64,000 nucleotides of DNA. Source: a virus. A model generated the notes under the pieces. That model worked only from the letters and a program-made list of their open reading frames with translations, did no database searches and had not been told where the DNA came from. A program made the translations under genes and the position numbers. Below, piece after piece: positions 1 through 64,000 of this stretch. Positions within the stretch are counted from its first letter, which is position 1; every line of letters starts with the position of its first letter. The DNA lies in the IMG/VR virus record IMGVR_UViG_3300032245_000795, positions 1 through 64,000 of that record, one strand, 5' to 3'.

Positions 1-18
1 AAAACATGCTCAGGTTTA
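1..18 (-). ncRNA. partial copy of repeated H-type pseudoknot motif (cut by window start)
   Basis: minus strand AAAC-CUGAGCAU-GUUU; same loop as the other copies. Confidence 0.55.
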
Positions 19-32
19 TTAGTAGCCCCCTA

Positions 33-449
33 CTAAATATCGATACGGTCAACACTGGATGATAAATAAGTTACACCCTGCGGTTCTGATACTGAGTCAA
101 AATCAATTTCATGAATTAAATTCATTGCTGATTCTTCATCTCGTGCATTGACTGTAATTGAATATTGAACTGTAACTTCTAATTCAAATTCTTTTGATAA
201 TTCAAATCCGCAAATATCTGCAATTGATTGAGCAGTGTCTTCATCAATGGTACCAAATTCCATTGCTTCCAAGGTCCACTCTTGCATTTCATTAGTGATA
301 CGTGAGCGCTCTGCAGCCTCACCATATGAGCGCTGAGTTACTTTTTGGATGTGCTCTTCAAGTTGTTGAATTCGTTCTTTGTTTTGCACAAGAGTGGTTT
401 CTAAAAACTCTCGTGTCATGTAGTGATTGTCGATTACTGGTTGGTCCAT
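33..449 (-). CDS. hypothetical phage protein (N-terminal coiled coil)
   Basis: 138-aa ORF with AGAAAGAGG RBS and an upstream promoter at 482-503. Confidence 0.8.
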   Translation of the reverse strand: MDQPVIDNHYMTREFLETTLVQNKERIQQLEEHIQKVTQRSYGEAAERSRITNEMQEWTLEAMEFGTIDEDTAQSIADICGFELSKEFELEVTVQYSITVNARDEESAMNLIHEIDFDSVSEPQGVTYLSSSVDRIDI

Positions 450-481
450 GGGGGCCTCTTTCTGTTAGTTTGTTTAATTTA

Positions 482-511
482 ATTGTACTACGTGCCACTG
501 ACATTTGTCAA
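482..511 (-). promoter_or_regulatory. promoter TTGACA..TGTCAG-N10-TACAAT (PafBC/RecA-NDp-like)
   Basis: minus strand ttgaca-aatgtcagtggcacgtag-tacaat. Confidence 0.75.
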
Positions 512-523
512 GGGCCCTTTAGG

Positions 524-551
524 GTGAGCCTTTTTGGATCCTGCTCAGGAT
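524..551 (-). ncRNA. degenerate pseudoknot repeat copy
   Basis: AUC-CUGAGCAG-GAU-CCAAAAAG-GCUCA. Confidence 0.5.
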
Positions 552-627
552 GTCTGCTTCTTTGGGGCTGCAGTACCCCTGCTCTATAGTATTTCTATTA
601 TCGCCCTAATCAGCCTGGCGAATTATG

Positions 628-656
628 TTGAGCAGTTTATACACTTACTCAGGTGT
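628..656 (-). ncRNA. pseudoknot repeat copy
   Basis: ACAC-CUGAGUAA-GUGU-AUAAAC-UGCUCA. Confidence 0.65.
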
Positions 657-706
657 CTTATCTCAGGCATACCTGCACATCATGGCGCAGGCTTAGCAGA
701 GATAAA

Positions 707-1129
707 TTATAGGTAGCGAGCCACCGCATTGTATGTTGAGGTATTTACTGTTTCCTCATCTGTCATCTTTAAGATACGAATAGCATTTTCGATTTCCTCT
801 TTCATCTCACGATAAGTATGAGAACCCATTTGCTCAAAGTCACGCTCAGGTTCTTTTGGTAGTTCTGCCTGTGTAACTGTTAAGTCAAAGTCAATGTTCA
901 ATGTGTTATTCCATGAACGATAGTTAGTGCGGAAGTTTTCTGCCTTCTTGATGTTGGCAACGGCATAAGCAGAAAGTTCCTTCTGCCACTTTTCTCTTGC
1001 CTTTGTGTATTTTGCTTCATTTGCTTCTTGATTAGCATAGTTAGTGTTTAGTTCTACTAACTTTGTCTCAAGTGCCTTGATTACCTTTGGTGTTGCGATT
1101 TTAACGCTGATTGCTTTTCCTCTTGCCAT
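707..1129 (-). CDS. hypothetical protein (likely start MARGK at 1129)
   Basis: ORF track 707..1180; AAGGAAAAG RBS precedes ATG 1129, and the upstream extension overlaps an RNA motif. Confidence 0.8.
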   Translation of the reverse strand: MARGKAISVKIATPKVIKALETKLVELNTNYANQEANEAKYTKAREKWQKELSAYAVANIKKAENFRTNYRSWNNTLNIDFDLTVTQAELPKEPERDFEQMGSHTYREMKEEIENAIRILKMTDEETVNTSTYNAVARYL

Positions 1130-1160
1130 GTGGGTCTTTTCCTTTTCTGTTAGGGGGTTT

Positions 1161-1190
1161 GTTGAGCAGTTTGTATTCATGCTCAGGAAT
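1161..1190 (-). ncRNA. pseudoknot repeat copy
   Basis: AUUC-CUGAGCAU-GAAU-ACAAAC-UGCUCA. Confidence 0.65.
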
Positions 1191-1201
1191 AACTAATTAG
1201 A

Positions 1202-1366
1202 TTACTTAGCCGTCCAAGTTGTATAGCGGTGTGCGCCATTGACATCTAACTTAACACGAACATTTCCATTAGCCTGTGGTTCGATTGCTACGATTGTGCC
1301 TGTGACCTTTGACTTCTGTGTTGTGTATAGGTCGCCTACCTTGTATGTTGCTGTTGCTACTGACAT
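1202..1366 (-). CDS. 54-aa small beta-rich (SH3/KOW-like) protein, not in ORF track
   Basis: MSVATATYKVGDLYTTQKSKVTGTIVAIEPQANGNVRVKLDVNGAHRYTTWTAK; AAGGAG RBS; promoter at 1396-1417. Confidence 0.8.
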   Translation of the reverse strand: MSVATATYKVGDLYTTQKSKVTGTIVAIEPQANGNVRVKLDVNGAHRYTTWTAK

Positions 1367-1395
1367 TTATTTCTCCTTTGTTGTTGTATGTATTA

Positions 1396-1425
1396 AGTAT
1401 AACATTTCCTACTGACATTTTTCAA
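1396..1425 (-). promoter_or_regulatory. TGTCAG-N10-TATACT promoter
   Basis: ttgaaa-aatgtcagtaggaaatgt-tatact. Confidence 0.75.
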
Positions 1426-1526
1426 GTTGATACCTGAATAATCTCACTATGTGGAATTGTTATTTTGTTATGTAATAAGTATAGCAAAAAATCTAAGAAA
1501 TCTCAAATCCTGGGGAGGTTTTGGGG

Positions 1527-1542
1527 TGTGTCCTTAATCACA
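1527..1542. promoter_or_regulatory. CRP-like box (1 mismatch)
   Basis: TGTGT-ccttaa-TCACA. Confidence 0.5.
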
Positions 1543-1674
1543 TCTTAAATAGCATGTTAAAACTTGACAAATTAAAAATTTTGCGCTAGGGGGCCCATTT
1601 CACAACGGGCTTGCAAAAATTGCATATAAAAATATTGCAGTTAAAAATAAAATAATTATTTGTTTCATGCTATC

Positions 1675-2397
1675 TCATTTCTTAGTCGCAGAAAAAATTA
1701 TGTCACTCTTAGAGTATACACACAATGAACAAGAAACGCAAGCGGAGCCAGCCGATGAGATAAGTGGAATTTGTTTATTATTCTCAGGACACTTAGCGGC
1801 AGGACGACCAATCATTTCTTTTACATCTGCTTGACCAATAGCAAAATTCTTAGCAAGGTATGCCATGCGAACACCACTATTAATTTTTAGATCAACGGCA
1901 GTCTTAACATTCTCGCTATCTGCAGAAAAGTATAAACTAAGATTAGGAATGTCCTTAAGAATAAGCGCTGCACTCTTCACACGGGTGTACACCCAGAATT
2001 GAACATCCTCATGCTTATCAATAATTACTTTCCATGCATAGGCATAGGTATCATTAAAGAAATCTCCGTCCCAGTGGATGCGGAATAGCATAGGTGCATC
2101 TTTCTTGATACAATCATTCTTGAAATCAACAATCATCTCATTAAGCAAGCGGACCATAGTTTCGCCGTCTGCATCTTTAAGTAGATCCCAATTGTGTAAT
2201 AGATTTACTTTAACGGAAGGGAATACCTTTTCCAATTTGCCTGCATAGCAAACACTCTCGCAGACACTCGTAGCGCCAGGACATGAATAAGCCTTTCCTG
2301 CAGGTAATCCGAATGTATTGGCAATTGCTGCTTGTTTTCCATTTTTTGTGACAAGGTTAGCCACCTTTCTATCATTAGAACGTTTTAGTTTAGTCAT
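1675..2397 (-). CDS. GP88-like protein (actinophage gene product 88 family; Cys cluster)
   Basis: FGLPAG..SCPGAT..C...CYA, FRIHWDGDF, FWVYTR, and C-terminal CP..C..C..C motifs. Confidence 0.7.
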   Translation of the reverse strand: MTKLKRSNDRKVANLVTKNGKQAAIANTFGLPAGKAYSCPGATSVCESVCYAGKLEKVFPSVKVNLLHNWDLLKDADGETMVRLLNEMIVDFKNDCIKKDAPMLFRIHWDGDFFNDTYAYAWKVIIDKHEDVQFWVYTRVKSAALILKDIPNLSLYFSADSENVKTAVDLKINSGVRMAYLAKNFAIGQADVKEMIGRPAAKCPENNKQIPLISSAGSACVSCSLCVYSKSDIIFSATKK

Positions 2398-2507
2398 TAG
2401 TTATAACTCTCCTTGCAGTTAGCGCAAATTGAATGGAGTTTACAATAGCATGATTTAGCATCAGGGCGTATCATGTCTGTTTCATAGTAATCGTCATAGA
2501 AATCCAT
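2397..2507 (-). CDS. 36-aa Cys-rich protein
   Basis: MDFYDDYYETDMIRPDAKSCYCKLHSICANCKESYN; stop overlaps the next ATG (TAATG). Confidence 0.6.
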   Translation of the reverse strand: MDFYDDYYETDMIRPDAKSCYCKLHSICANCKESYN

Positions 2508-2513
2508 TGTGGG

Positions 2514-2654
2514 CTACTCTCTTTCTTTCTTTAATTGTATCATCAGGGACTGACATTTTTTACGGTCATACTTTTTCTTATTGGGTACGGCAGAGGCTGC
2601 ATTACTACGGCGTAATTCCATAAGCCTACGTAATTCCTCTTTTGATTTCTTCAT
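2514..2654 (-). CDS. 46-aa basic leaderless protein
   Basis: MKKSKEELRRLMELRRSNAASAVPNKKKYDRKK...; ATG 6 nt after TAAGAT of a TTGACA-18-TAAGAT promoter (2661-2690). Confidence 0.6.
   Translation of the reverse strand: MKKSKEELRRLMELRRSNAASAVPNKKKYDRKKCQSLMIQLKKERE
2534..2555 (-). promoter_or_regulatory. TGTCAG-N10-TACAAT promoter
   Basis: aatgtcag-tccctgatga-tacaat. Confidence 0.7.
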
Positions 2655-2699
2655 AAATTAATCTTAGCATACATGGGGATAAAATGTCAAATCTTAAAC

Positions 2700-2744
2700 T
2701 GTGATCAATCTCACACGGCGACACGCTAGATAAATTAACCTAGG
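2700..2744. promoter_or_regulatory. regulatory cassette: CRP box, CGACACGC, CTAG/CCTAGG
   Basis: TGTGA-tcaatc-TCACA 2700-2715; CGACACGC 2719-2726; CCTAGG 2739-2744. Confidence 0.7.
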
Positions 2745-2745
2745 C

Positions 2746-2773
2746 GATTTTGTGCAGGGAAGCACACAAAATC
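2746..2773. terminator. hairpin at the end of a gene block
   Basis: GATTTTGTG...CACAAAATC inverted repeat just after stop 2781. Confidence 0.5.
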
Positions 2774-2780
2774 ACTTTTA

Positions 2781-3020
2781 CTATTCTTCTTCAGTAAAAA
2801 CATACAACGGAATTAAATCCGTGTATGCATACTGTGTAAATTCTTTTTCACCAAATTCGTTTTGAGTTTGTATGTCATAGTTATCTCCAGTAGAATCACT
2901 TTCAATAAAAATTACTTCAACAATGTCTTCATCAACTTTAATTAAATCACCAAGCATTACTTGGTCTGGTGTTAAGTTATCTGCGTGGATCAATTCCATA
3001 GCAATCATTGTATCAGACAT
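2781..3020 (-). CDS. hypothetical protein
   Basis: 79-aa ORF, tightly coupled operon. Confidence 0.75.
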   Translation of the reverse strand: MSDTMIAMELIHADNLTPDQVMLGDLIKVDEDIVEVIFIESDSTGDNYDIQTQNEFGEKEFTQYAYTDLIPLYVFTEEE

Positions 3021-3290
3021 TTATTCTCCCTCTGGTAGCCAAAATGATAAGTGGTGTTGGTCTACAATTGCGTGTGCGGGTGCGTGACTCATTCCCTTAT
3101 AGAATACGCCTTCAGGCATAGCAATAAATCGGTTATAGTCCTCATCATAGTATGCGTCAATAGCATCTATGCAAGGTTGCACCATAGATAGTGGCACTGG
3201 TGGATAGTGATTACCTTGTAAGTGATAGGCAATCTGAGTTTCTAAGTCAAGCACTGAGTCCTGTATTCCTAACGCTGTTACGCTTCCCAT
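3021..3290 (-). CDS. hypothetical protein (HLQGNHYPPVP motif)
   Basis: 89-aa ORF, coupled. Confidence 0.75.
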   Translation of the reverse strand: MGSVTALGIQDSVLDLETQIAYHLQGNHYPPVPLSMVQPCIDAIDAYYDEDYNRFIAMPEGVFYKGMSHAPAHAIVDQHHLSFWLPEGE

Positions 3291-3508
3291 TATCGTGTTA
3301 CCACCATTCCTGTTTTGTAGAAAGTTTTTGTGTGCATTTTGCCTGATGGCTCTGATAGATTAACTGTTGCGTATTCATTAGCAAATCCGTGGTCTGTAAA
3401 TTTTTGATAAACTTCAACGGCAGATAAAGCATCACTATAACGACCAACCCACTTAGGCGTAGGTGATGAGTCATAGGTACAAGTAACTGAGTATAGGTAT
3501 TCGTTCAT
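3290..3508 (-). CDS. hypothetical protein, homologous to N-half of 29526..29981
   Basis: shared D.GFA.EY.TV.L.EP.GK..TK. Confidence 0.8.
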   Translation of the reverse strand: MNEYLYSVTCTYDSSPTPKWVGRYSDALSAVEVYQKFTDHGFANEYATVNLSEPSGKMHTKTFYKTGMVVTR

Positions 3509-3699
3509 TAGTTATTCTCCTTATAGTTTTCGTTCATGATACTTTCAGAATACCATTCGCAGTATTCATTTTCAAGAGACACGCCTTTAGCGCACTCACA
3601 AAATTCTGAGTCAAAGTCCTCGCCACCATTACCAAAAAAGAGGACACCCTCATCATAGCAATCGGTGCAATCAACCAAAAAGTCTAATAAGTTTCCCAT
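3508..3699 (-). CDS. small Cys-rich (CxxC...CxC) protein
   Basis: 63-aa ORF, coupled. Confidence 0.7.
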   Translation of the reverse strand: MGNLLDFLVDCTDCYDEGVLFFGNGGEDFDSEFCECAKGVSLENEYCEWYSESIMNENYKENN

Positions 3700-3703
3700 T
3701 TAT

Positions 3704-3916
3704 TTATTCTCCAACTCTTACAGATAGATAACGATAAGTGTCCTTTAGATTAAATACTGAAGGATAGTGAGGGCGTACCTGAACGCGATAACTTTCTAAG
3801 CCTGCGCCATAAAAGACATCAGACTTTTCTGCGTCAATTATTTCTCCTGTTAAAGTGCGTGAGTGATAAGTTTTTCCTACAAGTAGGTTTTCTATTGAAT
3901 AGACATTTGCTGACAT
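3704..3916 (-). CDS. small hypothetical protein
   Basis: 70 aa; AGAGG RBS; promoter at 3949-3970. Confidence 0.75.
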   Translation of the reverse strand: MSANVYSIENLLVGKTYHSRTLTGEIIDAEKSDVFYGAGLESYRVQVRPHYPSVFNLKDTYRYLSVRVGE

Positions 3917-3948
3917 TTGCCAACCTCTTTCTTTGTTGTTATTTATTT

Positions 3949-3970
3949 ATCCTACCATTAGGGTCTGACA
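3949..3970 (-). promoter_or_regulatory. TGTCAG-N10-TAGGAT promoter
   Basis: tttgtcag-accctaatgg-taggat. Confidence 0.7.
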
Positions 3971-4071
3971 AATATTTGTTATTTATTTTTCTTACTATGT
4001 AAGTTTAACCTATTAGACAAAAGTTATCAAACTACTGCCGAGTAGTCTTAAATAATGAGACGCTCAAGCCA

Positions 4072-4173
4072 TGTGATAAACTTCACAAAATTTTGGGCGT
4101 GTCGTAAACAACTTCTTAAATGACCTGTGGATAACCTGGTCTGACCTGTGGAAAACGGCCTAGATTGCCTAGG
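4072..4173. promoter_or_regulatory. regulatory cassette: CRP box, GCGTGTCG, two DnaA-type boxes, CCTAG/CCTAGG
   Basis: TGTGA-taaact-TCACA 4072-4087; GCGTGTCG 4097-4104; TGTGGATAA 4126-4134; TGTGGAAAA 4147-4155; CCTAGG 4168-4173. Confidence 0.75.
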
Positions 4174-4179
4174 AAAAAT

Positions 4180-4209
4180 TTAAGCAGTTTTAAATCATGC
4201 TCAGGATTT
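4180..4209 (-). ncRNA. pseudoknot repeat copy
   Basis: AAAUC-CUGAGCAU-GAUUU-AAAAC-UGCUUA, just after stop 4214. Confidence 0.65.
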
Positions 4210-4213
4210 TTAT

Positions 4214-4366
4214 TTATTTTTTAAGTCGTTCAGTTCGCAATGCAACCTGCAATCTACGAATTTCTTTTTCTAATTTGATGTTGTGTTTCCAAAACGCAAT
4301 CATCATTCCAACAGATCCAGCGAGTGCAATTACGATTGCGATTAGCGTTCCATTATCTAAAATCAT
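4214..4366 (-). CDS. 50-aa single-TM membrane protein, not in track
   Basis: MILDNGTLIAIVIALAGSVGMMIAFWKHNIKLEKEIRRLQVALRTERLKK; ATGA overlap with the upstream gene. Confidence 0.7.
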   Translation of the reverse strand: MILDNGTLIAIVIALAGSVGMMIAFWKHNIKLEKEIRRLQVALRTERLKK

Positions 4367-4548
4367 TTAGACATCTCCAATTCTTTAACGCAAGCATCCC
4401 AAAATCTGTTTTCATCAAATCTTGGATTGTCTGCACTAAACCATTCACTAAATTCAAAAATTAAATCTTGAAAAACGTGAGAGTCGATGTTATCTGAAAA
4501 CTGATTTAGAATTTTTGCAGTTTCTACATAGTCTTTTCGTGTCATCAT
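4363..4548 (-). CDS. hypothetical protein, homologous to C-half of 29526..29981
   Basis: R..Y..T ... F..DN.RF...RF. Confidence 0.8.
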   Translation of the reverse strand: MMTRKDYVETAKILNQFSDNIDSHVFQDLIFEFSEWFSADNPRFDENRFWDACVKELEMSK

Positions 4549-4754
4549 TATTTTGCCACCTTAAGAATTGCATAGGACCCGCCTGCGTTAATTTCATCAA
4601 GGATAGGTCCTAACTTTGGAGCAATTAAATCCTTAAGCATTGACTCAAGCATTATGATTTGCATTTCTTTTTCAAGGTTTGCTAATTGCTTTCCTACTGG
4701 ATGAGTTTCGTCTACCTCTGTGATAAACTTTAGATTGTGTTCGATTTGTACCAT
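4548..4754 (-). CDS. hypothetical protein
   Basis: 68-aa ORF, coupled. Confidence 0.7.
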   Translation of the reverse strand: MVQIEHNLKFITEVDETHPVGKQLANLEKEMQIIMLESMLKDLIAPKLGPILDEINAGGSYAILKVAK

Positions 4755-4773
4755 TGTTTTATTTCCTATTCTT

Positions 4774-4893
4774 TTAGTTTGATTCGGGAGTGGTGAATAA
4801 TTTAGTGCATGAGCATTTAACTATTGTTATTGTGTCCGATAGCGTTTCAATAGTAGCGAGTGTATCGCATGAGTCGCATAAAAAGATTTCCAT
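4774..4893 (-). CDS. 39-aa CxxC/CxC protein
   Basis: MEIFLCDSCDTLATIETLSDTITIVKCSCTKLFTTPESN; TAATG coupling. Confidence 0.55.
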   Translation of the reverse strand: MEIFLCDSCDTLATIETLSDTITIVKCSCTKLFTTPESN

Positions 4894-5078
4894 TATAGGC
4901 TACGGCTTCCGCGTAGTGTTCCGCTAACGCCTAATGCGTCACACGATACTTTTACCGCAACGCCAACAGGTAATTGTGTTGGGTATGTTGAGATAAACTG
5001 AGCAACCGCACCGCGAGAGGCAAGGTTGATTTTCTTAGTCGAACCATTAAAGGTTTCGAGTGTTATAGTGTATGTCAT
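4893..5078 (-). CDS. hypothetical protein
   Basis: 61 aa; GAAAGG RBS; promoter at 5112-5133. Confidence 0.75.
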   Translation of the reverse strand: MTYTITLETFNGSTKKINLASRGAVAQFISTYPTQLPVGVAVKVSCDALGVSGTLRGSRSL

Positions 5079-5111
5079 TTATTGACTACCTTTCGTTAAG
5101 TTGATAAGACT

Positions 5112-5133
5112 ATCTTATACTATGGGTCTGACA
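5112..5133 (-). promoter_or_regulatory. TGTCAG-N10-TAAGAT promoter
   Basis: tttgtcag-acccatagta-taagat. Confidence 0.7.
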
Positions 5134-5140
5134 AATTAGG

Positions 5141-5358
5141 CACTTATTCGCTTAGGCTCATTGTGATACTAATCACACTTATTTGCTAAGGCTCATTGCT
5201 TATTTATCTTTATTTAATTGTTATACCTACAAGGATACCAGAAAAATCTCACAAAATCAAATCGACACGCCGTAAATAGGGGGATAAAATAGTGTGACCT
5301 TAAACACATAGGTTATCCACATCACCCTGTGGACGACACGCTAGATAGATCGCCTAGG
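5141..5358. promoter_or_regulatory. regulatory cassette: CRP boxes, DnaA box, 2x CGACACGC, CCTAGG
   Basis: TGTGA-tactaa-TCACA 5162-5177; CGACACGC 5263 and 5334; TGTGA-ccttaa-ACACA 5293-5308; TTATCCACA 5313-5321; CCTAGG 5353-5358. Confidence 0.75.
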
Positions 5359-5362
5359 TAAA

Positions 5363-5388
5363 AATTGCAGAGTTTTATTTCTGCAATT
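5363..5388. terminator. hairpin, putative terminator
   Basis: AATTGCAGA...TCTGCAATT flanked by A/T runs. Confidence 0.55.
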
Positions 5389-5848
5389 CTTTTTTATTTA
5401 TAAATTACTTTGCGAATAAAGAAAACCAAAAACAATAAATGCAATCATTACAACTAACAATTTATTTCTCCTCAATTTCGTTTAGTAAATCCCAAAGTAC
5501 TGGCTCTAACTCTAACGCTACTGCGTCAAGTTTTTCTTGAAGTGTTTTCATTCGCTAACCTCTAATTCTGTATAATCAACAACAGTAAAATCAAGTCGTT
5601 CCAATGGAACAACCTTTAACCATGATAGGGCAGACTCGAAACTATCGTCCTCAATAGTAACTGATAAATCAAAATTAAATACTGGCATTATTTAACCTCC
5701 TTGTATAAGTAGTCCCACGCCTTACGGCATAACACGATAGAGTTGCAATTATCGCAACAGATAACCCCATGAGGGTTAAGGTCTAAGTCGTACATGTCTA
5801 TTGTGGTAGTAACCGCACCACATACGGATTTAATTGGTACAAAGGTAC

Positions 5849-6031
5849 TCATCTCTTGAGTCCGTCCTTTCCATAAGTGTTGATAAAATCAGGGAGAGCC
5901 ATAACGCCCTTGTAGTCTTTACATGAAGGGCAAAATCTATTCCACCCATCAAATAGTGTTATGCAAAAGGCGCAGATGTTATCCATAGCGCATAAGCCTT
6001 GCTCATCTATAAATTGCATAGTGTCGTTCAT
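5849..6031 (-). CDS. small Zn-ribbon-like protein
   Basis: CAFC...CPSC. Confidence 0.65.
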   Translation of the reverse strand: MNDTMQFIDEQGLCAMDNICAFCITLFDGWNRFCPSCKDYKGVMALPDFINTYGKDGLKR

Positions 6032-6213
6032 TTAGTCACATACCAATCTGTCCATGTAGGAAATTGCTCAGGGTCACTATCATAGTAGTAACGCTCAATG
6101 TTGCTATCGCAATTAACGCATAGAGTAAATTGCTCATCTCCAATTTCGGAGATAGCGGAAACAAGAGGCTCGTGCCACTTGCATAGTGTGTTTAGTGTAG
6201 TCATTTTGACCAC
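6028..6213 (-). CDS. small Cys/His protein
   Basis: CKWH...CVNC; GAAAGGTGG RBS suggests the downstream ATG (MTTLN) as start. Confidence 0.65.
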   Translation of the reverse strand: MVKMTTLNTLCKWHEPLVSAISEIGDEQFTLCVNCDSNIERYYYDSDPEQFPTWTDWYVTK

Positions 6214-6258
6214 CTTTCGTAGCGGATTTCTTTACCGCTTGTTTTTCTTTATACTGTA

Positions 6259-6288
6259 ATTGTAGCATGGGGGTCTGACAAATGTCTA
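6259..6288 (-). promoter_or_regulatory. TGTCAG-N10-TACAAT promoter
   Basis: tagaca-tttgtcagacccccatgc-tacaat. Confidence 0.7.
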
Positions 6289-6314
6289 ATTGAAAATGCT
6301 ACCAATTCGGACAT

Positions 6315-6412
6315 TGTGAGCCGTATCACATGAGACATAGGTCACATTTGTATGGTCATAAATAATAATGACTATTTTTATCAGCGTGTCGGCTTGACAA
6401 AAACGGCCTAGG
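6315..6412. promoter_or_regulatory. regulatory cassette: tandem CRP boxes, GCGTGTCG, CCTAGG
   Basis: TGTGA-gccgta-TCACA 6315-6330 abutting TGAGA-catagg-TCACA 6331-6346; GCGTGTCG 6384-6391; CCTAGG 6407-6412. Confidence 0.7.
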
Positions 6413-6842
6413 TAATTTTGCAGGGGATCTACAAAACTACTAACAATTAACTAAGTGAAATACCTAACACAACACACAATGCAACAGCAACGAATGCACT
6501 GATTAGTCCTGCTGCTGGATAGTCTTCTACCCAATCAATAAACATAGTAAATGGATTCATTATTTTGTTTCCTTTTCTTTTAGCATTCCAAGAATTAAAT
6601 TAAGTTGTTCAGTTGTTAGCAACGCTTGAGCACAACCCCAAGCAAATGCAAGTGCCATTGCACTATCTCCATAGTGCTCATTTGCAAGAGTGTTTATCTC
6701 TTGCGTTATCTCGAAATTAGTTTTCATTAGTTTGTTACCTTTCTTTCCATTTTACGTGCAACAATTACCCACATGATGATGAGAGGTGTATTTAGAATTA
6801 GTGCGCCTGCAATAATCTGAAGTAGTGCTGTAGTTGCGTTCA

Positions 6843-7028
6843 TTAGTTTTCTTCTTTCGCTAATAGGTATTCGTTATTTAGGGGGCGAGAGTTATTAGAA
6901 AACATAGCCTCCACTATAGCCTTGTCTTTTATTGACTGGGCAGCACGGCGTTCCTGCTGTTCCTTTAGGATTCGATTATAAGTGTCCATGTAGGGGGTCT
7001 GACCTTTCTTGTTGTTGTTATGTTGCAA
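6843..7028 (-). CDS. hypothetical protein (true start probably MDTYN)
   Basis: ORF track; GAAAGG RBS precedes the internal ATG. Confidence 0.6.
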   Translation of the reverse strand: MQHNNNKKGQTPYMDTYNRILKEQQERRAAQSIKDKAIVEAMFSNNSRPLNNEYLLAKEEN

Positions 7029-7049
7029 GTATAGCAGGGGGGACTGACA
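7028..7049 (-). promoter_or_regulatory. TGTCAG-N10-TATACT promoter
   Basis: tttgtcag-tcccccctgc-tatact. Confidence 0.7.
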
Positions 7050-7067
7050 AATTTGGGGTACTGGTGG

Positions 7068-7148
7068 GCGTGTCGTGAAACTATTTTATGTGATTTGCAT
7101 CACAAGAAATCTAAACAGCCTGTGGATAACTTTGCCTAGGGCGTGTCG
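7068..7148. promoter_or_regulatory. regulatory cassette: CRP box, DnaA box, 2x GCGTGTCG, CCTAGG
   Basis: GCGTGTCG 7068 and 7141; TGTGA-tttgca-TCACA 7089-7104; TGTGGATAA 7121-7129; CCTAGG 7135-7140. Confidence 0.75.
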
Positions 7149-7275
7149 GATTATGTGCTCACTATTTTTTTGTGGTATTATTTTTATAAACACGTATCAT
7201 ACATCTGAACAAAATATTCAGATTTTAGGCTATTTAGGTTTAAAAAATTTTTCAGAATTATGCTATAATAAAATC

Positions 7276-7374
7276 ATGACTGAAGAACTAGACGACTATG
7301 GCTATGAAGGCGATAAGTGCTGTGCAGGATGCACATGCACTATGGCCCATAGTTCAGTGCCACCAGTAGAATAA
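7276..7374 (+). CDS. 32-aa leaderless Cys-rich peptide
   Basis: TGCTATAAT-6nt-ATG; MTEELDDYGYEGDKCCAGCTCTMAHSSVPPVE. Confidence 0.5.
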   Translation: MTEELDDYGYEGDKCCAGCTCTMAHSSVPPVE

Positions 7375-7386
7375 CTCATTTTTGTA

Positions 7387-8061
7387 ATGAGTGACCTATT
7401 TCTATTTAACTCACCACCAAGATCAGGTAATGTTTTTCTGACTCTTCTATTTTCAATGTTCATTGGTGGACCAGTAACTAAATGTCTTGAAACAGAAAAA
7501 TATTCAGATAAGTCTCAAAAGCAAGCAGTATTTTTCAGAAACCCATATGACTCAATTCCATCAACTGTAGTAAAATCCAGGGTAGATTGTGGAATAGTAA
7601 TAAACCATAATGATACTGGAGATCTAAAGAACAACATACAGATTTGCGCTAAAGAATATTTACATGCAATTAAAGAAGCAAAGAAAAATACATCTAATAT
7701 ATATATTGGTAAATCAGAAAATATGATGAACAAACCACTAGCAACAATCAAAGATATCGCTCTATTTTTTGATTTAAAAATAAAAGACAATCATGGTTTA
7801 AATGATCAGCAAATTATTGAATATATAAGACATCAAATGAACAACACAGAAAGAACCAGGGTAGATAAAAACGGTATAACAATAACAGAGACTCTTATGT
7901 CAAGTCATGACGGACATATGCCTAGAGAAAAAACAGATGATAGAATTTTCCTAGACAAACTTATACAGTCATCAGATTTAGACATTGTAACTCAATGCTA
8001 TAACGAGTATGTGTCTCTTGAATTAACAGACACAAGCAAAGGACAAAGATGGGCATCTTAG
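7387..8061 (+). CDS. sulfotransferase-like P-loop protein
   Basis: 5'-PSB-like SPPRSGNVFL and 3'-PB-like FRNPYDSIPS motifs. Confidence 0.65.
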   Translation: MSDLFLFNSPPRSGNVFLTLLFSMFIGGPVTKCLETEKYSDKSQKQAVFFRNPYDSIPSTVVKSRVDCGIVINHNDTGDLKNNIQICAKEYLHAIKEAKKNTSNIYIGKSENMMNKPLATIKDIALFFDLKIKDNHGLNDQQIIEYIRHQMNNTERTRVDKNGITITETLMSSHDGHMPREKTDDRIFLDKLIQSSDLDIVTQCYNEYVSLELTDTSKGQRWAS

Positions 8062-8252
8062 AAAATTTTGAAAACGCTTGGGATATTGATTTCCAAGAAG
8101 AACCTAAAGCACCTGAAGGTTGGGCTGCAAAAAATTTTTCAGAAACTGTATGCGAAAACTGTAGTTGTAAGCATGAAACTGAATCTACGCCTATGTCGAT
8201 AACTGACAATATGGGTAGAGAAATTTTTTGGGACGATATAGGAAGACCCTAG
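8049..8252 (+). CDS. hypothetical protein (CxxCxC)
   Basis: 67-aa ORF. Confidence 0.55.
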   Translation: MGILENFENAWDIDFQEEPKAPEGWAAKNFSETVCENCSCKHETESTPMSITDNMGREIFWDDIGRP

Positions 8253-8434
8253 TTAAAAGCCCCTGCTGCAGTTAACTTATCGTAGATATTACCAAATAGG
8301 AATACCAAACTTGGTTGGCTCTGCTCGATCTGTTTATTGGCATCTTCTTCACTCATTCCATTCTGAAGACACATTGCAAGGTTGTCTGAGTTAATGCTAT
8401 CGAGCATTATCTTGATAACTTCATCTTTGTTCAT
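8249..8434 (-). CDS. hypothetical protein (likely start MNKDE)
   Basis: in-frame part of track ORF 8249..8515, downstream of the 8440 stop. Confidence 0.6.
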   Translation of the reverse strand: MNKDEVIKIMLDSINSDNLAMCLQNGMSEEDANKQIEQSQPSLVFLFGNIYDKLTAAGAFN

Positions 8435-8439
8435 TTCTT

Positions 8440-8646
8440 TTACCATCTCTCTATTGGACATTTTGCTTCTTGTAATGTGGTTTTTAATTTCATAAAACAT
8501 CCACACTTTCTGCATTTCTGAAGTGATTTTTTAAACCACTCACATTCATTGCATATTTTTAGGCGGGACTCAATGAGTTCACGATTTGATCTTGGTTGAT
8601 TAGGATCAAATAAGTCCGTAAACTTAACATCATCACTCATTTCCAT
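8440..8646 (-). CDS. small Cys-rich protein, paralog of 14615..14851
   Basis: R..IC..C......C.KCGCFM..KT.L..A.CP...W. Confidence 0.75.
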   Translation of the reverse strand: MEMSDDVKFTDLFDPNQPRSNRELIESRLKICNECEWFKKSLQKCRKCGCFMKLKTTLQEAKCPIERW

Positions 8647-9407
8647 TCCACCTCTTGATCATATGTAACCGAATACTCGCCTCCGAATACTTCAGCATAT
8701 GACACTATATCTCTATTATACCTTATAACGGTATTGATACCAACTTTGTCGCACATGTACTTCATACCCTGGACTAGTGGCTCAAAAGCCATCTCCTGGC
8801 CTGCTAGGGCATTGTTTAGGGTATCCAGGTATCTTTCCTTGCCGTATCTTTTAGATGTAAATGATTGATCAACATAATCAAACCTTGCTTGTGCATCATT
8901 TCTTTTTGCAATGTCCGAATTGTCTGTTATGTACTTAACTGCAGGATGATTCATCCGTGTAGACCAATTTCGCATGTTATCGCTGTACTTCTCCATATTC
9001 TTTAGAGTTGAGTCAGCGAAAGCCATGCGTATAAGGTCTGTATCGGAGGTTTGAACCTCTGTTGCAAAACTTATCAAAAAAGCGGTTGCATATGGGAACT
9101 TGTCAGTATATGTCGTCACGCCAAAATGAACATTTGGATTAAACGACTCAACTGACATATTGTCATCAAGCAGGCGCATATGATTTCCAAGAGATACATA
9201 CTCTTGTCGATTCATATCGCAATCGACGAACAAACATTCTTCTGGATTGATACCGTCGGCGAGACACAAGATGTTCTTATCGTATGATCCTACTATTTTC
9301 GAACCGTTAAAACGCTCTAATAATTTTGCGGTCATAAAACCATCCATGTCGGGGGATATAATTAAGTTTTTAGAATACTCCAACGTTTCAAGTATGTCTG
9401 TTTTCAT
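8637..9407 (-). CDS. DHH-phosphoesterase-like protein
   Basis: SPDMDG, FVDCD and GNH motifs in DHH order. Confidence 0.5.
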   Translation of the reverse strand: MKTDILETLEYSKNLIISPDMDGFMTAKLLERFNGSKIVGSYDKNILCLADGINPEECLFVDCDMNRQEYVSLGNHMRLLDDNMSVESFNPNVHFGVTTYTDKFPYATAFLISFATEVQTSDTDLIRMAFADSTLKNMEKYSDNMRNWSTRMNHPAVKYITDNSDIAKRNDAQARFDYVDQSFTSKRYGKERYLDTLNNALAGQEMAFEPLVQGMKYMCDKVGINTVIRYNRDIVSYAEVFGGEYSVTYDQEVEWK

Positions 9408-9439
9408 TTTTGTAAAATACCCCTTATAATAATCTAGTT

Positions 9440-9709
9440 ATGACAATCCAGGACTGGGCTTCGTTAATCGTAGCAATACTTACAATTGTATCATCACTTG
9501 GCCTTGCAATCAAGTGGCTTGTAAAACATTATCTCAGCGAACTTAAAACAAATGGTGGGTCATCACTAAAAGACCAAATTAATAGACTTGAAGATGCTGT
9601 TGAAGATCAAAGAGTTGACTCTATAATGTCACGAGATAGACAAGAGAAAAAACTTGACGAAATGTATAAAATTCTAATTGAGCATATTGCTAAAAACGAT
9701 AAGAATTAA
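9440..9709 (+). CDS. single-TM plus coiled-coil protein, holin-like
   Basis: N-terminal hydrophobic helix; NGGSSLKD motif; leaderless. Confidence 0.55.
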   Translation: MTIQDWASLIVAILTIVSSLGLAIKWLVKHYLSELKTNGGSSLKDQINRLEDAVEDQRVDSIMSRDRQEKKLDEMYKILIEHIAKNDKN

Positions 9710-9910
9710 TTCTTCTATATACTATATATAATATATCTTTTAAATACAAACCTTAAAGATAGTTCTTTTTTCTTATATATTTTAAGTATACACCATCCCC
9801 ATTTCTGATGATCTACTACAAACCAATACAAAACGGACATTACAGACAATAACGATTTTATAACTTTTAATATCAATGTCCAGATTGTCCTGATATGATA
9901 TACTTTAATT

Positions 9911-9967
9911 TGACTAGTACTCTGGTTTGTCTCTCATACCCACCAGCCTGAGTACTAGTCTTTTTTA
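9911..9967 (+). ncRNA. putative small hairpin RNA with its own promoter and terminator
   Basis: TGATATACT at 9896-9904; GACTAGTACTC/GAGTACTAGTC stem, inner CTGGT/ACCAG, T7 tail. Confidence 0.5.
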
Positions 9968-9982
9968 TGGTATAATCACAGT

Positions 9983-10363
9983 ATGAATCTTTGTGGTCCT
10001 GAAGTATTTGGAGCAGATCCAGCCAGAATTAAATGGCAAATTGTAAGAGGAGATACCTCTCCGCTACGTGTTGAGTTTTTACAGGATGACGAATTAACAT
10101 ATTTTGATACATCTGATTGGACTTATGAGGCTACCTCTTATGACCCTCAGTCTGATTTTCTTGATTCCCTGGAAATTACACCTGGAATAGGATATGTTGA
10201 TATTATGGCTCCTGCTTCAATTACAAGTCTATGGGGTTTTGGCTTTAAACCAGTTGTGACAGAATTAACTTTTGATCTTCAGGTAACTATTGATAATGAT
10301 ACAATTTGGACACCATTAATTGGAACTATATCAGTACTTGGCGATATAACAGGAAGTCTATAA
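9983..10363 (+). CDS. virion accessory protein (BppU-N-like)
   Basis: WQIVRGDT...FDLQV...G.I.V..D.T; paralog of 11209 and 18991. Confidence 0.6.
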   Translation: MNLCGPEVFGADPARIKWQIVRGDTSPLRVEFLQDDELTYFDTSDWTYEATSYDPQSDFLDSLEITPGIGYVDIMAPASITSLWGFGFKPVVTELTFDLQVTIDNDTIWTPLIGTISVLGDITGSL

Positions 10364-10449
10364 TGGCTGTAGTAAAAGTTACAACTCCTAGGCCTGAGTT
10401 GCCACCAATAATTAGAATTAAAAACAAAACCTTTAAAGTAAATAAATAA
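10363..10449 (+). CDS. 28-aa basic peptide
   Basis: MAVVKVTTPRPELPPIIRIKNKTFKVNK; TAATG coupling. Confidence 0.5.
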   Translation: MAVVKVTTPRPELPPIIRIKNKTFKVNK

Positions 10450-10469
10450 TATTGTGAGATAATGTCTTT

Positions 10470-11201
10470 ATGGCTTCTTCTAAATCTATGGACTTTCCAG
10501 GTGCAAAAAAATCTTCATACGCTGCACAAGTAGAGCAAAGTCAGTCTTCTCCATTTCAAGAAAACGCTCTTTCTTTTCTCCCTGTCCCTGGACCAGTAGG
10601 TCCTCAAGGTCCTGCAGGTAGAGATGGAAAAGATGGAAAAGAAGGTCCTCAAGGACCAGAAGGACCAAAAGGACAAAAAGGAGAAAAAGGAGAAAAAGGA
10701 CAAAACGGACTAAGTTCTTTATCTTCTTCAGGACAACAGGCTGGATGGGCATCATATATAAATGCAATCGAAAAACCAACAAAATTAGGAATATCTCAAG
10801 GAGATGATGGCTGGGTAACACTTTTGTTAGATACAAAAGATAAAACACAAAATGAGACATATCTTCCTAAAGGCTGCACAAGTCTTTGGAATAGCCACCA
10901 AAGAGCGCTAAACTTTCACGGTATAAACGAGGGTTCTCAGATATTCGTAACATACAACTTTGAATTAACTACCTATACAGCAAATACTGAGGTTTGGTTA
11001 AGAACTTATTTTACAAATAAGGACCAGGAGTTTGTTCAATTTGTGGGTTCTTTAAAGTATCAAAATGTTTATAATCTTTCGGTTACTCAAAATATATTTA
11101 TTGAGGATAGGACTATGTGGGCAAGCGGAGCAGTTCCTCAAATTAGAACAGACTTTGATGCATCTGTAATTTTCAATTCTGTATATGTCAGCGTGGTATA
11201 A
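10470..11201 (+). CDS. collagen-like (G-X-Y) virion protein
   Basis: about 13 GXY triplets GPVGPQGPAGRDG...GQNG plus a C-terminal beta domain. Confidence 0.8.
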   Translation: MASSKSMDFPGAKKSSYAAQVEQSQSSPFQENALSFLPVPGPVGPQGPAGRDGKDGKEGPQGPEGPKGQKGEKGEKGQNGLSSLSSSGQQAGWASYINAIEKPTKLGISQGDDGWVTLLLDTKDKTQNETYLPKGCTSLWNSHQRALNFHGINEGSQIFVTYNFELTTYTANTEVWLRTYFTNKDQEFVQFVGSLKYQNVYNLSVTQNIFIEDRTMWASGAVPQIRTDFDASVIFNSVYVSVV

Positions 11202-11208
11202 TAAAATC

Positions 11209-11853
11209 ATGGCATTTCCAGGAGAACTTAATATAAATTACTACAAGGGTGATACCCATGAGTTTAAGGTGTACCCTCAAACCACTACTGGTTCAGTATT
11301 TCTTTTAAATGACTATAGCAACTCTACATTTACAATTGCTACAGAGCGTGGAAATTCTCCAACCCCAAATTCATTGATGCCAGAAGGTAGAATATTTGGA
11401 AGTGCAAAAATATTTAGTGATCACATACTTTGTGCAATAACACCTGAAAACGGTGCACAAATGGATCCAGCGTTAATCTATCAATATGATATTCAGGTAT
11501 ATGCACAGGGAGCAGACACATATGATAAAGTCTTTACACTTTTAACTGGATCTATTTCAGTAGCAGATGATGTAACACAAGATATTGGAACTCCAAACAG
11601 AGCAATTCCAAATTATAGAGTTCTTTATAACAACACAAACGCAACAAGCGGAAATGCTCCAATAGACATAAATAGATATGTTCCAAATCAAAGCATTACA
11701 ATTGCAAACAATGGAACTCTTGAAAGAATAGGATATACATTTGCAGGTTGGAATACTTCAGCAGATGGTCTAGGAATTAGTTACACTGCAGGACAGATAA
11801 TTCCACTAGTTAGTGCAGATATAAAACTTTATCCTAAGTGGACAGCAGTATGA
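11209..11853 (+). CDS. BppU-N-like plus InlB B-repeat (Listeria-Bacteroides repeat) protein
   Basis: YYKGDT..YDIQV; GYTFAGWNTSADG...LYPKW; leaderless start after GTGGTATAAT. Confidence 0.7.
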   Translation: MAFPGELNINYYKGDTHEFKVYPQTTTGSVFLLNDYSNSTFTIATERGNSPTPNSLMPEGRIFGSAKIFSDHILCAITPENGAQMDPALIYQYDIQVYAQGADTYDKVFTLLTGSISVADDVTQDIGTPNRAIPNYRVLYNNTNATSGNAPIDINRYVPNQSITIANNGTLERIGYTFAGWNTSADGLGISYTAGQIIPLVSADIKLYPKWTAV

Positions 11854-12455
11854 CAGAGGTATTTGTATCAACTGACGATGTAAAAGTTATTGGTGGTACA
11901 GCCAACGTAAATGTTGAAATTGATTTTGGTCCGCAGGGAGATAGAGGAAATCTTTTTCTTGTAGGCCTTGGAGATCCAAACACAATATCACATGCTACTG
12001 ATTTGCAATTGCTTGATATATATATAAATGTTCAGGCAACAGACTCAGATTATCTTTCTATGTATCAGTATGTAAATGAGGGTGGAGTTAATACATGGAT
12101 TGAAACTGGAAAACTTATTACAGACAAATTTAGCACCAATAGAACTATAGGTTTTGTAAACGGCGTATCAACAAATTCAATAGATTTTAAAGTTTCAAAT
12201 ATCATACCAATGAGTCTTGTCGGTGGATTAACTGCAGAAGATTTTAATGTTCAATGTACAGTATCTCATCCAGATAGCCCAGTTGCATCATCTATTACGG
12301 TTCTTCCAATAACTATACAGGCTGGAACTGGAGATGTTATTCTTCCAGTTACCGTAAATGCCTGCAAATTTTCAGAATCTGAGTGGACACCTCTTTCTGG
12401 TACATTTACAATACATTTTTTAATAAGTCTTGCCTTGAAAATTACGGTGGTATAA
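11850..12455 (+). CDS. virion accessory protein
   Basis: ATGA overlap; short GPQGDRG. Confidence 0.7.
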   Translation: MTEVFVSTDDVKVIGGTANVNVEIDFGPQGDRGNLFLVGLGDPNTISHATDLQLLDIYINVQATDSDYLSMYQYVNEGGVNTWIETGKLITDKFSTNRTIGFVNGVSTNSIDFKVSNIIPMSLVGGLTAEDFNVQCTVSHPDSPVASSITVLPITIQAGTGDVILPVTVNACKFSESEWTPLSGTFTIHFLISLALKITVV

Positions 12456-12474
12456 TCTAAGATGGTGATATGTA

Positions 12475-14523
12475 ATGGCTGACGAATATATTGATGGTAC
12501 CGAAAATGGTTCTGGGATATTCCCAACTAAAGTTCCTGGCTACGATTTTGCAGCAGATATTCAAGAAGCATTAAAGGTTTATCACTATGGAGCAGTTGAC
12601 CCAGTTACTAAAAAGGCTATAATTCCAACAGACAACAACCTTGGAACACCAAATGGAATAAATACAAAGTCAATTGCAGGACACCTTAAGACATTATCTA
12701 ATACCGATGATACACATGCTGCATTAACACAAAATGTACACGGTATAGCAGACACATCCCTTTTAGCAACAACTTCTTATGTTACAAATGCAATACAAAC
12801 CTCTGCTGGAGGATATCCAGATCTTGCTGGAACAGGACTTGATTGGAACTCCGTTGAACTAAGATTTGATGTAGAGCCACGGATTGCAAACATTAATACC
12901 ATAGTAACAAAGACATCTGGATTTACTTTAGATGCAGATGATGTAAGCAAAACTATTATTCTAAATATGCCTTCTGCAAAAAATTTAACTATCCCGTCAA
13001 ATTCTTCAGTATCAATTCCAGTTGGATCACAATATCATCTGATTGAAATTGGATTAGGAAGAACTACATTTTCTCCAGGTGCTGGAGTTTTAGTAAATAG
13101 CAAAAATGCACAAATGTATATTGACTCACAATTTAGCAAGGCAACACTTTTAAAAATTGATACAAATACTTGGGTTTTGTATGGAGACATTTATGAAGGT
13201 GCTGCAGTAACTCCAGTTACACCAGTTACTCCTGTTACACCAAATCCTGTAGCAGATCTTATTCTTACATATGATTGCAATGGAGGATCAGGATGTCCAA
13301 GCAACACATTCCATAATGGCTCATATACAATACCATCAACAGTTCCAACAAGAAGTGGTTATACATTTAATGACTATGTTGCATCTGGATCAGGATGTTC
13401 CTTTACAGCAACAGTTCCAAATGCTTTACGAGGAGAAACAATATCTTGCTCTGGAGCCATAACATTGACTGCACAATGGACAGCAAATGTAACTCCTGTC
13501 ACACCAGTCGTAACTCCAGTAACTCCAGATCCAGGAGTAACCCCAGTAACTCCCGTAACCCCAGTAACTCCAGTTACTCCAGTAACTCCAGATCCAGGAG
13601 TAACTCCAGTAACACCTGTAACACCTGTAACACCTGTAACCCCCGTAACACCAGTAACTCCCGTAACACCAGTAACTCCAGTAACACCGCAAACAACATA
13701 TTACGGATGCTGTACTAATGGAGCAGGAGTTCAAGGATCATATTCAGATTCTAGTTCAGCAGCAACAGGACTACAAGCAGCATGTGCTGCAAATGAACCA
13801 GGAAACAATTTAACTGGCGGAGTATTTACAACACCACAAAGTTGCACTACTCCTGTTACACCAGTTACTCCAGTCACACCCGTAACCCCAGTAACTCCCG
13901 TAACCCCAGTAACTCCAGTTACTCCAGTAACTCCAGTAACACCAGTAACTCCAGTTACTCCAGTTACTCCAGTTACTCCAGCACTTGATTGTTCTGATGC
14001 AACTTCTCTTAGCCAAGCAAACTGTGCTTCTTGCGGATATACTTGGACTGGTGGGCAGTGTTACGACACCCCTTTTAATGGAGGGGGAGGAGTTACCCCC
14101 GTAACACCAGTAACTCCCGTAACACCAGTAACTCCCGTAACACCAGTAACTCCCGTAACACCAGTAACTCCCGTAACACCAGTAACACCTGTAACGCCAG
14201 TTACACCTGCAGTTACACCACTCGACTGTTCTGATGCAACCTCTCTTAACCAAGCAAATTGTTCCGCATGTGGATATACTTGGTCTGGTGGGCAGTGTTA
14301 CGATACCCCTGCTGCAGTAACACCAGCAGTAACACCAGCAGTAACACCAGCAGTAACACCAGCAGTAACACCAGCAGTAACACCAGCAGTAACACCAGCA
14401 GTAACACCAGCAGTAACACCAGCAGAGGTTACCCCAGCAGTAACACCTGCAGTAACACCACCATATTTCCCATATTTTACGCCACCATACTTCCCATACT
14501 TTACTGTTGAAGGTGCAGTATAA
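12475..14523 (+). CDS. fibre-like protein with (VTP)n/(AVTP)n Pro-Thr repeats, InlB B-repeat and Cys-rich repeats
   Basis: HGIADTS motif, WVLYGD domain, long VTP tracts, two [22 protein letters not shown] repeats, C-terminal PPYFPYF x2. Confidence 0.85.
13489..14460 (+). repeat. coding tandem repeats: 9-nt GTAACWCCA and 12-nt GCAGTAACACCA
   Basis: directly visible; the 12-mer block at about 14314-14424 is near-perfect. Confidence 0.9.
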
Positions 14524-14614
14524 AAATAAATATACAATAAAAACAAGTTAGTCAAAATATGATATACTTAAATAATAAAAATAGTAGATTGTTTTAGTAG
14601 AAAGGTAGTTTCTT

Positions 14615-14851
14615 ATGAGCGAAAAATCTGCTTGGCAAAAATACAAAGAAAACCTTGGAGAAACAAAACCTTGGGACCTTGTTAATCCTAATACTGAATG
14701 GGCTGATGAATCTTTGTCAAAAGAAAGATATAGCATATGTCAATCATGCCCAGAACTAATTAAATTAACAAAACAATGTAAAAAATGTGGATGCTTTATG
14801 GCTGCAAAAACTAAACTTCAATTGGCAACTTGTCCATTAGGGAAATGGTAA
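14615..14851 (+). CDS. small Cys-rich protein, paralog of 8440..8646
   Basis: RYSICQSC...QCKKCGCFMAAKTKL..ATCPLGKW. Confidence 0.8.
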   Translation: MSEKSAWQKYKENLGETKPWDLVNPNTEWADESLSKERYSICQSCPELIKLTKQCKKCGCFMAAKTKLQLATCPLGKW

Positions 14852-15447
14852 TGAAAAAAACAACACTTGCACCAGGAATAGTAGTATATTCTGATGTTCT
14901 TCCAGAATTCAGTACTCTAATAAATGATATAGAAGAAGGAGTAATTAGCGCTGGATTAGAATGGACACCATCACAAATAAGAAAAGATGAGAATTCTGTA
15001 ATAGATACTGATTATAGAGACACAATGATTATAAATGTAAAATATAATGATCAGATTGTTGAAAATTATTCCAATCTTTCAGAAGCATTTTCAACAAGTT
15101 TGTCAAATATATTTGTTTCAGCATTTACTCCAATAGAATTTGACTATAAAACAGAATATCAGTTAAGCACAACTTGGCACGACGGATATAGTATTTTAAA
15201 ATATGGCAAGGGACAAAAGTTTGTAAACCATATTGATGATCATAAAGACTATCATAGAAGATTATCTTGGGTTTATTATATAAATGATAACTATACTGGT
15301 GGTGAAATATCTTTCCCAAGATTTAATATAACCTATAAACCAAAAGCAAATGAACTATTATTATTCCCATCAAACTATGTCTATAATCATTCAGTGCTTC
15401 CAGTAGTTGAAGGAACAAGGTACGCAGTTGTAAGTTGGCTAACGTGA
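14851..15447 (+). CDS. 2OG-Fe(II) oxygenase, prolyl-4-hydroxylase-like
   Basis: HID...YINDNYTGGE..F...HSVLPVVEGTR. Confidence 0.9.
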   Translation: MKKTTLAPGIVVYSDVLPEFSTLINDIEEGVISAGLEWTPSQIRKDENSVIDTDYRDTMIINVKYNDQIVENYSNLSEAFSTSLSNIFVSAFTPIEFDYKTEYQLSTTWHDGYSILKYGKGQKFVNHIDDHKDYHRRLSWVYYINDNYTGGEISFPRFNITYKPKANELLLFPSNYVYNHSVLPVVEGTRYAVVSWLT

Positions 15448-16130
15448 AAGTTGCATGGATAACTCTAACCAGCGGAAGAAAAGATTATTTAGAAAAATCT
15501 AGAGAGTCTTGGTACAGATTTATTGTTGGAGATATTTCAGAGGAAATAATAATAGATACATCTGGAAATAAAGAATATTCTAACTGGTTATCAGAAAAAT
15601 ATAAAAATGCCAAGATTTTTTCTTTAGAAGAAGAGTTTATTTTAGGAAAAACTTGGGATAGCGGAATTAAAAAAGCGTATGAATACTTTTATGACATTGC
15701 AAAAACTATAGACTGTGATTATATATTACATACAGAAGATGACTATGTACTTTTAAATGAGATTAATATTAAAGACATTGTAGATATCATTAACTCAGAC
15801 AACGACATATGTCAAGTTCATTTTATTAGACAACCATGGACAAAAGATGAAGAAGATGCTGGAAGCGTATTGAGAAACTGTGAAAAAAATGGATTTAAAC
15901 TTACAGAAAAAAATAATGAAAAAGATTTCTGGGTAGAGCATAGATCGTACTTTACTTTTGGTCCAAGTATATACAGGAAAAATATTTGTTATATTGAAAA
16001 AGATTTAGATTCTAATCCAGAATTGGCACTAACATATAAAATATTTTCTGATCCAAATATAAAAAATGCAACATTAGGTAAAATAGACGATCCTAATATG
16101 GTAGAGCACATAGGGGTAATTAAAGGATGA
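15444..16130 (+). CDS. GT-A fold (family 2-like) glycosyltransferase
   Basis: TSGRKDYL, IIIDTSG, YILHTEDDY (DxD-type). Confidence 0.75.
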   Translation: MKVAWITLTSGRKDYLEKSRESWYRFIVGDISEEIIIDTSGNKEYSNWLSEKYKNAKIFSLEEEFILGKTWDSGIKKAYEYFYDIAKTIDCDYILHTEDDYVLLNEINIKDIVDIINSDNDICQVHFIRQPWTKDEEDAGSVLRNCEKNGFKLTEKNNEKDFWVEHRSYFTFGPSIYRKNICYIEKDLDSNPELALTYKIFSDPNIKNATLGKIDDPNMVEHIGVIKG

Positions 16131-17743
16131 TAAACAGACTATCCTGTAATTCAATTACTCAAGAATTTTTTTTAGATTATGATTTTGATACTATATGTAT
16201 TAATGATTTTTCTATAAAAAATGATGATGGTCCAGTAACTCATATTCCTGGAGAAACTTACCTTTTCCCCACATACGCTGCATACGGACATTCTTTAGTG
16301 GATATTTATGCACAATTTAAAATTTTGCAATTAAAGTATAAAGACATAAAGCCATTTTTTTATGAGAATGGTTTTCAAGAGCACTATTTTAAAGAAAACA
16401 AAATAACTATAGATCAAATGGATTCTCTTGGATACAAAAATACTAGAATATTTAATCTTGCAATTGGAAATTATTCTTTTGAAAAGGTTGTTTTATTTTT
16501 TGATATGAATAATACAATACCAGAAGAGTTCTATATAGACAATGGAGCGACAAGAAGTTCTCACTATTTTCCATTCTGTGATTGCTATATGGGAACAGAA
16601 CCTTGCGGAGAAAGCAAGTATTTTAAATATAATTATTTAGCAATAGACATTCTTAAAAAAAGTTTTGAGGGTCTATTTAATTCTAATAAAACAGAAAAGT
16701 TTTTTATTTCAAGAGAAAGATATAATAAAAGTTATGAAAAAGAAATAGAATATTATTCTAATAGAGAGTCTTTGTCAGATGAAGAAAAGAGTAGGTTTAT
16801 ATGGGCAAAGGCTAGGTCTACTCCACAAGAGGCCGAAATTCAAAATCTATTTGAAAAAAATGGTTATACAATTATACATGCAGAAGACTACACTTTATTT
16901 GAACAAATAAAAATGTTTAGTTCTGCAAAAGAAATTGCAAGTATTTCTGGAACAGGATTATTTAATACCTTTTGGTGTGATAAAAATACAAAAGTTTTTG
17001 AAATTTTGTCATCTGTGGGATATAAATACCATTATAAAGAATTTGCAGAATATTCTGGGACTGATCATGAGTACATAGATATTCAAAATCTTTCATTAGA
17101 AAATTCTTTAAAAAAAATTGAAAAAGCAATTAATAAAAATAAAGGAGTAAGCATAATGTCAAACTTGCCAATAATAGACATGGACCTTGTACAAAAGGCT
17201 CGTGATGAAAACAGAATTCACATATTTAAAAATGTTTTTACAAACTTACCATCTTTAGATACGATCATGTCAGTAGTATCTAAGTATGTTGATCAAGACT
17301 TGACGGCATTTCCAGATAGATCATATCTTTTAAGTGATTTTGTTGAGGGAGAGTCTTCAGACATGAGATTAAAGTGTAGATTTTGGTCAAGAATGGCTTT
17401 TCAACTTTATGACCCACAAGACCTTTATATGTCAATAATTCCAGAACTAGATCCAGTAACTAGATGGGGTCTTTCTCAATATGCAGAAGAAATCTACACT
17501 GGAAACTTTTGTTTGATATCATTAATGAAAAATAGGGGAGTGGTTGGAAGCAAGCACAGAGACTACGTTGATCAATTTCAGTGGGTAGTTAAGGGTGAAA
17601 TGGTTTGGCGTACTGGAGAAAATTTAGAAAATGAATACCATGTGGTAGAAGGTGACTTTATATTTGTTCCTAAAAATCTTGCTCACGAGGTTGAAACATT
17701 AAAGGCTCCAAGAGCAGCAATTAATCTTATTTTAAGAAACTAA
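16127..17743 (+). CDS. GT61/DUF563-like glycosyltransferase fused to a JmjC/cupin domain
   Basis: YGH, FISR, EQIKMFSSA....SGTGLFN..W; C-terminal HRD...GDFIFVP...HEV. Confidence 0.75.
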   Translation: MINRLSCNSITQEFFLDYDFDTICINDFSIKNDDGPVTHIPGETYLFPTYAAYGHSLVDIYAQFKILQLKYKDIKPFFYENGFQEHYFKENKITIDQMDSLGYKNTRIFNLAIGNYSFEKVVLFFDMNNTIPEEFYIDNGATRSSHYFPFCDCYMGTEPCGESKYFKYNYLAIDILKKSFEGLFNSNKTEKFFISRERYNKSYEKEIEYYSNRESLSDEEKSRFIWAKARSTPQEAEIQNLFEKNGYTIIHAEDYTLFEQIKMFSSAKEIASISGTGLFNTFWCDKNTKVFEILSSVGYKYHYKEFAEYSGTDHEYIDIQNLSLENSLKKIEKAINKNKGVSIMSNLPIIDMDLVQKARDENRIHIFKNVFTNLPSLDTIMSVVSKYVDQDLTAFPDRSYLLSDFVEGESSDMRLKCRFWSRMAFQLYDPQDLYMSIIPELDPVTRWGLSQYAEEIYTGNFCLISLMKNRGVVGSKHRDYVDQFQWVVKGEMVWRTGENLENEYHVVEGDFIFVPKNLAHEVETLKAPRAAINLILRN

Positions 17744-17747
17744 AAAA

Positions 17748-17771
17748 CACCTATAGTTTATACCATAGGTG
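17748..17771. terminator. bidirectional terminator between convergent genes
   Basis: CACCTAT...ATAGGTG hairpin. Confidence 0.65.
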
Positions 17772-17787
17772 CCTTTAGTTGCTGTAT

Positions 17788-18351
17788 TTACTTAGGAAAT
17801 TTATTCATCCATTCCCTGGTTTTAGGCGTAATGCCTTTCCAAGAAGACCAATCATCTCCACCGCTTGTCATATAATATGCAATTTCTGCATTTTTTACGG
17901 GATTGAACAGTTCTGCATTAGAGTTAAGATCAAACTTGGTTCTACGGTCAGGACCAAGATCGTCAATCATATTGATCTGAAACATTCCATAAGATGAGTC
18001 ACCAGTCTTGTGATTACCATTAAAGGCCAGTGGTCGTCCATTAGATTCTTTTTTAGCAACTGCCCAAGCAACTACAAGGTCTCTACCCTTGAATCCTACT
18101 AAAGAAAGCAGTTCTTTTAGTTCTAAATCAGTTAGAAAAACCTTGTTTTCAAAACTCTCTAGTTTTTTTGCCTTAGAAACCAAAAAAACCTCTTTCGAGG
18201 TGGTTTCCGATGTCTGAGCCTGTTCCAGGCTAAGATTGTTCTTTGTATCAAGATCTGAAATAGCATTAGCAGAGTTAGACATAACCGTTACTAGTGCTAC
18301 GATACTGAGTGTGCTAATGATCTCTTTGTTTCTTTCGATAAATTTAATCAT
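17788..18351 (-). CDS. secreted lysozyme-like/lytic transglycosylase
   Basis: signal-peptide-like N-terminus; AKKES, GDSSYGMFQINM, WSSW; AAGGAGG RBS; TTGACC-18-TATACT promoter. Confidence 0.8.
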   Translation of the reverse strand: MIKFIERNKEIISTLSIVALVTVMSNSANAISDLDTKNNLSLEQAQTSETTSKEVFLVSKAKKLESFENKVFLTDLELKELLSLVGFKGRDLVVAWAVAKKESNGRPLAFNGNHKTGDSSYGMFQINMIDDLGPDRRTKFDLNSNAELFNPVKNAEIAYYMTSGGDDWSSWKGITPKTREWMNKFPK

Positions 18352-18453
18352 AGTTTCCTCCTTAGAAAACAATAACACCCTGGTAGGTGTCTACTGACAA
18401 GTATAGCATAATTTTAAGTCAAAGGTCAAATCTGGGTGTATAATAATTTTATT

Positions 18454-18978
18454 ATGACTACATATGATTTTTCTGCCACGGGAGTCAAATATCCCCTTGA
18501 AAACTCTCCTGTAAATGTACATGGAGACTTTAAAAAACTAGCAGAGTCGCTTGATGCAATACTGCCATCATATGGTGTATCATATTTTCAAATTAGTGTT
18601 CATAATAATAGTGGTGGATCAATAAGTGCTGGAGTTCCAGTATACGTAACATCAACTAATTACACAGCAAAGCCTACTATTGCAAAATCTTTGCCATCAA
18701 CTACAGCGCCAGTTCTTGGTTTGCTAAAGTCACCAGTTGAAAATAACTCTGATGGAGTTGTTGTAGTTGCTGGAGTAATGGAAGGGCTTGACACTAATAG
18801 TTTTCTTGCTGGTCAAACACTTTATGTTGGACCTTCGGGTGGTTTAACAAACATAAGACCATCAAACGGTTCAGCAGCAGTTGGAATATGTGCCTATAAA
18901 GATTCTGTAAACGGAATAGTAATAGTAGAGGCAAAAGGAAACGGTACCTGGGGAGCACTCAAAGACGGTTTGTCGTGA
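18454..18978 (+). CDS. virion decoration/cement-like protein
   Basis: AG.PVY, G.V...G, GQTLYV...G.LT pattern; context. Confidence 0.55.
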   Translation: MTTYDFSATGVKYPLENSPVNVHGDFKKLAESLDAILPSYGVSYFQISVHNNSGGSISAGVPVYVTSTNYTAKPTIAKSLPSTTAPVLGLLKSPVENNSDGVVVVAGVMEGLDTNSFLAGQTLYVGPSGGLTNIRPSNGSAAVGICAYKDSVNGIVIVEAKGNGTWGALKDGLS

Positions 18979-18990
18979 TATAATAAAACA

Positions 18991-19401
18991 ATGGCAACTT
19001 TAAGAGGATCTCAAACATCATACGATATAGGAAATAAACCACCTACAGTTATTTGGACTGTTGTTCGTGGAGATACATCTGGTTTTAAGGTTTATGTAAC
19101 AGATGACGCTAAGCAACCTTTGATATTAAAGGGTCCATCATCTGAATGGGATATTGCTATGAAGATTAAAAGACCAAACTCAACTCCTGGAATAATTACA
19201 GATGATGCTGTAACAATTATGGCATTGCATCCAAGAGCAGATGAGGATGATCTGGTTGGAGAATTTACAGTTTGGCTTACAGCGGAAGAATCTAATGTCT
19301 TGCAGACAGGAGACATCTTTGATATTCAGGTTAGCGACCCAACAAGAGTCTGGACAGTTGCTCAGGGTAGCATGAAAATTCTTGAAGATGTAACAGATTA
19401 A
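18991..19401 (+). CDS. BppU-N-like virion protein
   Basis: WTVVRGDT...FDIQV...G.M.ILEDVT. Confidence 0.6.
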   Translation: MATLRGSQTSYDIGNKPPTVIWTVVRGDTSGFKVYVTDDAKQPLILKGPSSEWDIAMKIKRPNSTPGIITDDAVTIMALHPRADEDDLVGEFTVWLTAEESNVLQTGDIFDIQVSDPTRVWTVAQGSMKILEDVTD

Positions 19402-19625
19402 TGGCAACAGCAGTAATACTTGATGACCTAAAAAATAAAACAGAACGAATCTTTACAATAGATTATGCAGAAGTTCAGATAGAAGACTTTACAAGAAAAA
19501 CAGTTATAACTGAAGTACTACCCTTTAGAGTTAGATTTACAGCAATCCAGATAGAGGGTTTGGGTGTTGGAAATACACCAGCAATTCCGCTTCAGGTTAT
19601 TGGTTACAGCAACTACATTCTTTAA
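19401..19625 (+). CDS. hypothetical protein
   Basis: coupled ORF. Confidence 0.65.
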   Translation: MATAVILDDLKNKTERIFTIDYAEVQIEDFTRKTVITEVLPFRVRFTAIQIEGLGVGNTPAIPLQVIGYSNYIL

Positions 19626-19658
19626 TAGTATTATTAAAATGGATGATATAATTACCAC

Positions 19659-20105
19659 ATGGCTAAAATATCAATTCCAGGAGTAAAGAGCCTATTCCAA
19701 ACAGGTGATAGACCTACTCAAGAAAATTACGAAGACCTAATTGATACCCTGTCATCCCAATCAACAGATTTGGGTTCATCAGGTAACAATGAAAATACAA
19801 TCACAGGTATTGAAAACGTAACTGTTATTGATAACTTTGATGCTACAGTTTGGCGCATGGTTAAGTATATTGTTTCAATATCAAAAACCACAGCAGGTGA
19901 CAACAAGTTCTACGCAACTGAAATCACAATTCTTGTTGATGGTACAAATGTATCAGTCAGCGAGTATGGAACAATCGACAATGATGGGAATATTGGCACC
20001 ATTAATGTCTCTCGCACTGGAAATACCGTGGCTTTAACAGTCACTCCAGATCCTGCGATCAAGCCAGTCACTGTACGTTTTGCACGTATGGGACTTAAGG
20101 CATAA
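19659..20105 (+). CDS. virion protein; domain shared with the C-terminus of 20123..22117
   Basis: KSLFQTGDRPT; SEYGTI vs TEYGIV. Confidence 0.7.
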   Translation: MAKISIPGVKSLFQTGDRPTQENYEDLIDTLSSQSTDLGSSGNNENTITGIENVTVIDNFDATVWRMVKYIVSISKTTAGDNKFYATEITILVDGTNVSVSEYGTIDNDGNIGTINVSRTGNTVALTVTPDPAIKPVTVRFARMGLKA

Positions 20106-20122
20106 ATAAAAGGAGATAAAAA

Positions 20123-22117
20123 ATGGCAACAGTAAATAAAGATTTTAAGATTAAGAGTGGACTTATCGTTGAAGGTACAACAGCGACAGTCAACAACTAT
20201 GATATTCTTACAAAGAAGCAAGCAGATCAAGACTATATCGTTAGTCTAATTGGTGGAACAGCAACATCTGCTAATACACCAGACACAGTTGTAAAGCGTG
20301 ATGCTTCAGGCAACTTTGCTGCAGGAACAATTACAGCAGATTTAACTGGTCAAGTATCAGATATTTCAAACCACGATACAGATGATCTTGCTGAAGGTTC
20401 AAGACTATATTTCACAAATCAAAGAGCACTTGATGCAACTAACGCTGCATACGATGCAGCAGGAGATGCAGCATACGAAGCAGGACTTGTAGCATCAGAT
20501 CTTTCAGATCACATGTCAGATACATCAGCACATGGTGTAACTGGTAACGTAGTTGGAACAACTGACACACAAACATTAACAAATAAGACCATTGGAGATA
20601 CACTTAACTTTACTGGCGCAGGAGCAATGACAATCAATTCTGATTCTCATATCGTTCTTACTCCAGCAGCAGGTTCTTCTGTTAAGTGGGGTTCAGATGT
20701 TCTTGCAACAGAAAATTATGTAGATGCAGCAGAGACTGCAGCAAATGGATATACAGATGCTCGTGAAATAGCAATTACAACTGCGTATGAGTCATATGCA
20801 GATGCTGCAGAAACTTCTGCTAACGGATATACAGATTCAGCAATTAGCACAGAAGTTACAAATCGTAATTCAGCAATTACAACTGCAATTGGCACAGAGG
20901 TTACAGATCGTGACTCTGCTATTGCAACTGCTAAGGCACAGGCTATTGCAGATGCTGCATCTTACACAGACGCAGAGGTTGCACAACTTGTTTCTACAGC
21001 ACCAGAACTTCTTGATACTCTTGCAGAATTGGCTACAGCAATCGCTGAAAATCCAAACTACGCAACAGACGCTGCAAATGCAGTTGCTGGTAGAGTAGCA
21101 AAGTCTGGCGACACAATGACTGGAGATTTGGTTCTTCCAGGTGCACCAACATTAAACTTACACGCAGCAACTAAGGGCTATGTAGATGGAGAAATCACAG
21201 ATGCACTATCAACAGCATCAGGATATGCTTCAGATGCACAAGATGCAGCAGAACTTTATGCAGATGGAGTAGGAACATCAGCAGTCTCAACTGCTAACTC
21301 TTACACAGATGGTGAAATAACTTCAGCGCTTTCAACAGCACAAGGTTACGCAACTGCTGCAGAAACAAATGCTAATTCATACGCAGACGGAGTAGGTACA
21401 GCAGCAAACGGTTATACAGATGGAGCAATTGGCACAGAAGTTGGAAATCGTAATGATGCAATCTCAACTGCAATTTCAACAGAAGTTACAAACCGTAACA
21501 CTGCAATTACAACAGCAATTGATGCACTTGACACAGACGCTATTGAAGAAGGTTCACGCCTTTACTTCACAGATGGTCGTGCCAAGGATTCAGCAGCAGA
21601 TCTTTTGATTGGTGCAAATCTTACAAATATTACAATCTCAGGTACAGGTGCAGGACTTACTATCACCGCAGAAAACGGCGTAGCAGATTCTGATACTGAC
21701 GATCTTGATGAAGGTACAACACACCTTTACTTTACAGCAGAAAGAGCAGTAGATGCTCTTGAAGCAGTTGTTCCAAACTTCACAGCAGTTGAGGTAAACT
21801 CAGTTGCTAAGCAAGTTGCAGCAACAGTTTCTTGCCCAGTAGCAGGAATTAATCAGGCTTATGGATTTGATCCAGAGGCTTACCGTTCAGCAGAATTTCT
21901 TGTAAAGGTTGCTTACGGATCACATACTGAAATTTCAAAGGTTCTTTTAACACTTGATTCTTCAGATAATATTGCAATCACAGAATATGGAATTGTTGGA
22001 ACTAATGGTTCAGCATCAACAATCTCAGCAGATATTTCTGGTGGTAATGTAAGACTACTAGCAACAACCGTTAACAATAACTCAACAGTTACTGTTATGG
22101 GAACACTTTTAGTTTAA
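20123..22117 (+). CDS. long fibre-like virion protein
   Basis: TDDL.EG..LYFT repeats, APELLDTLAELA, Ala/Thr heptads. Confidence 0.8.
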   Translation: MATVNKDFKIKSGLIVEGTTATVNNYDILTKKQADQDYIVSLIGGTATSANTPDTVVKRDASGNFAAGTITADLTGQVSDISNHDTDDLAEGSRLYFTNQRALDATNAAYDAAGDAAYEAGLVASDLSDHMSDTSAHGVTGNVVGTTDTQTLTNKTIGDTLNFTGAGAMTINSDSHIVLTPAAGSSVKWGSDVLATENYVDAAETAANGYTDAREIAITTAYESYADAAETSANGYTDSAISTEVTNRNSAITTAIGTEVTDRDSAIATAKAQAIADAASYTDAEVAQLVSTAPELLDTLAELATAIAENPNYATDAANAVAGRVAKSGDTMTGDLVLPGAPTLNLHAATKGYVDGEITDALSTASGYASDAQDAAELYADGVGTSAVSTANSYTDGEITSALSTAQGYATAAETNANSYADGVGTAANGYTDGAIGTEVGNRNDAISTAISTEVTNRNTAITTAIDALDTDAIEEGSRLYFTDGRAKDSAADLLIGANLTNITISGTGAGLTITAENGVADSDTDDLDEGTTHLYFTAERAVDALEAVVPNFTAVEVNSVAKQVAATVSCPVAGINQAYGFDPEAYRSAEFLVKVAYGSHTEISKVLLTLDSSDNIAITEYGIVGTNGSASTISADISGGNVRLLATTVNNNSTVTVMGTLLV

Positions 22118-22152
22118 TAAAAAATAAAAATAGTTGGAAGAGGGAGTAGTAA

Positions 22153-22602
22153 ATGACAACAGTCGATAAAGACTTCAGAGTCAAGAATGGATTAGTCGTA
22201 GCAAACGGCGGTACATTTGGAGATGCAGTAACAGTAGGAGCACCAACTCTTAATGCACATGCAGCAACTAAGGAGTATGTCGATAGTCGTTCAATGGCCG
22301 TAGGCTCTACTGCTCCTTCTTCACCAACTAATGGAACAATGTGGTTAGACACTCTAACAAACAGAGTTAATTTCTATTACGATGGAACTTGGTATACCCA
22401 AGCAACTATCGATGATACGAACAATCTACCACAGCACATTCACGATACCGCAATTGATGGAACTGGTTTCATAGTATCTCAGTTCTATGAAGGTGGATCA
22501 TTCAACAGCCCATTGGGTGCAGGTTTGGATGCAGGTGGACCAGACTCAACAGTTTGGACAGTTGTATTCGATGGCGGTAGTGTAGTAGATAACTTCAATT
22601 AA
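22153..22602 (+). CDS. short fibre-like protein
   Basis: DKDFRVKNGL N-terminus shared with 20123; HAATKEYVD. Confidence 0.75.
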   Translation: MTTVDKDFRVKNGLVVANGGTFGDAVTVGAPTLNAHAATKEYVDSRSMAVGSTAPSSPTNGTMWLDTLTNRVNFYYDGTWYTQATIDDTNNLPQHIHDTAIDGTGFIVSQFYEGGSFNSPLGAGLDAGGPDSTVWTVVFDGGSVVDNFN

Positions 22603-22660
22603 AACAGGGGTTATAATAAGATAAGTTAATGGGCAGCCCCCATAAAGGAGAAATAAAAAT

Positions 22661-25129
22661 ATGGCAACAAGAATGCAACAGCGCAGAGGTACTGCAGCAC
22701 AATGGACGGCTGCAAACCCAATTCTAGCAGCAGGTGAAATCGGTTTTGAAACTGATACAAGTAAATTTAAGATGGGTAACGGATCATCAACATGGTCTGC
22801 CCTACAATACTTTGCTAATGCAGCCGAACTAGCAGCAATAGTAGATGGCGCTCCAGGACTCCTTAATACATTGGATGAACTAGCCCAAGCAATCGGAGAC
22901 GATCCAGCCTTCTTTACAACAACAACAAATAATCTTGCAACAAAGGCTCCAATTAACAATCCTACATTTACAGGAACTGTTGGCGGAGTTACAAAGTCAA
23001 TGGTTGGTCTCGGAAATGTTGATAATACATCAGATGCCGCTAAGCCAGTATCAACGGCAGCACAGTCAGCCCTTGATTTAAAGGCTCCTTTGGCTTCAGC
23101 AGCACTTACTGGTACACCAACAGCGCCAACAGCATCAGCAACAACAAATACAACACAAATTGCAACAACAGAATTTGTGCAGACAAAAATAAATAATTTA
23201 ATTGGTGGAGCACCAGAACTATTAGATTCATTAAACGAACTTGCAGCAGCACTAGATAACGATGAAAACTTTGCATCATCAATTGGAACTGCTCTTGGAA
23301 CAAAAGCATCTGTTACACAATTATCTGATCATAATACTTCAACAGAAAATGTTCATGGTATTGCAGATACGTCTGTTCTTGTAACAGACTCAATTCTTTC
23401 AGATGCTTTAACAGATAATATTAGCACTCATAACGGTCTTACCACGAATGTTCATGGTATAGCAGACACGACAGAACTTGCAACAAAAACATACTCAGAC
23501 GATGCAGTTTCTGACCATAACACAGCAACAACAAACATACATGGAATTGCAGATACTTCACTTCTTGTTACTCAATCAGATCTTGAGAATGCAATTGATG
23601 GAGCATCAGTAGATCAATCATCACTTGCAGGAACAGGAATTGACTGGAATACAGTTGATAATAGATTTGACATTGATTCAACAATTGCAACTAAAGCGTA
23701 TGCTGATCAAGCAGAAACAGATGCAATTGCTACAGCAGGCACAGCAGCAGACTCTAAGGTATCGACTGCAATTGCAGCACTTACAAAGTCATCAGTAGGC
23801 CTTGCAAATGTAGATAACACATCAGATACAAGCAAGCCAGTATCAACTGCTACTCAGACAGCACTTGATCTAAAGGCTAATCTTAATGGACCAACATTTA
23901 CTGGTACAGTATCAGGTATTACAAAGTCAATGGTTGGTCTTGGAAGCGTGGATAATACTGCGGATTCAGCAAAGCCAGTCTCAACAGCAACACAGACAGC
24001 ACTTGATGCTAAGTTAGCACTTGCTGGCGGAACAATGACAGGAGCACTTATACTATCAGGTGCACCAACATCAGACCTGCATGCAGCAACTAAAATATAT
24101 GTTGATAACGTAACTGCTGGAATTAACTTCCACGAATCAGTTCACGCAGCCTCAGTATCAAACCTATCAACAATTTATAACAATGGAACATCTGGAGTAG
24201 GCGCAACACTTACAGCAGATACAAACCGTGCATTCTCAACACTTGATGGAGAATCAGTTGTTGTTGGACAAAGAGTACTTATTAAGAACCAGACAGACTC
24301 AAAGCAAAACGGTATTTATACATTGACAACAGTAGGTTCAGGATCTGCTCCATGGGTATTAACTCGTGCAACAGATGCAGATAATAACCCAGTTGGAGAA
24401 ATGAAGACAGGTGACTTCGTATTCGTTATTAACGGTACAGCAAACGCATCTGTTGGATATATCAATAACTCAACTGCAAATCCAATCGTAATTGGAACAG
24501 ACAACATTTCTTACACAGAGTTTAGTGCTGGTAAGACAGTGGTTGCAGGTTCTGGTTTAACAGAAGAAACTCCAGGAACACTATCTATTGCAACTGGAGC
24601 AATTACTTCAGCAATGATCGCTGACGGAGCAATCGTAGATGCAGATGTTAACGCATCAGCAGCAATTGCTCAATCTAAGATTTCAGGTCTTACATCTGAT
24701 CTTGCCGCTAAAGCACCAATTGCTAATCCAACATTTACTGGAACAGTAACTGTTGCAGCATCTGGAGTAGCGTTTACAGACGGTACACAGACAAAGGAAG
24801 GAACTCCTTCACGTACACCTATAATTCAAAAGACAGCAGCATATACACTTTCAGCACTAACAGAAAGAGATTCTCTAATTGAGGTTTCTCATACTGGTGG
24901 TTCAGCAGTTCAAATTACAATTCCAACAGATGCTACTTTGAACTTCCCAATTGGAACATCAATTGATATTCTTCAGACAAACACTGGCGGAGTTACAATT
25001 GCAGCAGCAACACCTGGAACTACAGCAGTAAACTCTACTCCAGGATCAACACTACGTACACAATGGTCATCTGCAACTCTCTTCAAGCGAGCAGCAAATA
25101 CCTGGGTTGTTTACGGAGATCTTAAGTAA
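22661..25129 (+). CDS. tail fibre with Mtd-N-like N-terminal domain
   Basis: RRGTAAQW...GEIGFETDT.KFK.G.G; VGL.NVDNTSD and HGIADT repeats; C-terminal WVVYGDL domain. Confidence 0.85.
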   Translation: MATRMQQRRGTAAQWTAANPILAAGEIGFETDTSKFKMGNGSSTWSALQYFANAAELAAIVDGAPGLLNTLDELAQAIGDDPAFFTTTTNNLATKAPINNPTFTGTVGGVTKSMVGLGNVDNTSDAAKPVSTAAQSALDLKAPLASAALTGTPTAPTASATTNTTQIATTEFVQTKINNLIGGAPELLDSLNELAAALDNDENFASSIGTALGTKASVTQLSDHNTSTENVHGIADTSVLVTDSILSDALTDNISTHNGLTTNVHGIADTTELATKTYSDDAVSDHNTATTNIHGIADTSLLVTQSDLENAIDGASVDQSSLAGTGIDWNTVDNRFDIDSTIATKAYADQAETDAIATAGTAADSKVSTAIAALTKSSVGLANVDNTSDTSKPVSTATQTALDLKANLNGPTFTGTVSGITKSMVGLGSVDNTADSAKPVSTATQTALDAKLALAGGTMTGALILSGAPTSDLHAATKIYVDNVTAGINFHESVHAASVSNLSTIYNNGTSGVGATLTADTNRAFSTLDGESVVVGQRVLIKNQTDSKQNGIYTLTTVGSGSAPWVLTRATDADNNPVGEMKTGDFVFVINGTANASVGYINNSTANPIVIGTDNISYTEFSAGKTVVAGSGLTEETPGTLSIATGAITSAMIADGAIVDADVNASAAIAQSKISGLTSDLAAKAPIANPTFTGTVTVAASGVAFTDGTQTKEGTPSRTPIIQKTAAYTLSALTERDSLIEVSHTGGSAVQITIPTDATLNFPIGTSIDILQTNTGGVTIAAATPGTTAVNSTPGSTLRTQWSSATLFKRAANTWVVYGDLK

Positions 25130-25158
25130 TATTGCAATAAGAAAAGGGGAATTAAAAA

Positions 25159-26088
25159 ATGGCAAATAAAAGAGTAGGTAAAAAGTCTCAAGCAGCAAAT
25201 GACTTCTTGGAACCAAAACCACCAATCAACGTATCTGCTACAGATGTTGGTACAAATAGAGCATTTAATAGTGCAGCAGCATCAGTTACTTTTGAATTGC
25301 CAGCAGGTTCTCCACCAGCAACATCTTACACAGTATCTGCAACATTTGTTGCAACTGGTTCAGGAGGAGACGGTTCAAGCGGAACTACTGTAACACAGTC
25401 GGGAGCATCATCTCCAATTGTAATAGGTGGACTTAAATCTGCAGCATCCTATACATTTGCGGTAACTGCTACAAATGCATCTGGAACATCGGCATCTTCT
25501 TCTTCTACTGGATCAGTTACTGTTACATCAGTACCAAATAAAGTTGGATCAGTAACTGCATCAATAACAGCAGGATCACAAAATGATACAATTACTTGGT
25601 CTGCACCAGCATCTGGTGGAAAAGCAATTAGCCTTTATAGATACATTTCATCTGACTCTAAAACTGGAACATCTGCATCTTTGTCTGCTTCAGTAGCACA
25701 AGAAGCAACAACTTCACAGACATATCAGGTACGAGCAGAAAATGCTAATGGTTTTGGAGATTATTCTAATGCATCTAATAGCGTTACGACTCCACCATTC
25801 TTCCCACCATTCTTTCCGTTCTTCCCTTACTTCCCATTCTTCCCATTCTTCCCACCATTCTTTCCGTTCTTCCCGTTCTTCCCATTCTTCCCACCATTCT
25901 TTCCGTTCTTCCCGTTCTTCCCATTCTTCCCACCATTCTTCCCATTCTTCCCATTCTTCCCATTCTTCCCACCATATTTCCCTTACTTCCCACCAGCACC
26001 AGTAACACCTCCACCATCATTCGGTGGCGGATGTAGATGTTCAGCAACATATTGCTGGCAATGCCCTTGTGGAAATTGCTGCTGTTAA
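25159..26088 (+). CDS. 2x fibronectin-III-like protein with (FFP/PFFP)n repeat and Cys-rich tail
   Basis: GLKSAASYTFAVTATN, YQVRAENANG; Pro/Phe tract; CRCSATYCWQCPCGNCCC. Confidence 0.85.
   Translation: MANKRVGKKSQAANDFLEPKPPINVSATDVGTNRAFNSAAASVTFELPAGSPPATSYTVSATFVATGSGGDGSSGTTVTQSGASSPIVIGGLKSAASYTFAVTATNASGTSASSSSTGSVTVTSVPNKVGSVTASITAGSQNDTITWSAPASGGKAISLYRYISSDSKTGTSASLSASVAQEATTSQTYQVRAENANGFGDYSNASNSVTTPPFFPPFFPFFPYFPFFPFFPPFFPFFPFFPFFPPFFPFFPFFPFFPPFFPFFPFFPFFPPYFPYFPPAPVTPPPSFGGGCRCSATYCWQCPCGNCCC
25792..25993 (+). repeat. coding tandem repeat TTCTTCCCR (Phe-Phe-Pro)
   Basis: directly visible. Confidence 0.9.
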
Positions 26089-26095
26089 TGTTGAA

Positions 26096-26120
26096 GGGTG
26101 CATGCAATCCGTGTGCACCC
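26096..26120 (+). terminator. hairpin after the FFP gene
   Basis: GGGTGCAT...GTGCACCC; no strong U tract. Confidence 0.4.
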
Positions 26121-26161
26121 ATTAACAAATCTATGATATACTAATTACAAAGGAGATCAAA

Positions 26162-26590
26162 ATGTACGCAATTTTAGTTAAAAATAATGAACAGTCTTAT
26201 GACGTGCTTTCATCATTAAGTTATACAGATCAGGAGATCATGAATAATATTGAGAATGCAATAAATAATGAATCTCCTGTGATTGGAATGGCTGCGTCTG
26301 ATCATAAATTTACAGCAACATATGGTGCAGTCTGGAACGGAACATCATTTTCAGGTGGAAAAGCAAGTAAAATGTCTGACGCTACAGAAGAAGAAGTTAA
26401 TTCTTTTGATTTATATGTATTTTTACAAAATAATGTTTTAATTGCTAGATATGGTGTAAGAACTGACTCACCAAAGTCAGAAATGTTCAAGGCAGCATTT
26501 GAAAGCGATGTTATCTTAGTAAAGGTCCCTGAAGATCAAACAGTCTATGCAGGAGAAACCCATAATTGGGATGGATCTAGATTTCTATAA
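26162..26590 (+). CDS. hypothetical protein
   Basis: AAGGAG RBS; 142 aa. Confidence 0.75.
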   Translation: MYAILVKNNEQSYDVLSSLSYTDQEIMNNIENAINNESPVIGMAASDHKFTATYGAVWNGTSFSGGKASKMSDATEEEVNSFDLYVFLQNNVLIARYGVRTDSPKSEMFKAAFESDVILVKVPEDQTVYAGETHNWDGSRFL

Positions 26591-26637
26591 TTATAAATAT
26601 CAAGTTGCAATAAAATAGCGAAAGGCTTATAAGTATA

Positions 26638-27345
26638 ATGTACGATGAAAATAGTAACATATGGTTTACTAAAGATAGGTCAGAAACAGCATCAAATAGA
26701 ATGAACTCTAGACCTGTTAATGAAATAATTACTGTTGAAAATCCAGGTTTAGGATTAAATATTTATAGGAATGTATTTTCTTCTCAAGATGCAGAAAGAT
26801 ATATAAATGTGCTGGAATCAAATTTAACTGGCAATAAGAAATATAAATGGTCAGAAGCACAGGTAACTAATTCCACTGTTCCAATTAAAAAAGCAAGGGA
26901 TGCTGTAGACTTTAAGTACAAGCAAGAAAATCTTGGACCAAGAGATGAAACAAACTCTGAATTAATAGACCTACATGAAGAAATATATCAAAAGTTAAAG
27001 TATTGTGTAGATGATTATGCAAGATACTGGGGAATTAATGTTGTATACTACGAGGCCTTTAATTTTGTAAAGTACGAAGGAGAGGGCACTCACTTTAATA
27101 TTCACGCAGACCATGGCCCAGCATATAACTGCACAGTCTCTGCTGTTATTTATATTAATGACAACTATGAAGGCGGAGAGATTAAATTTCCACGACTAGA
27201 TAACTATATCCATACACCAAAAGTTGGAGACATAGCAATATTTCCATCAAACTATATTTATGAGCATGCATCACTTCCAATGAAGTCAGGCACAAAGTAT
27301 TGTGTTGTTATTATGACTGACATTAATGAGTTAGGCCATAAGTAG
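26638..27345 (+). CDS. 2OG-Fe(II) oxygenase, P4H-like
   Basis: HAD...YEGGE...HASLPMKSGTK. Confidence 0.9.
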   Translation: MYDENSNIWFTKDRSETASNRMNSRPVNEIITVENPGLGLNIYRNVFSSQDAERYINVLESNLTGNKKYKWSEAQVTNSTVPIKKARDAVDFKYKQENLGPRDETNSELIDLHEEIYQKLKYCVDDYARYWGINVVYYEAFNFVKYEGEGTHFNIHADHGPAYNCTVSAVIYINDNYEGGEIKFPRLDNYIHTPKVGDIAIFPSNYIYEHASLPMKSGTKYCVVIMTDINELGHK

Positions 27346-28121
27346 TGAGCGAAAAATCTAAAGTAGCAATCTTTAGATCCTTTAGGCCCTGGTTAAAAAA
27401 AGAAAGTCAAAATGTTCCAACACCAACACAGGGTGTAATTCCAAACTGGTATAAGGATGCTGATAGATTTGCCAAAATGCCAAATGGAGAATACTACAAG
27501 GCTACAAAAGAGGTTTGTCCATTTCCTAAAGAAGGAACTACAGATGACTATGGCAAAATTCCTACATGGAAAGCCTGTCCAGCAATTATGGATGCATTCT
27601 CAACTGGCTATGTATTTAAAACACCATGCGATTTAATATTTGCTAAAAATTCTCAGGGAATAATTAATGTCACAGTTAGTGATAGTAAATATAAAGACTT
27701 TTGCACACAAAGGCCACCAATGCCACAGTTTGAGCATCCCAAAGGATACTATCAACATCATTTTGCTTGGAGTTCAGACTGGGGCCTTGAATTGCCAGAA
27801 GGTTATAGTTCATTGTTTATGACACCAATGAATAGGTTTGATCTTCCATTTTTAAATACAACTGGAGTCGTTGATTCTGACAAAGTACATCTTTTAGGAA
27901 GTTTTCCATTCTTTATAATTGAAGGTTGGGAAGGAACAATTCCAGCAGGAACACCATATCTTCAAGTTATTCCATTTAAGAGAGAAAACTGGGAACACGA
28001 AATACAAATTTTAGATCAGTCTGAAATTTATGATAAAATGGTTAAGAACATGCAGTTTTACCGTCAGCCAGATGGCGGTGTATACAAAAATAAAGTATGG
28101 TCAAGAAGAGAATATAGATAA
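27345..28121 (+). CDS. conserved phage protein (DUF6065-related, possible dUTPase-like fold)
   Basis: KACPA..D....GY; IPAGTPYLQVIPFKRE. Confidence 0.55.
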   Translation: MSEKSKVAIFRSFRPWLKKESQNVPTPTQGVIPNWYKDADRFAKMPNGEYYKATKEVCPFPKEGTTDDYGKIPTWKACPAIMDAFSTGYVFKTPCDLIFAKNSQGIINVTVSDSKYKDFCTQRPPMPQFEHPKGYYQHHFAWSSDWGLELPEGYSSLFMTPMNRFDLPFLNTTGVVDSDKVHLLGSFPFFIIEGWEGTIPAGTPYLQVIPFKRENWEHEIQILDQSEIYDKMVKNMQFYRQPDGGVYKNKVWSRREYR

Positions 28122-28132
28122 GGAATAAAACA

Positions 28133-28816
28133 ATGCAGACATGGACAGAAAAACAAGATCTTGGAAATGGCATATATCTTTATAAGAATGTCATTAAAAA
28201 AGAGTTTGATGTAATAAATAGGCTAGAGTCTTCTTTAGGTTCTGTTGCTGATTATGGTAAGTTATCAGCAGAAGGGAAGATTTATCACTGGATGCCAGCA
28301 TATGTAGGATACCAGCAACTTATGCCAGAGTATAGAGACTGTGTAGATTTTAAATTTAAAAAATCAGACATAGAATTAGATAAAAACGAAGACTCTTTAA
28401 AACTACAAGCGCTTTGGCAAGATATATATGATGCACAATTTGAGGCAGTTGAAGACTACAGAAGAGTCCATAATATTATGCCACTAAAATATTGGGAGGC
28501 ATTTAACTTTATTAAGTATGGTCCAGGACAACACTTTAAAGAGCACCACGATCATGGATATTCATACAACTGTACAGTATCTCTTGTTGCATATGTTAAT
28601 GATGACTACGAAGGCGGAGAACTTTTTTTTAGATTGCAGGGTTTAAATATTAAACCAGAGGCTGGAGATTTGTTTATATTTCCATCTAATTTTATGTATC
28701 CTCATCAAGCAATGCCAGTGCATTCTGGTACAAAATATTCTATTGTTACTATGCTTGATTATAGTAAAAAGTACCACACACCAGACATGTATGATCCAAA
28801 GTGGGATAAAGAATAG
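28133..28816 (+). CDS. 2OG-Fe(II) oxygenase, P4H-like
   Basis: HHD...YEGGE...HQAMPVHSGTK. Confidence 0.9.
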   Translation: MQTWTEKQDLGNGIYLYKNVIKKEFDVINRLESSLGSVADYGKLSAEGKIYHWMPAYVGYQQLMPEYRDCVDFKFKKSDIELDKNEDSLKLQALWQDIYDAQFEAVEDYRRVHNIMPLKYWEAFNFIKYGPGQHFKEHHDHGYSYNCTVSLVAYVNDDYEGGELFFRLQGLNIKPEAGDLFIFPSNFMYPHQAMPVHSGTKYSIVTMLDYSKKYHTPDMYDPKWDKE

Positions 28817-29529
28817 TGATAAATATATCAGTTGAAAAAATGAGGGGTAATCCTTTTATTATTTCACCAATGTCTATTAAAAGAGATTGGATGGATGCAA
28901 CCTCAGAAAAGCATGCATATAGATGTTTTCCAGTTACACAAGCAAATGTTATCGGCTGGAGCCTTTCTTGCATAGAAGACATATCTTTTATTTGGGACGG
29001 AATAAATGATCAAACTCAAGACCATATTAAAATTCTTTTTGCACCAGAAGGATCTTATGCTGGTAGAGGGCAATCATCTATTAGTTTTAATACTGGATTA
29101 ATTTTTAAAACTGAAAATGATTTAAGCATTCTTACAATAAACCCAGTAAATTATTTTAGTGAAGACTTTGAAACAATGTCTAGTCTAATTAGTACATCAT
29201 TTTTTGACAACCCTATTCCATTAGCAATTAAAGCAAAATCAGCAAATAAAGAGATAGTCATAAAGGCTGGAACACCATTAGCAACAATAATTCCTATATC
29301 TTTAACTAATCTAAATAACAGTACAATAGAAATATTAAACTATGAAGATCCAGACAGATCAAGAACTAATGCAAATATTTCTTACGGTGAAGCAGCACAG
29401 GTTATTAATCAATCTGGCAAATGGACTGACTGGTATAGAGATGCCATTAACGAAAAAGGAGAAGTTAAAGGTAAGCATGAGACAAAAACTTTAAAACTTT
29501 ACGTAAACGATAATACGGTTAGCCAATGA
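28816..29529 (+). CDS. DUF6065-like protein
   Basis: RDWMD.T..HAYRCFP...AN..GW; IKAGTPLATIIP. Confidence 0.65.
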   Translation: MINISVEKMRGNPFIISPMSIKRDWMDATSEKHAYRCFPVTQANVIGWSLSCIEDISFIWDGINDQTQDHIKILFAPEGSYAGRGQSSISFNTGLIFKTENDLSILTINPVNYFSEDFETMSSLISTSFFDNPIPLAIKAKSANKEIVIKAGTPLATIIPISLTNLNNSTIEILNYEDPDRSRTNANISYGEAAQVINQSGKWTDWYRDAINEKGEVKGKHETKTLKLYVNDNTVSQ

Positions 29530-29981
29530 GTGAATTAAATCAAATTAACGATATCATATTAAATAACTATATTGAAGACTCTAAAAACGGTAAGGTAAGT
29601 CATTACATGATTGCTGTTGCAAGAGATGGAGAAAGCCCAGTAAGATCAATAATTTCTTTTGATAATATTGAGCAGGCTTTAGAGGGCTACAATATGTATC
29701 AAGATGCTGGTTTTGCAAAAGAATATTTGACTGTATCTTTGTATGAGCCCCTAGGAAAAATTACCACAAAAGTTTTAAAAAGAAATCATGCTGGAGATCC
29801 ATCATTTGTTAGACAAAACTATATAGATACAGTGGAAGCACTGCATCTTGTTAAAGATAAGTTAAATAAAAAAGATTATGAAGACTTATGTATTAAGATT
29901 GTTACATCATTTGCAAAGGATAATTGGAGATTTAATGCAGACAGATTCTTGAAGCAATTAGAGATTGAGAGAGATATTTAG
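29526..29981 (+). CDS. fusion of homologs of early genes 3290..3508 and 4363..4548
   Basis: pairwise motif identity, see findings. Confidence 0.8.
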   Translation: MSELNQINDIILNNYIEDSKNGKVSHYMIAVARDGESPVRSIISFDNIEQALEGYNMYQDAGFAKEYLTVSLYEPLGKITTKVLKRNHAGDPSFVRQNYIDTVEALHLVKDKLNKKDYEDLCIKIVTSFAKDNWRFNADRFLKQLEIERDI

Positions 29982-30009
29982 GATTTAAACCCTATGATAT
30001 AATCAAGTT

Positions 30010-30684
30010 ATGGAAAATAATAATCCTTCTGTTGTAATAAGAAAGCCCTCAATGACACCTTCTGGCTGGTTTGGCGACAGCAAAGATATGATTGTAGAGT
30101 TGGAAAACTTTATGACAGAAGAAGAAATAGTGTTTTTAGAAAATGCTGCAAAGTCGTTGACAATTTGGGATGTAACAGAGACGCATGTAAATGAAAATGG
30201 AACAATCGTGTATGATTCAAATTATTGGAAAGACAGAGTTGCAACAAAGCCAACTTTAGATAAAAATGATTCTGCGATTGCTCCAGTTGTTGCAGGACTA
30301 TTTGAAAGACTAAAGCCAATTGTCGAAGAATTCTATAAGGTAGAGGTTATTCCTACTGGACCAACCATTGTTAAATGGTTACCAGGACAAAGACAAAATC
30401 CTCATGCAGATAAAGAACTTCATGAAGGTCCAGATGCAGGACTTCCAAATGATTTTCCAAACTATGATCTTTCAAGCCTATTTTATTTAAATGACGATTA
30501 TGAAGGTGGAGAACTTTACTTTCCCTTGCAAGGCGTTCAATTTAAGCCTAAAAAGGGTGCAGCATATTTTTTCCCAGGAGATAAAAATTTTATTCACGGA
30601 GTTACAGAGATTAAAAGTGGTCTAAGGTTTACCTGCCCATTCTTTTGGGAAATTATAAAGCATACTGGAGATAGACAGCCATGA
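30010..30684 (+). CDS. 2OG-Fe(II) oxygenase
   Basis: HAD...YLNDDYEGGE...HGVTEIKSGLR. Confidence 0.9.
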   Translation: MENNNPSVVIRKPSMTPSGWFGDSKDMIVELENFMTEEEIVFLENAAKSLTIWDVTETHVNENGTIVYDSNYWKDRVATKPTLDKNDSAIAPVVAGLFERLKPIVEEFYKVEVIPTGPTIVKWLPGQRQNPHADKELHEGPDAGLPNDFPNYDLSSLFYLNDDYEGGELYFPLQGVQFKPKKGAAYFFPGDKNFIHGVTEIKSGLRFTCPFFWEIIKHTGDRQP

Positions 30685-31427
30685 ACCTAAACAATAAAAA
30701 ACGAATTACAAAAGACATTGTTGTTTATGAAAATTTTGTTAGTGCTGAAGAGTGTTCTAAAATGATTAATGCTTTAGATGCACAAGCAGCAAATGGAAAA
30801 ATATCATGGATGCCAATATCTTTTTATGAGTCATATTCATCTGTCTTGCCACAAGACAATGATCAAGAAGTGTTGGATGCTGGCCTTATCCCAACAATTT
30901 TTTCAGACATTGAAAAAATGATGCCAGAGGCTATAGCATCAGTTCACGATCTTGATCCAAAGATTATATCTAAGATTGGATATCACACACAAAAGTGGGA
31001 GCCAGGAGCATATGCAAGAATTCACTCTGACAACACTGATCACGAAGGCAACTCTGGAGCATTTACAAGAAGTAGATATGCTGGATTTTTATATTTAAAT
31101 GATAACTTTGAAGGTGGACTGCTTAGATTCCCAGATCAAAATATTGAGATTCAACCTAAGACAGGTATGCTTGCTGTTTTTGACGGGGGATTTAATAATA
31201 TGCACGAAGTATCCCTAATAGAAAGTGGAGTAAGATATACAATTGGGTCTTTCTGGGATGACAGAGAAGAGTCTGACTATCCACAAGAACTAAGAGATGC
31301 TTGGGCAGAAGAAATGCGAGATACAAGAGCCAAACAGGAAATTGAAAGAGCGCAATGGCAAGAGTTACTTAGAGAAGGATACAAAATAGACATGAATAAT
31401 AATAAATATAAGGTTGGAGATAATTAA
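30681..31427 (+). CDS. 2OG-Fe(II) oxygenase
   Basis: HSD...YLNDNFEGG...HEVSLIESGVR. Confidence 0.9.
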   Translation: MNLNNKKRITKDIVVYENFVSAEECSKMINALDAQAANGKISWMPISFYESYSSVLPQDNDQEVLDAGLIPTIFSDIEKMMPEAIASVHDLDPKIISKIGYHTQKWEPGAYARIHSDNTDHEGNSGAFTRSRYAGFLYLNDNFEGGLLRFPDQNIEIQPKTGMLAVFDGGFNNMHEVSLIESGVRYTIGSFWDDREESDYPQELRDAWAEEMRDTRAKQEIERAQWQELLREGYKIDMNNNKYKVGDN

Positions 31428-31428
31428 C

Positions 31429-32094
31429 ATGGGAATTTTTCTAGAAAAAGAGTTTACAGATGCTAACTATGAAATAGAGGTTTTGCATGGAGGTATATTG
31501 GCTATTAAAAACTTTATATCGGATGAAGAATTAGAAACAATTTGGAAAATAATTAATAATGCTACAGAAGCAGATTGGGGTATAGAGTATACAAAAAATC
31601 TTGCCAGATTCTGTATGGAAAAGTTTGGAAGAGACGATGTTGAAAACTTAGTTGCTGAAGGCAAATTTGAGATTACTCTTGGCTGGGAAGATAAAAACCT
31701 AAACATTGTTCACGAACCAATCACTGTTACTTTACAGAGAAGACTTGGAGATTTGATTCAATTGTCTGATCCATCTTTAGAACTTGCTGGTTTTGGAACA
31801 CTACAAAGAATGCAGCACGGAGTTGAGTTGAAGTCTCATACAGATCAGCACACAGATCCATCTATTAGATATGCTGCTATACTATACATCAATGACGACT
31901 ATAAAGAAGGAACTTTGTTCTTTGAAAATAAGCCAGGGTCTGATTTAAGACCAAACCCAAAGACATTGCTTATTTTCCCAGGGACTGAAGAATACGAACA
32001 CGGAGTAAGACCTGTAGGCAAAGACAGCCCAATTAGATATGTAACTGTTGGGTTTATTAAGGTTAGAGGTTGGTATGAAAATAATAAATATTAA
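31429..32094 (+). CDS. 2OG-Fe(II) oxygenase
   Basis: HTD...YINDDYKEG...HGVRPV....IR. Confidence 0.88.
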   Translation: MGIFLEKEFTDANYEIEVLHGGILAIKNFISDEELETIWKIINNATEADWGIEYTKNLARFCMEKFGRDDVENLVAEGKFEITLGWEDKNLNIVHEPITVTLQRRLGDLIQLSDPSLELAGFGTLQRMQHGVELKSHTDQHTDPSIRYAAILYINDDYKEGTLFFENKPGSDLRPNPKTLLIFPGTEEYEHGVRPVGKDSPIRYVTVGFIKVRGWYENNKY

Positions 32095-32106
32095 AGGAGA
32101 TACACT

Positions 32107-32736
32107 ATGAACAGAGAGATACTTGAAGAAAAGGTTTATTACTACACAGATGTAATTGAAGACCCAAAGAAACTTGTTGACGCAATTGAAAACGATAACA
32201 AAGATCCTTGGGGAGAGTGGATGGCTTGCAGCGGACAAGCCTATGTTTATGGAACCGATAAGACTATTGCTTTAACAGCAAATGCTGATGAAAAAGATAA
32301 ATATATTTACAACACTTTACAAAAGGCTTTTGATGATGTAGCAAGAGATTATGCAAATGCTCAGGGAATCACTGATGAACCAAAATTGTTTCCACAGTAT
32401 CCTATTAAGAAATACCAGCCAGGAACATATATGGGTGCACACTTTGATCAGCAAGAAGGCGATGAAAGACTAAAGGTTTCTTTTGTAATGTATCTTAATG
32501 ATGACTATGAAGGAGGAGAAATATCTTTTACTATTGCATCTCCAAATGGTGTTTTGCAAAATTCTAGTCCAGATCCAGATTTTGCAAAAGCAGAACAATA
32601 TAAAAATTATACTTTTGCTGTAAAACCAAAAGCAGGCAGTATTATTGTGTTTCCTCCATCACCACCATATCATCACACCGCTCATTTAGTTAAAAGTGGT
32701 GAAAAGATTATGGTTCCACAACACTGGATACACTAA
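32107..32736 (+). CDS. 2OG-Fe(II) oxygenase
   Basis: HFD...YLNDDYEGGE...HTAHLVKSGEK. Confidence 0.9.
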   Translation: MNREILEEKVYYYTDVIEDPKKLVDAIENDNKDPWGEWMACSGQAYVYGTDKTIALTANADEKDKYIYNTLQKAFDDVARDYANAQGITDEPKLFPQYPIKKYQPGTYMGAHFDQQEGDERLKVSFVMYLNDDYEGGEISFTIASPNGVLQNSSPDPDFAKAEQYKNYTFAVKPKAGSIIVFPPSPPYHHTAHLVKSGEKIMVPQHWIH

Positions 32737-32830
32737 ACAATAACCCTAAACAATATATTTAGGTAGAGTTTTACTTTTTTAAAAACTCTGCTATACTTAA
32801 GACTATTCCGTTTTTGAAAGGACGATACAC

Positions 32831-34864
32831 ATGTCAGATTTTTTTAGTTTTAAACTTCCAGAAGATTTTGTAGAAAAGTACAAGAATATAGAAAGTCCAT
32901 TTGGTTTTAAAGATGCAGCAGAAAATTCACTTGGAGAAATTACTTTTATTCGTACATATTCTCGTATGAAGGAAGATGGAACTAAGGAAAGATGGCATGA
33001 AGTTTGTCGTCGTGTAATTGAGGGTATGTACTCAGTACAAAAAAATCATGCTAAAGAAAACCGATTGCCATGGAATGATTATAAGGCTCAGAAGTCAGCA
33101 CAAGAAGCATTCCAAAGAATGTTTGAATTAAAGTGGACCCCACCAGGTAGAGGTATGTGGGCATTTGGAACTCCTATGACTATGGAGAAGAAGAACTCAG
33201 CAGCACTACAGAACTGTGCAATGGTTTCAACAAAGGACCTTGATAAGAACGATCCAGGAGCATTGTTTGCTTGGGTAATGGATGCATTGATGCTTGGCAT
33301 TGGTGTGGGGTTTGACACGGTAGGACAGGATAAGAATTTTTCAATCTATGCCCCAACAGAACCAGAACAGGTGTTCGAAATTCCAGACACTCGTGAAGGA
33401 TGGGTAGAGTCAGTTAGACTTCTAATCAACTCATATCTTAGAGCAAATCAGAGCATTCAGAAGTTTAACTATGACTTGATCAGACCTCTTGGAGCACCTA
33501 TTAAGGGCTTTGGAGGCGTTGCATCAGGACCTGCACCTCTTATCAAGTTGCATGACCAGATAGACCGTGTAATAGGCTCCAGAGGCGGAGAAACACTAGA
33601 CTCTCGTGCCATTGTAGACCTGGTAAATCTAATTGGTACCTGCGTGGTATCAGGCAATGTTCGTAGATCAGCAACACTTGCTTTGGGTAACGCAGGGGAT
33701 GAAACATTTATGAACCTAAAGAATTCAGAGATATTCCCAGAGCGTAACTCATTTGATCCAGAAAATCCAGGTTGGGCTTGGATGTCTAATAATTCTATTT
33801 CAGCAGAAGTAGGAACAAAGTACGAAGACTATGTAGATTTAATTACAGAAAACGGAGAACCAGGTTTTATCTGGCTTGATGTTGCTCGTAATTATGGACG
33901 ACTAAAGGATGCGCCAGACGGTAAGGATTACCGTGTGATGGGATTTAACCCATGTGCGGAGCAGCCATTGGAATCATACGAATTATGTACACTTGTAGAA
34001 GTGCACTTGAATCGTCATGAATCTAAGGAGGACTTCCTGCGTACCCTTAAGTTTGCATACCTTTATGGAAAGACTGTAACGCTTGTTCCAACACACTGGC
34101 CACAAACAAACGGTATCATGCAACGCAACCGTCGTATTGGTACATCACTAACAGGTATTGCATCATTTGCAGATCAAAAGGGTTTGCCAATTGTTCGTGA
34201 GTGGATGGACGAAGGATACAACAAGATCCGTCACTATGACCACCAGTATTCAGAATGGCTTTGTGTTCGTGAATCAATTCGTGTAACAACAGTTAAGCCA
34301 TCAGGATCAGTTTCAATTCTTTCTGGTGCAACTCCTGGAGTTCACTGGGGTCCTGGAGGAAACTTCTTTCTTCGTGCAGTTAGATTTGGAAACACAGATC
34401 CAATGATGCACTTGTTTAAAGCAGCAGGGTACACAATTGAAGATGACGTAGTATCAGCAAATACATCAGTAGTCTACTTCCCAATCAAGTCAGGTCATCC
34501 ACGATCTGAAAAAGATGTAACATTATTTGAAAAAATTGCACTTGCTGCAACTGCTCAGAAGTACTGGTCTGACAATGGTGTTTCTGTAACATTATCATTT
34601 GACAAAGAAACAGAGTCAAAGCATGTTGTCCCAGCATTACACATGTATGAGGGACAATTAAAGGCAGTGTCATTCCTTCCAATGGGAAATGCTGTTTATC
34701 CTCAGCAGCCATATACTCAGATTACTGAAGAGCAGTATGAGTCATATATTGGCAAGTTGAAGCATATTGATTTTGGTGCAATTTATGACGGTATAGATAA
34801 CCTTGAAGCACAAGGAGAATCTTACTGCACAACAGACTACTGTGAAATAAAAATAAACAACTAG
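32831..34864 (+). CDS. nrdJ: class II (adenosylcobalamin-dependent) ribonucleotide reductase
   Basis: PPGRG, NCA, GNVRRSA, NPCAEQ, TTVKPSG, C-terminal CTTDYC. Confidence 0.93.
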   Translation: MSDFFSFKLPEDFVEKYKNIESPFGFKDAAENSLGEITFIRTYSRMKEDGTKERWHEVCRRVIEGMYSVQKNHAKENRLPWNDYKAQKSAQEAFQRMFELKWTPPGRGMWAFGTPMTMEKKNSAALQNCAMVSTKDLDKNDPGALFAWVMDALMLGIGVGFDTVGQDKNFSIYAPTEPEQVFEIPDTREGWVESVRLLINSYLRANQSIQKFNYDLIRPLGAPIKGFGGVASGPAPLIKLHDQIDRVIGSRGGETLDSRAIVDLVNLIGTCVVSGNVRRSATLALGNAGDETFMNLKNSEIFPERNSFDPENPGWAWMSNNSISAEVGTKYEDYVDLITENGEPGFIWLDVARNYGRLKDAPDGKDYRVMGFNPCAEQPLESYELCTLVEVHLNRHESKEDFLRTLKFAYLYGKTVTLVPTHWPQTNGIMQRNRRIGTSLTGIASFADQKGLPIVREWMDEGYNKIRHYDHQYSEWLCVRESIRVTTVKPSGSVSILSGATPGVHWGPGGNFFLRAVRFGNTDPMMHLFKAAGYTIEDDVVSANTSVVYFPIKSGHPRSEKDVTLFEKIALAATAQKYWSDNGVSVTLSFDKETESKHVVPALHMYEGQLKAVSFLPMGNAVYPQQPYTQITEEQYESYIGKLKHIDFGAIYDGIDNLEAQGESYCTTDYCEIKINN

Positions 34865-34889
34865 TCTTCTGTGGTAAAATAGACTTATA

Positions 34890-37800
34890 ATGTCTAATCC
34901 ATCAAACCTGTATGCAGAGAAAATATACGCAGAACATCCTGTTGCTCTTTGGGCACTGGATGATACTGCAGACTATATAAGTTTGATAACAGAGCCTAAA
35001 AGAAATCTCTTAAATTGGGAAATAGATAACGGATCAGCATCGTCCTATTCTTTATCTGATGAGCCCTTTTCAGAAAGTGGCACATTTAAAATAACGGGAG
35101 ATATAACATCAGAGTTATCTGGTCAAGTTGTATGTGTAAGTGAAAACATTATCAACTTTAGCCTTTTAAATAAAGAACTATCTACTTTTTCAATTGGTGG
35201 ATTCTTTAACTCTCTAAGTGCCTATGCATCTAGTTTTGAAATAGGCTATGAGTATTTTGACACAACCTCTGGAAACAAAGTTCAAAGATTAAAAAGTTAT
35301 CCAGTTTTTCTATACAATGAATGGTTTTTTATATCGGAAACTTTTGAAATGCCAGAAGATAATACAGAGTTTAAAGTTGTCGTAAAGATTAATTATATTG
35401 GTGGAGCAGCAGATACTAGCGATTATACTTTTTTGGTTAATGGTATAAGTGTTGGACAATGGTCTGAAGAGTTTAATTCTTCTTCTCTTGGGGTAACAAA
35501 AGAATTGCTGCCATCTGAAATAGCAATAGAAGAATCTTATGGAGTACCAGCAAGCGCCTATGGCCTTGAAGATAAAAAGGGATACTATCTTGTTTCTAAT
35601 AACAGCCTTATGGCAAAAAACACTGGTATACCTTTAGTATATGGTGCATCAAATCTTACAAAACTTTTACCAAACAAAGATCAAAATGGTCAACCAAAAC
35701 CATCTTTGATTATTCCAGGACTTGGTTTTATGGGAGAAGATGGCCACAACAAAGAATATACTTTGGAGACATGGATAAGAATAAATTCAGACTCTGTAAC
35801 AAAAAAAAGAATTATTGGTCCAATTGGATCTGATGATGGTTTATATGTTGACGGTCCATTTTTAACATTAAAGATAGGCTCAGTCTTTGGCTCATACTAT
35901 GTTGGAGAATGGACCAGGCCAATGCTTACGCATATCAGACTTTCTGAAAATAATGGTTCTCTTTTAGTAAACGGAGAAGAGGTAATATCTTTAACCTATT
36001 TGACCTCAGAGTTGAACTTTCCTAAAAGTATCTTGAATGAAAAAAATCAAGACTGGATAGGCTTTTATGCATACGAAGATGTTTCTCCAATAGAAATTGA
36101 TTGCGTTGCAATATATACTTATCAGGTTCCAGTAGTCCTTGCTAAAAAAAGATTTGTGTATGGCCAGGGAGTTGAATTTCCAGAGGGGATCAATCAAGCA
36201 TATAGTGGATCATCAATCTACATAGACTACCCATTTGCAGACTATACAAACAACTACTCTTATCCTTCACTTGGAAATTGGTCTCAAGGCATAGTAGATA
36301 ACCTTGAAATAAAAAATAATTTGCTTTCTACTCCAGACTATAGTCTTCCAGATATTGTCTTAGGCTCTGGCTCACTCAGTGAAATCTATGAAAGTTTAAA
36401 AAATCAACAAAATGAAAATGAAAATTTCTTTTCTTTTGGAAGTAACTCTGGTCATATGTACTTTGAAAATTTAAATTTCCTAAAAGAAAAGATAAGATCT
36501 TTTTATGGTTCATTTAAATTTTTATCTAACTCTCCAGACAAGCAGGTCTTATTCCGAGTTAATTCTGGAACATCTTCTAACTACTTTGAGATATATTCTG
36601 AAGGTCTTTCTGTTGTCTATAAATTGTACTATGGAGAAACTGAAAATATTCTTTTAACTCTTTCTGCTGTAGAAATAGGAGAAGTGTTTTCTGTAGGTAT
36701 TGACATAGACAAAATTTCTAAATATTTTGGTGGAACGGTTGCGTCGTTTTTTGGAAACTCAAACTCTTTAAGTTTTTATATTGCTGGAAATTCAAACCTA
36801 ACAGAAACATTTAGTGGAAGGATATATAAAGTAGGATTCTGTACCTCTAGAAATCACAAAAAGATAAATCAACTGTTTAATGAAAAAGGAATTGTTATAG
36901 AAAATGATAACGTTTTTCTTGAGTATTTACAAACCCCAGATGTAGAATACAACTCTACAGAAAATTATTTTGGAACTAATCCAGCAGAATGGGATACCCT
37001 GATAAGTGGAGGAGAAGTTTCTTCAGATGGTGCTGCTACACTTCAAGAACATACAGCAAGTTATACTCTATCACCATATTTATCATTTGATAAGTATTCT
37101 CTTGATATAGATATTCAAGGCTACTGGGAAGACTATGTTCCTCTTACATATTTTGCTCAATATGTAAAAGATAAAAAATATAAAGAATATTATGATCTAG
37201 ATTTTATTCAGTTTAATATAAACTATCCTTCACCTTCAGTGTTTGTAGAAGAAGAACAATTTGGATCCTGGACTTATAAGGAGTTGTCAGAAGAATATGG
37301 TAGTCCCGTTCAAAGAGATTATTCTTCTTTAGGAAATCAACTTTTTACTAACTACTTAAACTACGATGATTTAAAAAACAGAGCCTACAAAAACTACAAA
37401 TATGATACAAGTAATTCTCTTGTAAGATCTTACGTTACTTTTCAATATACAAAAAATGGAGCAAACCTTTCATCAGAAAATTTTATAAACATTGAGAAGC
37501 CTTCAAAAGATTCCATAGTTATTCCAGGTGAAGACTGGAACTATACTAAATATGAAGTTGTAGATAACATGATTATTTATCCCCCACTTAATTCAAATAT
37601 TTTAGACATTTCCTTAGTAACTCATTTAGAGTTTAAAGTAAAAGCAATACTAAAAAATAAAGTTTCTTTAAGAAGTTTGGAATATGCATCTCAAGCGTTT
37701 AATGCAACATCTACAAACCCTATAGGAACTAGATTTGGTAATGAGATATATCCATACAAAAAGTCTGGATTCTATTATGATTATAAAAGCCAAAATCCTT

Positions 37801-38600
37801 TTACAATCTATAAAGGAACATCTCCATATCTTTATTTAACAAGATATACTGGTATGGAGTTAAAAGGTTCAATTGATCCATTAGAAAATCGTGGTTTGTC
37901 TATTCCAATTAATAAAGAAAAATCTAACAACTTTAAAGTTTTAGCAATGCAGGCAGCAATTAGGTACGACAAGGATGCTTTCCCATATGCTTCTACAGAG
38001 ATCTTTGAAATTAAATCAAGATACTCGCATATAAAGTTTTACATGGTTGCTATACATCCAACTGGAGAAAGAGCAAAAATTTATGCAATTAACGTAAAGA
38101 CTGGCAGACTAGAAAACGGAATAAACTTTTATTGGAATGGAAAAATTGTAAAGGAGCCAGTCATAACCATTAAAGAATGGGGCTTCCTTGGAATTTCTTT
38201 TCCAAAATTGCTAGATTTTGAAAGCAGAGTTGGGCTTCTTAATTTTAATGGTCCACTAACATTTAATACTGTTTCTTACTATCAGTCAACAAACCTTCAA
38301 GAAATTCAAAAGATAGAGGAGAGACCTTGGTTTGCAGTTGAAAATGCTCCACCAGAAGTCCTTGAATGGGATTACTGGAGATCTACTGCATTCCTTTGGG
38401 AGGGTGTTTTAGTGGTGTCTTCAAAGAACTACTATGGCGTAAGTCCGTCAACAATATATAAAAGTTATACTGGAACAAATAAGATTATTATTGATAGCCC
38501 AGGAATACTTACCATAAGCAATGTTAGATCTAATGATGACTACGAGTATAGGATCTATTCTGGTATAACTTCAAAACTAACAACCGTTACTGCCGTCTAA
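34890..38600 (+). CDS. large virion-associated protein (LamG/ConA-like segment)
   Basis: HPVALWALDD N-terminus, YTLETWIR; upstream of the portal block. Confidence 0.6.
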   Translation: MSNPSNLYAEKIYAEHPVALWALDDTADYISLITEPKRNLLNWEIDNGSASSYSLSDEPFSESGTFKITGDITSELSGQVVCVSENIINFSLLNKELSTFSIGGFFNSLSAYASSFEIGYEYFDTTSGNKVQRLKSYPVFLYNEWFFISETFEMPEDNTEFKVVVKINYIGGAADTSDYTFLVNGISVGQWSEEFNSSSLGVTKELLPSEIAIEESYGVPASAYGLEDKKGYYLVSNNSLMAKNTGIPLVYGASNLTKLLPNKDQNGQPKPSLIIPGLGFMGEDGHNKEYTLETWIRINSDSVTKKRIIGPIGSDDGLYVDGPFLTLKIGSVFGSYYVGEWTRPMLTHIRLSENNGSLLVNGEEVISLTYLTSELNFPKSILNEKNQDWIGFYAYEDVSPIEIDCVAIYTYQVPVVLAKKRFVYGQGVEFPEGINQAYSGSSIYIDYPFADYTNNYSYPSLGNWSQGIVDNLEIKNNLLSTPDYSLPDIVLGSGSLSEIYESLKNQQNENENFFSFGSNSGHMYFENLNFLKEKIRSFYGSFKFLSNSPDKQVLFRVNSGTSSNYFEIYSEGLSVVYKLYYGETENILLTLSAVEIGEVFSVGIDIDKISKYFGGTVASFFGNSNSLSFYIAGNSNLTETFSGRIYKVGFCTSRNHKKINQLFNEKGIVIENDNVFLEYLQTPDVEYNSTENYFGTNPAEWDTLISGGEVSSDGAATLQEHTASYTLSPYLSFDKYSLDIDIQGYWEDYVPLTYFAQYVKDKKYKEYYDLDFIQFNINYPSPSVFVEEEQFGSWTYKELSEEYGSPVQRDYSSLGNQLFTNYLNYDDLKNRAYKNYKYDTSNSLVRSYVTFQYTKNGANLSSENFINIEKPSKDSIVIPGEDWNYTKYEVVDNMIIYPPLNSNILDISLVTHLEFKVKAILKNKVSLRSLEYASQAFNATSTNPIGTRFGNEIYPYKKSGFYYDYKSQNPFTIYKGTSPYLYLTRYTGMELKGSIDPLENRGLSIPINKEKSNNFKVLAMQAAIRYDKDAFPYASTEIFEIKSRYSHIKFYMVAIHPTGERAKIYAINVKTGRLENGINFYWNGKIVKEPVITIKEWGFLGISFPKLLDFESRVGLLNFNGPLTFNTVSYYQSTNLQEIQKIEERPWFAVENAPPEVLEWDYWRSTAFLWEGVLVVSSKNYYGVSPSTIYKSYTGTNKIIIDSPGILTISNVRSNDDYEYRIYSGITSKLTTVTAV

Positions 38601-38618
38601 TATGGTATACTTTAGTAT

Positions 38619-39023
38619 ATGAACATGCAAGATCCACGTAAAAAGAAGAAAGCATTGCCTAAAATGAAGGGCCAAGTGGGTGAGTCTCGTGCAAAAATTA
38701 TCGAGAAGCACTACGATTGGGGTCTTTATGTATACAAAAGGGCTAACGGAAAGTGGTTTACAGATGGAAATGGCTCAGTCTTAAACATTGAATCCATGAA
38801 GGGTGACATTCTTCAAATATCAAAACTTAAGGATGCTGCAAAATATTACGGGGATGAAGGAGATGGCGAATGCATCTTTGTTCCAGGATTAACTAGAATT
38901 TCAGAAGAAGAATACTCTGAGCAAAAGCAAAGACTTTCAGAAGGACTTATTCCATCAATGAACGACCTTGGTGCAGTTCAGGCAGCAAAAGACACTATTG
39001 CAAAATATGGAAGTGATGACTGA
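38619..39023 (+). CDS. hypothetical protein preceding portal
   Basis: leaderless 134-aa ORF coupled to portal. Confidence 0.75.
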   Translation: MNMQDPRKKKKALPKMKGQVGESRAKIIEKHYDWGLYVYKRANGKWFTDGNGSVLNIESMKGDILQISKLKDAAKYYGDEGDGECIFVPGLTRISEEEYSEQKQRLSEGLIPSMNDLGAVQAAKDTIAKYGSDD

Positions 39024-40630
39024 TGAGCGAAGAAAAAGAATTTTTTATTAGAGCAAAGACAGACTCTCCATTACCAGAAGATGATACTTTTACAAAGCAA
39101 GATCCATTTAATCAGACATGGGATGTCATTAAAGATTTGCAAGGTTTGGATGGAAATTTTAAAAGAAGAACCTCTCGTATTGTAAAAACAGAAGCAACAC
39201 AGGGATATATTGATAGTTCACGAGCAGAGAGCGTTGGTATTGACGGTGCAAGATCAAAAGAAATTAATTCTGGAACAGTATATAGAAATGCCTATGGTCT
39301 ATTTGATGTAATTACTCCACCATGGAATCTTTACGAACTTGCAAGTTTTTATGATACTTCATTTGCTAACCATGCAGCAATTGATGCAAAGGTTGAAAAC
39401 ATTGTTGGTCTTGGTTATGAGTTCAAGGTATCCAAAAGAACTATGCTAAAGTTAGAAGCATCAGAACCAAAAACAGCAGAGAATGCAAGGAAAAGAATTG
39501 AAAGAGCAAAGATTGAGTTAACCGACTGGCTAGAATCTTTAAATGATGAAGACTCATTTACTACAACAATGGAAAAAGTATTCACTGACCTACAGTCTAC
39601 AGGAAATGCTTATTTAGAAATTGGCAGAACGGTGCGTGGAGACATTGGATATGTAGGTCATATTCCTTCGACTACAATGAGAGTTCGTAGACTCCGTGAT
39701 GGATTTGTTCAGGTTATTGGAAACAAAGTTGTTTACTTCCGTAATTTTGGAGCAACAAATCCAAATCCAGTAGGAGCAGACACAAGACCAAATGAAATTA
39801 TTCACTTTAAGGAATACTCACCTCTAAATACTTTTTATGGTGTACCAGATATTATGTCAGCAATTGGCTCGCTTCATGGTGATCAACTTGCATCACAGTA
39901 CAACATTGATTATTTTCAAAATAAAGCAACTCCAAGATATGTTGTAACTCTTAAGGGTGCTAAATTATCTCCAGAGGCTGAAGATAAAATGTTTAGATTT
40001 TTACAAACAGGTCTTAAGGGCCAGAACCACAGAACACTTTATATTCCATTGCCTGGAGACTCAGATACAAACAAAGTAGAGTTTAAAATGGACCCAGTTG
40101 AAAATGGTGTTCAAGAAGCATCCTTTAAAGAATATCGCAAGCAAAATAGAGATGACATTCTTGTTGCTCATCAGGTTCCATTGTCCAAAATTGGTGGCTC
40201 TGATTCAGCAGCAATCGCAGCAGCACTTTCTCAGGATCGTACTTTTAAGGAACAGGTTGCCAGACCAGCACAAAGAAACCTTGAAAAAATGATCAACAAG
40301 ATAGTAAAAGAAAAAACAGATATTCTTGAGTTTAAGTTTAATGAACTTACACTTACAGATGAAATTGCTCAATCACAAATTATTGAAAGACTTGTTAAGA
40401 CACAAGTTATGCTACCAAATGAAGGTAGAGAACTTCTTGGACTTCCTCAGATTGAGGGTGGCAATGAGCCATTTGATCCAAAGCCAGAACAGGCAGCAAA
40501 CGATAATGCAAACAGAGCAAGGGACACAGAAAGAACAAACAACCAGTCTGACGGACAGGCCACAGTAAGTGGAAGAAATCCAAAAGGCGAAGGTCGCAAG
40601 TTTGATGATCTGACCAAAATGTCCGAATAG
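39023..40630 (+). CDS. portal protein
   Basis: TGNAYLEI, EIIHFK..SP...YG.P, YFQN.A.P, RDDIL.AH.VP. Confidence 0.92.
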   Translation: MSEEKEFFIRAKTDSPLPEDDTFTKQDPFNQTWDVIKDLQGLDGNFKRRTSRIVKTEATQGYIDSSRAESVGIDGARSKEINSGTVYRNAYGLFDVITPPWNLYELASFYDTSFANHAAIDAKVENIVGLGYEFKVSKRTMLKLEASEPKTAENARKRIERAKIELTDWLESLNDEDSFTTTMEKVFTDLQSTGNAYLEIGRTVRGDIGYVGHIPSTTMRVRRLRDGFVQVIGNKVVYFRNFGATNPNPVGADTRPNEIIHFKEYSPLNTFYGVPDIMSAIGSLHGDQLASQYNIDYFQNKATPRYVVTLKGAKLSPEAEDKMFRFLQTGLKGQNHRTLYIPLPGDSDTNKVEFKMDPVENGVQEASFKEYRKQNRDDILVAHQVPLSKIGGSDSAAIAAALSQDRTFKEQVARPAQRNLEKMINKIVKEKTDILEFKFNELTLTDEIAQSQIIERLVKTQVMLPNEGRELLGLPQIEGGNEPFDPKPEQAANDNANRARDTERTNNQSDGQATVSGRNPKGEGRKFDDLTKMSE

Positions 40631-40668
40631 TGATACTTTAGCAAAAAAGGGTATATAATATAATAACC

Positions 40669-41985
40669 ATGATTATATCAAAAGCGCATTGGAATTCAGA
40701 TGGCGATAATCTTCGTCTATCTATGCCTTTAACTAAGGTAGACAAAGAACGCAGGATCGTATCTGGCTTTGCGTCGCTTGATAATGTTGATAAACAAGAT
40801 GATATTGTAACTGCAGAAGCAAGCATGTCAGCCTTTGCAAAGTTCCGTGGAAATATTAGAGAAATGCATCAGCCAGTAGCGGTAGGCAAGATGGTAGATT
40901 TTAAAGAAGATAAGTATTTTGATCCAGAAACAAAAAAGTTTTATAAGGGTGTATTTGTTTCAGCATATGTTTCAAAGGGTGCACAGGATACTTGGGAAAA
41001 GGTTCTTGATGGAACACTTACTGGTTTTTCTATTGGTGGACGAATGAATAAATGGGATGATGCCTATGACGAGAAATCAGATAAGACAATTAGAGTTATT
41101 AAGGAATATGATTTGGTGGAGTTGAGTCTTGTAGATTCACCTGCTAATCAATTTGCAAATATTGTTTCAGTAGAAAAAGTTGACGGTGTAGATGTTATCA
41201 AGGGTGACTCCACTGTTTTAGAGAATGTTTTTTATGACAAAGAAAATGGAATAGTTATAGCATCTGAAAATGAATCAGAACTTAGCCCAATTACTGGTGA
41301 GCAGATGGAAAACATAGGATTCGTTGAAAAAACGGATAGCGAAAAAACAAACATGATAAAATTCTTAGTTGATAGTGCTAAAGGCATTAATACTTCTAAG
41401 ATTAACAAGGAGGTACAACCTATGACAGAAAATACAGAAATCGTTGCAGAAGTTATTGAAACAGAAGCAGTAGTAGAAGTAGAAAAGTCAGAGGTCGCTC
41501 CAGAGGTTGATGCCGTAGTAGAGGCACCTACAGATGAAGTTGCTAAGGCCGATGAAGTCCTAGCATCTGAAGAAGTTGCAAAGTCTGAAGAGACTCCTGC
41601 AGTTGATGTAGTTGAAGAAGTTACAGAAGTATCTAAATCAGATGAAGCAGTTGTTGACTCAGTTGCTGAAATCAAGAACACTCTAGAATCAGCCTTTAGC
41701 GATCTAGTTTCAACAGTTAAGTCTTTGCAGGCAGAAGTAGAAATGCTTAAGTCTACAAAGGTAGATGTTGAGACAGCAAAAACATCATTTGAAGCAGTTG
41801 CAAAAGATATTGCAGCAGCAACAAATACATTCAATGAATTTGGTAAGCGTGTGGAACTTGTAGAGCAAGACACTGCTTTCCGAAAGTCTGGCGATCTCGG
41901 CGAGATAGTACAGAATCAACCTGAAACGGTTGAAAAATCCCTATGGGGCGGTAGTTTCCTCAAAACAGCCGACTTATTCAATTAA
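40669..41985 (+). CDS. HK97-type prohead protease with acidic scaffold extension
   Basis: SGFAS..NVD...D, REMH, GFSIGG, ELSLVDSPAN. Confidence 0.9.
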   Translation: MIISKAHWNSDGDNLRLSMPLTKVDKERRIVSGFASLDNVDKQDDIVTAEASMSAFAKFRGNIREMHQPVAVGKMVDFKEDKYFDPETKKFYKGVFVSAYVSKGAQDTWEKVLDGTLTGFSIGGRMNKWDDAYDEKSDKTIRVIKEYDLVELSLVDSPANQFANIVSVEKVDGVDVIKGDSTVLENVFYDKENGIVIASENESELSPITGEQMENIGFVEKTDSEKTNMIKFLVDSAKGINTSKINKEVQPMTENTEIVAEVIETEAVVEVEKSEVAPEVDAVVEAPTDEVAKADEVLASEEVAKSEETPAVDVVEEVTEVSKSDEAVVDSVAEIKNTLESAFSDLVSTVKSLQAEVEMLKSTKVDVETAKTSFEAVAKDIAAATNTFNEFGKRVELVEQDTAFRKSGDLGEIVQNQPETVEKSLWGGSFLKTADLFN

Positions 41986-42021
41986 AAAACAAATAAGTAA
42001 AAAATCACAGGAGGTGACAAT

Positions 42022-43167
42022 ATGTCGGAACAAAATATAGAAAAGAACCAGCCTGGAACATCAGGTAATCTTGGTGGAACAGCACCAGGACTGTATCAGG
42101 GACAAGGTGCGTTCGCATCAGGCTCAGACGCAGGTTCAAACGTACCAGGTAATTACACCGATGGTGGCGTGTTAGGAAATATCCCAACAGCACTATCAGG
42201 CGTTACATCTGGACCAAATGCAGTTAACCCTTCAGGTGAGGCTGGATCAGGTATCCTACGCCCAGAGCAAGCACGTCGTTTTATTGACTACGTGTGGGAT
42301 GCAACCATTCTCGCCCAAGATGGCCGTCGCGTTACAATGAGAGCCAATACAATGGAACTCGAAAAGGTAAACGTCGGAGAGCGTGTTATTCGTGCAGCAG
42401 CGCAAGCAGTTGGCGATTACACAAACGCAGGTGCAACATTTTCAAAGGTTGAATTGACTACAAAGAAGATTCGTCTTGACTGGGAAGTATCTGCAGAAGC
42501 ACTAGAAGATAACATCGAAGGTGCAGCACTAGAAGATCACATCGTACGCTTGATGACAAACGCTTTCGGTAATGATATCGAAGACCTTGCAATCAACGGA
42601 GATGGCTCAACAGGAAACTTCCTTTCAATTATGGAAGGTTTCGTAAGCCATGTTAAGAATGACGGAGATGCACATGAAGCAGTTGTAACAGTTGCTAATG
42701 ATACTTGGTCAACAGACGCAATGCAGAAGATCATTCTTGCAATGCCACGTAAGTATCGTGCTATCAAGTCTAACTTGAAGTTCTATGCTGGTACAGATGC
42801 ATTCCAAGGAATCATCAAGAATAACGGTACACTTGCAGACGCAGTAGCAGAAGCATTTGCTAACCGTCCAGCAGGTACTGCTGCAAACCGTCAAGCATAC
42901 CTTGATGGCGCTGGACAGACATTCGGTGGAGCACGTACAACACGTGTTCTCGGAATTGACGTTCAGGAAGTTCCATACTACCCTGCAGGATATGTCGATT
43001 TGACATTCCCACAGAACCGTGTATGGGGATTCCAGCGTGACATTACTGTAAACCGTGAATACAAGCCAAAGAAGGATACTGTAGAATATACAGTCTTCGT
43101 TCGCTTCGGTATTCAATGGGAAGAGCAGGATGCAATCGCATGGGCTGACGCTGCAGCAGATGCATAA
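42022..43167 (+). CDS. major capsid protein (HK97 fold)
   Basis: G.L.PEQ..RFID, EALEDNIEG, EDLAINGDG; position; strong RBS and downstream terminator. Confidence 0.92.
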   Translation: MSEQNIEKNQPGTSGNLGGTAPGLYQGQGAFASGSDAGSNVPGNYTDGGVLGNIPTALSGVTSGPNAVNPSGEAGSGILRPEQARRFIDYVWDATILAQDGRRVTMRANTMELEKVNVGERVIRAAAQAVGDYTNAGATFSKVELTTKKIRLDWEVSAEALEDNIEGAALEDHIVRLMTNAFGNDIEDLAINGDGSTGNFLSIMEGFVSHVKNDGDAHEAVVTVANDTWSTDAMQKIILAMPRKYRAIKSNLKFYAGTDAFQGIIKNNGTLADAVAEAFANRPAGTAANRQAYLDGAGQTFGGARTTRVLGIDVQEVPYYPAGYVDLTFPQNRVWGFQRDITVNREYKPKKDTVEYTVFVRFGIQWEEQDAIAWADAAADA

Positions 43168-43186
43168 TCTGTAAACAGTACATTTT

Positions 43187-43221
43187 AGGGGGAGTAGGAG
43201 TTAGTTCTCCTGCTCCCCTTA
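43187..43221 (+). terminator. intrinsic terminator after capsid gene
   Basis: GGGGAGTAGGAG...CTCCTGCTCCCC-TT. Confidence 0.75.
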
Positions 43222-43257
43222 TTACTTATAATGATATAATACTAACAAGGAGGAATT

Positions 43258-43713
43258 ATGGAAAACATTAATGAAAATCCAATTGTAGAAGAAACACTAG
43301 CACCAGTTGTTGAGACATCAGTTGAAGAAGCACCAGTTGCTGAAGCACCAGTTGAAGCACCAATTGCAGAGCCAGTTGTAGAAACTCCAGTTGTAGAAGA
43401 GGCTGCCCAGGCAGTTGTTGAAGCACCTGCATATCAAGCACCTGAAGAAGTTCAGGCACTTGGATCAGTTGCAGAGGGTGTGATTGGTGCTACTACAGCA
43501 GCAGTTGCTTCCCCAAGAAAAAAGAAGGAAAAGGCTGCAGAAGTTAAAGAAAAGGTAGCACTTTATTCAACAAAGAATGTTACATGGTCAGAGGTAGGCA
43601 AGGTTTATCGTGGCTATAACATTGTTGATAAGGATGCTGCTGAAAAGTGGCTTACTCGTTCACATATTAGAATTGCTACTCCAGAAGAAGTTGCTAAGGA
43701 ATTTGGTAAGTAA
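43258..43713 (+). CDS. acidic low-complexity head-associated protein
   Basis: EAPV repeats; position. Confidence 0.65.
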   Translation: MENINENPIVEETLAPVVETSVEEAPVAEAPVEAPIAEPVVETPVVEEAAQAVVEAPAYQAPEEVQALGSVAEGVIGATTAAVASPRKKKEKAAEVKEKVALYSTKNVTWSEVGKVYRGYNIVDKDAAEKWLTRSHIRIATPEEVAKEFGK

Positions 43714-43716
43714 TCA

Positions 43717-44625
43717 ATGGAGGTTATGAGAGTTCCACCTTATCCTATTGTAACAACATGGGAATTACCTATACAAAACTATACGTATATTCAATATGTT
43801 GAGGATTTGGTGGATCACTCAGTAATGGAAACAGAGGTTCAATCAGATGCCAATGGCATAGTTGAATACGTCTTACAGTTAGAAAAAATACAGTTTGATA
43901 GAAAATTTCTTATTCGTTTTTATGATACAGAACATGAGCATATTTTATATGAAAGCAACTTGGACGTAATTCGTCCATATGTTAATGCAAATAAACTTGG
44001 CACAACGGCATCAGAAATTACAGAATACAGAATGCTTGAACTTGTTTCAAGATCAATCATTGACACTATTATTCCAAATGGTTTTTATAATTACAAAAAA
44101 ATTATTCAGGCAGTTGGTCAGGGATCTGATTATTTCCCATTATGGTATGACACAAATAAGGTTTTAAAAGTTTATGAAAACAATGTTTTGGTTTATGATG
44201 TTGACACTCCAGAACTAAATGAATATGACTATTTAATTACGTTAGATAATTCTGCAATTCAAAGAGTTATTTCTGGTGTATATAATAGATCAGAGCAGGC
44301 TGTTCCAAACCTTCCAGTAGGGAGAGGAGATCTTGGGTATTATGGTTATAAATCAATTGCTTTCCCACAAGGATATGACTATACATTTGTAGTATCTACA
44401 GGGTATCTAACAATTCCATCAGATGTAGAATATGCAACAAAAACTTTAATGGAAGATATTAAATGTGGAAAACTTGATTACTATAAGAGATATGTAACTT
44501 CTTATAATACAGATCAGTTTAAAATTCAGTTTGACAAATCAGTTCTTAATGGAACTGGTAACATGCTAGTAGATAAGATATTAGATAAGTATTCAAATAC
44601 TATTCTTAAACCAGGGATAATTTAA
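43717..44625 (+). CDS. head-tail adaptor
   Basis: GY..IPSDV..A...L, TGN.LVD.IL..Y; position. Confidence 0.7.
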   Translation: MEVMRVPPYPIVTTWELPIQNYTYIQYVEDLVDHSVMETEVQSDANGIVEYVLQLEKIQFDRKFLIRFYDTEHEHILYESNLDVIRPYVNANKLGTTASEITEYRMLELVSRSIIDTIIPNGFYNYKKIIQAVGQGSDYFPLWYDTNKVLKVYENNVLVYDVDTPELNEYDYLITLDNSAIQRVISGVYNRSEQAVPNLPVGRGDLGYYGYKSIAFPQGYDYTFVVSTGYLTIPSDVEYATKTLMEDIKCGKLDYYKRYVTSYNTDQFKIQFDKSVLNGTGNMLVDKILDKYSNTILKPGII

Positions 44626-45071
44626 TGATATGCGAAGAGCCAGACTTTGTCTTTCCATTACAGGCCGATATTTACTATCCAATTGTTGAGCAAGAAATTT
44701 ATGGAAATGTTAAAAAAACTTGGATTTTAGATAAGACGATTGCAGCAAACTTTAATACAGTAGGAACTGCTGGTAAAGAAGAAATTAAACCAAACGTAAA
44801 TATTACACAACGAACAACACTGGTTGGAAGAGTTAAAACAGATCTTCGTATATCAAGTTTGGACTCCCCACATTCAATAACAAACATTATCTTAACAAAT
44901 ATTCGTGATAAAAATTGTAATTATATATACACAGAAACTTCTGGTCCAAGATCTGGAAAATCTACAATATTTGAAATAGCAACGCAGGAACCATTTGTTG
45001 GGCCTTTTGGTGGAATAGAATACTATAACTTGGTAATAAGAAGGTCTGAAAATCAGGCGGTAGATATATAA
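44625..45071 (+). CDS. head closure/stopper protein
   Basis: synteny and size. Confidence 0.6.
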   Translation: MICEEPDFVFPLQADIYYPIVEQEIYGNVKKTWILDKTIAANFNTVGTAGKEEIKPNVNITQRTTLVGRVKTDLRISSLDSPHSITNIILTNIRDKNCNYIYTETSGPRSGKSTIFEIATQEPFVGPFGGIEYYNLVIRRSENQAVDI

Positions 45072-45745
45072 TGTTAAAAGTTATTATAGACAGCAAGCAG
45101 TTTCAAAAAGAAATTAGCAATATCATGAACTACTCTACTGGGTTTTTAGAGGGAATTCAAAAAGGTAAGGTAGAACTTTACGCATCTCTAGCACCAAAAA
45201 TATCAGAACTAGCAGCACAGTTTATTGATGTTAATGCAAGAATGTCTCCACAACTACTTCATCATATATATGAGTGGGAAAAAGTAGGAAGTCCAGAAGC
45301 AAGACTATTTGATTTAGATTATAAAATTAGCAATATTGGTATAACATTTACATCGTCATTAAAACAATCTACATCGATTAAAAATGGATCAAATGTTCCA
45401 TTTTATAATAAAGCAAAAATAATGGAAGAAGGAACTTCTATTACTATTAAACCTAAAAAAGCAAATGCTTTAAGGTTTGAAATTGATGGAGAAGAAATCT
45501 ATACTTCAAAAGATGTTATTGTCAAAAAGCCTGGTGGCCAGACACAGGGTCAGTTTGAAAATATAGTCGATAAATTTTTTGGAGTATATTTTAGACAGTC
45601 ATTTTTAAATTCAAGTGGCTTGCTTCAATACTTTCAGACCCCACAGACTTATAAAAAGAATTTGGCATCTGCAAAAAGAGGCGGTAGGGCTCTAGGTCTT
45701 AAGACGGGCTATCGCTGGGTAGTAGATGCAGGAAGGATCTCATAA
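45071..45745 (+). CDS. neck/tail completion protein
   Basis: synteny; F.NKA.IME.G, I.PK....L.F. Confidence 0.55.
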   Translation: MLKVIIDSKQFQKEISNIMNYSTGFLEGIQKGKVELYASLAPKISELAAQFIDVNARMSPQLLHHIYEWEKVGSPEARLFDLDYKISNIGITFTSSLKQSTSIKNGSNVPFYNKAKIMEEGTSITIKPKKANALRFEIDGEEIYTSKDVIVKKPGGQTQGQFENIVDKFFGVYFRQSFLNSSGLLQYFQTPQTYKKNLASAKRGGRALGLKTGYRWVVDAGRIS

Positions 45746-46299
45746 TGACAGAATCAACATCAACGCTAAATACTCCAGGGTTATGGGTAAACAAATATTT
45801 ACAAGAAAAAATTTATGCAAGTGCAGATATAGCAATGCCATTTTTTCCAACAGCGCCCAACACAATAGATGATTTAACCGAACAATGGGTAGTAATAAAT
45901 GATGAAAGACTCTCCTACCAAGGGGTTGTTGCTGTATATGATAGATTGATTAGAATGAGAAGATCTCCATTTCCACATATTAAATGCGAACAACTTCTTT
46001 ATTATTTTTATGCAACTCAAAACAATGTTACTAAAAGTATGATACAGGTACAAGAGGCAGTTTTAAGGCTTATGGACCGTGGAGACGAGTCTGCCGAAGA
46101 CATAAACACTTGGGCAAAAGGAAAAACCCTTGATGGAATGTCATGTAAGTTCTATTTTCATAATTTTAAGATATATCAATTAGAGGAAGTTAGGGATATA
46201 ATTGATTTTGGCACAGCCCGTACTTATGGCGGTAACAAGATAATTATTGACTACGACTACCATCAGATGCAAGACATTATAGACTCAGTAATCTCTTAA
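45745..46299 (+). CDS. tail terminator-like protein
   Basis: synteny before the major tail gene. Confidence 0.5.
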   Translation: MTESTSTLNTPGLWVNKYLQEKIYASADIAMPFFPTAPNTIDDLTEQWVVINDERLSYQGVVAVYDRLIRMRRSPFPHIKCEQLLYYFYATQNNVTKSMIQVQEAVLRLMDRGDESAEDINTWAKGKTLDGMSCKFYFHNFKIYQLEEVRDIIDFGTARTYGGNKIIIDYDYHQMQDIIDSVIS

Positions 46300-46368
46300 A
46301 AAGGGTTGTATAATTAAGGTGAGGAAACAAGCCCTTTTAATCCAAAAGAAAAAAAAGAGGTGAAAAAT

Positions 46369-46989
46369 ATGGCATATACACGTGGTAGCAGCAACAATAT
46401 TATTGTTGGAGCAGCAGCCCTCTTCACACATGAAGACGGCGTACTCACAGACGAAGGACTTCCAGCATATGTAGCAGGAACATCATACAGAGAGACACTC
46501 TCAAACGATGCAGACTTCCGCAATGTTGGTTATACAATGAATGGTTTGGAAATTCAGTTCCAGCCAGATTTTGGTGAAGTAGCAGTAGACCAGGTACTTG
46601 ACGTTGCTAAGTTGTTTAAGCAAGGCATGCAGGTAAACCTAAATACTACATTCGCAGAATCAACACTAGAGAACCTATTGTTTGCACTAGCAGGCAAGGA
46701 TGGAGATCTAAATACAGTATCAGGAAACCCAACACTTAACCTTTCAGCAGGAGACATCGGCGAATGCCCAGTCGAACGTGGTTTGGTAGCAGTTGGTCCA
46801 GGAACTGGAGATTGTGCAATTGGAGATGAACTCGAAAGAGTTTACGTAGCATACCGTGCTCTTTCAATCGAAAGCGTAACAGTATCTGCAAAGAGAGATG
46901 AAGCGACAATGTTCGAAGTATCATTCCGTCTTCTTCCAAATGATGATGCGTCATACGGTAAGATCGTAGACCGCACTATCCCAGCATAA
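46369..46989 (+). CDS. major tail (tube) protein
   Basis: NIIVGAA, VGYT.NG.E, VDQ, T.FAE.TLENL; followed by a UUCG terminator. Confidence 0.85.
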   Translation: MAYTRGSSNNIIVGAAALFTHEDGVLTDEGLPAYVAGTSYRETLSNDADFRNVGYTMNGLEIQFQPDFGEVAVDQVLDVAKLFKQGMQVNLNTTFAESTLENLLFALAGKDGDLNTVSGNPTLNLSAGDIGECPVERGLVAVGPGTGDCAIGDELERVYVAYRALSIESVTVSAKRDEATMFEVSFRLLPNDDASYGKIVDRTIPA

Positions 46990-47006
46990 TACAACTTAAT
47001 ATACGA

Positions 47007-47036
47007 GAGGCTCAATCCTTCGGGGTTGGGCCTTTC
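47007..47036 (+). terminator. intrinsic terminator with UUCG loop
   Basis: AGGCTCAATCC-TTCG-GGGTTGGGCCT-TTC. Confidence 0.8.
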
Positions 47037-47055
47037 TGTTTGGTATACTTATATA

Positions 47056-47760
47056 ATGCCTACAGAAATATACAAAACCTCAATCATTGAACTCTTTGAT
47101 GGCACAGAAATTTACATTACTCCATTAAAAATAAAATATTTAAAGTTATTTTTAGATGAGTTTCAAAATGTAAAAGCATCAAAAAATGATGATGAAGCAA
47201 TGTTTTATCTTGCTAAGTGTGCAACTATTACTATGAGGCAATATTGCCCAAGTATAAAAAATCAAGAACAACTAGAAGATAATATTGATATGCCAACAAT
47301 TTATAAGTTGTTAGATTTTTCAGCAGGAATAAAGATAAATGAAAAATCTGAAGAGACAGTAAAATCTCAAGCAACAGAAAGTGGATCTTCATGGGATGAT
47401 CTAGATTTAGCAGAGTTAGAGGCAGAGGTGTTTTTGCTTGGTATATGGAAAGATTATGATGAACTAGAATCATCTATGTCAATGCCAGAAATAATGGCAA
47501 CACTTAAAGTAAAAAGAGAACTTGACTATTCTCAAAAAAAGTTTCTTGCTGCCATGCAAGGTGTTGATTTAGATAAGGCAAGCAACAAAGGCAATGCATG
47601 GGAAGAAATGAAAGCCAGGGTGTTTAGTGGTGGTCAAGCAGCAGACTCTAAAGATATTGTTGCTCTTCAAGGATACAATGCACAAAAAGCAGGGTTTGGA
47701 ATTGGTATGGGCTTAACCTATGAAAAATTAGACGAATCTGTACCGTCCAGCGTGGTATAA
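47056..47760 (+). CDS. tail assembly chaperone, G+T-like in-frame fusion
   Basis: N-half paralogous to 47790..48116; C-half LGIWKDYDELE.S.SMPE. Confidence 0.75.
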   Translation: MPTEIYKTSIIELFDGTEIYITPLKIKYLKLFLDEFQNVKASKNDDEAMFYLAKCATITMRQYCPSIKNQEQLEDNIDMPTIYKLLDFSAGIKINEKSEETVKSQATESGSSWDDLDLAELEAEVFLLGIWKDYDELESSMSMPEIMATLKVKRELDYSQKKFLAAMQGVDLDKASNKGNAWEEMKARVFSGGQAADSKDIVALQGYNAQKAGFGIGMGLTYEKLDESVPSSVV

Positions 47761-47789
47761 TTAATTGTTAACCTACAAGGAGGAAAACT

Positions 47790-48116
47790 ATGGCTAATAA
47801 GCCTTCAACCGATAGAACTATCAAGTTAATAGATGGAACAGAAATTGCAGTAAGACCACTTAAACTATCATTGCTTAGACCATTTATGTCTAAGTTTGCA
47901 TTGCTTTCAGCAGTCTCTGATGATAACGATAAGTCTATGGATATTCTTATTGATTGCGTACAAATTGCAATGAAACAATTCAAGCCAGAATTGGCAGAAA
48001 GTAGAGAGGTTCTAGAAGATAGCCTGGACCTTCCTACAGTTTACGAAATTATTGATGCAGCATCAGGTGTTCAGAACTCTGAGACAAGCGCAGTATTATC
48101 TTCGTTAACAAAATAA
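47790..48116 (+). CDS. tail assembly chaperone (G-like)
   Basis: directly before TMP; AAGGAGG RBS. Confidence 0.75.
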   Translation: MANKPSTDRTIKLIDGTEIAVRPLKLSLLRPFMSKFALLSAVSDDNDKSMDILIDCVQIAMKQFKPELAESREVLEDSLDLPTVYEIIDAASGVQNSETSAVLSSLTK

Positions 48117-48137
48117 AATAAAAGAGGTGTTTGAGAA

Positions 48138-51100
48138 TTGGCAGATGTAAACTCTAATATAAATATTAATTTTGATACAACTGCCGCTCTTGCACAACTA
48201 CGTTCTTTACAGGCAGGCCTCAGCAGGTTTCATCAAACACTTGCTGAGGGCAACCTGGCTGCTGCAAATGCTCAAAAAGGTTTAAACGCACAACTTATAC
48301 AATCTGTTGGTGCTACAGGAAAATTCTCAGCAAGCCAAGTTAAAGTTGCTGGAAGCACACTAGCGTTCACGTCTGCATTAGAAAAAAATAAACTATCTCT
48401 TCGTGATTATTACAGATACACCATGGCAGCAGCAACTGCCAATACTCGTGTAATGGGGAAGGCATTTGCAGAAGAACGAGAGATTATAAATCGTGCTCGC
48501 AGAGATAGAGTAAAAGCCTTACAAGCACAATATATCCAGATGAATAAATCCAATGCTGGGTTTATGGATGCAATTAAAATTATGCCAAAAAGCCTTCAAA
48601 TGGCTAGTGGAAAGTTTACAGAACTTGGAACAAGAATTCAGTATGCTGCACAAAAACAACAGTTCTTAAATCAACTATTAAAACAAGGATCAACACAACT
48701 ATTAAACTTTGGTAAGAATACTCAGTGGGCTGGTCGCCAGTTGATGGTTGGTCTCACAATGCCACTTGCCTTGTTTGGATCTGCAGCAGCAAAAGCATTT
48801 AAAGAGTTTGACGCTGAAGTTGTTAAGTTCCGTCGTGTATATGGAAATGCATTTACAAATGATGCAGAGGTTAATGCAGCAGTTGAAAATATAAGAAAAT
48901 TATCAAATGAGTATGTAAAGTATGGAGTCTCTGTTACAAAGACTATGGAGATGGCTGCAACAGCAGCAGCAGCAGGCTTTGAAGGATCAGCACTTACAAC
49001 ACAGGTTGAAACAGCAACAAAGTTAGCAGTACTTGGCCAGATTGAGCAGCAGCAGGCACTTGAAACAACAATATCTTTGCAAACTGCATTTGGTCTTTCT
49101 AGTGAAGACCTTGCAAAGAAAATTAACTTTCTTAACGCAGTAGAAAACCAAACACTTTTATCTATTGAAGATTTAACTATTGCAATTCCAAAAGCAGCAC
49201 CAGTTATAAAGCAACTTGGTGGATCTGTTGAAGATTTAGCCTTCTTCCTTACAGCAATGAAAGAGGGTGGAATTAATGCATCAGAAGGTGCTAACGCACT
49301 TAAGTCTGGTCTTGCATCATTAATTAATCCATCTGACAAAGCAGCAAAGTTTCTTGGCAACTTAGGAATTAATGTTAAAGGACTTGTTGAAGCAAACAAG
49401 GGTGACATAAAAGGAATTGTTGTTGGATTTGCAAGAGCCCTTGATGAACTTGATCCACTTAATCGTGCAAGAGCAATTGAGCAGATGTTTGGTAAGTTCC
49501 AGTTTGCACGTCTATCAACATTATTTCAGAATGTAACTAAGGATGGATCTCAAGCATCAAGAGCATTTCAATTAGCAGGGGCATCAATAGAAGAGTTAGC
49601 AATCTTATCCGAAAGAGAAATGAAGAAGATAGAAGACTCAACTGGTGCTAAATTCCAGGCAGCATTAGAGAACCTTAAGCAAGAAATTATGCCTTTAGGA
49701 AAAGCATTTCTTGAGGCTTTAACACCAGTAGTTAAGTTTTTTTCAGGACTTCTTGAAAAGTTTAATGGTCTTGGAGATAATACAAAAAAGGTTATTGCAA
49801 TAACTGTTGCAGCAGTTGCAGGTCTTGGCCCAGTACTACTTATGACATTTGGTCTTCTAATGAATGGTGTTGCAAACGTTATTAAATTGTTTGCAATGCT
49901 TCGTGGAGGAATTGCTAAGTTAAACGGACAAACAGGTGTAATGGGTGCAGGCTTTAACTATATGACACAAGAGCAGATTGAAAATGCTGCATCTTCTGAA
50001 CAACTTCACCAAACACATTCAAGATTAATACAAGTTTTTAATGTTGAAAAAAGTTCTGTAAATGCTCTTGCTGCATCCTACAATTCATTAAGTACACAGA
50101 TGAGAGGCATGGCAACACAGAACCCCGCGTTATTTGCAGGTGGAGTTCGTGGTGCTAAAAGAGCAGTAAGCGGATTACCACCAGTTAAAAAGTATAGAGA
50201 AGGAGTACTGAGCGTACCAGGTCCAAAGGGTGCAGGAGATGTTGTTCCAGCAATGCTTTCTCCAGGAGAAGCAGTTATTCCTACAGAAACAACTAATAAA
50301 TATAGAGGTTTGATTTCTGCAATGTTCCAAGATAAAGTTCCAGGATTTATGGCTGGAAGACTTCCTGGAGGACCAGGCAGAGGAATACCTTTATCATCAG
50401 GCCCAGAAGCCTTTAGAAAAGCGCAGCAGGCACAATACAGAAGAGTAAACGATGCTCGTCAGGGATATTCTGAACCACATCCAGAAAAGAAAACAGGACC
50501 AACTTTTGTTGGAATGCCAAAGGGATCTCAAGAAGCGTCACAGTCTAGACAAATTTTAGATAAGATTTCAGATCAAGTTAAAATTGGAAAATTTGGATCT
50601 GTTCCACCAACAAACTTTGGAACAATGCTTCAATCATTTTCTGGAAGAAGTTTTCCTGCACGTGGAGTTGGCGGTGTATACAGAAAATCTAATGGACAGA
50701 TAGTAGTAGTAAAACCAACAATAGATGAAAAAACTGCATTGGCAGAAGTTCGTGCTACTCAAATTGCTAGAGAAGTTCATGGACTTGTATCTCCAAAGCA
50801 AACTATTAGAACAATGATGGATCCAACAGATCCAACAGGTCAAAGAAAGTTTATTGTGATTGAGTCCCCATATGATCCAAGAATAGCCTCTATGACTGGT
50901 AAGTTTTCAAAGTCTGACATGGTTAAGCAATTAGTTGCATCAACGCTAAGAGGAGACAAAGATTTACAAAAACCAAACTTGTCTGGAAATGTGTTAGCAG
51001 ATGTTGGAACTGCTGGAGTATTCGATAGGGCATCTGGCTTTAGAGATTTTGCTAAAGTTATGCCAAGCATGGAACAACAAGCAGTTGTAAATCTTCTTGG

Positions 51101-54100
51101 AGTTAAGGGTGGAGCAAAGAAGTTTTTTGCACAAGAAACATCTGGTGTAGCAGCATCTATGTCTCCAAAAGACTATGATTTAGCAATAAAGACAGAAATT
51201 TCTAAATCAATTCCAAGACTAGAAAAACTTCTTAAGACTTGGAATTTAAATCCAGAAGAAAAAATTGTTTATGGAAATATGCTACAAAGACTCAGAGATG
51301 GAGCAAAAACAGATTGGGCAGCATTACAGCCTATACATGCTCGTGCAGGAGAAGGAGTTGCTAAATTAGAATTAGGAAACTTTGAAAAATTCCAAAATGT
51401 TCCAGAGTCAAAAGCACAAGTTGAAAAACTTGTAGAGGGTTTATCAAAAGATGCAGCAGAACAATTGGAAAAGTTACCTAAAGAACAAAGAGATAGAGTG
51501 CTTGCTGCACTAGGAAAAGAAAAACCAGCACCAACACATATGAGCCAAGCAAGGCTAATGAAATTTGTAGAACAAAATATGGTTTACAAAGATGGTCTAT
51601 TCCATGATAAAAAATCTTTAGATGCTGGAAGTACAACATCTGGAAAAACTTATGAAGAAGTTATGAAGAAAGTTTTTTATCAGATGGGCCTTCAAGAAAA
51701 AGATGGTTCTTTTGTAAGCGATAAAAAATTAAATGTTCCATCTAAACTAAAGTCTGCAATGAGCACTGTAGACAAAGCAGGTGGAGGCTGGAGAACAAAC
51801 GTACCAAAAAGTTCATTGCTTTGGAAAGCCTTAGATGCAGAAGAGCAAAGTTTTAGAGCAGCAAATATGGCTGCAGGCAAAAACGATCCATTAAAAAATG
51901 TAAGAGAAAAACTTAAGTCTCTAGGTTATAATGAAAAACAAATTGCTACTGCGCTAAGATCTGAGTTATCGCATGTAGAAAAAACTGGAGAATCTGGAAG
52001 AGGTCCTGCAAAGTATTCAAAGGGATCAGCAATGTTCGACTTAAGACTACTAAATAACTACATGAATACAAAGACTAGACCTCAAAGTATTTTAGACTGG
52101 AACGCAAAAAATGGAAATGCTCTTGGATTAACAGCAACACAGATTAAAGAATTTCAAAAAGCAGCAAACTATATGAAACCTGGGGCACACCCAATAACAT
52201 TAGATGATATAAAATTAGTTCAAAAATCCGCACAACTTGATGTTTTAGCAGATGAATATCTAAAACAACAAAAGGTAAAGCCAAAGGGTTTTCCAAAACT
52301 AGGACAAGTTAATGCTTCTAAGGGGCTTTTGGCACTTCTTGATGACAGAATTGGAACAGGATACTACAAATCTTCAAAACCAATTTTTAATTTATCAAGC
52401 GGTGTAGATCAAAGTCAAAAGGTTTTAGTAGATCCAAATAACGAATTTAAAGTCGATACTAAGACTGGAAAAGTAACAAAGTTAACAAACGCTAATACAG
52501 GAGCAAAGCCTGCTGGAGCAGTTGCTAGTAGTGGAAGTTCAAGAGACAGAAGGACTACGACAGAAACACCAACACAAAGAGTTGCAACAAGAAGTCAACT
52601 TACAAGTTTCCGCAGAGGGTTTGGTAAAATTCCTGGATTCTCTATGCCTGGAAAAATCAAGGGAGACCCAAGACTAACAAACCCTACAGTAAAACAAGGA
52701 CAGTTAGCATTGCAGTTACGTGGCAAAGGATATAGCCAGGTAGAAATTGATAGAGCACTTAGAAGGTTTGCAGAAAAAGAATTAAAAAATAAAGAATCAC
52801 AGGTTCGTGCTGCTGAAAAATCAGCAAGAGCAGAAGCAGCAAGACAAAAAGAACAAGCAGCAATACAAAAAAAACAAACAGATGTTGCAAGAAAAGCATT
52901 TATAGAAAATGAGCGCAGATCACAACTAAATGCAGCACAAGCAAGAACATATGATGCTGCAGTAAAAGAAGATCAAAAGAGAACAATAAAAAATCAAAAA
53001 CAAACTGAAAAAGTAAATGCTAAACAAACAAGAATAGCACGTCAAGAAAAGGTTGGTAGATTCTCTGGCGGTGCATCTATGGCTCTTGGAACTGTTGGTA
53101 TGGGTCTTATGATGTCTGGGAATACAAATGCTGGCATGGCTGTATCAGGTTTGTCAGCCCTTGCAGGAATGGCCCCGATGCTTGCTGGTATGGGACCAGT
53201 AGGAGTAGCCCTGACTGCTGTAGCAGCAGTTGGTGGAGGGCTTTGGATGCTAGACAAGGCAGCAAAGAAAGCAGCAGAATCACAGTCTAGACAAGTTGAT
53301 GCAACAAGAGCAACAACAGAAAAAATGAAAACCATTGGAGAAATGAATGGCAAAGTTGGAGCATCTGAAATTTATGCAAGAAAAAGAAAAGAATCGGTAG
53401 CCAATAGATATTCTATTGGTTTTGAAAGAGGAAAAACCCAATATGGATCAGACTTTTTAAAAGAACAAGTTGGAAAAGATATGTTTTCTGGCATTATAGA
53501 AAGTTTAAAGTCTGGTTCTAAAAATGTTGCATCTCAGGTAGCAACAGAACTTGCTGGTTATATTTCTGATGGAATATTAACTGCACAGCAAGCAAACAGT
53601 ATTGCTGATCAGATTGGAATTGAGTTAGGCAATACTACAATTGGTGCAGATATTACTGGAAAACTACTAGAATTGGTCGGTCCAAATGGAGAAGATTTAT
53701 TAACAAATCCACTAGAAGTAAGAGTTAAAATAGTTAAAGAACAACAGAAAAATACTCAATTAGTTATGAGTGAGTTAGAAAAGTATTATAATTGGTCAGG
53801 TAAAAACAATAACGGTTTTGATGACAAGTCCGATGCTGCAAACGCTGCAGAAGTTTTTGCATCTCAGGCTGCAGCAGCAAATGTACAGGATTTAGAGTTT
53901 AATCAAGCGCAAATAGATTCTTTAAATCTTGAGTACGACAATAAAATAAAAATACTTGAAGCACAAAAAGCAACTACATCAGACAAAGCAAAGCAGTTAG
54001 AAATTCAAGGAAAAATTGATGCTGCTGAGAAAGATCGTATAACAGGAACAAAAAAATTACGAGAAAATAATAGAAAAATTATACAAGAACAAATGAAAGC

Positions 54101-57100
54101 CCTTAAGTTTGTAAAGACAAATCAAAAACAAGGTTCAGAGGCAAGTGTAGAAACTGCATACTTTGAAGCATTAAAAACTCAAGTTAGGGACAAGTACAAA
54201 GACGATCCAACACAAAATGCATTTGTAGATAAATTTTTTCAAGTTGCACAGAATGCAGGTAGCCAAGAAATAGAAGCAAAGATTATGACTGTTGTTGGTT
54301 CTGGTCAAATGCCAGTTACATCAGCAGTTAAGTTAATGGAAATGTTTGCTGGAGATGAAAAAGGACTTAATAAGATTCTTAATGTAACAACATCAATTGC
54401 AGATCCTGGAAAAGTAACAGAGTTCTTAAACTCTATTGAATTAATAACAGATCCCAATACAAAAAAAGAGATTATGGTAGAACTAACACAAAAGTCTCCA
54501 AAAGAAGCAGAAGGAATAATGTCTGCTTTTAATATGATGAAATTATTAAATCCAGAAATAAATATAGACTTCTTTTTTAAAGATGGTGGCGCAGCAGGAA
54601 TTGGAAAACTTAAGGAAATTGCAGACAAACTTGAAGAAGTTCAAAAAATAAAAGAGCCAATAACAACAAAGTTTTTGCTAGAGACAAAAGAAATTGGTGG
54701 GGTAAACCTAGAAGATCTTATTCCAATTATGGAAAAATACAAAAATCAACCAGATGTTATAAAAAAACAAGTTATTTCACAATATATTGTTATAAAAGAA
54801 ACACTTAATCCAGGAGAGATTGCAGCAGAAAAGAAAAGGCTTTTAGCAGGATATAAGGGAAATCCAAAGGGAGCCGAGCAGTATTCGGAGTACCTAAACT
54901 CTCCAGAAGGAACAAAATATGTTACAAATAAGGTTGTTGAAAATAAAATTGCACAAGCCATTAAGCCTGAGATAGAAGCACTAGAGGCAGCACGTCTTGA
55001 AGCAGAAAAACTAAAGGGAGATAAAGTTACTGACCCATTTGAATGGATGTTAGCAGCATTAAAGAATGTTCGCAACGCTGCAATAGATGCAAAGGGTGGA
55101 ATTGAAGAATTAAAAAGAGCACTTGCAAAAATTGGTCCAAAGGCTGTAGGAGATAAGTTCTTAGGAATAGATCAACAAATGATTGCTCAAGGACGTAATA
55201 AGCAGTTTATTGATTACGCTATGGGATTAACACCTGATGAGCAGGCAAAACTTTTCACTACCGCTGGACCTAAAAATAAAAGTGGTAAAAACAAGGGAAG
55301 AATACAAGACCCATATAACAAGGGCAAATTATTACCAGAGACAGCAAAACAAGGCGATGTAGTACTATCTAGCCTTGGAAAAACATATAATAGTTTCTTT
55401 GATGCAAAAGTCATTGGAGATTTCAATGCTGCAATGGGCAGATCTCTTTCATCAATAAAAGATCAAGAGAAGGCAAGAATTAAATTAGTTGCTGCTGGAT
55501 ATGATTCTGCAACAATAGAAGGTCTAATATCAGATGAATATACTACACAGTTAATTGCTTCAGGTAAAATAACAGAAGGTCAACTAAAGCAAAATGTTGA
55601 AATTTCTAAAGAACTTGCCAATAGACAAAAAATTAATAGCCTACTTTCTAGAGGTACATCAGAATTGCAAAGGCAAGCAGATATGTCAAGAGCAGCACAG
55701 GCTGCAAAGTTCTTACGTAGTCAAGGTGTTTCAGAAGATGGTGTGAGGGCAGCCCTTGCAGATGCAGGTTCATTGTCAGAAGCAATTGCTGCTATGGATC
55801 AATATAACTCTTCTGCTGGGCTTGCTGCTGGTACACTTAAAACCATTGTTGATGGACTTAACGCTATAAAGGCAAACTCAAATATAGAATTAATTCTTAA
55901 ATTTACAACAGCAAATGTTTCAGGGCAGATTCAGCAAGGAGCAGAAGCAGCCAAAAAGATAATGGACTCAAAGAGAACAGTCTACAATAATCTAACTGCT
56001 GACAAATTAAAAAATGCAACTTCGGCATATACAGATTCAAGTAAAGCCCCTCAACAAGTTGGTAAGATTGCAACAGCAACTGTAGATGCAAGGTATAAAG
56101 CAACAAATACTCCAATACCAGTGATATCAGAAGGCGCAACAATAAAGAGTCTTCAAAAAGCAATGGAAACTAAGGCTAAAGAAATAGATCTTTCATCTTC
56201 AAATCTTAGCAAGGCTAAATCTGCAGCGTCTGCAGTAAGAGATCAAATTTCAAATGCAGAAAACGCTTTGCAGACAGCACTAGATAATGCTAATGCAGGC
56301 GTTGATAAAGCAATTAAGGGAGTTCAAGATGTCATTAGAGGTTATGAAAATCAGATCAAGTCAATAGAAAAAACTATAAAGTCCAGAGAAGATGAAATAA
56401 AGAAAAGATTTACAGATAAAATAGAGGCATTTAATAAAGAAAACCAAATGCTAAGTAATGACCTTGCAATAATGGACAAGGCTGCAGAAGATATTAATGA
56501 GAAGTATGATAAGCAAGTAGAAGCCTTGCAGGAAGTAAACAAATTAAATCAAGAAATTATTGATGCACAGGGACAGCAGTTAGACCTGGCTGATGCTCTT
56601 TCTCAAGGTGATATCGCAGCAGCAGCAAGAGTTGCAAATGAGATGTCAGCATCTTATGCAAACAATCAAGCAGACACAATAATGCAGGGTATTGAACTTG
56701 CCAGAACTAATGATTTGTCAGCCTTAACTGGTGCAGAAAGCGGACTAACTGCAGATGCTATTTCAGAAAGACAATTTGCTATAAGTCAAGAAATTTATAA
56801 ACTAGAAACAGATCCTGCAAGATTGGCAATTGAAGCAGAAATACTAGCACTAAATGAAAGTGCTCTTGCAGTACAAGAATTAATTGCTGCAAAACAAGAA
56901 GAGATTGATCAAATTGAGGCTGGAAGAGCAAATATTTTAGCAGGTGTAGAGGCAGCCCATGCAGCAAACCTAAAGGCTTTGAATGATTCTTTAGTTCCAC
57001 TTGATGAGGCAGTAAAGAAAAATGAAGGAATATTAAAAAAGTTAGAAGATGAAGAAGAAGCATTGTCAGCACAAAAAGGATATCTTGAAGCAATTGCAGA

Positions 57101-60100
57101 TGAAGCAGTTGATATTGATAACACTACTGGAATGACCCTTGATGATTGGGTAGACACAGAAGACAAAGTAAAATCAATTGAAGAATTAGCAGCAGCATAT
57201 GCTCTTTCAACACTTGCAGCCCAAGCAGCAGTTGCAGCAGCAAGTACATCCTGGGGTGAAATTTTAAATTCCATTAATAAAATTCCTGATAGTATTGAAA
57301 CAAAATTAATAGTTGAGAAGATTGAGAATATAACACAAAATATTAAAAAAACATATACTGATGATGGTAGCGCAGCATCTGCAGCAGCAGCAGCAACTGC
57401 TGCAACTGCACAAGCAGAAGCAAAAGCAAAGGCCATTGCTGCAGCACTAAGAAAATTAACATCTGGACAAGCCTTAACAGCAGAAGAAAAGGCCCTGCTT
57501 TCAATAAACGGAGATGCAGATACATCAGCAGCAGACAAAGCAGTTAAAGATGCAGCAGATGTAAAGGCTAAGGCAATTGCAGATGCTCTAAGAAGATTAA
57601 ATAGCGGTCAATTGTTAACATCACAAGAAAGAGAACTTCTTGGTATGGCACCTGCTACAGACATGTATGATCCAAATGATCCATCTCACAAGGGTTCTTT
57701 TGAAACAGGTTGGTCATTAAATTCATGGGTTCATGCAATGGGCAAAGAATCAGCAGCACCCATACTAAAGAGCATGGGCTACTGGGCAGATGGTGGAGTT
57801 GTATATAGAAAAGCAGGAAGTCCTAGCCCAGAGTTTAAGGCAAAGGGAACAGATACTGTTCCAGCAATGCTAACTCCTGGAGAGTTTGTAATTAATAAGG
57901 CTGCAGTAAAAAAGTACGGACCAAAATTCTTTAAAATACTTAATGACAAAAAGTATCCAAAAAAGACTTCAGCAACAACTCCAACAGAAGTACTTGACAT
58001 AATAAGAAACCTTGGTTATTCAGTACCAGTTAAACCAACTTCTGCTTACGATTCTAACAATCAACCTACTGGAAGTGCAACTGGAAGATACTGGGGAGAG
58101 TTAGAAAGACTTTACGAAAGTTCTCCAATTGGTTTTGATGGCAAAGGAAAGCCAATACTTAACACTACAGGTAAAGATCCTTGGGGTGGTACAGAGATCC
58201 CAGGCCTTCCATTTAATGGAACAGTTCCACAATTTTCAGACTACTGGCATCAATTAGCAGAACAACCACAAAAGTTTAGTGGGCCTGCAATGGGTATAGA
58301 CAAACCTGTGGACCGCTATGCAGGATCTGGCGCATCTATGGGTGGTATTGGTAACGGAGCATACGGCTTGACTGGCCTACAGATGCTTTCTAGAGGCGGT
58401 ATGGTTAATCCATTAATGATGTCTGAAGGCGGTTCAGTGCCTTGGTATAAAAAGGCAGGAAATTTCCTAGTAGAAGCAGTTAAGGAAACTGGAAGATCTA
58501 TTGACTGGTTAACTGGAATGTATACAGCAGGACAAACTGGACAAAGAGATCCTATGATGTTCAGCAAAGACAATAAAGTTCTACTTAAGAATATCAATGC
58601 AGCAGTAGATGCTGGGTACGGCTCAGAAGCAACTAAAGTTTTGGCAACCAAAACTGCTATGAGCGGAGTAAATGTAGGATCACTTTTTCTTGGTGGGGCA
58701 TTAGGAAGCGCAACAGCAAGAGGTGCAGTTGGTGCATACGGAATATCAAAAGGAATTCCAGCACTTGAAACACTCTTGCCAACAGGATCTTTGTCTTATG
58801 CTACAAAAACAGGATTAGGGGCTGCATCTAACTTAGGATCTAGTACATATTTAAAGACTACAAACCCATTTACTCCAAAAACCACAGTATATGCCAAGGG
58901 GCCTGGAGGAATAGAAGATATCCCATTTCTTGATAAGACCAGAAAAGCAAGATTCTTGGAATATGCTAAGGGACTTAATAATAAAGATGCCAACTATTTA
59001 TCTCCAGATACTATAGCAGGAATTAAAAAAGTTGAAGCAGACGTAAAGAAAAGATTTGATGAAATTGAAGAAATAAAAAATGGAACACTTAATGGTAATC
59101 CATTGCCCGATCCAGAGAGAACCCTAGGATACTGGACACGTTATAACACAGACGATTTAATGCAAATTGCATTGGCAAAAAAATATAATATTCCACCTAT
59201 TAGTCAAGATTATTTAGCAGAGTATGCAAATATGGGATTAACTGCTTTCTATGATAAAAATTGGGCAGAGATTCATACAGCACTTGGTAGACAAACACTT
59301 GGTAGAGAGTTTGTTGGATACAGAGGTCTTAGCCACAAAGACCTTGCTGATATTGTTGGTTATAAAGAAGTAAACAAATTAGAAGATTTTACAGGAAAGG
59401 TTATAGGTAAAGAATCTGCATACCTCGGTAGCAGGGGATACGGACCAACACCTGGAGCCACACTTAAGCCTAACTGGGAAGAACTTTTAGCAGGAAGAGA
59501 CGCAAGAATTGCACCGTACGACTTTATAAATAATAAAGATCTTTTTGATTTAGAACCAGGAATAGGGGGAGTAGGAAATGCCTGGGTACCAGATGTTGCT
59601 AAATCATTTACAGAAAACCTTGATTGGGCAAAAAGAATAACAACAAATAATGATACTGGAGGAGGAGGTGTCTCTGCAATTGCAAAGGTTAACTTTGGTT
59701 CAGATGTTTTGGGGATTGACAGTATAACAAAATTAGGACTTGGTGGTTCACATGCAGACCCAACTCTTACAGAGCCATTTGTTTCTGCCTTTACTGAATT
59801 TATTCTTAAAAAGGTAACTCCTATGGCTCACAGAATTCCAGATGATACTGGGGAATTTATAACTAATGACTATGGTACCAAATGGGTTAATGGACCAGGA
59901 TATTCAAGATTAATAGATGAGTATGAATTTGATGCAGTAAGAACTTTACCTAAACCATATATAATTCCAGAAACTTTTCCTAACACAACAACGGCAAGCA
60001 TTGATAATTTAACCTTAGCAGCAAAATCACAAGCAATAGCGGATGCTATTAAAAAACAAGGTCTTCAAAATGCAGCAAAGGCAGAGGGTATGGCAAAAAG

Positions 60101-60407
60101 ATATGGAATGTCATCTGGTGGAGTAGTTCCTAAATATTTTGCTGCTGGTGGATACGCCTCTGGAACAGACATAGTACCAGCAATGCTAACTCCAGGAGAA
60201 TTTGTAATGAGTAAGTATGCTGTTGAAGCACACGGTGCAGATACTATGAAGGCAATTAATAATGGATCTTCCGTTGGTGACTCAGTGTATAATTATAGTA
60301 TCAGTGTAAATGTAAAGTCTGATTCAAACCCAGATGAAATTGCAAGAGCAGTAATGACTCAAATAAAGAGTATTGATTCACAAAAGATTAGAGGAGTTAG
60401 AATATAA
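48138..60407 (+). CDS. tape measure protein (TP901-type core) with inserted cargo domains
   Basis: 4089 aa; FLNAVENQT..S..DL...IP...P, G.NASEGANALKS core; coiled coils; 3x VPAML[ST]PGE. Confidence 0.92.
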   Translation: MADVNSNININFDTTAALAQLRSLQAGLSRFHQTLAEGNLAAANAQKGLNAQLIQSVGATGKFSASQVKVAGSTLAFTSALEKNKLSLRDYYRYTMAAATANTRVMGKAFAEEREIINRARRDRVKALQAQYIQMNKSNAGFMDAIKIMPKSLQMASGKFTELGTRIQYAAQKQQFLNQLLKQGSTQLLNFGKNTQWAGRQLMVGLTMPLALFGSAAAKAFKEFDAEVVKFRRVYGNAFTNDAEVNAAVENIRKLSNEYVKYGVSVTKTMEMAATAAAAGFEGSALTTQVETATKLAVLGQIEQQQALETTISLQTAFGLSSEDLAKKINFLNAVENQTLLSIEDLTIAIPKAAPVIKQLGGSVEDLAFFLTAMKEGGINASEGANALKSGLASLINPSDKAAKFLGNLGINVKGLVEANKGDIKGIVVGFARALDELDPLNRARAIEQMFGKFQFARLSTLFQNVTKDGSQASRAFQLAGASIEELAILSEREMKKIEDSTGAKFQAALENLKQEIMPLGKAFLEALTPVVKFFSGLLEKFNGLGDNTKKVIAITVAAVAGLGPVLLMTFGLLMNGVANVIKLFAMLRGGIAKLNGQTGVMGAGFNYMTQEQIENAASSEQLHQTHSRLIQVFNVEKSSVNALAASYNSLSTQMRGMATQNPALFAGGVRGAKRAVSGLPPVKKYREGVLSVPGPKGAGDVVPAMLSPGEAVIPTETTNKYRGLISAMFQDKVPGFMAGRLPGGPGRGIPLSSGPEAFRKAQQAQYRRVNDARQGYSEPHPEKKTGPTFVGMPKGSQEASQSRQILDKISDQVKIGKFGSVPPTNFGTMLQSFSGRSFPARGVGGVYRKSNGQIVVVKPTIDEKTALAEVRATQIAREVHGLVSPKQTIRTMMDPTDPTGQRKFIVIESPYDPRIASMTGKFSKSDMVKQLVASTLRGDKDLQKPNLSGNVLADVGTAGVFDRASGFRDFAKVMPSMEQQAVVNLLGVKGGAKKFFAQETSGVAASMSPKDYDLAIKTEISKSIPRLEKLLKTWNLNPEEKIVYGNMLQRLRDGAKTDWAALQPIHARAGEGVAKLELGNFEKFQNVPESKAQVEKLVEGLSKDAAEQLEKLPKEQRDRVLAALGKEKPAPTHMSQARLMKFVEQNMVYKDGLFHDKKSLDAGSTTSGKTYEEVMKKVFYQMGLQEKDGSFVSDKKLNVPSKLKSAMSTVDKAGGGWRTNVPKSSLLWKALDAEEQSFRAANMAAGKNDPLKNVREKLKSLGYNEKQIATALRSELSHVEKTGESGRGPAKYSKGSAMFDLRLLNNYMNTKTRPQSILDWNAKNGNALGLTATQIKEFQKAANYMKPGAHPITLDDIKLVQKSAQLDVLADEYLKQQKVKPKGFPKLGQVNASKGLLALLDDRIGTGYYKSSKPIFNLSSGVDQSQKVLVDPNNEFKVDTKTGKVTKLTNANTGAKPAGAVASSGSSRDRRTTTETPTQRVATRSQLTSFRRGFGKIPGFSMPGKIKGDPRLTNPTVKQGQLALQLRGKGYSQVEIDRALRRFAEKELKNKESQVRAAEKSARAEAARQKEQAAIQKKQTDVARKAFIENERRSQLNAAQARTYDAAVKEDQKRTIKNQKQTEKVNAKQTRIARQEKVGRFSGGASMALGTVGMGLMMSGNTNAGMAVSGLSALAGMAPMLAGMGPVGVALTAVAAVGGGLWMLDKAAKKAAESQSRQVDATRATTEKMKTIGEMNGKVGASEIYARKRKESVANRYSIGFERGKTQYGSDFLKEQVGKDMFSGIIESLKSGSKNVASQVATELAGYISDGILTAQQANSIADQIGIELGNTTIGADITGKLLELVGPNGEDLLTNPLEVRVKIVKEQQKNTQLVMSELEKYYNWSGKNNNGFDDKSDAANAAEVFASQAAAANVQDLEFNQAQIDSLNLEYDNKIKILEAQKATTSDKAKQLEIQGKIDAAEKDRITGTKKLRENNRKIIQEQMKALKFVKTNQKQGSEASVETAYFEALKTQVRDKYKDDPTQNAFVDKFFQVAQNAGSQEIEAKIMTVVGSGQMPVTSAVKLMEMFAGDEKGLNKILNVTTSIADPGKVTEFLNSIELITDPNTKKEIMVELTQKSPKEAEGIMSAFNMMKLLNPEINIDFFFKDGGAAGIGKLKEIADKLEEVQKIKEPITTKFLLETKEIGGVNLEDLIPIMEKYKNQPDVIKKQVISQYIVIKETLNPGEIAAEKKRLLAGYKGNPKGAEQYSEYLNSPEGTKYVTNKVVENKIAQAIKPEIEALEAARLEAEKLKGDKVTDPFEWMLAALKNVRNAAIDAKGGIEELKRALAKIGPKAVGDKFLGIDQQMIAQGRNKQFIDYAMGLTPDEQAKLFTTAGPKNKSGKNKGRIQDPYNKGKLLPETAKQGDVVLSSLGKTYNSFFDAKVIGDFNAAMGRSLSSIKDQEKARIKLVAAGYDSATIEGLISDEYTTQLIASGKITEGQLKQNVEISKELANRQKINSLLSRGTSELQRQADMSRAAQAAKFLRSQGVSEDGVRAALADAGSLSEAIAAMDQYNSSAGLAAGTLKTIVDGLNAIKANSNIELILKFTTANVSGQIQQGAEAAKKIMDSKRTVYNNLTADKLKNATSAYTDSSKAPQQVGKIATATVDARYKATNTPIPVISEGATIKSLQKAMETKAKEIDLSSSNLSKAKSAASAVRDQISNAENALQTALDNANAGVDKAIKGVQDVIRGYENQIKSIEKTIKSREDEIKKRFTDKIEAFNKENQMLSNDLAIMDKAAEDINEKYDKQVEALQEVNKLNQEIIDAQGQQLDLADALSQGDIAAAARVANEMSASYANNQADTIMQGIELARTNDLSALTGAESGLTADAISERQFAISQEIYKLETDPARLAIEAEILALNESALAVQELIAAKQEEIDQIEAGRANILAGVEAAHAANLKALNDSLVPLDEAVKKNEGILKKLEDEEEALSAQKGYLEAIADEAVDIDNTTGMTLDDWVDTEDKVKSIEELAAAYALSTLAAQAAVAAASTSWGEILNSINKIPDSIETKLIVEKIENITQNIKKTYTDDGSAASAAAAATAATAQAEAKAKAIAAALRKLTSGQALTAEEKALLSINGDADTSAADKAVKDAADVKAKAIADALRRLNSGQLLTSQERELLGMAPATDMYDPNDPSHKGSFETGWSLNSWVHAMGKESAAPILKSMGYWADGGVVYRKAGSPSPEFKAKGTDTVPAMLTPGEFVINKAAVKKYGPKFFKILNDKKYPKKTSATTPTEVLDIIRNLGYSVPVKPTSAYDSNNQPTGSATGRYWGELERLYESSPIGFDGKGKPILNTTGKDPWGGTEIPGLPFNGTVPQFSDYWHQLAEQPQKFSGPAMGIDKPVDRYAGSGASMGGIGNGAYGLTGLQMLSRGGMVNPLMMSEGGSVPWYKKAGNFLVEAVKETGRSIDWLTGMYTAGQTGQRDPMMFSKDNKVLLKNINAAVDAGYGSEATKVLATKTAMSGVNVGSLFLGGALGSATARGAVGAYGISKGIPALETLLPTGSLSYATKTGLGAASNLGSSTYLKTTNPFTPKTTVYAKGPGGIEDIPFLDKTRKARFLEYAKGLNNKDANYLSPDTIAGIKKVEADVKKRFDEIEEIKNGTLNGNPLPDPERTLGYWTRYNTDDLMQIALAKKYNIPPISQDYLAEYANMGLTAFYDKNWAEIHTALGRQTLGREFVGYRGLSHKDLADIVGYKEVNKLEDFTGKVIGKESAYLGSRGYGPTPGATLKPNWEELLAGRDARIAPYDFINNKDLFDLEPGIGGVGNAWVPDVAKSFTENLDWAKRITTNNDTGGGGVSAIAKVNFGSDVLGIDSITKLGLGGSHADPTLTEPFVSAFTEFILKKVTPMAHRIPDDTGEFITNDYGTKWVNGPGYSRLIDEYEFDAVRTLPKPYIIPETFPNTTTASIDNLTLAAKSQAIADAIKKQGLQNAAKAEGMAKRYGMSSGGVVPKYFAAGGYASGTDIVPAMLTPGEFVMSKYAVEAHGADTMKAINNGSSVGDSVYNYSISVNVKSDSNPDEIARAVMTQIKSIDSQKIRGVRI

Positions 60408-61066
60408 TGGCAACCAATGTATATATGGCAGGTCGTAAAAAATATCAAAGACCTCAAGGACTTCTCTTTGCAGACAACCAGGGGATAAAGGTAGACGGAT
60501 TTCATATCCCAGAAGGAAACGAAATAGGGTCATTAGCAGCCTCTGCAGAGGGATCTGGAGAGTTTTTAATACTCTCTGATGATAATAGGTCGCCAATAGA
60601 CTTTAGTACCACCAGAATTGAAAAAAGGGAGAGAATGATCAATGGTCGTATGAGGTCATATCATATTGCAGATAAACTACAAATCAATGTTTCCTGGGAT
60701 ATGTTACCATCAAGAGCGTATGATACATATGCTAGGTTTGATTCTAATGGACAGCCAAACTTAGTAAAGAATATAAATACTAGACCAACCCCTTTAGAGT
60801 TTACAACAGATGGTGGAGCAGGAGGAGTAGAACTGCTTGATTGGTATAAAAACCATAAAGGATCTTTTTGGGTTTATCTTGCTTATGATAAGTACACTAA
60901 TTTTAATAATGATATACAAACCACACAAGATGATAGATTTAAAAATATAAACAAATATAATGAAGTCATTGAGGTTTTCTTTGCAGACTTCAACTATTCT
61001 GTACAAAAAAGAAGTGGCTTAAACTTTGATTTTTGGAATGTGTCTTTAACACTGGAAGAGGCATAA
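60407..61066 (+). CDS. distal tail-like protein
   Basis: follows TMP; RMINGRMRSY, W.VSLTLEE. Confidence 0.65.
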   Translation: MATNVYMAGRKKYQRPQGLLFADNQGIKVDGFHIPEGNEIGSLAASAEGSGEFLILSDDNRSPIDFSTTRIEKRERMINGRMRSYHIADKLQINVSWDMLPSRAYDTYARFDSNGQPNLVKNINTRPTPLEFTTDGGAGGVELLDWYKNHKGSFWVYLAYDKYTNFNNDIQTTQDDRFKNINKYNEVIEVFFADFNYSVQKRSGLNFDFWNVSLTLEEA

Positions 61067-64000
61067 TGTTTCAAGACAAAGATTTATTAAATCATATAGA
61101 AACAAGTTCGTCTATTAGCACAAAATCTTTAGTTGTTCTTGAATGGAATATGAATATTGCTACAAATATATTAGAACTTGGAAACTATAGATATCGTCCA
61201 AATAATTCCGAGTCTATATACAGAACCATTCCTAATACTTTTGTTAAAGAAACTAAAACATCTTCTCCCGCATTTTATTATGGAGCAACAGATGCAGATG
61301 TTCTTGTTGATGGAGGATTTGAAGACAATGATACTCCAGTATTTTTTTCTTCTAATAAAGATAAATTAAAAATGTTATACTCTCTTGAAGATTGTTTAAA
61401 ATCTTTTAGACCAAGATCTGGGATTAATAAAGCAACTTTTCTTAATGGTAAGTTTTTACACAGCCCAAATATAAATATGGCAAGAAGACCAAGATATTAT
61501 ATGGCAGATAAAAAAGATCCATTTAAATATTGGACATCTTTTAGAACAGAGTCTGGAATAGAGTATGGAGTTTCTAATAAAACTATAAATGGAAAGCATG
61601 CAATTGAAGACACTGCTCCATTTGTTGTTTATAAGGAAAAGGTTCCAGCAAATAGAATTGTTGTAAAGATGCAAACTAATGTTGGAGATTTTAACTCTGG
61701 TACATATGCAAACAATAGCGAATCTTTTTTAGACCCATATTTTGGAGAATCAAATCAAACTACTCCAGAAAAATGGAAAATACAAGTTTTAAAAAATAAC
61801 AGTTGGTCAGATGCAATATCTTTTTCTGGTCAAGAAAAAAGAAAAAACGGAAGTTCTATCATAGGCTCCGATGGTTATTTTGAATTATCTTATGGCTTGG
61901 TTGTCCCAAAAATATACTCAGATATTTTTAATGATTGCGGAGAACTTTCTTCATCAAGCCTTATACCAGAGTTTGGAAATAAAGAAGGTGACGCTTTTTT
62001 AATTATTGAAAATTCTGAACAGGTTGGATCATATCATATATGGTATAACCAAGAATGGAAAACATTTACTCCAAATTATTCATGGCAATTTAAAGAATCA
62101 GATGTTGAAAGTTCAGCGAGTTTTGTTACTGAATTAAGTAATCCAGCATCGTATATGTATAATGGAGCAAAGAAGTATAAAGAATTTGAATATATTTCTG
62201 GAATAAGAATTGTTATTGATACCATGAAAAAGTTTGACTCTACTTTTGATTTGATAGAATTTTCTCCAAGGCTTGCAGCAGATCTTTCTGATATGGTAGA
62301 GTCATTCTCTATAAACAAAAGCGCTTCAGATCTTGGAGTTAGTGGAATGCCAGTTGGACAACTTCTTGCATCTACAGGAGAACTTTCACTTTTTGATTTT
62401 GAAGACTCATTTAATCCTTTAAATAAAAATAGTATTATATCTGGATATGTTTTAAAAAATATTCAGGTAAAGATATACGAAATATTAAAAAATAGTTTAA
62501 ATGTAAACTACTATGTTCCAATTAAGACAATGTATTCAGATGGATTCCCCAAGGTAGATAGCCAGTCTAAAAAGGTTGGATTAACACTAAGAGATCTCTA
62601 CTTGTATTTTGAGTCACAAACAGCACCAGAAATTTTGATGACTAACGTATCTCTAAGTGTTGCAGTTTCAATACTGCTAGATTCAATTGGCTTTTCTAAT
62701 TATATTTTTAAGAGGGTAGAGGGTGAATCTGAAATTGTTATTCCATACTTCTTTATTCCTCCAGACAAGAGCGTTGCCCAGATATTAGAAGATCTAGCCC
62801 TATCTACGCAAACTGCAATGTTCTTTGATGAATACAATAACTTTGTTATGATGAGCAAAGATTATATGATGCCTACAAAAACTCAAAGACCTACAGACCT
62901 AACTCTTTATGGATCTTTAGACTCTGAAAATTTTGAGGTAGTTAAAAATAAAAATACAAAAGATAAACTTTCAAATATTATAGAAGTTAATTCACAAGAT
63001 AATCAAGTATATAATGATGGGAAAATATCTTATACAACAAGAAGCATGCAAAGAAGCGTAGGAACAATAAGAGAAGCATCACTTGTTGACAATGAAAAAT
63101 CTTGGATATATAAGCCAGTTCTTCTTTGGGAGGTTCAAGGTACAGAAAACACAAAGTCAATTAACTCAGAAGTTAATGATATGTCAAGTTATGCACTTGC
63201 AGCAATTCCACTAAACTCTAATTTATCTTCTAACCCTCCAAGCGTATCTGCTGGTAGGGTAATTGACAACATAATAGATCTTGGAGAGGCAGTCTATTGG
63301 GTAACAAGATACAATGGATACTTTTACTCTAATGGAGAAATAATAAAATATGATGCTGTTGAGTATAACGTAGCAGGGTCTAACGATGTTTGGATAAACA
63401 GCGTTCAAGAATATGACAAGTATTTTTCATCACTACCATTCAATGGAAAAATTTATCCGACTGGAAGAGTAAGAATTTATTCTGAGCCAAACTATGAAGA
63501 TATTAATGGTCTTAGCAAATTAAAAAATGGAGCGGTAGCAAAACATGGAAGAGGTCAGTTTGGAACTCCTATTGTTAGTCACTCAGCAGGAATAGATCCT
63601 TATTGGTCAAACAATGATAATCTTCGTGGATGTAATATGCAGTCTAAATATTTATTTAAGAAAGATCAAACCCTGCCTACAACATCTATTGGGCCTGCTG
63701 GAACAAAGGTTACAGATATTTTATTATCAAATGTCTTTGCTCAAAATTCATCAAGAAATGGAATTATCAAAAATATGCTTTCATCAAAGTATATCTCAGA
63801 GTCTGACATTAACAAGATGATGGTTACACAAACTGGAGCGGTTCAGGCTTCTGCCTTGGTTATAAATGGCCCAGGGTTTAAAACAACAGAACCAGCAGCA
63901 GACTTTATTTCTTATGTATATAAGCCATTGCTAAATAGTTTTAAACATTTTGGAACAAGAGTTAGAATTGTAGGTAAAATTGATAATGATCCTCAGCGTG
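61066..64000 (+). CDS. large tail (hub/minor tail) protein, truncated by window end
   Basis: TAATG-coupled ATG 61066 (MFQDKDLLNHIE...); frame appears open to the end; LA.STQTAMFFDEYN motif. Confidence 0.75.
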   Translation, partial: MFQDKDLLNHIETSSSISTKSLVVLEWNMNIATNILELGNYRYRPNNSESIYRTIPNTFVKETKTSSPAFYYGATDADVLVDGGFEDNDTPVFFSSNKDKLKMLYSLEDCLKSFRPRSGINKATFLNGKFLHSPNINMARRPRYYMADKKDPFKYWTSFRTESGIEYGVSNKTINGKHAIEDTAPFVVYKEKVPANRIVVKMQTNVGDFNSGTYANNSESFLDPYFGESNQTTPEKWKIQVLKNNSWSDAISFSGQEKRKNGSSIIGSDGYFELSYGLVVPKIYSDIFNDCGELSSSSLIPEFGNKEGDAFLIIENSEQVGSYHIWYNQEWKTFTPNYSWQFKESDVESSASFVTELSNPASYMYNGAKKYKEFEYISGIRIVIDTMKKFDSTFDLIEFSPRLAADLSDMVESFSINKSASDLGVSGMPVGQLLASTGELSLFDFEDSFNPLNKNSIISGYVLKNIQVKIYEILKNSLNVNYYVPIKTMYSDGFPKVDSQSKKVGLTLRDLYLYFESQTAPEILMTNVSLSVAVSILLDSIGFSNYIFKRVEGESEIVIPYFFIPPDKSVAQILEDLALSTQTAMFFDEYNNFVMMSKDYMMPTKTQRPTDLTLYGSLDSENFEVVKNKNTKDKLSNIIEVNSQDNQVYNDGKISYTTRSMQRSVGTIREASLVDNEKSWIYKPVLLWEVQGTENTKSINSEVNDMSSYALAAIPLNSNLSSNPPSVSAGRVIDNIIDLGEAVYWVTRYNGYFYSNGEIIKYDAVEYNVAGSNDVWINSVQEYDKYFSSLPFNGKIYPTGRVRIYSEPNYEDINGLSKLKNGAVAKHGRGQFGTPIVSHSAGIDPYWSNNDNLRGCNMQSKYLFKKDQTLPTTSIGPAGTKVTDILLSNVFAQNSSRNGIIKNMLSSKYISESDINKMMVTQTGAVQASALVINGPGFKTTEPAADFISYVYKPLLNSFKHFGTRVRIVGKIDNDPQR

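Follow-up and report, generated by a model that had tools for sequence, protein, structure and literature searches.

What is the short repeat that recurs on the minus strand near one end of a lake-water phage sequence, and what might it do at the ends of genes? The window analyzed here is a 64,000-nt stretch (IMGVR_UViG_3300032245_000795:1-64000) of a 115-kb phage genome. An earlier note on it described five minus-strand copies of an RNA pseudoknot, and on reading that strand we found all five where they had been placed (Table 1). The repeats are real copies of a sequence-conserved phage RNA pseudoknot family.

Copies in the Window and the Genome

A covariance model (R1) finds three of the copies in the window outright, at 4210, 1192, and 658 (E 6e-10 to 6e-9), while copy D is divergent and copy E is cut by the contig end. 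Outside the window, the same model finds three further copies in the genome, at 98906–98938 (+), 88125–88155 (+), and 102174–102204 (−), the last one weak. Copy D follows copy C and lies directly upstream of a promoter-like site that starts the next transcription unit after both, and the next ATG after copy B is at 1129, ~34 nt downstream. The three ORFs upstream of copies A, B, and E show no family match. Other matches to CCTGAGYA in the window (6065, 9947+, 19359, and 32358) have neither stem nor tail and are chance occurrences.

Table 1. Pseudoknot copies and neighboring features in the window (sequences as minus-strand RNA, hyphens between structural segments; last column, distance from the end of the preceding stop codon to the closing C of S1)
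Feature	Position (strand)	Sequence	Structure or context	R1 model	Preceding stop
Copy A	4181..4209 (−)	AAAUC-C-UGAGCA-U-GAUUU-AAAAC-UGCUUA	S1 4209-4205/4196-4192; L1 C4204; P2 4203-4198/4186-4181, one G.U; linker AAAAC 4191-4187	43.2 bits, E 6.4e-10	TAA 4216-4214, 8 nt to closing C
50-aa ORF	4214..4366 (−)		Upstream of copy A; its stop precedes the copy		
Copy B	1163..1190 (−)	AUUC-C-UGAGCA-U-GAAU-ACAAAC-UGCUCA	S1 1190-1187/1178-1175; L1 C1186; P2 1185-1180/1168-1163; linker ACAAAC	40.1 bits	TAA 1204-1202, 14 nt
54-aa ORF	1202..1366 (−)		Upstream of copy B; its stop precedes the copy		
Copy C	629..656 (−)	ACAC-C-UGAGUA-A-GUGU-AUAAAC-UGCUCA	S1 ACAC/GUGU; P2 UGAGUA/UGCUCA, one U.G	39.7 bits	TAA 709-707, 53 nt
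Copy D (divergent)	525..551 (−)	AUC-C-UGAGCA-G-GAU-CCAAAAAG-GCUCA	S1 AUC/GAU; 8-nt linker; P2 5 bp, UGAGC/GCUCA	Weak, E about 1	
Sigma-70-like promoter	482..511 (−)		TTGACA, 18 nt, TACAAT; 11/12 consensus matches		
Copy E	1..17 (−)	AAAC-C-UGAGCA-U-GUUU	S1 AAAC/GUUU and loop present; tail missing (contig end)	Partial match, E 0.025	TAG 35-33, 18 nt
138-aa ORF	33..449 (−)		Upstream of copy E; its stop precedes the copy		

Two Covarying Helices

The element is a compact H-type pseudoknot of 27–30 nt, a cis-acting RNA in the sense transcript. Its layout is a first stem (S1) of 3–5 bp with an invariant closing C-G, a single C (L1), UGAGYA, one base, the second strand of S1, a linker ending in AAAC, and the tail UGCUYA. 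The second helix (P2) has 6 bp and joins the hairpin loop (UGAGYA or UGGGYA) to the tail (UGCUYA or UGCCYA). The single C of L1 is predicted to cross the deep groove of P2, and the linker ending in AAAC could occupy the minor groove of S1. Folding restricted to nested pairs recovers P2 alone, the knot being beyond that method.

Both helices covary, and the loop bases pair 3′ of the stem. In an alignment of 93 copies, the inner S1 pairs 8-19 and 7-20 are paired in every copy (93/93) with 3–4 pair types, and the S1 covariation score is 0.367, compared with 0.115 in shuffles and 0.04–0.08 when the partners are slid. The variable but always pairing stem proposed earlier from five copies is thus borne out in the larger alignment. 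For P2, we scanned IMG/VR with sequence patterns; family counts there are taken among the matches listed and are lower bounds. When both sides of pair 3 (A-U to G-C) were forced to change, 107/120 of the matches listed carried G..C, as did all of those that had the S1 stem and the 7-nt gap (90/90 of the matches listed). At pair 4 (G-C to A-U), A..U was found in 15/20 stem-bearing double variants, and pairs 2 and 5 show wobbles in the 93-copy set. The loop–tail pairing claimed in the earlier note therefore has compensatory changes at P2 pairs 3 and 4. At pairs 1 and 6 there is almost no variation or only weak support: pair 1 has a few variants (about 5 distinct, 3 of them paired), and the 8 matches with double variants of pair 6 (A-U) include none that is convincing. 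Double variants of pair 5 (Y-G) gave 6 matches in the whole collection, none bearing the stem, and a free descriptor search of the fetched loci for other loop sequences found none above the shuffled level.

Wobbles also fix the strand. UGAGUA in copy C gives a U.G pair and UGCUUA in copy A a G.U pair on the minus strand, each of which would be A.C on the other strand, and the earlier observation that wobbles occur only in gene-sense RNA extends from the window copies to the 93-copy set.

A Family Spread across Phages

The near-invariant sequence is common to phages of at least nine bacterial phyla. Cultured phages of Mycobacterium, Corynebacterium, Lactobacillus, Moorella, Synechococcus, and Paracoccus carry copies that the covariance model confirms, as does a microvirus, and tandem copies occur. 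The motif is present both in phages that depend on host RNA polymerase (RNAP) for transcription and in one T7-like phage of the Autographiviridae, a range that speaks for a posttranscriptional role.

We found no prior name for the family, in keeping with the earlier note, which had not recognized it. In the 64-kb window, no Rfam 15 family reached its gathering score, and none of the four matches listed at E up to 10 for positions 1–4400 overlaps a copy. Literature searches for the motif strings returned unrelated papers only, no description of an exonuclease-resistant phage pseudoknot came up in a further search, and the paper on mycobacteriophage Patience presents proteomics without a transcript map. 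A BLAST search with a copy adjoining an Hsp20 gene found no match in named phages; Staphylococcus matches were not counted, as they lie inside genes and align with the query only over its A-rich 5′ part.

Placement Relative to Genes

Copies follow the orientation of their neighbors and keep a minimal distance from the preceding stop codon. The upstream flanking ORF is co-oriented with the motif in 190 cases vs. 31 and the downstream one in 179 vs. 36, and only 9/234 copies lie inside a same-strand ORF. The gap from stop codon to closing C is never below 7 nt and is most often 8–9 nt (76 of about 170 cases), with about half of the copies beyond the minimal distance, up to >50 nt. The claim that window copies follow stop codons holds for copies A, B, C, and E. 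On the other side, distances to the next start codon vary widely. A start codon or tRNA often lies within 3–30 nt; the next gene starts 11–40 nt after the motif in 85/187 copies, and a tRNA of one of six identities starts 3–13 nt past it in 20/234 cases, compared with about 0.1 expected. In this genome, tRNA-Asn starts 2 nt after the copy at 88125, sigma-70-like promoters immediately follow copies D and F, and, at a convergent junction, copy H closes off a tRNA unit. G is scarce in the 9 nt that follow the motif (1–12%; 1–9% at positions +1 to +6), and these show no conserved pairing.

Upstream genes often encode abundant proteins (Hsp20, capsid, and SSB), and downstream genes encode enzymes. 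The upstream set includes DUF932 (20), Hsp20 (16), major head proteins (about 9), SSB, and GroES, tallies inflated by syntenic related contigs; polymerases, nucleases, primase, RtcB, and PhoH are found downstream.

A Candidate 3′ Cap and Its Rivals

Judged from sequence context, this placement favors a role in 3′-end protection or as a boundary and argues against efficient termination. Of the five functions listed in the earlier note, 3′ protection thus gains from the context, whereas efficient termination is disfavored by the close downstream starts and tRNAs. We tentatively propose that the knot gives the upstream cistron a 3′ cap or boundary that ribosomes do not open, a reading that we consider plausible though somewhat short of probable. 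It would mark a gene end without a dedicated protein, sitting as near the stop codon as is possible without the terminating ribosome opening the structure. RNase P, acting at an adjoining tRNA, or an endonuclease acting within the G-poor linker would cut the transcript downstream of the knot and leave the upstream cistron with a folded 3′ end and a short tail that 3′-to-5′ exonucleases could not grasp. The upstream message would then be expected to live longer and to give a higher yield relative to what follows. Exonuclease blockage, processing, and the effect on expression are what we infer from the observed fold, conservation, and placement. Several observations sit uneasily with a 3′ cap. 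An enzyme arriving from the 3′ side has only 6 bp of helix to unzip, and a GC-rich hairpin would seem better suited to blocking exonucleases; many copies (about half) stand away from the minimal stop distance; and the near-invariant L1, AAAC, and four P2 pairs exceed the needs of a passive cap and may reflect a specific partner or a tertiary fold. Moreover, pseudoknots such as frameshift knots and coremin are notable for resisting machines that move 5′ to 3′.

In the main rival reading, the knot would be a mechanical 5′-to-3′ roadblock of the coremin/xrRNA kind, halting RNase J, 5′-end-dependent scanning by RNase E, stray or sliding ribosomes, or Rho, and protecting or insulating what lies downstream. 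The occurrence of tandem copies would suit this, and the spacing from the stop codon equals that of frameshift and readthrough knots. However, the motif keeps its place relative to the upstream stop codon rather than the downstream start, the genes for abundant proteins lie upstream rather than downstream, RNase P would cut the closely following tRNAs away from the knot, and the downstream promoters exclude copies D and F from downstream transcripts in this genome. To our knowledge, RNase J is also absent from many of the host groups. The architecture does match coremin (xrRNA-C) and its Watson-Crick variant (xrRNA-WCC), which occur in beny-, cucumo-, and picorna-like RNA viruses (PMC6546385, PMC10520033, PMC10321173); Xrn1 and scanning ribosomes stall at coremin, which also stimulates frameshifting (PMC10520033, PMC10321173). 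Both elements measure 20–30 nt and have a very short stem closed by C-G (3–5 bp in the phage knot), a one-base L1, and loop bases that pair with a spacer after an A-rich AAA(C) linker, the string AAACU being common to both; both lie in intergenic or 3′ locations, and a protein-free mechanical block is proposed for each. The phage loop, however, has 8 nt (C-UGAGYA-N), whereas hp1 of coremin has 3 bp and a YGAD or YGNNAD loop, and the phage P2 has 6 bp compared with 0–3 bp. The conserved 10-nt coremin spacer GUUAAACUAC is absent, its place being taken by (N)NAAAC followed by UGCUYA with only AAACU in common; the second hairpin (hp2) that coremin requires does not directly follow the phage knot and cannot form in the G-poor 9 nt after it; the phage hosts are bacteria, which lack Xrn1; and the placement suggests that the knot serves the gene before it, not the RNA after it. 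Overall, we regard a roadblock as unlikely, if worth serious attention.

The tRNA genes invite a different reading, quite unlikely in our view, in which the knot is a recognition or processing signal for a universal enzyme, either a tRNA acceptor-arm mimic (for RNase P or the CCA-adding enzyme) or the binding site of a conserved protein. Near-invariance across phyla would suit such a signal, as would the association with tRNA genes. S1 stacked on P2 would form ~10–11 bp with a free 3′ tail, as pseudoknotted tRNA-like acceptor arms do, and in the copy at 88125 the 3′ strand of P2 (UGCCCUA) has the same sequence as the acceptor 5′ strand of the neighboring tRNA-Asn. CCA directly after P2 is enriched (21/234), but it remains a minority (9%) and occurs in none of the window copies. 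A pause, attenuation, or termination signal, acting on RNAP as the knot forms, has a slim chance of being correct. Copies do occur at terminator-like sites, before promoters and at the convergent junction, and at least six T in the next 9 nt are found in 36/225 copies, compared with 6/225 in a control window. Most copies nonetheless have no U tract, the element is no GC-rich hairpin with a U tract as in an intrinsic terminator, and no intrinsic terminator was predicted near any window copy or near the other copies of this genome. Efficient termination would also silence the starts within 11–40 nt and the 20 tRNAs within 13 nt, and the T7-like phage that carries the motif has its own RNAP. The sharp 7-nt minimum and 8–9-nt mode might point to a translation modulator that affects ribosome stalling, recycling, or reinitiation at the stop codon through pressure on the mRNA entry channel: counted from the P-site codon, the first S1 pair lies ~11 nt away, at the ribosomal helicase boundary. 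The half of copies that lie further off weigh against such a modulator, which we think improbable, and because so few copies (the 9/234 above) lie in a same-strand open frame, extension by readthrough or frameshifting is excluded as a general role. A recoding pseudoknot was rejected on the same count, the frame through copy B meeting an in-frame stop after 3 codons.

A small ligand-binding aptamer or self-cleaving ribozyme is highly improbable: despite strongly conserved unpaired positions and a topology resembling the preQ1-I aptamer, the 1-nt L1, 6-bp P2, and 1-nt junction leave no obvious pocket, no metabolic gene class is associated among the flanking genes, and the copies have no Rfam match. 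That the two conserved hexamers form an inverted repeat, TGAGCA...TGCTCA, and that the motif lies at cassette boundaries might suggest a DNA-level site, either an operator with inverted half-sites or a recombination site. A freely covarying inner stem is unexplained by a protein-binding site, and wobbles on one strand only and an orientation that follows the genes leave this reading, already disfavored, with next to no credibility.

Comparison with Other Known Elements

Several known elements share parts of this design. Luteovirus-type −1 frameshift knots (e.g., that of beet western yellows virus) and the retroviral readthrough knot are likewise compact H-type knots with a C in L1 and an AACAAA-like linker in the S1 minor groove, and start a few nucleotides beyond the A-site codon, but the phage element comes after a stop codon beyond which no frame stays open, requires no slippery site, and has a longer P2. 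The autoregulatory knot of phage T2/T4 gene 32 is also a phage mRNA pseudoknot with a single-nucleotide L1 spanning a second stem of 6–7 bp; it occupies one 5′ leader and nucleates gp32 binding, whereas the present element is found at gene ends, in multiple copies, and with conservation that extends over unrelated phages. The preQ1-I aptamer (RF00522) is a ~30-nt H-type knot with an A-rich linker and a tail pairing with the loop, yet the phage knot does not match its Rfam model, has a 6-bp P2 without a binding pocket, and does not lie upstream of queuosine genes. REP elements and intercistronic stabilizer hairpins resemble it in following a cistron and in their proposed block to 3′ exonucleases, with differential operon expression as the outcome, but they are long, GC-rich, and lineage-specific, as opposed to a tiny pseudoknot of one sequence conserved across phyla.

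Implications

A wider generalization, which we hold to be speculative and rather doubtful, is that phages across the bacterial domain share one 30-nt knot as the prokaryotic equivalent of those RNAs with which eukaryotic viruses resist exonucleases and ribosomes, a protein-free, host-portable stop that would set message ends and the yields of neighboring genes. If its function is confirmed, the knot would be among the most widespread phage cis-acting RNAs still missing from catalogues. It would show how phages control message boundaries and per-gene expression in dense, terminator-poor genomes and would offer a host-independent 30-nt part for stabilizing or insulating cistrons in engineered operons; the likeness to coremin would link the evasion of RNA decay by bacterial and eukaryotic viruses. 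Since several cultured phage–host pairs carry the motif, function is directly testable.

The Phage in Public Data

Public runs place this phage in lake water. Contigs from RNA runs over positions 1–4400 are short pieces of relatives at 85–95% and are uninformative on RNA ends; their apparent joints (4208 to 19 and 4211 to 14) arise from copy E being cut by the contig end. Megablast of positions 1–8000 against phage records gave no match, and the portal protein shares 46–48% identity with Streptomyces phage portals.

A pseudoknot supported in both helices

The repeated element is a compact RNA of 27–30 nt, and all five of the minus-strand copies that the earlier note had listed were recovered when that strand was read directly. 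In order, it comprises a stem (S1) of 3–5 bp whose last pair is C-G, a single C (L1), the loop UGAGYA, one further nucleotide, the 3′ half of S1, and a linker ending in AAAC followed by UGCUYA, the complement of the loop hexamer (helix P2). Both substitutions in the window give wobble pairs (U·G and G·U) on the minus strand only, as had been claimed. A covariance model of the motif (R1) located three extra copies in the genome outside the window; four further CCTGAGYA matches inside it have neither stem nor tail and are chance occurrences.

An IMG/VR pattern scan (CCTGAGYA, 5–12 nt, AAACTGCTYA) returned at least 139 matches at no fewer than 119 loci. Among the matches listed, the gap is exactly 7 nt in 96/139; by chance, gap lengths would be spread evenly. 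Many contigs carry two to four copies. In alignment A1, which contains 93 distinct copies, both S1 positions beside the closing pair are paired in 93/93 rows, one with three and the other with four pair types; one position further out, 80% of rows are paired, and the fifth pair is at chance level. The S1 covariation score is 0.367, vs. 0.115 for shuffled data and 0.04–0.08 with partners slid, and the closing G is invariant in this alignment though unspecified by the search pattern. Because the first pattern fixed P2, we tested that helix by forcing both partners of single pairs off consensus. For pair 3 (A-U) this gave at least 120 loci, with 107 G..C among the matches listed; among these listed matches, all 90/90 that combine an S1 stem with a 7-nt gap are G..C, and the other eight combinations total 13, none with a stem. 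Pair 4 (G-C) gave 36 loci, with A..U in 15/20 stem-bearing matches, spread over four or more distinct S1 contexts. Variation at pairs 2 and 5 is restricted to G-C/G·U and C-G/U·G; double variants of pair 5 are essentially absent (6 matches across the entire collection, all lacking a stem), pair 6 is invariant, and the terminal pair 1 is now and then altered or lost. One contig can carry both P2 classes. Compensatory change in both helices, with S1 covarying and P2 pairs 3 and 4 compensatory, therefore supports the covarying H-type pseudoknot of the earlier note, of which nested-only folding recovers P2 alone. Several motif positions are conserved for more than pairing alone.

The element is an uncatalogued and very widespread phage RNA family. 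Rfam 15, proposed earlier as the check on novelty, has no match at gathering score within the 64-kb window, and over positions 1–4400 none of its hits at E up to 10 overlaps any copy. We found no description of the motif in the literature. Compact H-type pseudoknots are already known as cis-acting blocks or boundaries, and the element, which shares their fold, is probably another of this kind.

Coordinates of features in the source contig
Feature	Position	Strand	Basis	Context
Pseudoknot copy A	4181–4209	−	direct reading	
Pseudoknot copy B	1163–1190	−	direct reading	
Pseudoknot copy C	629–656	−	direct reading	
Pseudoknot copy D	525–551	−	direct reading	
Pseudoknot copy E	1–17	−	direct reading	lacks tail
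Pseudoknot copy	98906–98938	+	R1	immediately before extended −10 promoter and Hsp20 gene
Pseudoknot copy	88125–88155	+	R1	8 nt after stop codon, 1 nt before tRNA-Asn gene
Weak pseudoknot copy	102174–102204	−	R1	ends tRNA unit at convergent junction
9-mer AAATGTCAG	498–506, 1360–1368, 1412–1420, 2550–2558, 3910–3918	−	repeat count	
240-aa protein	1675–2397	−	Pfam GP88 (PF17338, E 7e-54)	among early genes between pseudoknot copies
4089-aa ORF	48138–60407	+		candidate giant virion or tail protein
1444-aa ORF	61033–65367			follows 4089-aa ORF

Placement at the ends of genes

Context was counted for 234 stem-bearing copies, of which only 9 lie inside a same-strand ORF. The longest flanking ORF lies on the motif strand in 190 vs. 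31 cases upstream and 179 vs. 36 downstream. From the stop codon (TAA 125, TAG 35, TGA 10) to the closing C of S1 there is a hard floor of 7 nt and a sharp mode, with 48 copies at 8, 28 at 9 and a tail beyond 40, and distances to the next start codon led by a Shine-Dalgarno sequence vary widely (11–40 nt in 85/187, >100 nt in 72/187). For a stop codon in the A site, an S1 starting 4–5 nt further on sits some 11 nt past the first base of the P site, which is the nearest position at which the ribosomal helicase leaves a helix unopened; the knot would thus be packed, unmelted, against the terminating ribosome. The 9 nt 3′ of the motif are C/U-rich and G-depleted (G 1–9% at +1 to +6), with G immediately after P2 in 2/234 copies. 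A same-strand tRNA gene of one of six identities begins 3–13 nt past the motif in 20/234 copies (~0.1 expected); the reverse order, tRNA then motif, occurs in three related contigs.

Genes that end before the motif include those for DUF932 (20), Hsp20 (16) and major head proteins (~9), as well as single-strand-binding proteins, GroES and a decoration protein; those starting after it are a scattered set (nucleases, polymerases, primase-helicase, RtcB, PhoH), and both tallies take in related contigs, so the counts are not independent. Endonuclease/nuclease PHROGs (phrog_452, phrog_20876) are matched by 8/123 genes directly downstream of the knot (alignment A4), a hint that mobile nuclease cassettes adjoin some copies.

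Possible functions

Several features point toward the element belonging to the upstream gene: its placement is keyed to the stop codon of that gene, a tRNA 5′ end or a promoter often separates it from what lies downstream, it comes after genes for abundant proteins, and it is located where this genome has no predicted intrinsic terminators. We therefore read it, tentatively, as a ribosome-proof 3′ boundary of the upstream message. RNase P would cut at the adjoining tRNA, or an endonuclease would cut the G-poor linker, leaving the upstream message with the folded knot as its end; the tail past the knot would be too short to be engaged by PNPase, RNase II or RNase R, and the upstream cistron would survive longer than its neighbors. 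Fold and placement are established by the data; the cutting, the resistance to exonucleases and the consequence for expression are our inference.

Pseudoknots are noted for resistance to machines coming from the 5′ side, which lends something to the main alternative, a coremin-like roadblock acting 5′-to-3′, although we consider it unlikely. The architecture of coremin (xrRNA-C), an exonuclease-resistant element of eukaryotic RNA viruses (PMC6546385, PMC10520033, PMC10321173), is truly alike in its mini-stem closed by C-G, one-base L1, loop-spacer helix and AAACU; however, its defining YGAD loop, 10-nt spacer and second hairpin are absent from the phage motif, and placement speaks against a shielding of downstream RNA. 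CCA following P2 in 9% of copies, together with a P2 strand in this genome that repeats the acceptor strand of the adjoining tRNA-Asn, would fit a specific signal for processing or recognition, for example one mimicking a tRNA acceptor, which we consider rather improbable. Modulation of translation termination or reinitiation has a low probability in our estimate, as does an RNA polymerase pause or terminator, a U tract being present after just 16% of copies and the next gene or tRNA lying too close. An aptamer or ribozyme is very improbable, and a DNA site scarcely credible.

Distribution

Among one-per-species prokaryote genomes, 45/120 pattern matches are bona fide motifs; the contigs that carry them are classified as Bacteroidota, Firmicutes, Actinobacteriota, Chloroflexota, Cyanobacteria, Planctomycetota, Proteobacteria, Patescibacteria and Omnitrophota. 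Among cultured phages, R1 confirmed copies in Mycobacterium phage Labelle (46.6 bits, flanked by gp85 and tRNA-Gln), Moorella phage MTATph1 and Cyanophage S-RIM4 (44.7 bits each), the T7-like Autographiviridae member Paracoccus phage ParKuw1 (40.2 bits), Lactobacillus phage phiEF-1.1 (35.0 bits) and Corynebacterium phage phi673 (30.6 bits). The 6-kb ssDNA Sigmofec virus UA08Rod_4626 (Microviridae) carries a copy after a peptidase gene (30.8 bits; 1499–1529 of locus L435), and the element is therefore not limited to tailed phages. That phages of so many hosts, using different RNA polymerases, share one sequence suggests a fold that works on its own or a partner present in all cells; it likewise suggests that the motif acts on RNA and not on transcription.

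The source contig

The window covers the initial 64 kb of one viral contig of 115,083 bp (36.6% G+C), classified in IMG/VR as linear and complete, and encodes portal, protease, capsid, tail-fibre and ribonucleotide-reductase proteins. No close named relative was found by megablast of positions 1–8000 against phage records or by portal protein comparison; metagenomes of lakes and fresh water, from 16 studies, contain pieces of the contig. Position 1 falls within copy E, and the two ends of the contig do not overlap; the start is probably an assembly break at the repeat, not a physical genome end.

At 88149–88163 (~1525–1539 of locus L364), the P2 3′ strand UGCCCUA recurs 1 nt on as bases 1–7 of tRNA-Asn, so that the loop of that copy could pair with either; this suggests a link between knot and tRNA 5′ processing. 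Unlike in many other phages, no pseudoknot follows this phage's own Hsp20 gene; in its place, at 99415–99520 (2010–2110 of locus L363), there is an 11-bp inverted repeat (CCCCACACAGG...CCUGUGUGGGG) around ~60 nt. Small ORFs are packed tightly on the minus strand over positions 1–4400, where sigma-70-like promoters are also present. Of five copies of the 9-mer AAATGTCAG (~1.2 expected), two lie immediately 3′ of a −35-like TTGACA/TTGAAA and two provide ATG-TCA-G as the start of a small early ORF; the 9-mer may be a common early promoter or leader module.

Follow-up and report, generated by a model that had tools for sequence, protein, structure and literature searches.

What drives transcription of a block of 23 small leftward open reading frames (ORFs) (36 to 240 aa, minus strand, positions 33 to 6989) at the start of a lake phage genome is the question raised by this locus. 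The window, the whole 64,000-nt stretch analyzed, belongs to the 115,083-bp genome (GC content, 36.6%) of an uncultured phage from a freshwater lake. The initial annotation had reported seven minus-strand TGTCAG-N10-TAnnnT sites between positions 482 and 7049, with invariant spacing, and had likened them to actinobacterial DNA-damage promoters. All seven sites were located exactly as claimed; the 10-nt spacer was retained in 7/7, and tolerating 9 to 11 nt yielded no extra site in the block. The composite pattern occurred nine times in the window versus 0.73 times expected (standard deviation, 0.81; maximum of 3 in 100 shuffles), whereas TGTCAG by itself was not enriched (35 observed versus 35.05 expected). 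Thus, what carries the signal is the constant spacing together with the clustering. The two remaining minus-strand TGTCAG sequences in positions 1 to 7400 (1360 to 1365 and 3910 to 3915) arise where two first genes start (ATG-TCA-G). Reading TTGTCA as a −35 hexamer was ruled out, as it would leave a spacer of only 11 nt. We further scanned the genome with a weight matrix trained on 35 sites from five related phages only. The seven sites scored 21.9 to 36.3 bits, nothing in the rest of the 115,083 bp exceeded 12 bits, and the maximum in ten Markov-shuffled genomes was 13.6 bits. Three further exact matches to the pattern in the genome (11186, plus strand; 20567 and 99549, minus strand) had no matrix score and are attributable to chance or coding sequence.

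Each site heads a unit of small ORFs, as had been proposed, with a Shine-Dalgarno sequence and an ATG 26 to 54 nt past the −10 element. On the plus strand, the box reads CTGACA. P7049 (7028 to 7049; box, 7044 to 7049), the most upstream of the seven and preceded by a divergent intergenic region, has a TGc-extended −10 element, TATACT (7028 to 7033), no −35 hexamer, and a score of 36.0 bits; its unit (6989 to 6447) holds four ORFs of 37 to 55 aa. P6280 (6259 to 6280; box, 6275 to 6280) combines TGc-extended TACAAT (6259 to 6264) with a −35-like TAGACA, scores 36.3 bits, and precedes four ORFs of 46 to 60 aa (6204 to 5548). P5133 (5112 to 5133; box, 5128 to 5133), with TAAGAT at 5112 to 5117 and neither TGn nor a −35 hexamer, gave the lowest score, 21.9 bits, and heads five ORFs of 39 to 68 aa (5078 to 4214). 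P3970 (3949 to 3970; box, 3965 to 3970; TGg-extended TAGGAT, 3949 to 3954; no −35; 29.1 bits) is followed by five ORFs of 63 to 89 aa (3916 to 2781), while P2555 (2534 to 2555; box, 2550 to 2555; TGa-extended TACAAT, 2534 to 2539; no −35; 34.7 bits) precedes a unit (2507 to 1675) composed of a 36-aa ORF and a 240-aa GP88-family protein (1675 to 2397). P1417 (1396 to 1417; box, 1412 to 1417) has TGt-extended TATACT at 1396 to 1401, a weak −35 hexamer, TTGAAA, and a score of 31.4 bits, upstream of ORFs of 54 and 157 aa (1366 to 707). Lastly, P503 (482 to 503; box, 498 to 503) has TACAAT at 482 to 487, TTGACA as its −35 hexamer, a predicted +1 at about 475, and a score of 33.4 bits; its unit is a single ORF of 138 aa (449 to 33). 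All three −35-like hexamers (TTGACA at 503, TTGAAA at 1417, and TAGACA at 6280) lie at a spacing of 18 nt and reach 5/6 matches, and the other four promoters do not, in agreement with the claim that several lack a good −35. Since a TGn-extended −10 element is present in 5/7 promoters and a −35-like hexamer in 3/7, some PafBC-independent activity is plausible.

The in vivo consensus of promoters activated by PafBC is tGTCgg(N10)tA(N3)T, with its 5′ part at −23 to −28 and no −35 hexamer, and the GTC triplet is strictly conserved across actinobacteria (PMC8635444). The likeness to damage promoters drawn in the initial annotation accords with that report in the box, its register of −28 to −23, the 10-nt spacing to a SigA-type −10 element, and the frequently missing −35. 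The phage sites and the PafBC-dependent host promoters (RecA-NDp, recA P1 type), which operate by "sigma adaptation" (PMC8635444, PMC11804915), have in common TGTC(A/G)G at −28 to −23, the invariant GTC, and the exact N10; a −35 hexamer is usually missing, with three of the seven phage promoters reaching 5/6 matches. They differ in that the phage promoters are viral, number seven to eleven per genome, all in one orientation, and drive orphan small genes instead of repair genes. Positions −22 to −19 are mostly (A/T)CCC in the phage versus TGGC or TGCC in host boxes, and at −29 most phage sites have A. TGn is frequent in the phage promoters, and the recA PafBC promoter of the candidate hosts described below has TGn too.

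Five related complete genomes retain the box, and the six phage genomes together provided 42 unique sites. Position −23, which was unconstrained in the search pattern, is G in 42/42. The hexamer is TGTCAG in 40 sites and TGTCGG in 2, and this choice of A or G at −24 matches the R in the TGTCRG consensus put forward initially. A −35 match of at least 5/6, TTGACA-like and at 17 to 18 nt, was found in 9/42 sites and was missing from 33/42; A occupies the predicted +1 in 35/42, and TG occupies −15/−14 in 31/42. Across these sites, the box is conserved more strictly than the inner positions of the −10 element, and within ortholog groups the proportion of variable columns was 60% in the spacer, 52% in the upstream flank, and 0% in TGTCAG. 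This pattern of variation indicates that the box is under purifying selection. Moreover, when gene heads were chosen from protein homology alone, the exact box was present at 20 of 25 orthologous heads; of the five exceptions, three have instead a −35 hexamer (TTGACA or TTGATT) placed 17 to 18 nt from the same −10 element. The box thus acts like an alternative upstream element of these promoters.

The phage belongs to a lake lineage of at least 598 related contigs. It carries a WhiB gene (PF02467, 42.7 bits; four Cys and GVWGG; genome positions 95635 to 95919), and WhiB-family genes are treated as an indicator of actinophages (PMC10202952, PMC10914622). Among cultured phages, 174/174 WhiB matches and 386/388 GP88 matches came from phages of Actinobacteria; the portal is Stanwilliamsviridae-like, and its best matches among cultured phages are likewise phages of Actinobacteria. 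A non-actinobacterial host, suspected from the GC content, was ruled out by WhiB together with the relatives of GP88 and the portal. Thus, judged by its WhiB gene, GP88-family gene, and portal, the phage is an actinophage despite its GC content of 36.6%. Megablast of the window against cultured phages gave no match. We also scanned Coruscant, Wakanda, Phredrick, and NicoleTera (three Streptomyces relatives and one GP88-bearing mycobacteriophage) for a TGTCAG cluster, and the counts were at background only. The cluster is missing from these four cultured phages and is therefore not a general actinophage habit.

On the host side, TGTC[G/A/T]G-N10-TAnnnT is present upstream of recA in 18 of 20 sampled actinobacteria. 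In five streamlined single-contig genomes (1.38 to 1.47 Mb) of acI-like candidate hosts, the box at recA is TGTCAG, with a LexA box after it, and the sequence in one of them is identical to phage site 503 across 12 nt. The phage GC content lies below the 43 to 46% measured in the candidate hosts. Two adjacent WYL proteins are encoded in each of the five genomes; in G148, the one genome examined, the order is a pafB-like gene (WYL, WCX), pafC (HTH_PafC, WYL, WCX), and then tatC. The G148 PafB matched the Mycobacterium smegmatis PafB of RNA polymerase complex 7P5X with an E value of 4e-39, and the RMFERDK stretch, with the DNA-reading arginines R46 and R50, is identical. Conservation of this DNA-reading helix would make the phage promoters directly amenable to the mycobacterial in vitro system already in use. 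The pattern matches about ten times per 1.4 Mb in candidate hosts, a frequency close to that of the control; in G148, 8 of 11 matches cluster in a single island, where a type II methyltransferase is also encoded. The island in candidate hosts holds a glycosylase as well. Two other routes to a host were abandoned. Matches from a WhiB scan of species-representative genomes were phage contigs binned into metagenome-assembled genomes of four unrelated taxa, and A/G at −24 as a host-genus marker proved a weak clue, with both forms present in both candidate-genome groups.

From these comparisons, we consider it reasonably likely that the host's housekeeping SigA RNA polymerase, helped by host PafBC, uses the seven sites as promoters, and the 23 genes are probably expressed early in infection. 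PafBC binding, dependence on PafBC, early timing, and the host are all points that we infer from sequence. At known PafBC promoters, the winged helix of PafB reads the GTC of a box at −28 to −23, and PafBC is sandwiched between DNA and sigma region 4, which makes a −35 hexamer dispensable; the activator works only while single-stranded DNA (ssDNA) occupies its WYL domains. Activation of PafBC by ssDNA has been reported (PMC11804915). In the phage, the box stands exactly in register with a SigA −10 element, usually TGn extended, before each of the seven small-gene units. These units would therefore be fired or boosted once ssDNA appears in the cell, be it from infection (processing of incoming DNA, breakdown of host DNA, or replication) or because UV light has damaged the host. 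The initial annotation had also allowed for a phage mimic of PafBC and had suggested searching the genome for a WYL gene. The phage genome encodes no WYL, HTH_PafC, or sigma70 region 2 domain, and a phage-encoded mimic of that kind is thus not supported. No tyrosine integrase was found in the genome either.

Several other readings were weighed against the use of host PafBC. The sites could be ordinary constitutive extended −10 SigA promoters in which TGTCAG is a lineage-specific spacer or upstream element aiding the holoenzyme or a general factor, the likeness to PafBC promoters being coincidental. Such promoters would account for the TG at −15/−14 in 31/42 sites and in 5/7 here, for −10 elements near consensus, for the good −35 hexamers in 9/42 sites, and for the canonical −35 promoters that replace the box at orthologous positions. 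They would not account for a box that is stricter than the inner −10 positions and exactly in the PafBC register, nor for the same hexamer at recA of low-GC actinobacteria. Moreover, the box is absent from cultured relatives and from a neighboring canonical promoter, TTGATT-N17-TGaTACAAT at 9513 to 9485, which serves further leftward genes (9407 to 8249) beyond the block. We therefore regard this reading as rather unlikely.

That same canonical promoter, lying upstream of the block, is one point in favor of a phage protein that recognizes TGTCAG and substitutes for the −35 contact, much as MotA/AsiA do in T4, being either injected with the DNA or made from an upstream canonical promoter. Many small proteins of the block are unannotated, the cluster is specific to this phage lineage, and a 4089-aa ORF (48138 to 60407) is a putative tape-measure protein with putative non-helical inserts. 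Nonetheless, no candidate DNA-binding protein was identified in the genome, which has no WYL, PafC-type HTH, or sigma region 2, and a factor of the phage's own needs no copy of the host box, its register, or its A/G freedom at −24. A T4-type scheme does not fit what was found, given that the box differs and that no WYL, PafC-HTH, or sigma-like protein is present, the search being confined to these families. We judge a phage factor improbable. It is more doubtful still, and in our view very improbable, that the boxes serve mainly as decoys, seven to eleven copies multiplied by replication that soak up PafBC and blunt the host damage or defense response, with a secondary role as promoters. Their density in the phage block, about one per kb versus about ten matches per 1.4 Mb in candidate hosts, would suit a decoy, as would the location of 8/11 G148 matches in an island with a type II methyltransferase. 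However, every box is co-oriented and exactly spaced to a −10 element, a +1 A, a Shine-Dalgarno sequence, and a start codon, all superfluous for a decoy, and PafBC reportedly binds stably only with RNA polymerase on the promoter (PMC11804915).

Use of host PafBC by a phage would resemble, and depart from, several known systems. T4 middle promoters, with a MotA box at −30, a −10 element, and AsiA ("sigma appropriation"), likewise have an in-spacer box that replaces the −35 contact and let a phage time a gene class (PMC8635444). In T4, both factors are phage encoded and remodel sigma region 4, whereas in the lake phage no such factor was found and the box is the host's own; box sequence, position, and host phylum all differ as well. 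Some phages tie genes to the host SOS response via LexA boxes or RecA-dependent repressor cleavage and thereby couple their own expression to the host DNA-damage signal. These phages rely on repression and its relief, whereas the lake phage, in which no actinobacterial LexA box was found, would use an ssDNA-bound activator. Another WYL regulator, CapW, uses the same WYL surface in its response to phage infection (PMC11662680). CapW and BrxR (PMC11662680, PMC9122601) thus offer the likeness of an ssDNA-sensing WYL protein that alters transcription upon phage infection or DNA damage; however, they are homodimeric repressors of host defense operons, whereas the lake phage would turn PafBC, an activator, to its own use.

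PafBC "sigma adaptation" is known solely from the response of hosts to DNA damage, and our literature search found no report of a virus that borrows this promoter architecture. If our reading is true, this would be the first virus to do so, in a widespread lake lineage, and an ssDNA alarm would be convertible into a phage timing device. It would also provide a concrete regulatory link from UV or DNA damage to the expression of phage genes in the bacteria most abundant in fresh water, together with dozens of naturally occurring promoter variants, some with the box swapped for a −35 hexamer, in which to dissect the working of the −26 element.

The surroundings of the promoters suggested a broader, still tentative idea. 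Five exact TGTGA-N6-TCACA palindromes of the CRP/GlxR type (2700 to 2715, 4072 to 4087, 5162 to 5177, 6315 to 6330, and 7089 to 7104) are found nowhere else in the ~115-kb genome, with one upstream of each of P2555 to P7049 and centers approximately 64 to 180 nt before the predicted +1. All seven genomic copies of CGACACGC lie in the intergenic-cassette stretch within 2719 to 7148, as do five of the seven copies of CCTAGGC, and DnaA-type boxes, TTATCCACA, occur in the intergenic cassette at 4126 to 4134, 5313 to 5321, and 7121 to 7129. AATGTCCG, weakly enriched, was dropped as an upstream element. Conceivably, though on balance we doubt it, the early arm, assembled from host operator sequences, works as a multi-input sensor of host state in which every unit joins a PafBC box (ssDNA or damage) with CRP/GlxR-, DnaA-, and GACAC/WhiA-like boxes. 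The host foreign-DNA or damage alarm, which in candidate hosts also heads the methyltransferase and glycosylase island, would then ignite the takeover genes, and the host's first warning of infection would be the phage's start signal. The early genes have no homology to the host island, except for one unrelated 296-aa protein at 30% identity.

As for the cargo, GP88 (PF17338, 7e-54) is the sole protein named by PHROGs, Pfam, and the protein atlas; the other ORFs had no PHROG or Pfam match, and no link of the cargo genes to DNA repair was seen in these three resources. At its upstream boundary, the block is flanked by a short rightward unit (7075 to 8252, plus strand) that is conserved in relatives. 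GP88 relatives are found in actinophages; in L5-like mycobacteriophages, they belong to the leftward block of genes at the right end.

Of the nine TGTCAG-N10-TAnnnT matches in the window, where 0.73 would be expected, seven are on the minus strand at 482-7049, which confirms the seven sites claimed in the initial annotation. Because the bare TGTCAG hexamer occurs in the window at chance frequency, the signal is carried by the fixed spacing and the clustering. In minus-strand orientation, a site runs from an A/T-rich triplet through TGTCAG and a C-rich spacer to TAnnnT, which usually has a TGn before it; at each of the seven, a Shine-Dalgarno sequence and an ATG follow 26-54 nt beyond the TAnnnT. 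The small-ORF block said to lie behind each copy was likewise found: 23 ORFs of 36-240 aa form seven units, each headed by one TGTCAG site. The other two minus-strand TGTCAG copies within the block are start codons (ATG-TCA-G). Judging from gene size, orientation, and analogy with GP88, these units are probably early. The 240-aa protein of unit 3, under promoter P2555, belongs to the GP88 family (PF17338, 7e-54), and in an L5-like phage GP88 lies in the right-end leftward gene block.

In each of five related complete genomes (portal identity, 77-99%), 5-11 copies share one orientation within a single stretch of 5-13 kb, and a reversed control pattern gave almost no matches in them. We built a site profile from 42 unique sites in six genomes, namely, these five relatives and the phage of the window. 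Position -23 was G at all 42 sites, though it had been left free in the search pattern; 40 sites had A at -24 and two had G, -31 was A in 38, and the predicted +1 was A in 35. Positions -21 to -19 were C-rich, and TG stood at -15/-14 in 31 sites. A -35 match of at least 5/6 was present in only 9 of the 42; among the seven sites of the window, only three had one, which agrees with the poor -35 reported earlier for several copies. A matrix derived from the relatives only picked up exactly seven sites in the window phage genome, at 21.9-36.3 bits, and no other site there exceeded 12 bits (null maximum, 13.6). Within ortholog groups, column variation was 60% in the spacer, 52% in the upstream flank, and 0% in the box.

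To guard against ascertainment bias, we found orthologues of the unit first genes by protein similarity and read the upstream DNA afterwards. The exact box was present at 20 of 25 gene heads chosen in this way. Three of the five boxless heads had TTGACA or TTGATT at 17-18 nt before the same -10, and the remaining two were without a promoter-like element. These natural exchanges of one promoter class for another concern orthologues of window genes 1366->1202 and 3916->3704; a canonical -35 takes the place of the box ahead of them in three related phage stretches, L146 (G003), L147 (G002), and L145 (G005). Since TTGACA or TTGATT replaces the box before the same -10, box and -35 hexamer are interchangeable in evolution, as expected of an alternative upstream promoter element.

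In vivo, PafBC promoters follow the consensus tGTCgg(N10)tA(N3)T, with the 5' part at -23 to -28 and the -35 absent; PafB uses R46 and R50 to read the strictly conserved GTC triplet (PMC8635444). Single-stranded DNA on the WYL domains turns PafBC on (PMC11804915). We sampled recA in 20 genomes out of 201 taken from one actinobacterial class, and TGTC(G/A/T)G-N10-TAnnnT lay upstream of the gene in 18 of them. The genomes flagged as unpublished in this sample support none of the statements made here. In five single-contig genomes of 1.38-1.47 Mb, the recA TGTCAG is followed directly by a LexA-type box; with a local GC of 43-46%, measured in one of them (G148), these genomes appear compatible with acI Nanopelagicales in size and GC. 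The recA box region of one genome in this group equals phage site 503 over 12 nt. The phage spacers differ in sequence from those of the candidate-host boxes. Two adjacent WYL proteins are encoded in each of the five. The G148 pair comprises a pafB-like gene (WYL, WCX) and pafC (HTH_PafC, WYL, WCX), followed by tatC; pafB-pafC-tatC is the mycobacterial gene order. G148 PafB matched M. smegmatis PafB in the RNAP complex 7P5X with an E value of 4e-39 and an identical RMFERDK stretch. In G148 stretch L151 (C1:704000-713000), a TrmI-type tRNA methyltransferase occupies the position expected for pafA, and the PD-(D/E)XK nuclease gene next to it has a conserved TGTCGG box at its start.

Most TGTCAG-N10-TAnnnT matches in the candidate hosts G148, G103, G209, G169, and G189 bunch in one stretch of ~15-35 kb. 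The G148 island (L149/L150; G148:C1:439654-467143) contains eight boxes, each followed by a gene at a distance of about 20-180 nt. Five of the genes encode a type II C5 methyltransferase, an OGG-like glycosylase, two TPR proteins, and a trypsin-like protease; the products of the other three are unknowns. The island may be one for repair or defence under PafBC control.

The virus record (115,083 bp, rated complete, GC 36.6%), whose first 64 kb make up the window, encodes portal, protease, and capsid proteins of HK97 type; it also has a class II ribonucleotide reductase gene and an ORF of 4089 aa, and no tRNA was found in the phage genome. Its portal is closest (46-48%) to those of Streptomyces phages of the Stanwilliamsviridae, 120-134 kb in size, and the phage is thus a low-GC relative of that group. 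Cultured phages included no near relative at the DNA level, and the viral collection contained at least 598 contigs related to it. A host outside the actinobacteria, the initial suspicion given the low GC, was ruled out by WhiB, GP88, and the portal relatives. WhiB, which serves as an actinophage marker (PMC10202952, PMC10914622), scored 42.7 bits in the phage genome, with four cysteines and a GVWGG turn, and all 174 cultured-phage matches to it infect Actinobacteria. GP88 had 388 matches, 386 of them in Mycobacterium, Streptomyces, or Fromanvirus phages. A host search by WhiB scan of species genomes returned only phage contigs in MAGs of four unrelated taxa. These lineage contigs, L102-L105 (WhiB 63-81% identical), sit in MAGs labelled Chitinophagaceae, Methylococcus, Polynucleobacter, and Aquiluna, probably through binning contamination in public genomes. 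Because the genera concerned are mostly freshwater ones, the phage is probably a freshwater phage.

We consider it fairly likely that the TGTCAG sites are PafBC-type promoters, a reading well supported by sequence and comparison. The WYL gene search proposed in the initial annotation, run on the whole genome, found no WYL domain, and the genome also lacked a PafC-type HTH, sigma70 region 2, a tyrosine integrase, and an actinobacterial LexA box. The lifestyle looks lytic, and a phage-made factor acting on these promoters was not recognisable in the genome. A related phage contig codes for a RecA-like protein (G006:C2:38610-39353; PF00154, 137 bits). Some activity may not need PafBC, given the extended -10 elements and the -35 hexamers present at some sites. 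Three cultured Streptomyces relatives and a GP88-bearing mycobacteriophage showed background counts only; the cluster is thus an innovation of the freshwater lineage, and the cultured relatives, being without it, are therefore not directly usable as laboratory systems. Our literature search found no paper tying PafBC boxes to phage promoters. CapW, a different WYL regulator, responds to phage infection via its ssDNA-binding surface (PMC11662680).

Other elements accompany the promoters. Exact TGTGA-N6-TCACA (CRP/GlxR-type) palindromes at 2700-2715, 4072-4087, 5162-5177, 6315-6330, and 7089-7104 are the only five in the 115-kb genome; all are intergenic within the block. Five TGTCAG promoters have one each on their upstream side, at a variable distance of about 64-180 nt from the predicted +1. 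The seven genome copies of CGACACGC, in either orientation, all fall in early intergenic regions (2719-7148), as do five of seven copies of CCTAGGC in intergenic regions of the block. Three TTATCCACA DnaA-type boxes lie in block intergenic regions and three at genome positions 112210-112382, outside the window, where the group may mark a replication origin. Minus-strand repeats containing CCTGAGCA occur at 14, 549, 1187, 4205, and 6072; four are just past stop codons, three of these at unit 3' ends, and the 6072 copy is within an ORF. Such repeats may form structures at RNA 3' ends. The upstream border of the block is formed by a short rightward unit, followed by leftward genes with a canonical promoter. 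Region 7050-7330 is intergenic and divergent: P7049 points leftward from it, and a promoter-like site, TTAAAA-N18-TATAAT at 7240-7269, points rightward. This region also contains CRP-type, DnaA-type, and two CGACACGC boxes.

Follow-up and report, generated by a model that had tools for sequence, protein, structure and literature searches.

The fibre region and its two repeat proteins

The DNA analyzed (the window) is a stretch of 64,000 nucleotides from the 115-kb genome of an uncultured lake phage. The phage is a siphovirus, and two modules in its fibre region each appear to combine modifying enzymes with a candidate substrate. In both, a fibre-region protein with long proline repeats is followed by genes for collagen-type hydroxylases. 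Only two of the ~150 ORFs of the genome (12475..14523 and 25159..26088) encode Pro tandem repeats, and these two products contain P[FY][FY]P 22 times, against 0.4 expected genome-wide. The genes of module A and its surroundings were as follows.

10470..11201, plus strand: collagen-like fibre protein (PF01391, 32 bits; tail-fibre PHROGs)
12475..14523, plus strand: candidate substrate of module A; fibre domain, (VTP)n/(AVTP)n stalk, two Cys inserts and an end with 2x PPYFPYF
14615..14851, plus strand: DUF6171 small Cys-rich protein, CxxC...CxxCxC...C (PF19668, 29.5 bits); overlaps the start of the oxygenase gene
14830..15447, plus strand: OXY_A, P4H/PHD-type 2OG-Fe(II) oxygenase (PF13640, 64 bits)
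15435..16130, plus strand: putative glycosyltransferase (GT), GT2-like lead only (Atlas feature score 0.98)
16127..17743, plus strand: fusion of a GT61 glycosyltransferase with a cupin-like HxD...H domain (PF04577, Cupin_2)
17788..18378, minus strand: lysozyme-like SLT gene (PF18896, 58 bits), the conserved right border of the module A island

The ORFs named in a preliminary description of this DNA proved to be real, and translation confirmed both the (VTP)n/(AVTP)n protein and the FN3-(FFP)n protein. The product of 12475..14523 has 682 aa; its fibre domain closes with NTWVLYGD and is followed by the (VTP)n and (AVTP)n blocks, in whose DNA TRF detected arrays with periods of 9, 12 and 18. PHROG minor-tail/structural matches cover aa 135-239. 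Residues 54-185 are homologous to aa 252-396 of the tail fibre 22661..25129 (E 3e-10), and residues 143-239 to aa 721-821 of the same protein (E 1.5e-5). The homologous fibre domain reported earlier is fused to the repeats in module A and closes the preceding gene, with NTWVVYGDLK, in module B. Both repeat proteins are assumed from gene position and domains to be located on the virion. The collagen-like gene, also noted before, is retained in three relatives with no oxygenase (L138, L140 and L146) and is context, with no obligate oxygenase partner.

The probable module A glycosylation island

OXY_A carries H134-x-D136...H187 with Arg at +10 after the distal His, and its best PDB matches were B. 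anthracis P4H and PHD2. In 17 island architectures of relatives, and in many module B arrays as well, the DUF6171 gene stands ahead of the first oxygenase. The label GT-A originally given to 15435..16130 could not be confirmed: a Pfam search gave no match even at E 5, and the Atlas lead is to viral clusters in which 20-25% of members carry PF00535 (GT2). This gene is rare (4 homologues among ~280 loci). For 16127..17743, first described as a GT61+JmjC fusion, the GT61 part stood (PF04577, 53.1 bits against a cut-off of 27, aa 201-290); POMGNT2 was a weak match in the PDB (E 0.03). The JmjC label could not be confirmed, its basis being only the invariant HxD...H. This second part (aa 345-538) matched Cupin_2 at a sub-threshold 25 bits (cut-off 27.2), is a separate gene of ~194 aa in many relatives, and has H133, D135 and H176 invariant across 12 homologues; a PDB search gave only cupins at E 0.6, and the AF2 model, at pLDDT 56, was too poor to use.

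Islands in relatives were located with the SLT gene as anchor. Over 42 architectures they contained GT61, PF11397 (which we take to be the Gnt1/GT60 family), epimerase/dehydratase, FkbM methyltransferase and sulfotransferase genes. In all relatives this sugar-handling island comes after the TP-repeat fibre. GT61/cupin genes were confined to islands with an oxygenase (7 architectures against 0), whereas GT60-type genes (8 with, 5 without) and epimerases (11 with, 7 without) were found in both kinds. Module A is best described as a probable hypervariable glycosylation island in which the oxygenase is optional. Because it is optional, and because GT60-type genes and epimerases occur with or without it, the sugars are at least as likely to be placed on Thr as on hydroxyproline (Hyp). 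The extensin-type Hyp-O-glycosylation first proposed for this locus is unproven: no Hyp-specific initiating GT (GT95 HPAT, GT96 or GT60 Gnt1) was found beside a P4H in the window.

Phage GTs commonly modify host surface polymers or phage DNA, and the island could likewise glycosylate a target other than the stalk, either such DNA or host polymers (superinfection exclusion or seroconversion). Its sugar-nucleotide enzymes would suit that role, as would its strong variability, which resembles that of O-antigen-modifying loci. Against it, the island always lies immediately behind a Thr/Pro-rich (or Thr/Ala-rich) stalk gene within the fibre module, the GT61 and GT60 families have protein O-glycosylating members, POMGNT2 is among the matches, and virion glycosylation has a precedent in mycobacteriophages, reportedly described by Freeman et al. 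in 2023. A non-stalk target was judged quite unlikely, and glycosylation of the stalk is preferred.

Counting against an enzyme-substrate relation, the TP repeats are retained in 17 of 21 relatives lacking the island oxygenase, although several of these have an array elsewhere in the genome. Pro repeats are almost absent from L138, L140 and L146, the relatives with no oxygenase in view, and the linker is Thr/Ala-rich instead in L140 and in L159 (island oxygenase absent, array region outside view). Distant OXY_A homologues on other backbones (33-52% identical) likewise come after Pro-repeat proteins, for example (PPVT)n with 37% Pro, (TVTPTAP)n and (TPTPV)n.

The module B array

22661..25129, plus strand: tail fibre, Mtd_N start and NTWVVYGDLK end, directly before the repeat protein
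25159..26088, plus strand: candidate substrate of module B; FN3-(FFP)n-PPYFPYF-PVTP-Cys-rich tail
26162..26590, plus strand: conserved small gene that separates the repeat protein from the array, with a weak lead to tail-fibre assembly
26638..27345, plus strand: OXY1, PF13640 oxygenase, Lys at +10
27345..28121, plus strand: DUF6065-like protein, core member of the array (weak, pairwise E 0.002 to 28816)
28133..28816, plus strand: OXY2, PF13640 oxygenase, Lys at +10
28816..29529, plus strand: DUF6065, predicted dUTPase-fold protein without dUTPase motifs (PF19541, 91 bits)
29526..29981, plus strand: protein of 151 aa, an optional array member with a paralogue at 3290-3508 (minus strand)
30010..30684, plus strand: OXY3, PF13640 oxygenase, Arg at +10
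30681..31427, plus strand: OXY4, PF13640 oxygenase, Arg at +10
31414..32094, plus strand: OXY5, PF13640 oxygenase, Arg at +12
32107..32736, plus strand: OXY6, PF13640 oxygenase, Lys at +10
32831..34864, plus strand: class II ribonucleotide reductase (RNR), the conserved right border of module B, used as anchor for module B loci

The 309-aa product of 25159..26088 consists of an FN3 domain (PF00041), then ~80 residues of FFP/PFFP and the tail. The small gene 26162..26590 has 34 homologues in related loci; its Atlas score of 0.81 to Caudo_TAP_N clusters is a lead only. Two DUF6065-like genes had been claimed. The assignment is secure for 28816; 27345 is only weakly DUF6065-like, was linked to the family by phmmer bridging, and is present in every array seen.

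The heptamer PPYFPYF is common to both repeat proteins, with two copies at the end of the module A product and one site, plus PVTP, in that of module B. It had been put forward as a recognition tag. Among module A proteins no positive association of PPYFPYF with the island oxygenase was found, and neither the heptamer nor [FY][FY]P ends were seen in relatives judged array-less. The heptamer seems better read as an abbreviated (FFP)n substrate motif than as a tag.

Oxygenase family and DUF6065 fold

Seven PF13640 genes lie in the window (14830, 26638, 28133, 30010, 30681, 31414 and 32107), matching the earlier count of one P4H-like oxygenase in module A and six in module B. An eighth (105008-105691) lies outside the two modules. 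All eight score above the PF13640 cut-off (35.8-66.3 bits against 27). The catalytic residues are intact: HxD...H (H134, D136, H187) is invariant in 7/7 window paralogues. The distal Lys described for 26638, 28133 and 32107 was found at +10; the other four have Arg, at +10 in 14830, 30010 and 30681 and at +12 in 31414. The nearest solved relatives were B. anthracis P4H, PHD2, LH3 and P3H1, all weak (E 1e-3 to 5e-6). The enzymes belong to the protein-hydroxylase clade, and family resemblance suggests peptidyl Pro (or Lys) hydroxylation. With mutual identities of 22-42%, the six array oxygenases are old paralogues.

The AF2 model of DUF6065 (28816..29529; pLDDT 75) gave Foldseek matches to the dUTPase fold at E 5e-5 with TM by target of 0.5-0.7, and VIA Z values of 11.3-8.1 to 15 dUTPases, the next unrelated fold having Z ~4. 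On this model the protein is predicted to be a dUTPase-like beta-barrel. The residues invariant across 17 DUF6065 homologues (R23, W25, Y35, C37, P39, N44, G47, W60, G62 and others) presumably differ from the dUTPase motifs. The dUTPase fold of the DUF6065 genes had no place in the preliminary description; with the neighbouring RNR it allows a nucleotide-related reading.

On that reading the oxygenases, dUTPase-fold proteins and RNR would form a set for nucleotide or DNA modification or repair, in the manner of AlkB or TET/JBP. It draws on the fold, on the class II RNR adjoining the array, on a weak Tet_JBP match of OXY3 and on the DNA repair proposed in older literature (PMC3037559). The Tet_JBP match is far below its cut-off (20.9 bits against 34.9), however, and PF13640 is the top score for 8/8 genes. 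DUF6065 is without the conserved dUTPase motifs, and the dUTPase profile PF00692 found no match anywhere in the genome. Relocated arrays keep the repeat gene and not the RNR, and their sites are the module A position before SLT, beside the portal, and behind the collagen gene. A nucleotide- or DNA-directed role was considered very improbable, protein hydroxylation being preferred.

Co-occurrence of repeat and array

IMG/VR was scanned without bias using a DNA pattern for (FFP)n alone, taking ORFs with at least 3 kb downstream. The first oxygenase lay 1-4 genes from the (FFP)n ORF in 53/56 cases, and at least two oxygenases lay within five genes in 49/56. In the reverse direction, DUF6065 served as anchor for 41 arrays, and 38 of them had an (FFP)n ORF at most five genes upstream. 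Throughout IMG/VR, in hundreds of related phage fragments, (FFP)n and the array thus form a nearly obligate pair.

In the lineage of the window the array accompanies 27/27 FN3 proteins bearing (FFP)n and 0/26 bearing other tails. Against an enzyme-substrate relation, the array is also absent where the FN3 protein bears a different repeat that contains Pro, for example (FGVFGFSPTPP)n or (YSFTPV)n. On the FN3 tree of this lineage the trait requires only 1-3 changes, so that a sign test is powerless and linkage alone could explain the within-lineage association, adjacent genes being co-inherited anyway. The carriers and sites of (FFP)n vary: it is joined to 2xFN3, to 1xFN3 at the module A position or to an N-terminus resembling PASTA, has hardly any N-terminus in L281 (whose portal is 48% identical), or lies directly behind the collagen gene. 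In contig G001, a distinct lineage (portal 50% identical), the array lies at 38-45 kb on the minus strand and the (FFP)n gene at ~59 kb on the plus strand, ~14 kb apart and unlinked yet co-occurring. Among the genomes of 185,579 prokaryote species (FFP)n DNA is all but missing: the six matches are all MAG contigs, of which 4 of 5 checkable (L410-L413) bear module genes of the window's phage, L414 has oxygenase homologues only, and L415 is too short to judge.

Repeat and array could instead be a co-inherited cassette with no enzyme-substrate relation, the (FFP)n protein being a neighbouring fibre accessory gene that travels along while the array makes or alters another product, such as a peptide-like secondary metabolite, a host protein or an envelope component. 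The few independent changes in the window's lineage are compatible with this, as is the Syn9 cluster, which is homologous in kind and has the DUF6065 homologue gp43. Such clusters are metabolite pathways according to Iyer et al. (PMC2938197), and according to PMC7019647 Hyp was not detected in virion proteins of PBCV-1. On the other side, the repeat follows the array onto at least five carrier proteins at several genomic positions, the pair co-occurs in G001 without adjacency, [FY][FY]P ends of module A proteins are missing from relatives judged array-less, and NRPS, halogenase and transporter genes were not found in the window's array. The cassette explanation was rated unlikely, and an enzyme-substrate pair is preferred.

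Proposed modification of the appendages

Because the FFP repeat and a hydroxylase battery almost always occur together, the oxygenases probably modify the phage's own appendages. The near-obligate pairing, the clade and the island after the TP-repeat fibre favour virion tailoring over metabolic genes, as the preliminary description had proposed. The gene arrangement is best explained, with modest confidence, by such "orphan" phage oxygenases acting as tailoring enzymes on repeats of the same phage.

In module B, the substrate would be a fibre-associated FN3 protein with a Cys-rich tip and an (FFP)n tract having Pro at about every third residue. The battery (OXY1, DUF6065-like, OXY2, DUF6065, OXY3, plus variable further oxygenases) would hydroxylate this repeat post-translationally through its P4H/PHD-type 2OG-Fe(II) oxygenases. 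Pro, the usual target of the family, is the likeliest residue; the paralogues may differ in the sequence context or ring position that each one serves, and oxidation of Phe side chains is a possible alternative or addition. Both dUTPase-fold proteins may be non-catalytic partners. In module A, a fast-evolving island, here DUF6171, one oxygenase, the GT2-like gene and GT61-cupin, would O-glycosylate the (VTP)n stalk, the acceptors being Thr and perhaps also Hyp; hydroxylation would be an optional addition. The modified repeats would then be displayed on the virion.

Comparison with known systems

Virion glycosylation in mycobacteriophages (Freeman et al. 2023, Cell Host Microbe) involves, to our knowledge, no oxygenases or Pro-repeat stalks; the likeness lies in an actinobacteriophage-type siphovirus with its own GTs among structural genes. 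The Skp1 PhyA/Gnt1 pathway, in which a GT60 GlcNAc-transferase acts after the P4H, and the plant/algal HRGP pathways share P4H action followed by O-glycosylation of the hydroxylated residue, and relatives of the window's phage have a PF11397 GT beside a P4H-like gene. The window differs in having GT61 and an unclassified GT, not GT60, GT95 or GT96; GT60 in relatives is present with and without an oxygenase, and the repeats are VTP and FFP, not SPPPP.

The P4H of the chlorovirus PBCV-1 is the one characterized viral P4H. In vitro it acts with sequence specificity, hydroxylating peptides that contain Pro (Eriksson et al. 1999, via PMC7019647 and PMC9301287), and Pro-rich repeat proteins are encoded in the same genome. 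It is a single enzyme of a eukaryotic virus, compared with eight here, and gene adjacency is not reported for it. That virion proteins of PBCV-1 yielded no Hyp counts against the reading preferred here.

The closest likeness in gene arrangement is to the Syn9 tandem dioxygenase cluster gp41-gp54, described by Iyer, Abhiman, de Souza and Aravind in 2010 and read as a secondary-metabolite pathway (PMC2938197). It too has many tandem, mutually distant 2OG-Fe(II) dioxygenases and a dUTPase-fold protein with a conserved Cys (compare the invariant C37 of DUF6065), gp43 matches the DUF6065 HMM (E 5e-7), and the cluster is directly downstream of the tail-fibre/fibre-assembly genes gp32-gp39. What sets Syn9 apart is its pair of tryptophan halogenases and its JmjC member of the MINA type; Pfam found no tryptophan halogenase or MINA/No66 JmjC match in 26162-32736. 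The Syn9 cluster and a homologous or similar one in S-SSM7 have no Pro-repeat neighbour, gp36 of Syn9 being Gly-rich, which speaks against the enzyme-substrate reading; the oxygenases of the window's array are all PF13640, stand without a halogenase and are coupled to an (FFP)n protein.

Genome setting

The virus record (115,083 bp) was scored as 100% complete by CheckV, and the window is its first 64 kb. The genome is of siphovirus type, with portal (39023), protease (40669) and capsid (42022) genes and a gene for a 4089-aa tape measure (48138); 12475-32736 is its fibre part. The portal shares ∼47% identity with Streptomyces phage portals, and the class II RNR shares 61% with that of an Actinomycetia phage. 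When 50,697 isolated phages were searched by megablast with the entire region, no DNA-level match was obtained, and tblastn searches of the same set with DUF6065 and with the cupin domain were also negative. Among these isolated phages only the oxygenases gave matches, and only to cyanophages. A promoter and terminator scan gave no better signal than shuffles. The minus-strand early region contains ∼3 kb (3916-7075) without an ORF of at least 70 aa.

Repeat proteins and enzymes of the two modules

All sequence features listed for 12475-32736 in the preliminary description were found to be present. Proline tandem repeats occur in only two of ∼150 ORFs, the stalk protein of module A and the FN3 protein of module B. 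The former is followed by an island of genes, including the oxygenase OXY_A (14830-15447), that extends to an SLT gene; the latter is followed by an array of oxygenases and two DUF6065-type genes that extends to the RNR gene. Features referred to below are:

12475-14523, module A stalk protein; N-terminal domain shares homology with fibre gene 22661-25129
14615-14851, DUF6171 Cys-rich mini-protein; 3' end overlaps the oxygenase start
15435-16130, putative GT2-like protein; sole lead an Atlas match to GT2-like viral clusters
16127-17743, fusion of GT61 and a cupin-like domain; invariant HxD...H in the cupin-like part
25159-26088, module B repeat protein; FN3, ∼80 residues of FFP/PFFP, PPYFPYF, PVTP and a Cys-rich tail
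105008-105691, minus strand, eighth PF13640 oxygenase; outside the window and distant from both modules

After its fibre domain the stalk protein is made of (VTP)n and (AVTP)n, has two small Cys inserts and closes with PPYFPYF in two copies. The inserts (window 13800-14300, aa ∼455-600) contain C-G-Y-T-W-(T/S)-G-G-Q-C, which we speculatively take to resemble the acceptor pattern C-x-x-G-x-(S/T)-G-x-x-C of EOGT, a GT61 enzyme. Cys-rich tails (C.C...YCW..CP.CC) recur on VTP-type and FFP-type proteins alike.

The PF13640 cut-off was passed by seven window genes in addition to the distant eighth. The seven paralogues are only 22-42% identical to one another; all keep HxD...H, with Lys/Arg at +10 (once +12) from the distal His. 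Their best solved relatives, with modest E-values, are B. anthracis P4H, PHD2, lysyl hydroxylase LH3 and P3H1. The cupin-like domain, a possible JmjC member, is a stand-alone gene in many relatives, and its AF2 model (pLDDT 56) was too low in confidence for use. A 193-aa family often found 3' of OXY_A in relatives had no Pfam match and was rejected as kin of this domain (hhalign probability 0.1).

DUF6065-type proteins (28816-29529 and the weaker 27345-28121) belong to the core of all arrays seen. Two independent aligners placed the predicted model of DUF6065 (pLDDT 75) in the dUTPase fold, but the dUTPase sequence family and motifs are absent, and it was rejected as a true dUTPase; the phage genome has no canonical dUTPase. 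A TET/JBP or AlkB reading of the oxygenases was rejected, as Tet_JBP reached 20.9 bits in one gene only, where the cut-off is 34.9. With the predicted fold on one side and the absent motifs and sub-threshold score on the other, a nucleotide-directed role of the array is considered very unlikely.

Coupling of the (FFP)n repeat to the oxygenase array

Anchoring on RNR yielded 80 loci (RNR 88-99% identical) from at least 600 matching stretches. FN3 proteins were counted over these loci pooled with other anchored loci after removal of duplicates. All 27 with (FFP)n had 2-8 oxygenases downstream and all 26 with other tails ((FGVFGFSPTPP)n, (YSFTPV)n, (FGA)n etc.) had zero between the FN3 gene and RNR; this 27/0 versus 0/26 table was not taken as a probability, and an independent-contrast test on the FN3 tree was without statistical power. 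The contrast itself is real, because a two-round HMM search for hidden oxygenases in array-less relatives, over ∼2,400 locus proteins, added just one gene. The FN3-domain tree requires only 1-3 changes of the repeat/array trait, so that the within-lineage table could reflect one cassette inherited and recombined. This is one footing of the main rival explanation, a co-travelling cassette with another product; the scans that follow are independent of lineage.

IMG/VR was scanned with a DNA pattern encoding FFPFFPFFPPFFP, which gave 79 new loci. The (FFP)n tract itself lacks tryptic sites. The first oxygenase was 1-4 genes away in 53 of the 56 (FFP)n ORFs having at least 3 kb downstream, and two of the three exceptions were on contigs where a further (FFP)n gene has the array next to it. 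In the reverse test, anchored on the DUF6065 profile, an (FFP)n ORF was located no more than five genes upstream in 38 of 41 arrays. Co-occurrence of repeats and oxygenases across related phages, put forward earlier as a check, was thus obtained for (FFP)n and the array.

The carriers of (FFP)n include a pair of FN3 domains and, at the module A position before SLT, a single FN3 domain, the whole array having moved along with the latter (L226, L232, L242). In other loci (FFP)n is attached to a PASTA-like N-terminus (L211, L212), is directly 3' of a collagen gene (L219, L221, L259, L274, L279) or, in L281 (portal 48% identical), follows 37 residues as 52 FFP units. The collagen-like protein of the window (10470) was rejected as an obligate substrate, since it persists in oxygenase-free relatives. 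An informative exception in the reverse test is the 76.7 kb contig G001 (portal 50% identical), in which repeat and array co-occur without adjacency: the array occupies 38-45 kb of the minus strand and an (FFP)n gene lies at ∼59 kb on the plus strand, with more FFP-like DNA at 51.6 and 6.8 kb.

Across 185,579 prokaryote species genomes the (FFP)n DNA pattern was found on only 6 contigs, all from MAGs. Five of them were long enough to check: L410-L413 bear the phage module genes of the window and L414 has oxygenase homologues only, whereas L415 was too short. The bins are named Luteolibacter, Bacteroidetes, Lishizhenia, Beijerinckiaceae and Acidimicrobiaceae. The phage-module contigs are probably mis-binned, and the labels are therefore uninformative on host.

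The scans in both directions, the range of carriers, G001 and the prokaryote genomes together identify repeat and array as a phage-specific pair. A functional link between the two is highly probable, and we lean towards hydroxylation of the candidate repeat substrate as its nature; the co-travelling cassette is judged improbable.

In many relatives an intein-like (Hint) domain directly follows the repeat tract (L038:905-1387, L152, L039, L022, L116:9490-9987 and others). An alignment of relatives has it starting with Cys (...PYFPPYFPYFNSA followed by CIDQDT...) and often ending with HN; its profile matched the BIL domain 2lwy (E 2e-5) and several inteins in the PDB. These features suggest self-cleavage or ligation at the repeat end in relatives; the two repeat proteins of the window have a Cys-rich tail or short end in its place. 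PASTA domains (PF03793) start some repeat carriers (the L116, L103, L211, L212 set) and CBM_5_12 is present on a collagen-like relative; appendages bearing these domains may attach to glycans in the cell wall of a Gram-positive host.

The island beside the (VTP)n stalk

Anchoring on SLT identified the stretch from stalk protein to SLT as a hypervariable island with 42 architectures among close relatives (SLT 91-95% identical); its counterpart in the window is 14615-17743, at the same position as in L120-L199. Glyco-gene turnover is concentrated in this island. In relatives it contains genes for NAD-dependent epimerase/dehydratase, PF11397 GlcNAc-transferase (labelled GT60 below), GT61, FkbM methyltransferase and radical-SAM/SPASM proteins, and a sulfotransferase-like family was found in related loci. 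The GT60-like protein of relatives had no match when its sequence was searched against the PDB. The position of a hypervariable sugar island beside the stalk suggests selection on the virion surface. In some islands (L140, L151, L154, L159) the radical SAM/SPASM enzyme adjoins the Cys-rich DUF6171 gene; Cys-containing peptides are frequent targets of SPASM enzymes.

The DUF6171-oxygenase pair was present in 32 of 53 loci. TP repeats were still present in 17 of 21 loci without the pair, although the number of repeat residues is lower there (median 57 vs 105). GT61/cupin was found only in islands with an oxygenase, GT60 and epimerases with or without one. Pro repeats are nearly absent from the three relatives in which no oxygenase is in view; in L140, one of these, and in L159 (island oxygenase absent, array region outside view) the linker is Thr/Ala-rich instead and the GT60-epimerase genes are kept. 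Distant OXY_A homologues (33-52% identical, on other backbones) follow Pro-repeat proteins in L102, L104/105, L109-111, L116 and L118/119; in three lineages (L108, L115, L117) no such protein precedes the homologue.

From gene content, our reading is that the island would glycosylate a mucin-like stalk, with Thr as constant acceptor and Pro hydroxylation as an add-on. Glycosylation of the (VTP)n stalk is on balance favoured. The extensin-type Hyp-glycan of the preliminary description is possible and not indicated, given the TP repeats that persist without the island oxygenase and the independence of GT60 and epimerases from it; Hyp-linked glycans specifically are doubtful. PPYFPYF had been proposed as a possible recognition tag. 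The [FY][FY]P stretches ending module A proteins, PPYFPYF included, were found in zero relatives judged array-less and had no positive association with the island oxygenase. They look more like extra substrate sites than like a tag.

Significance and comparison with known systems

Few "auxiliary metabolic genes" are reported from aquatic viromes as often as those for P4H-like and other 2OG-Fe(II) oxygenases, whose role has been termed cryptic or undetermined (PMC9301287, PMC11561400, PMC3037559). Here they accompany a simple, encoded, phage-specific candidate substrate, which makes a question open for more than 10 years directly approachable by experiment. We tentatively propose that such genes, at least in this large freshwater group with contigs from Lake Mendota-type samples, could be non-metabolic: starting from the encoded (Phe-Phe-Pro)n tract, the array oxygenases would produce a polymer rich in hydroxyl groups on a virion appendage, in a multi-enzyme pathway with dUTPase-fold proteins as partners and, in relatives, an intein-like domain processing the C-terminus of the repeat. 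If true, this would be the first substrate assignment for this oxygenase gene class, and some of what metagenome studies count as "viral metabolic potential" would be virion tailoring. Phages would join plants, animals and giant viruses as makers of hydroxylated and glycosylated Pro-rich surface polymers, and theirs would be a viral surface material of a new kind, assembled by post-translational modification.

The P4H of the chlorovirus PBCV-1 acts on peptides, yet no Hyp was found in virions (PMC7019647), a warning against presuming repeat hydroxylation. In the cyanomyovirus S-SSM7 the oxygenases are in a heptose/sugar island without a Pro-repeat neighbour, and the explanation is not to be extended to all phage 2OG genes. 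The closest parallel is the tandem-dioxygenase cluster of cyanophage Syn9, described by Iyer et al. 2010 (PMC2938197). Its gp43 matches the DUF6065 profile (E 5e-7) and the cluster is directly 3' of tail-fibre genes, so the array belongs to a known kind of gene neighbourhood; unlike the array, it has no Pro-repeat protein nearby. Between the Syn9 fibre genes and the cluster is gp36 (L416 8856-9806), which is Gly-rich, of low complexity and contains Cys; it is possibly the counterpart of the repeat protein in cyanomyoviruses. What is new here is the coupling of the array to an encoded (FFP)n protein.
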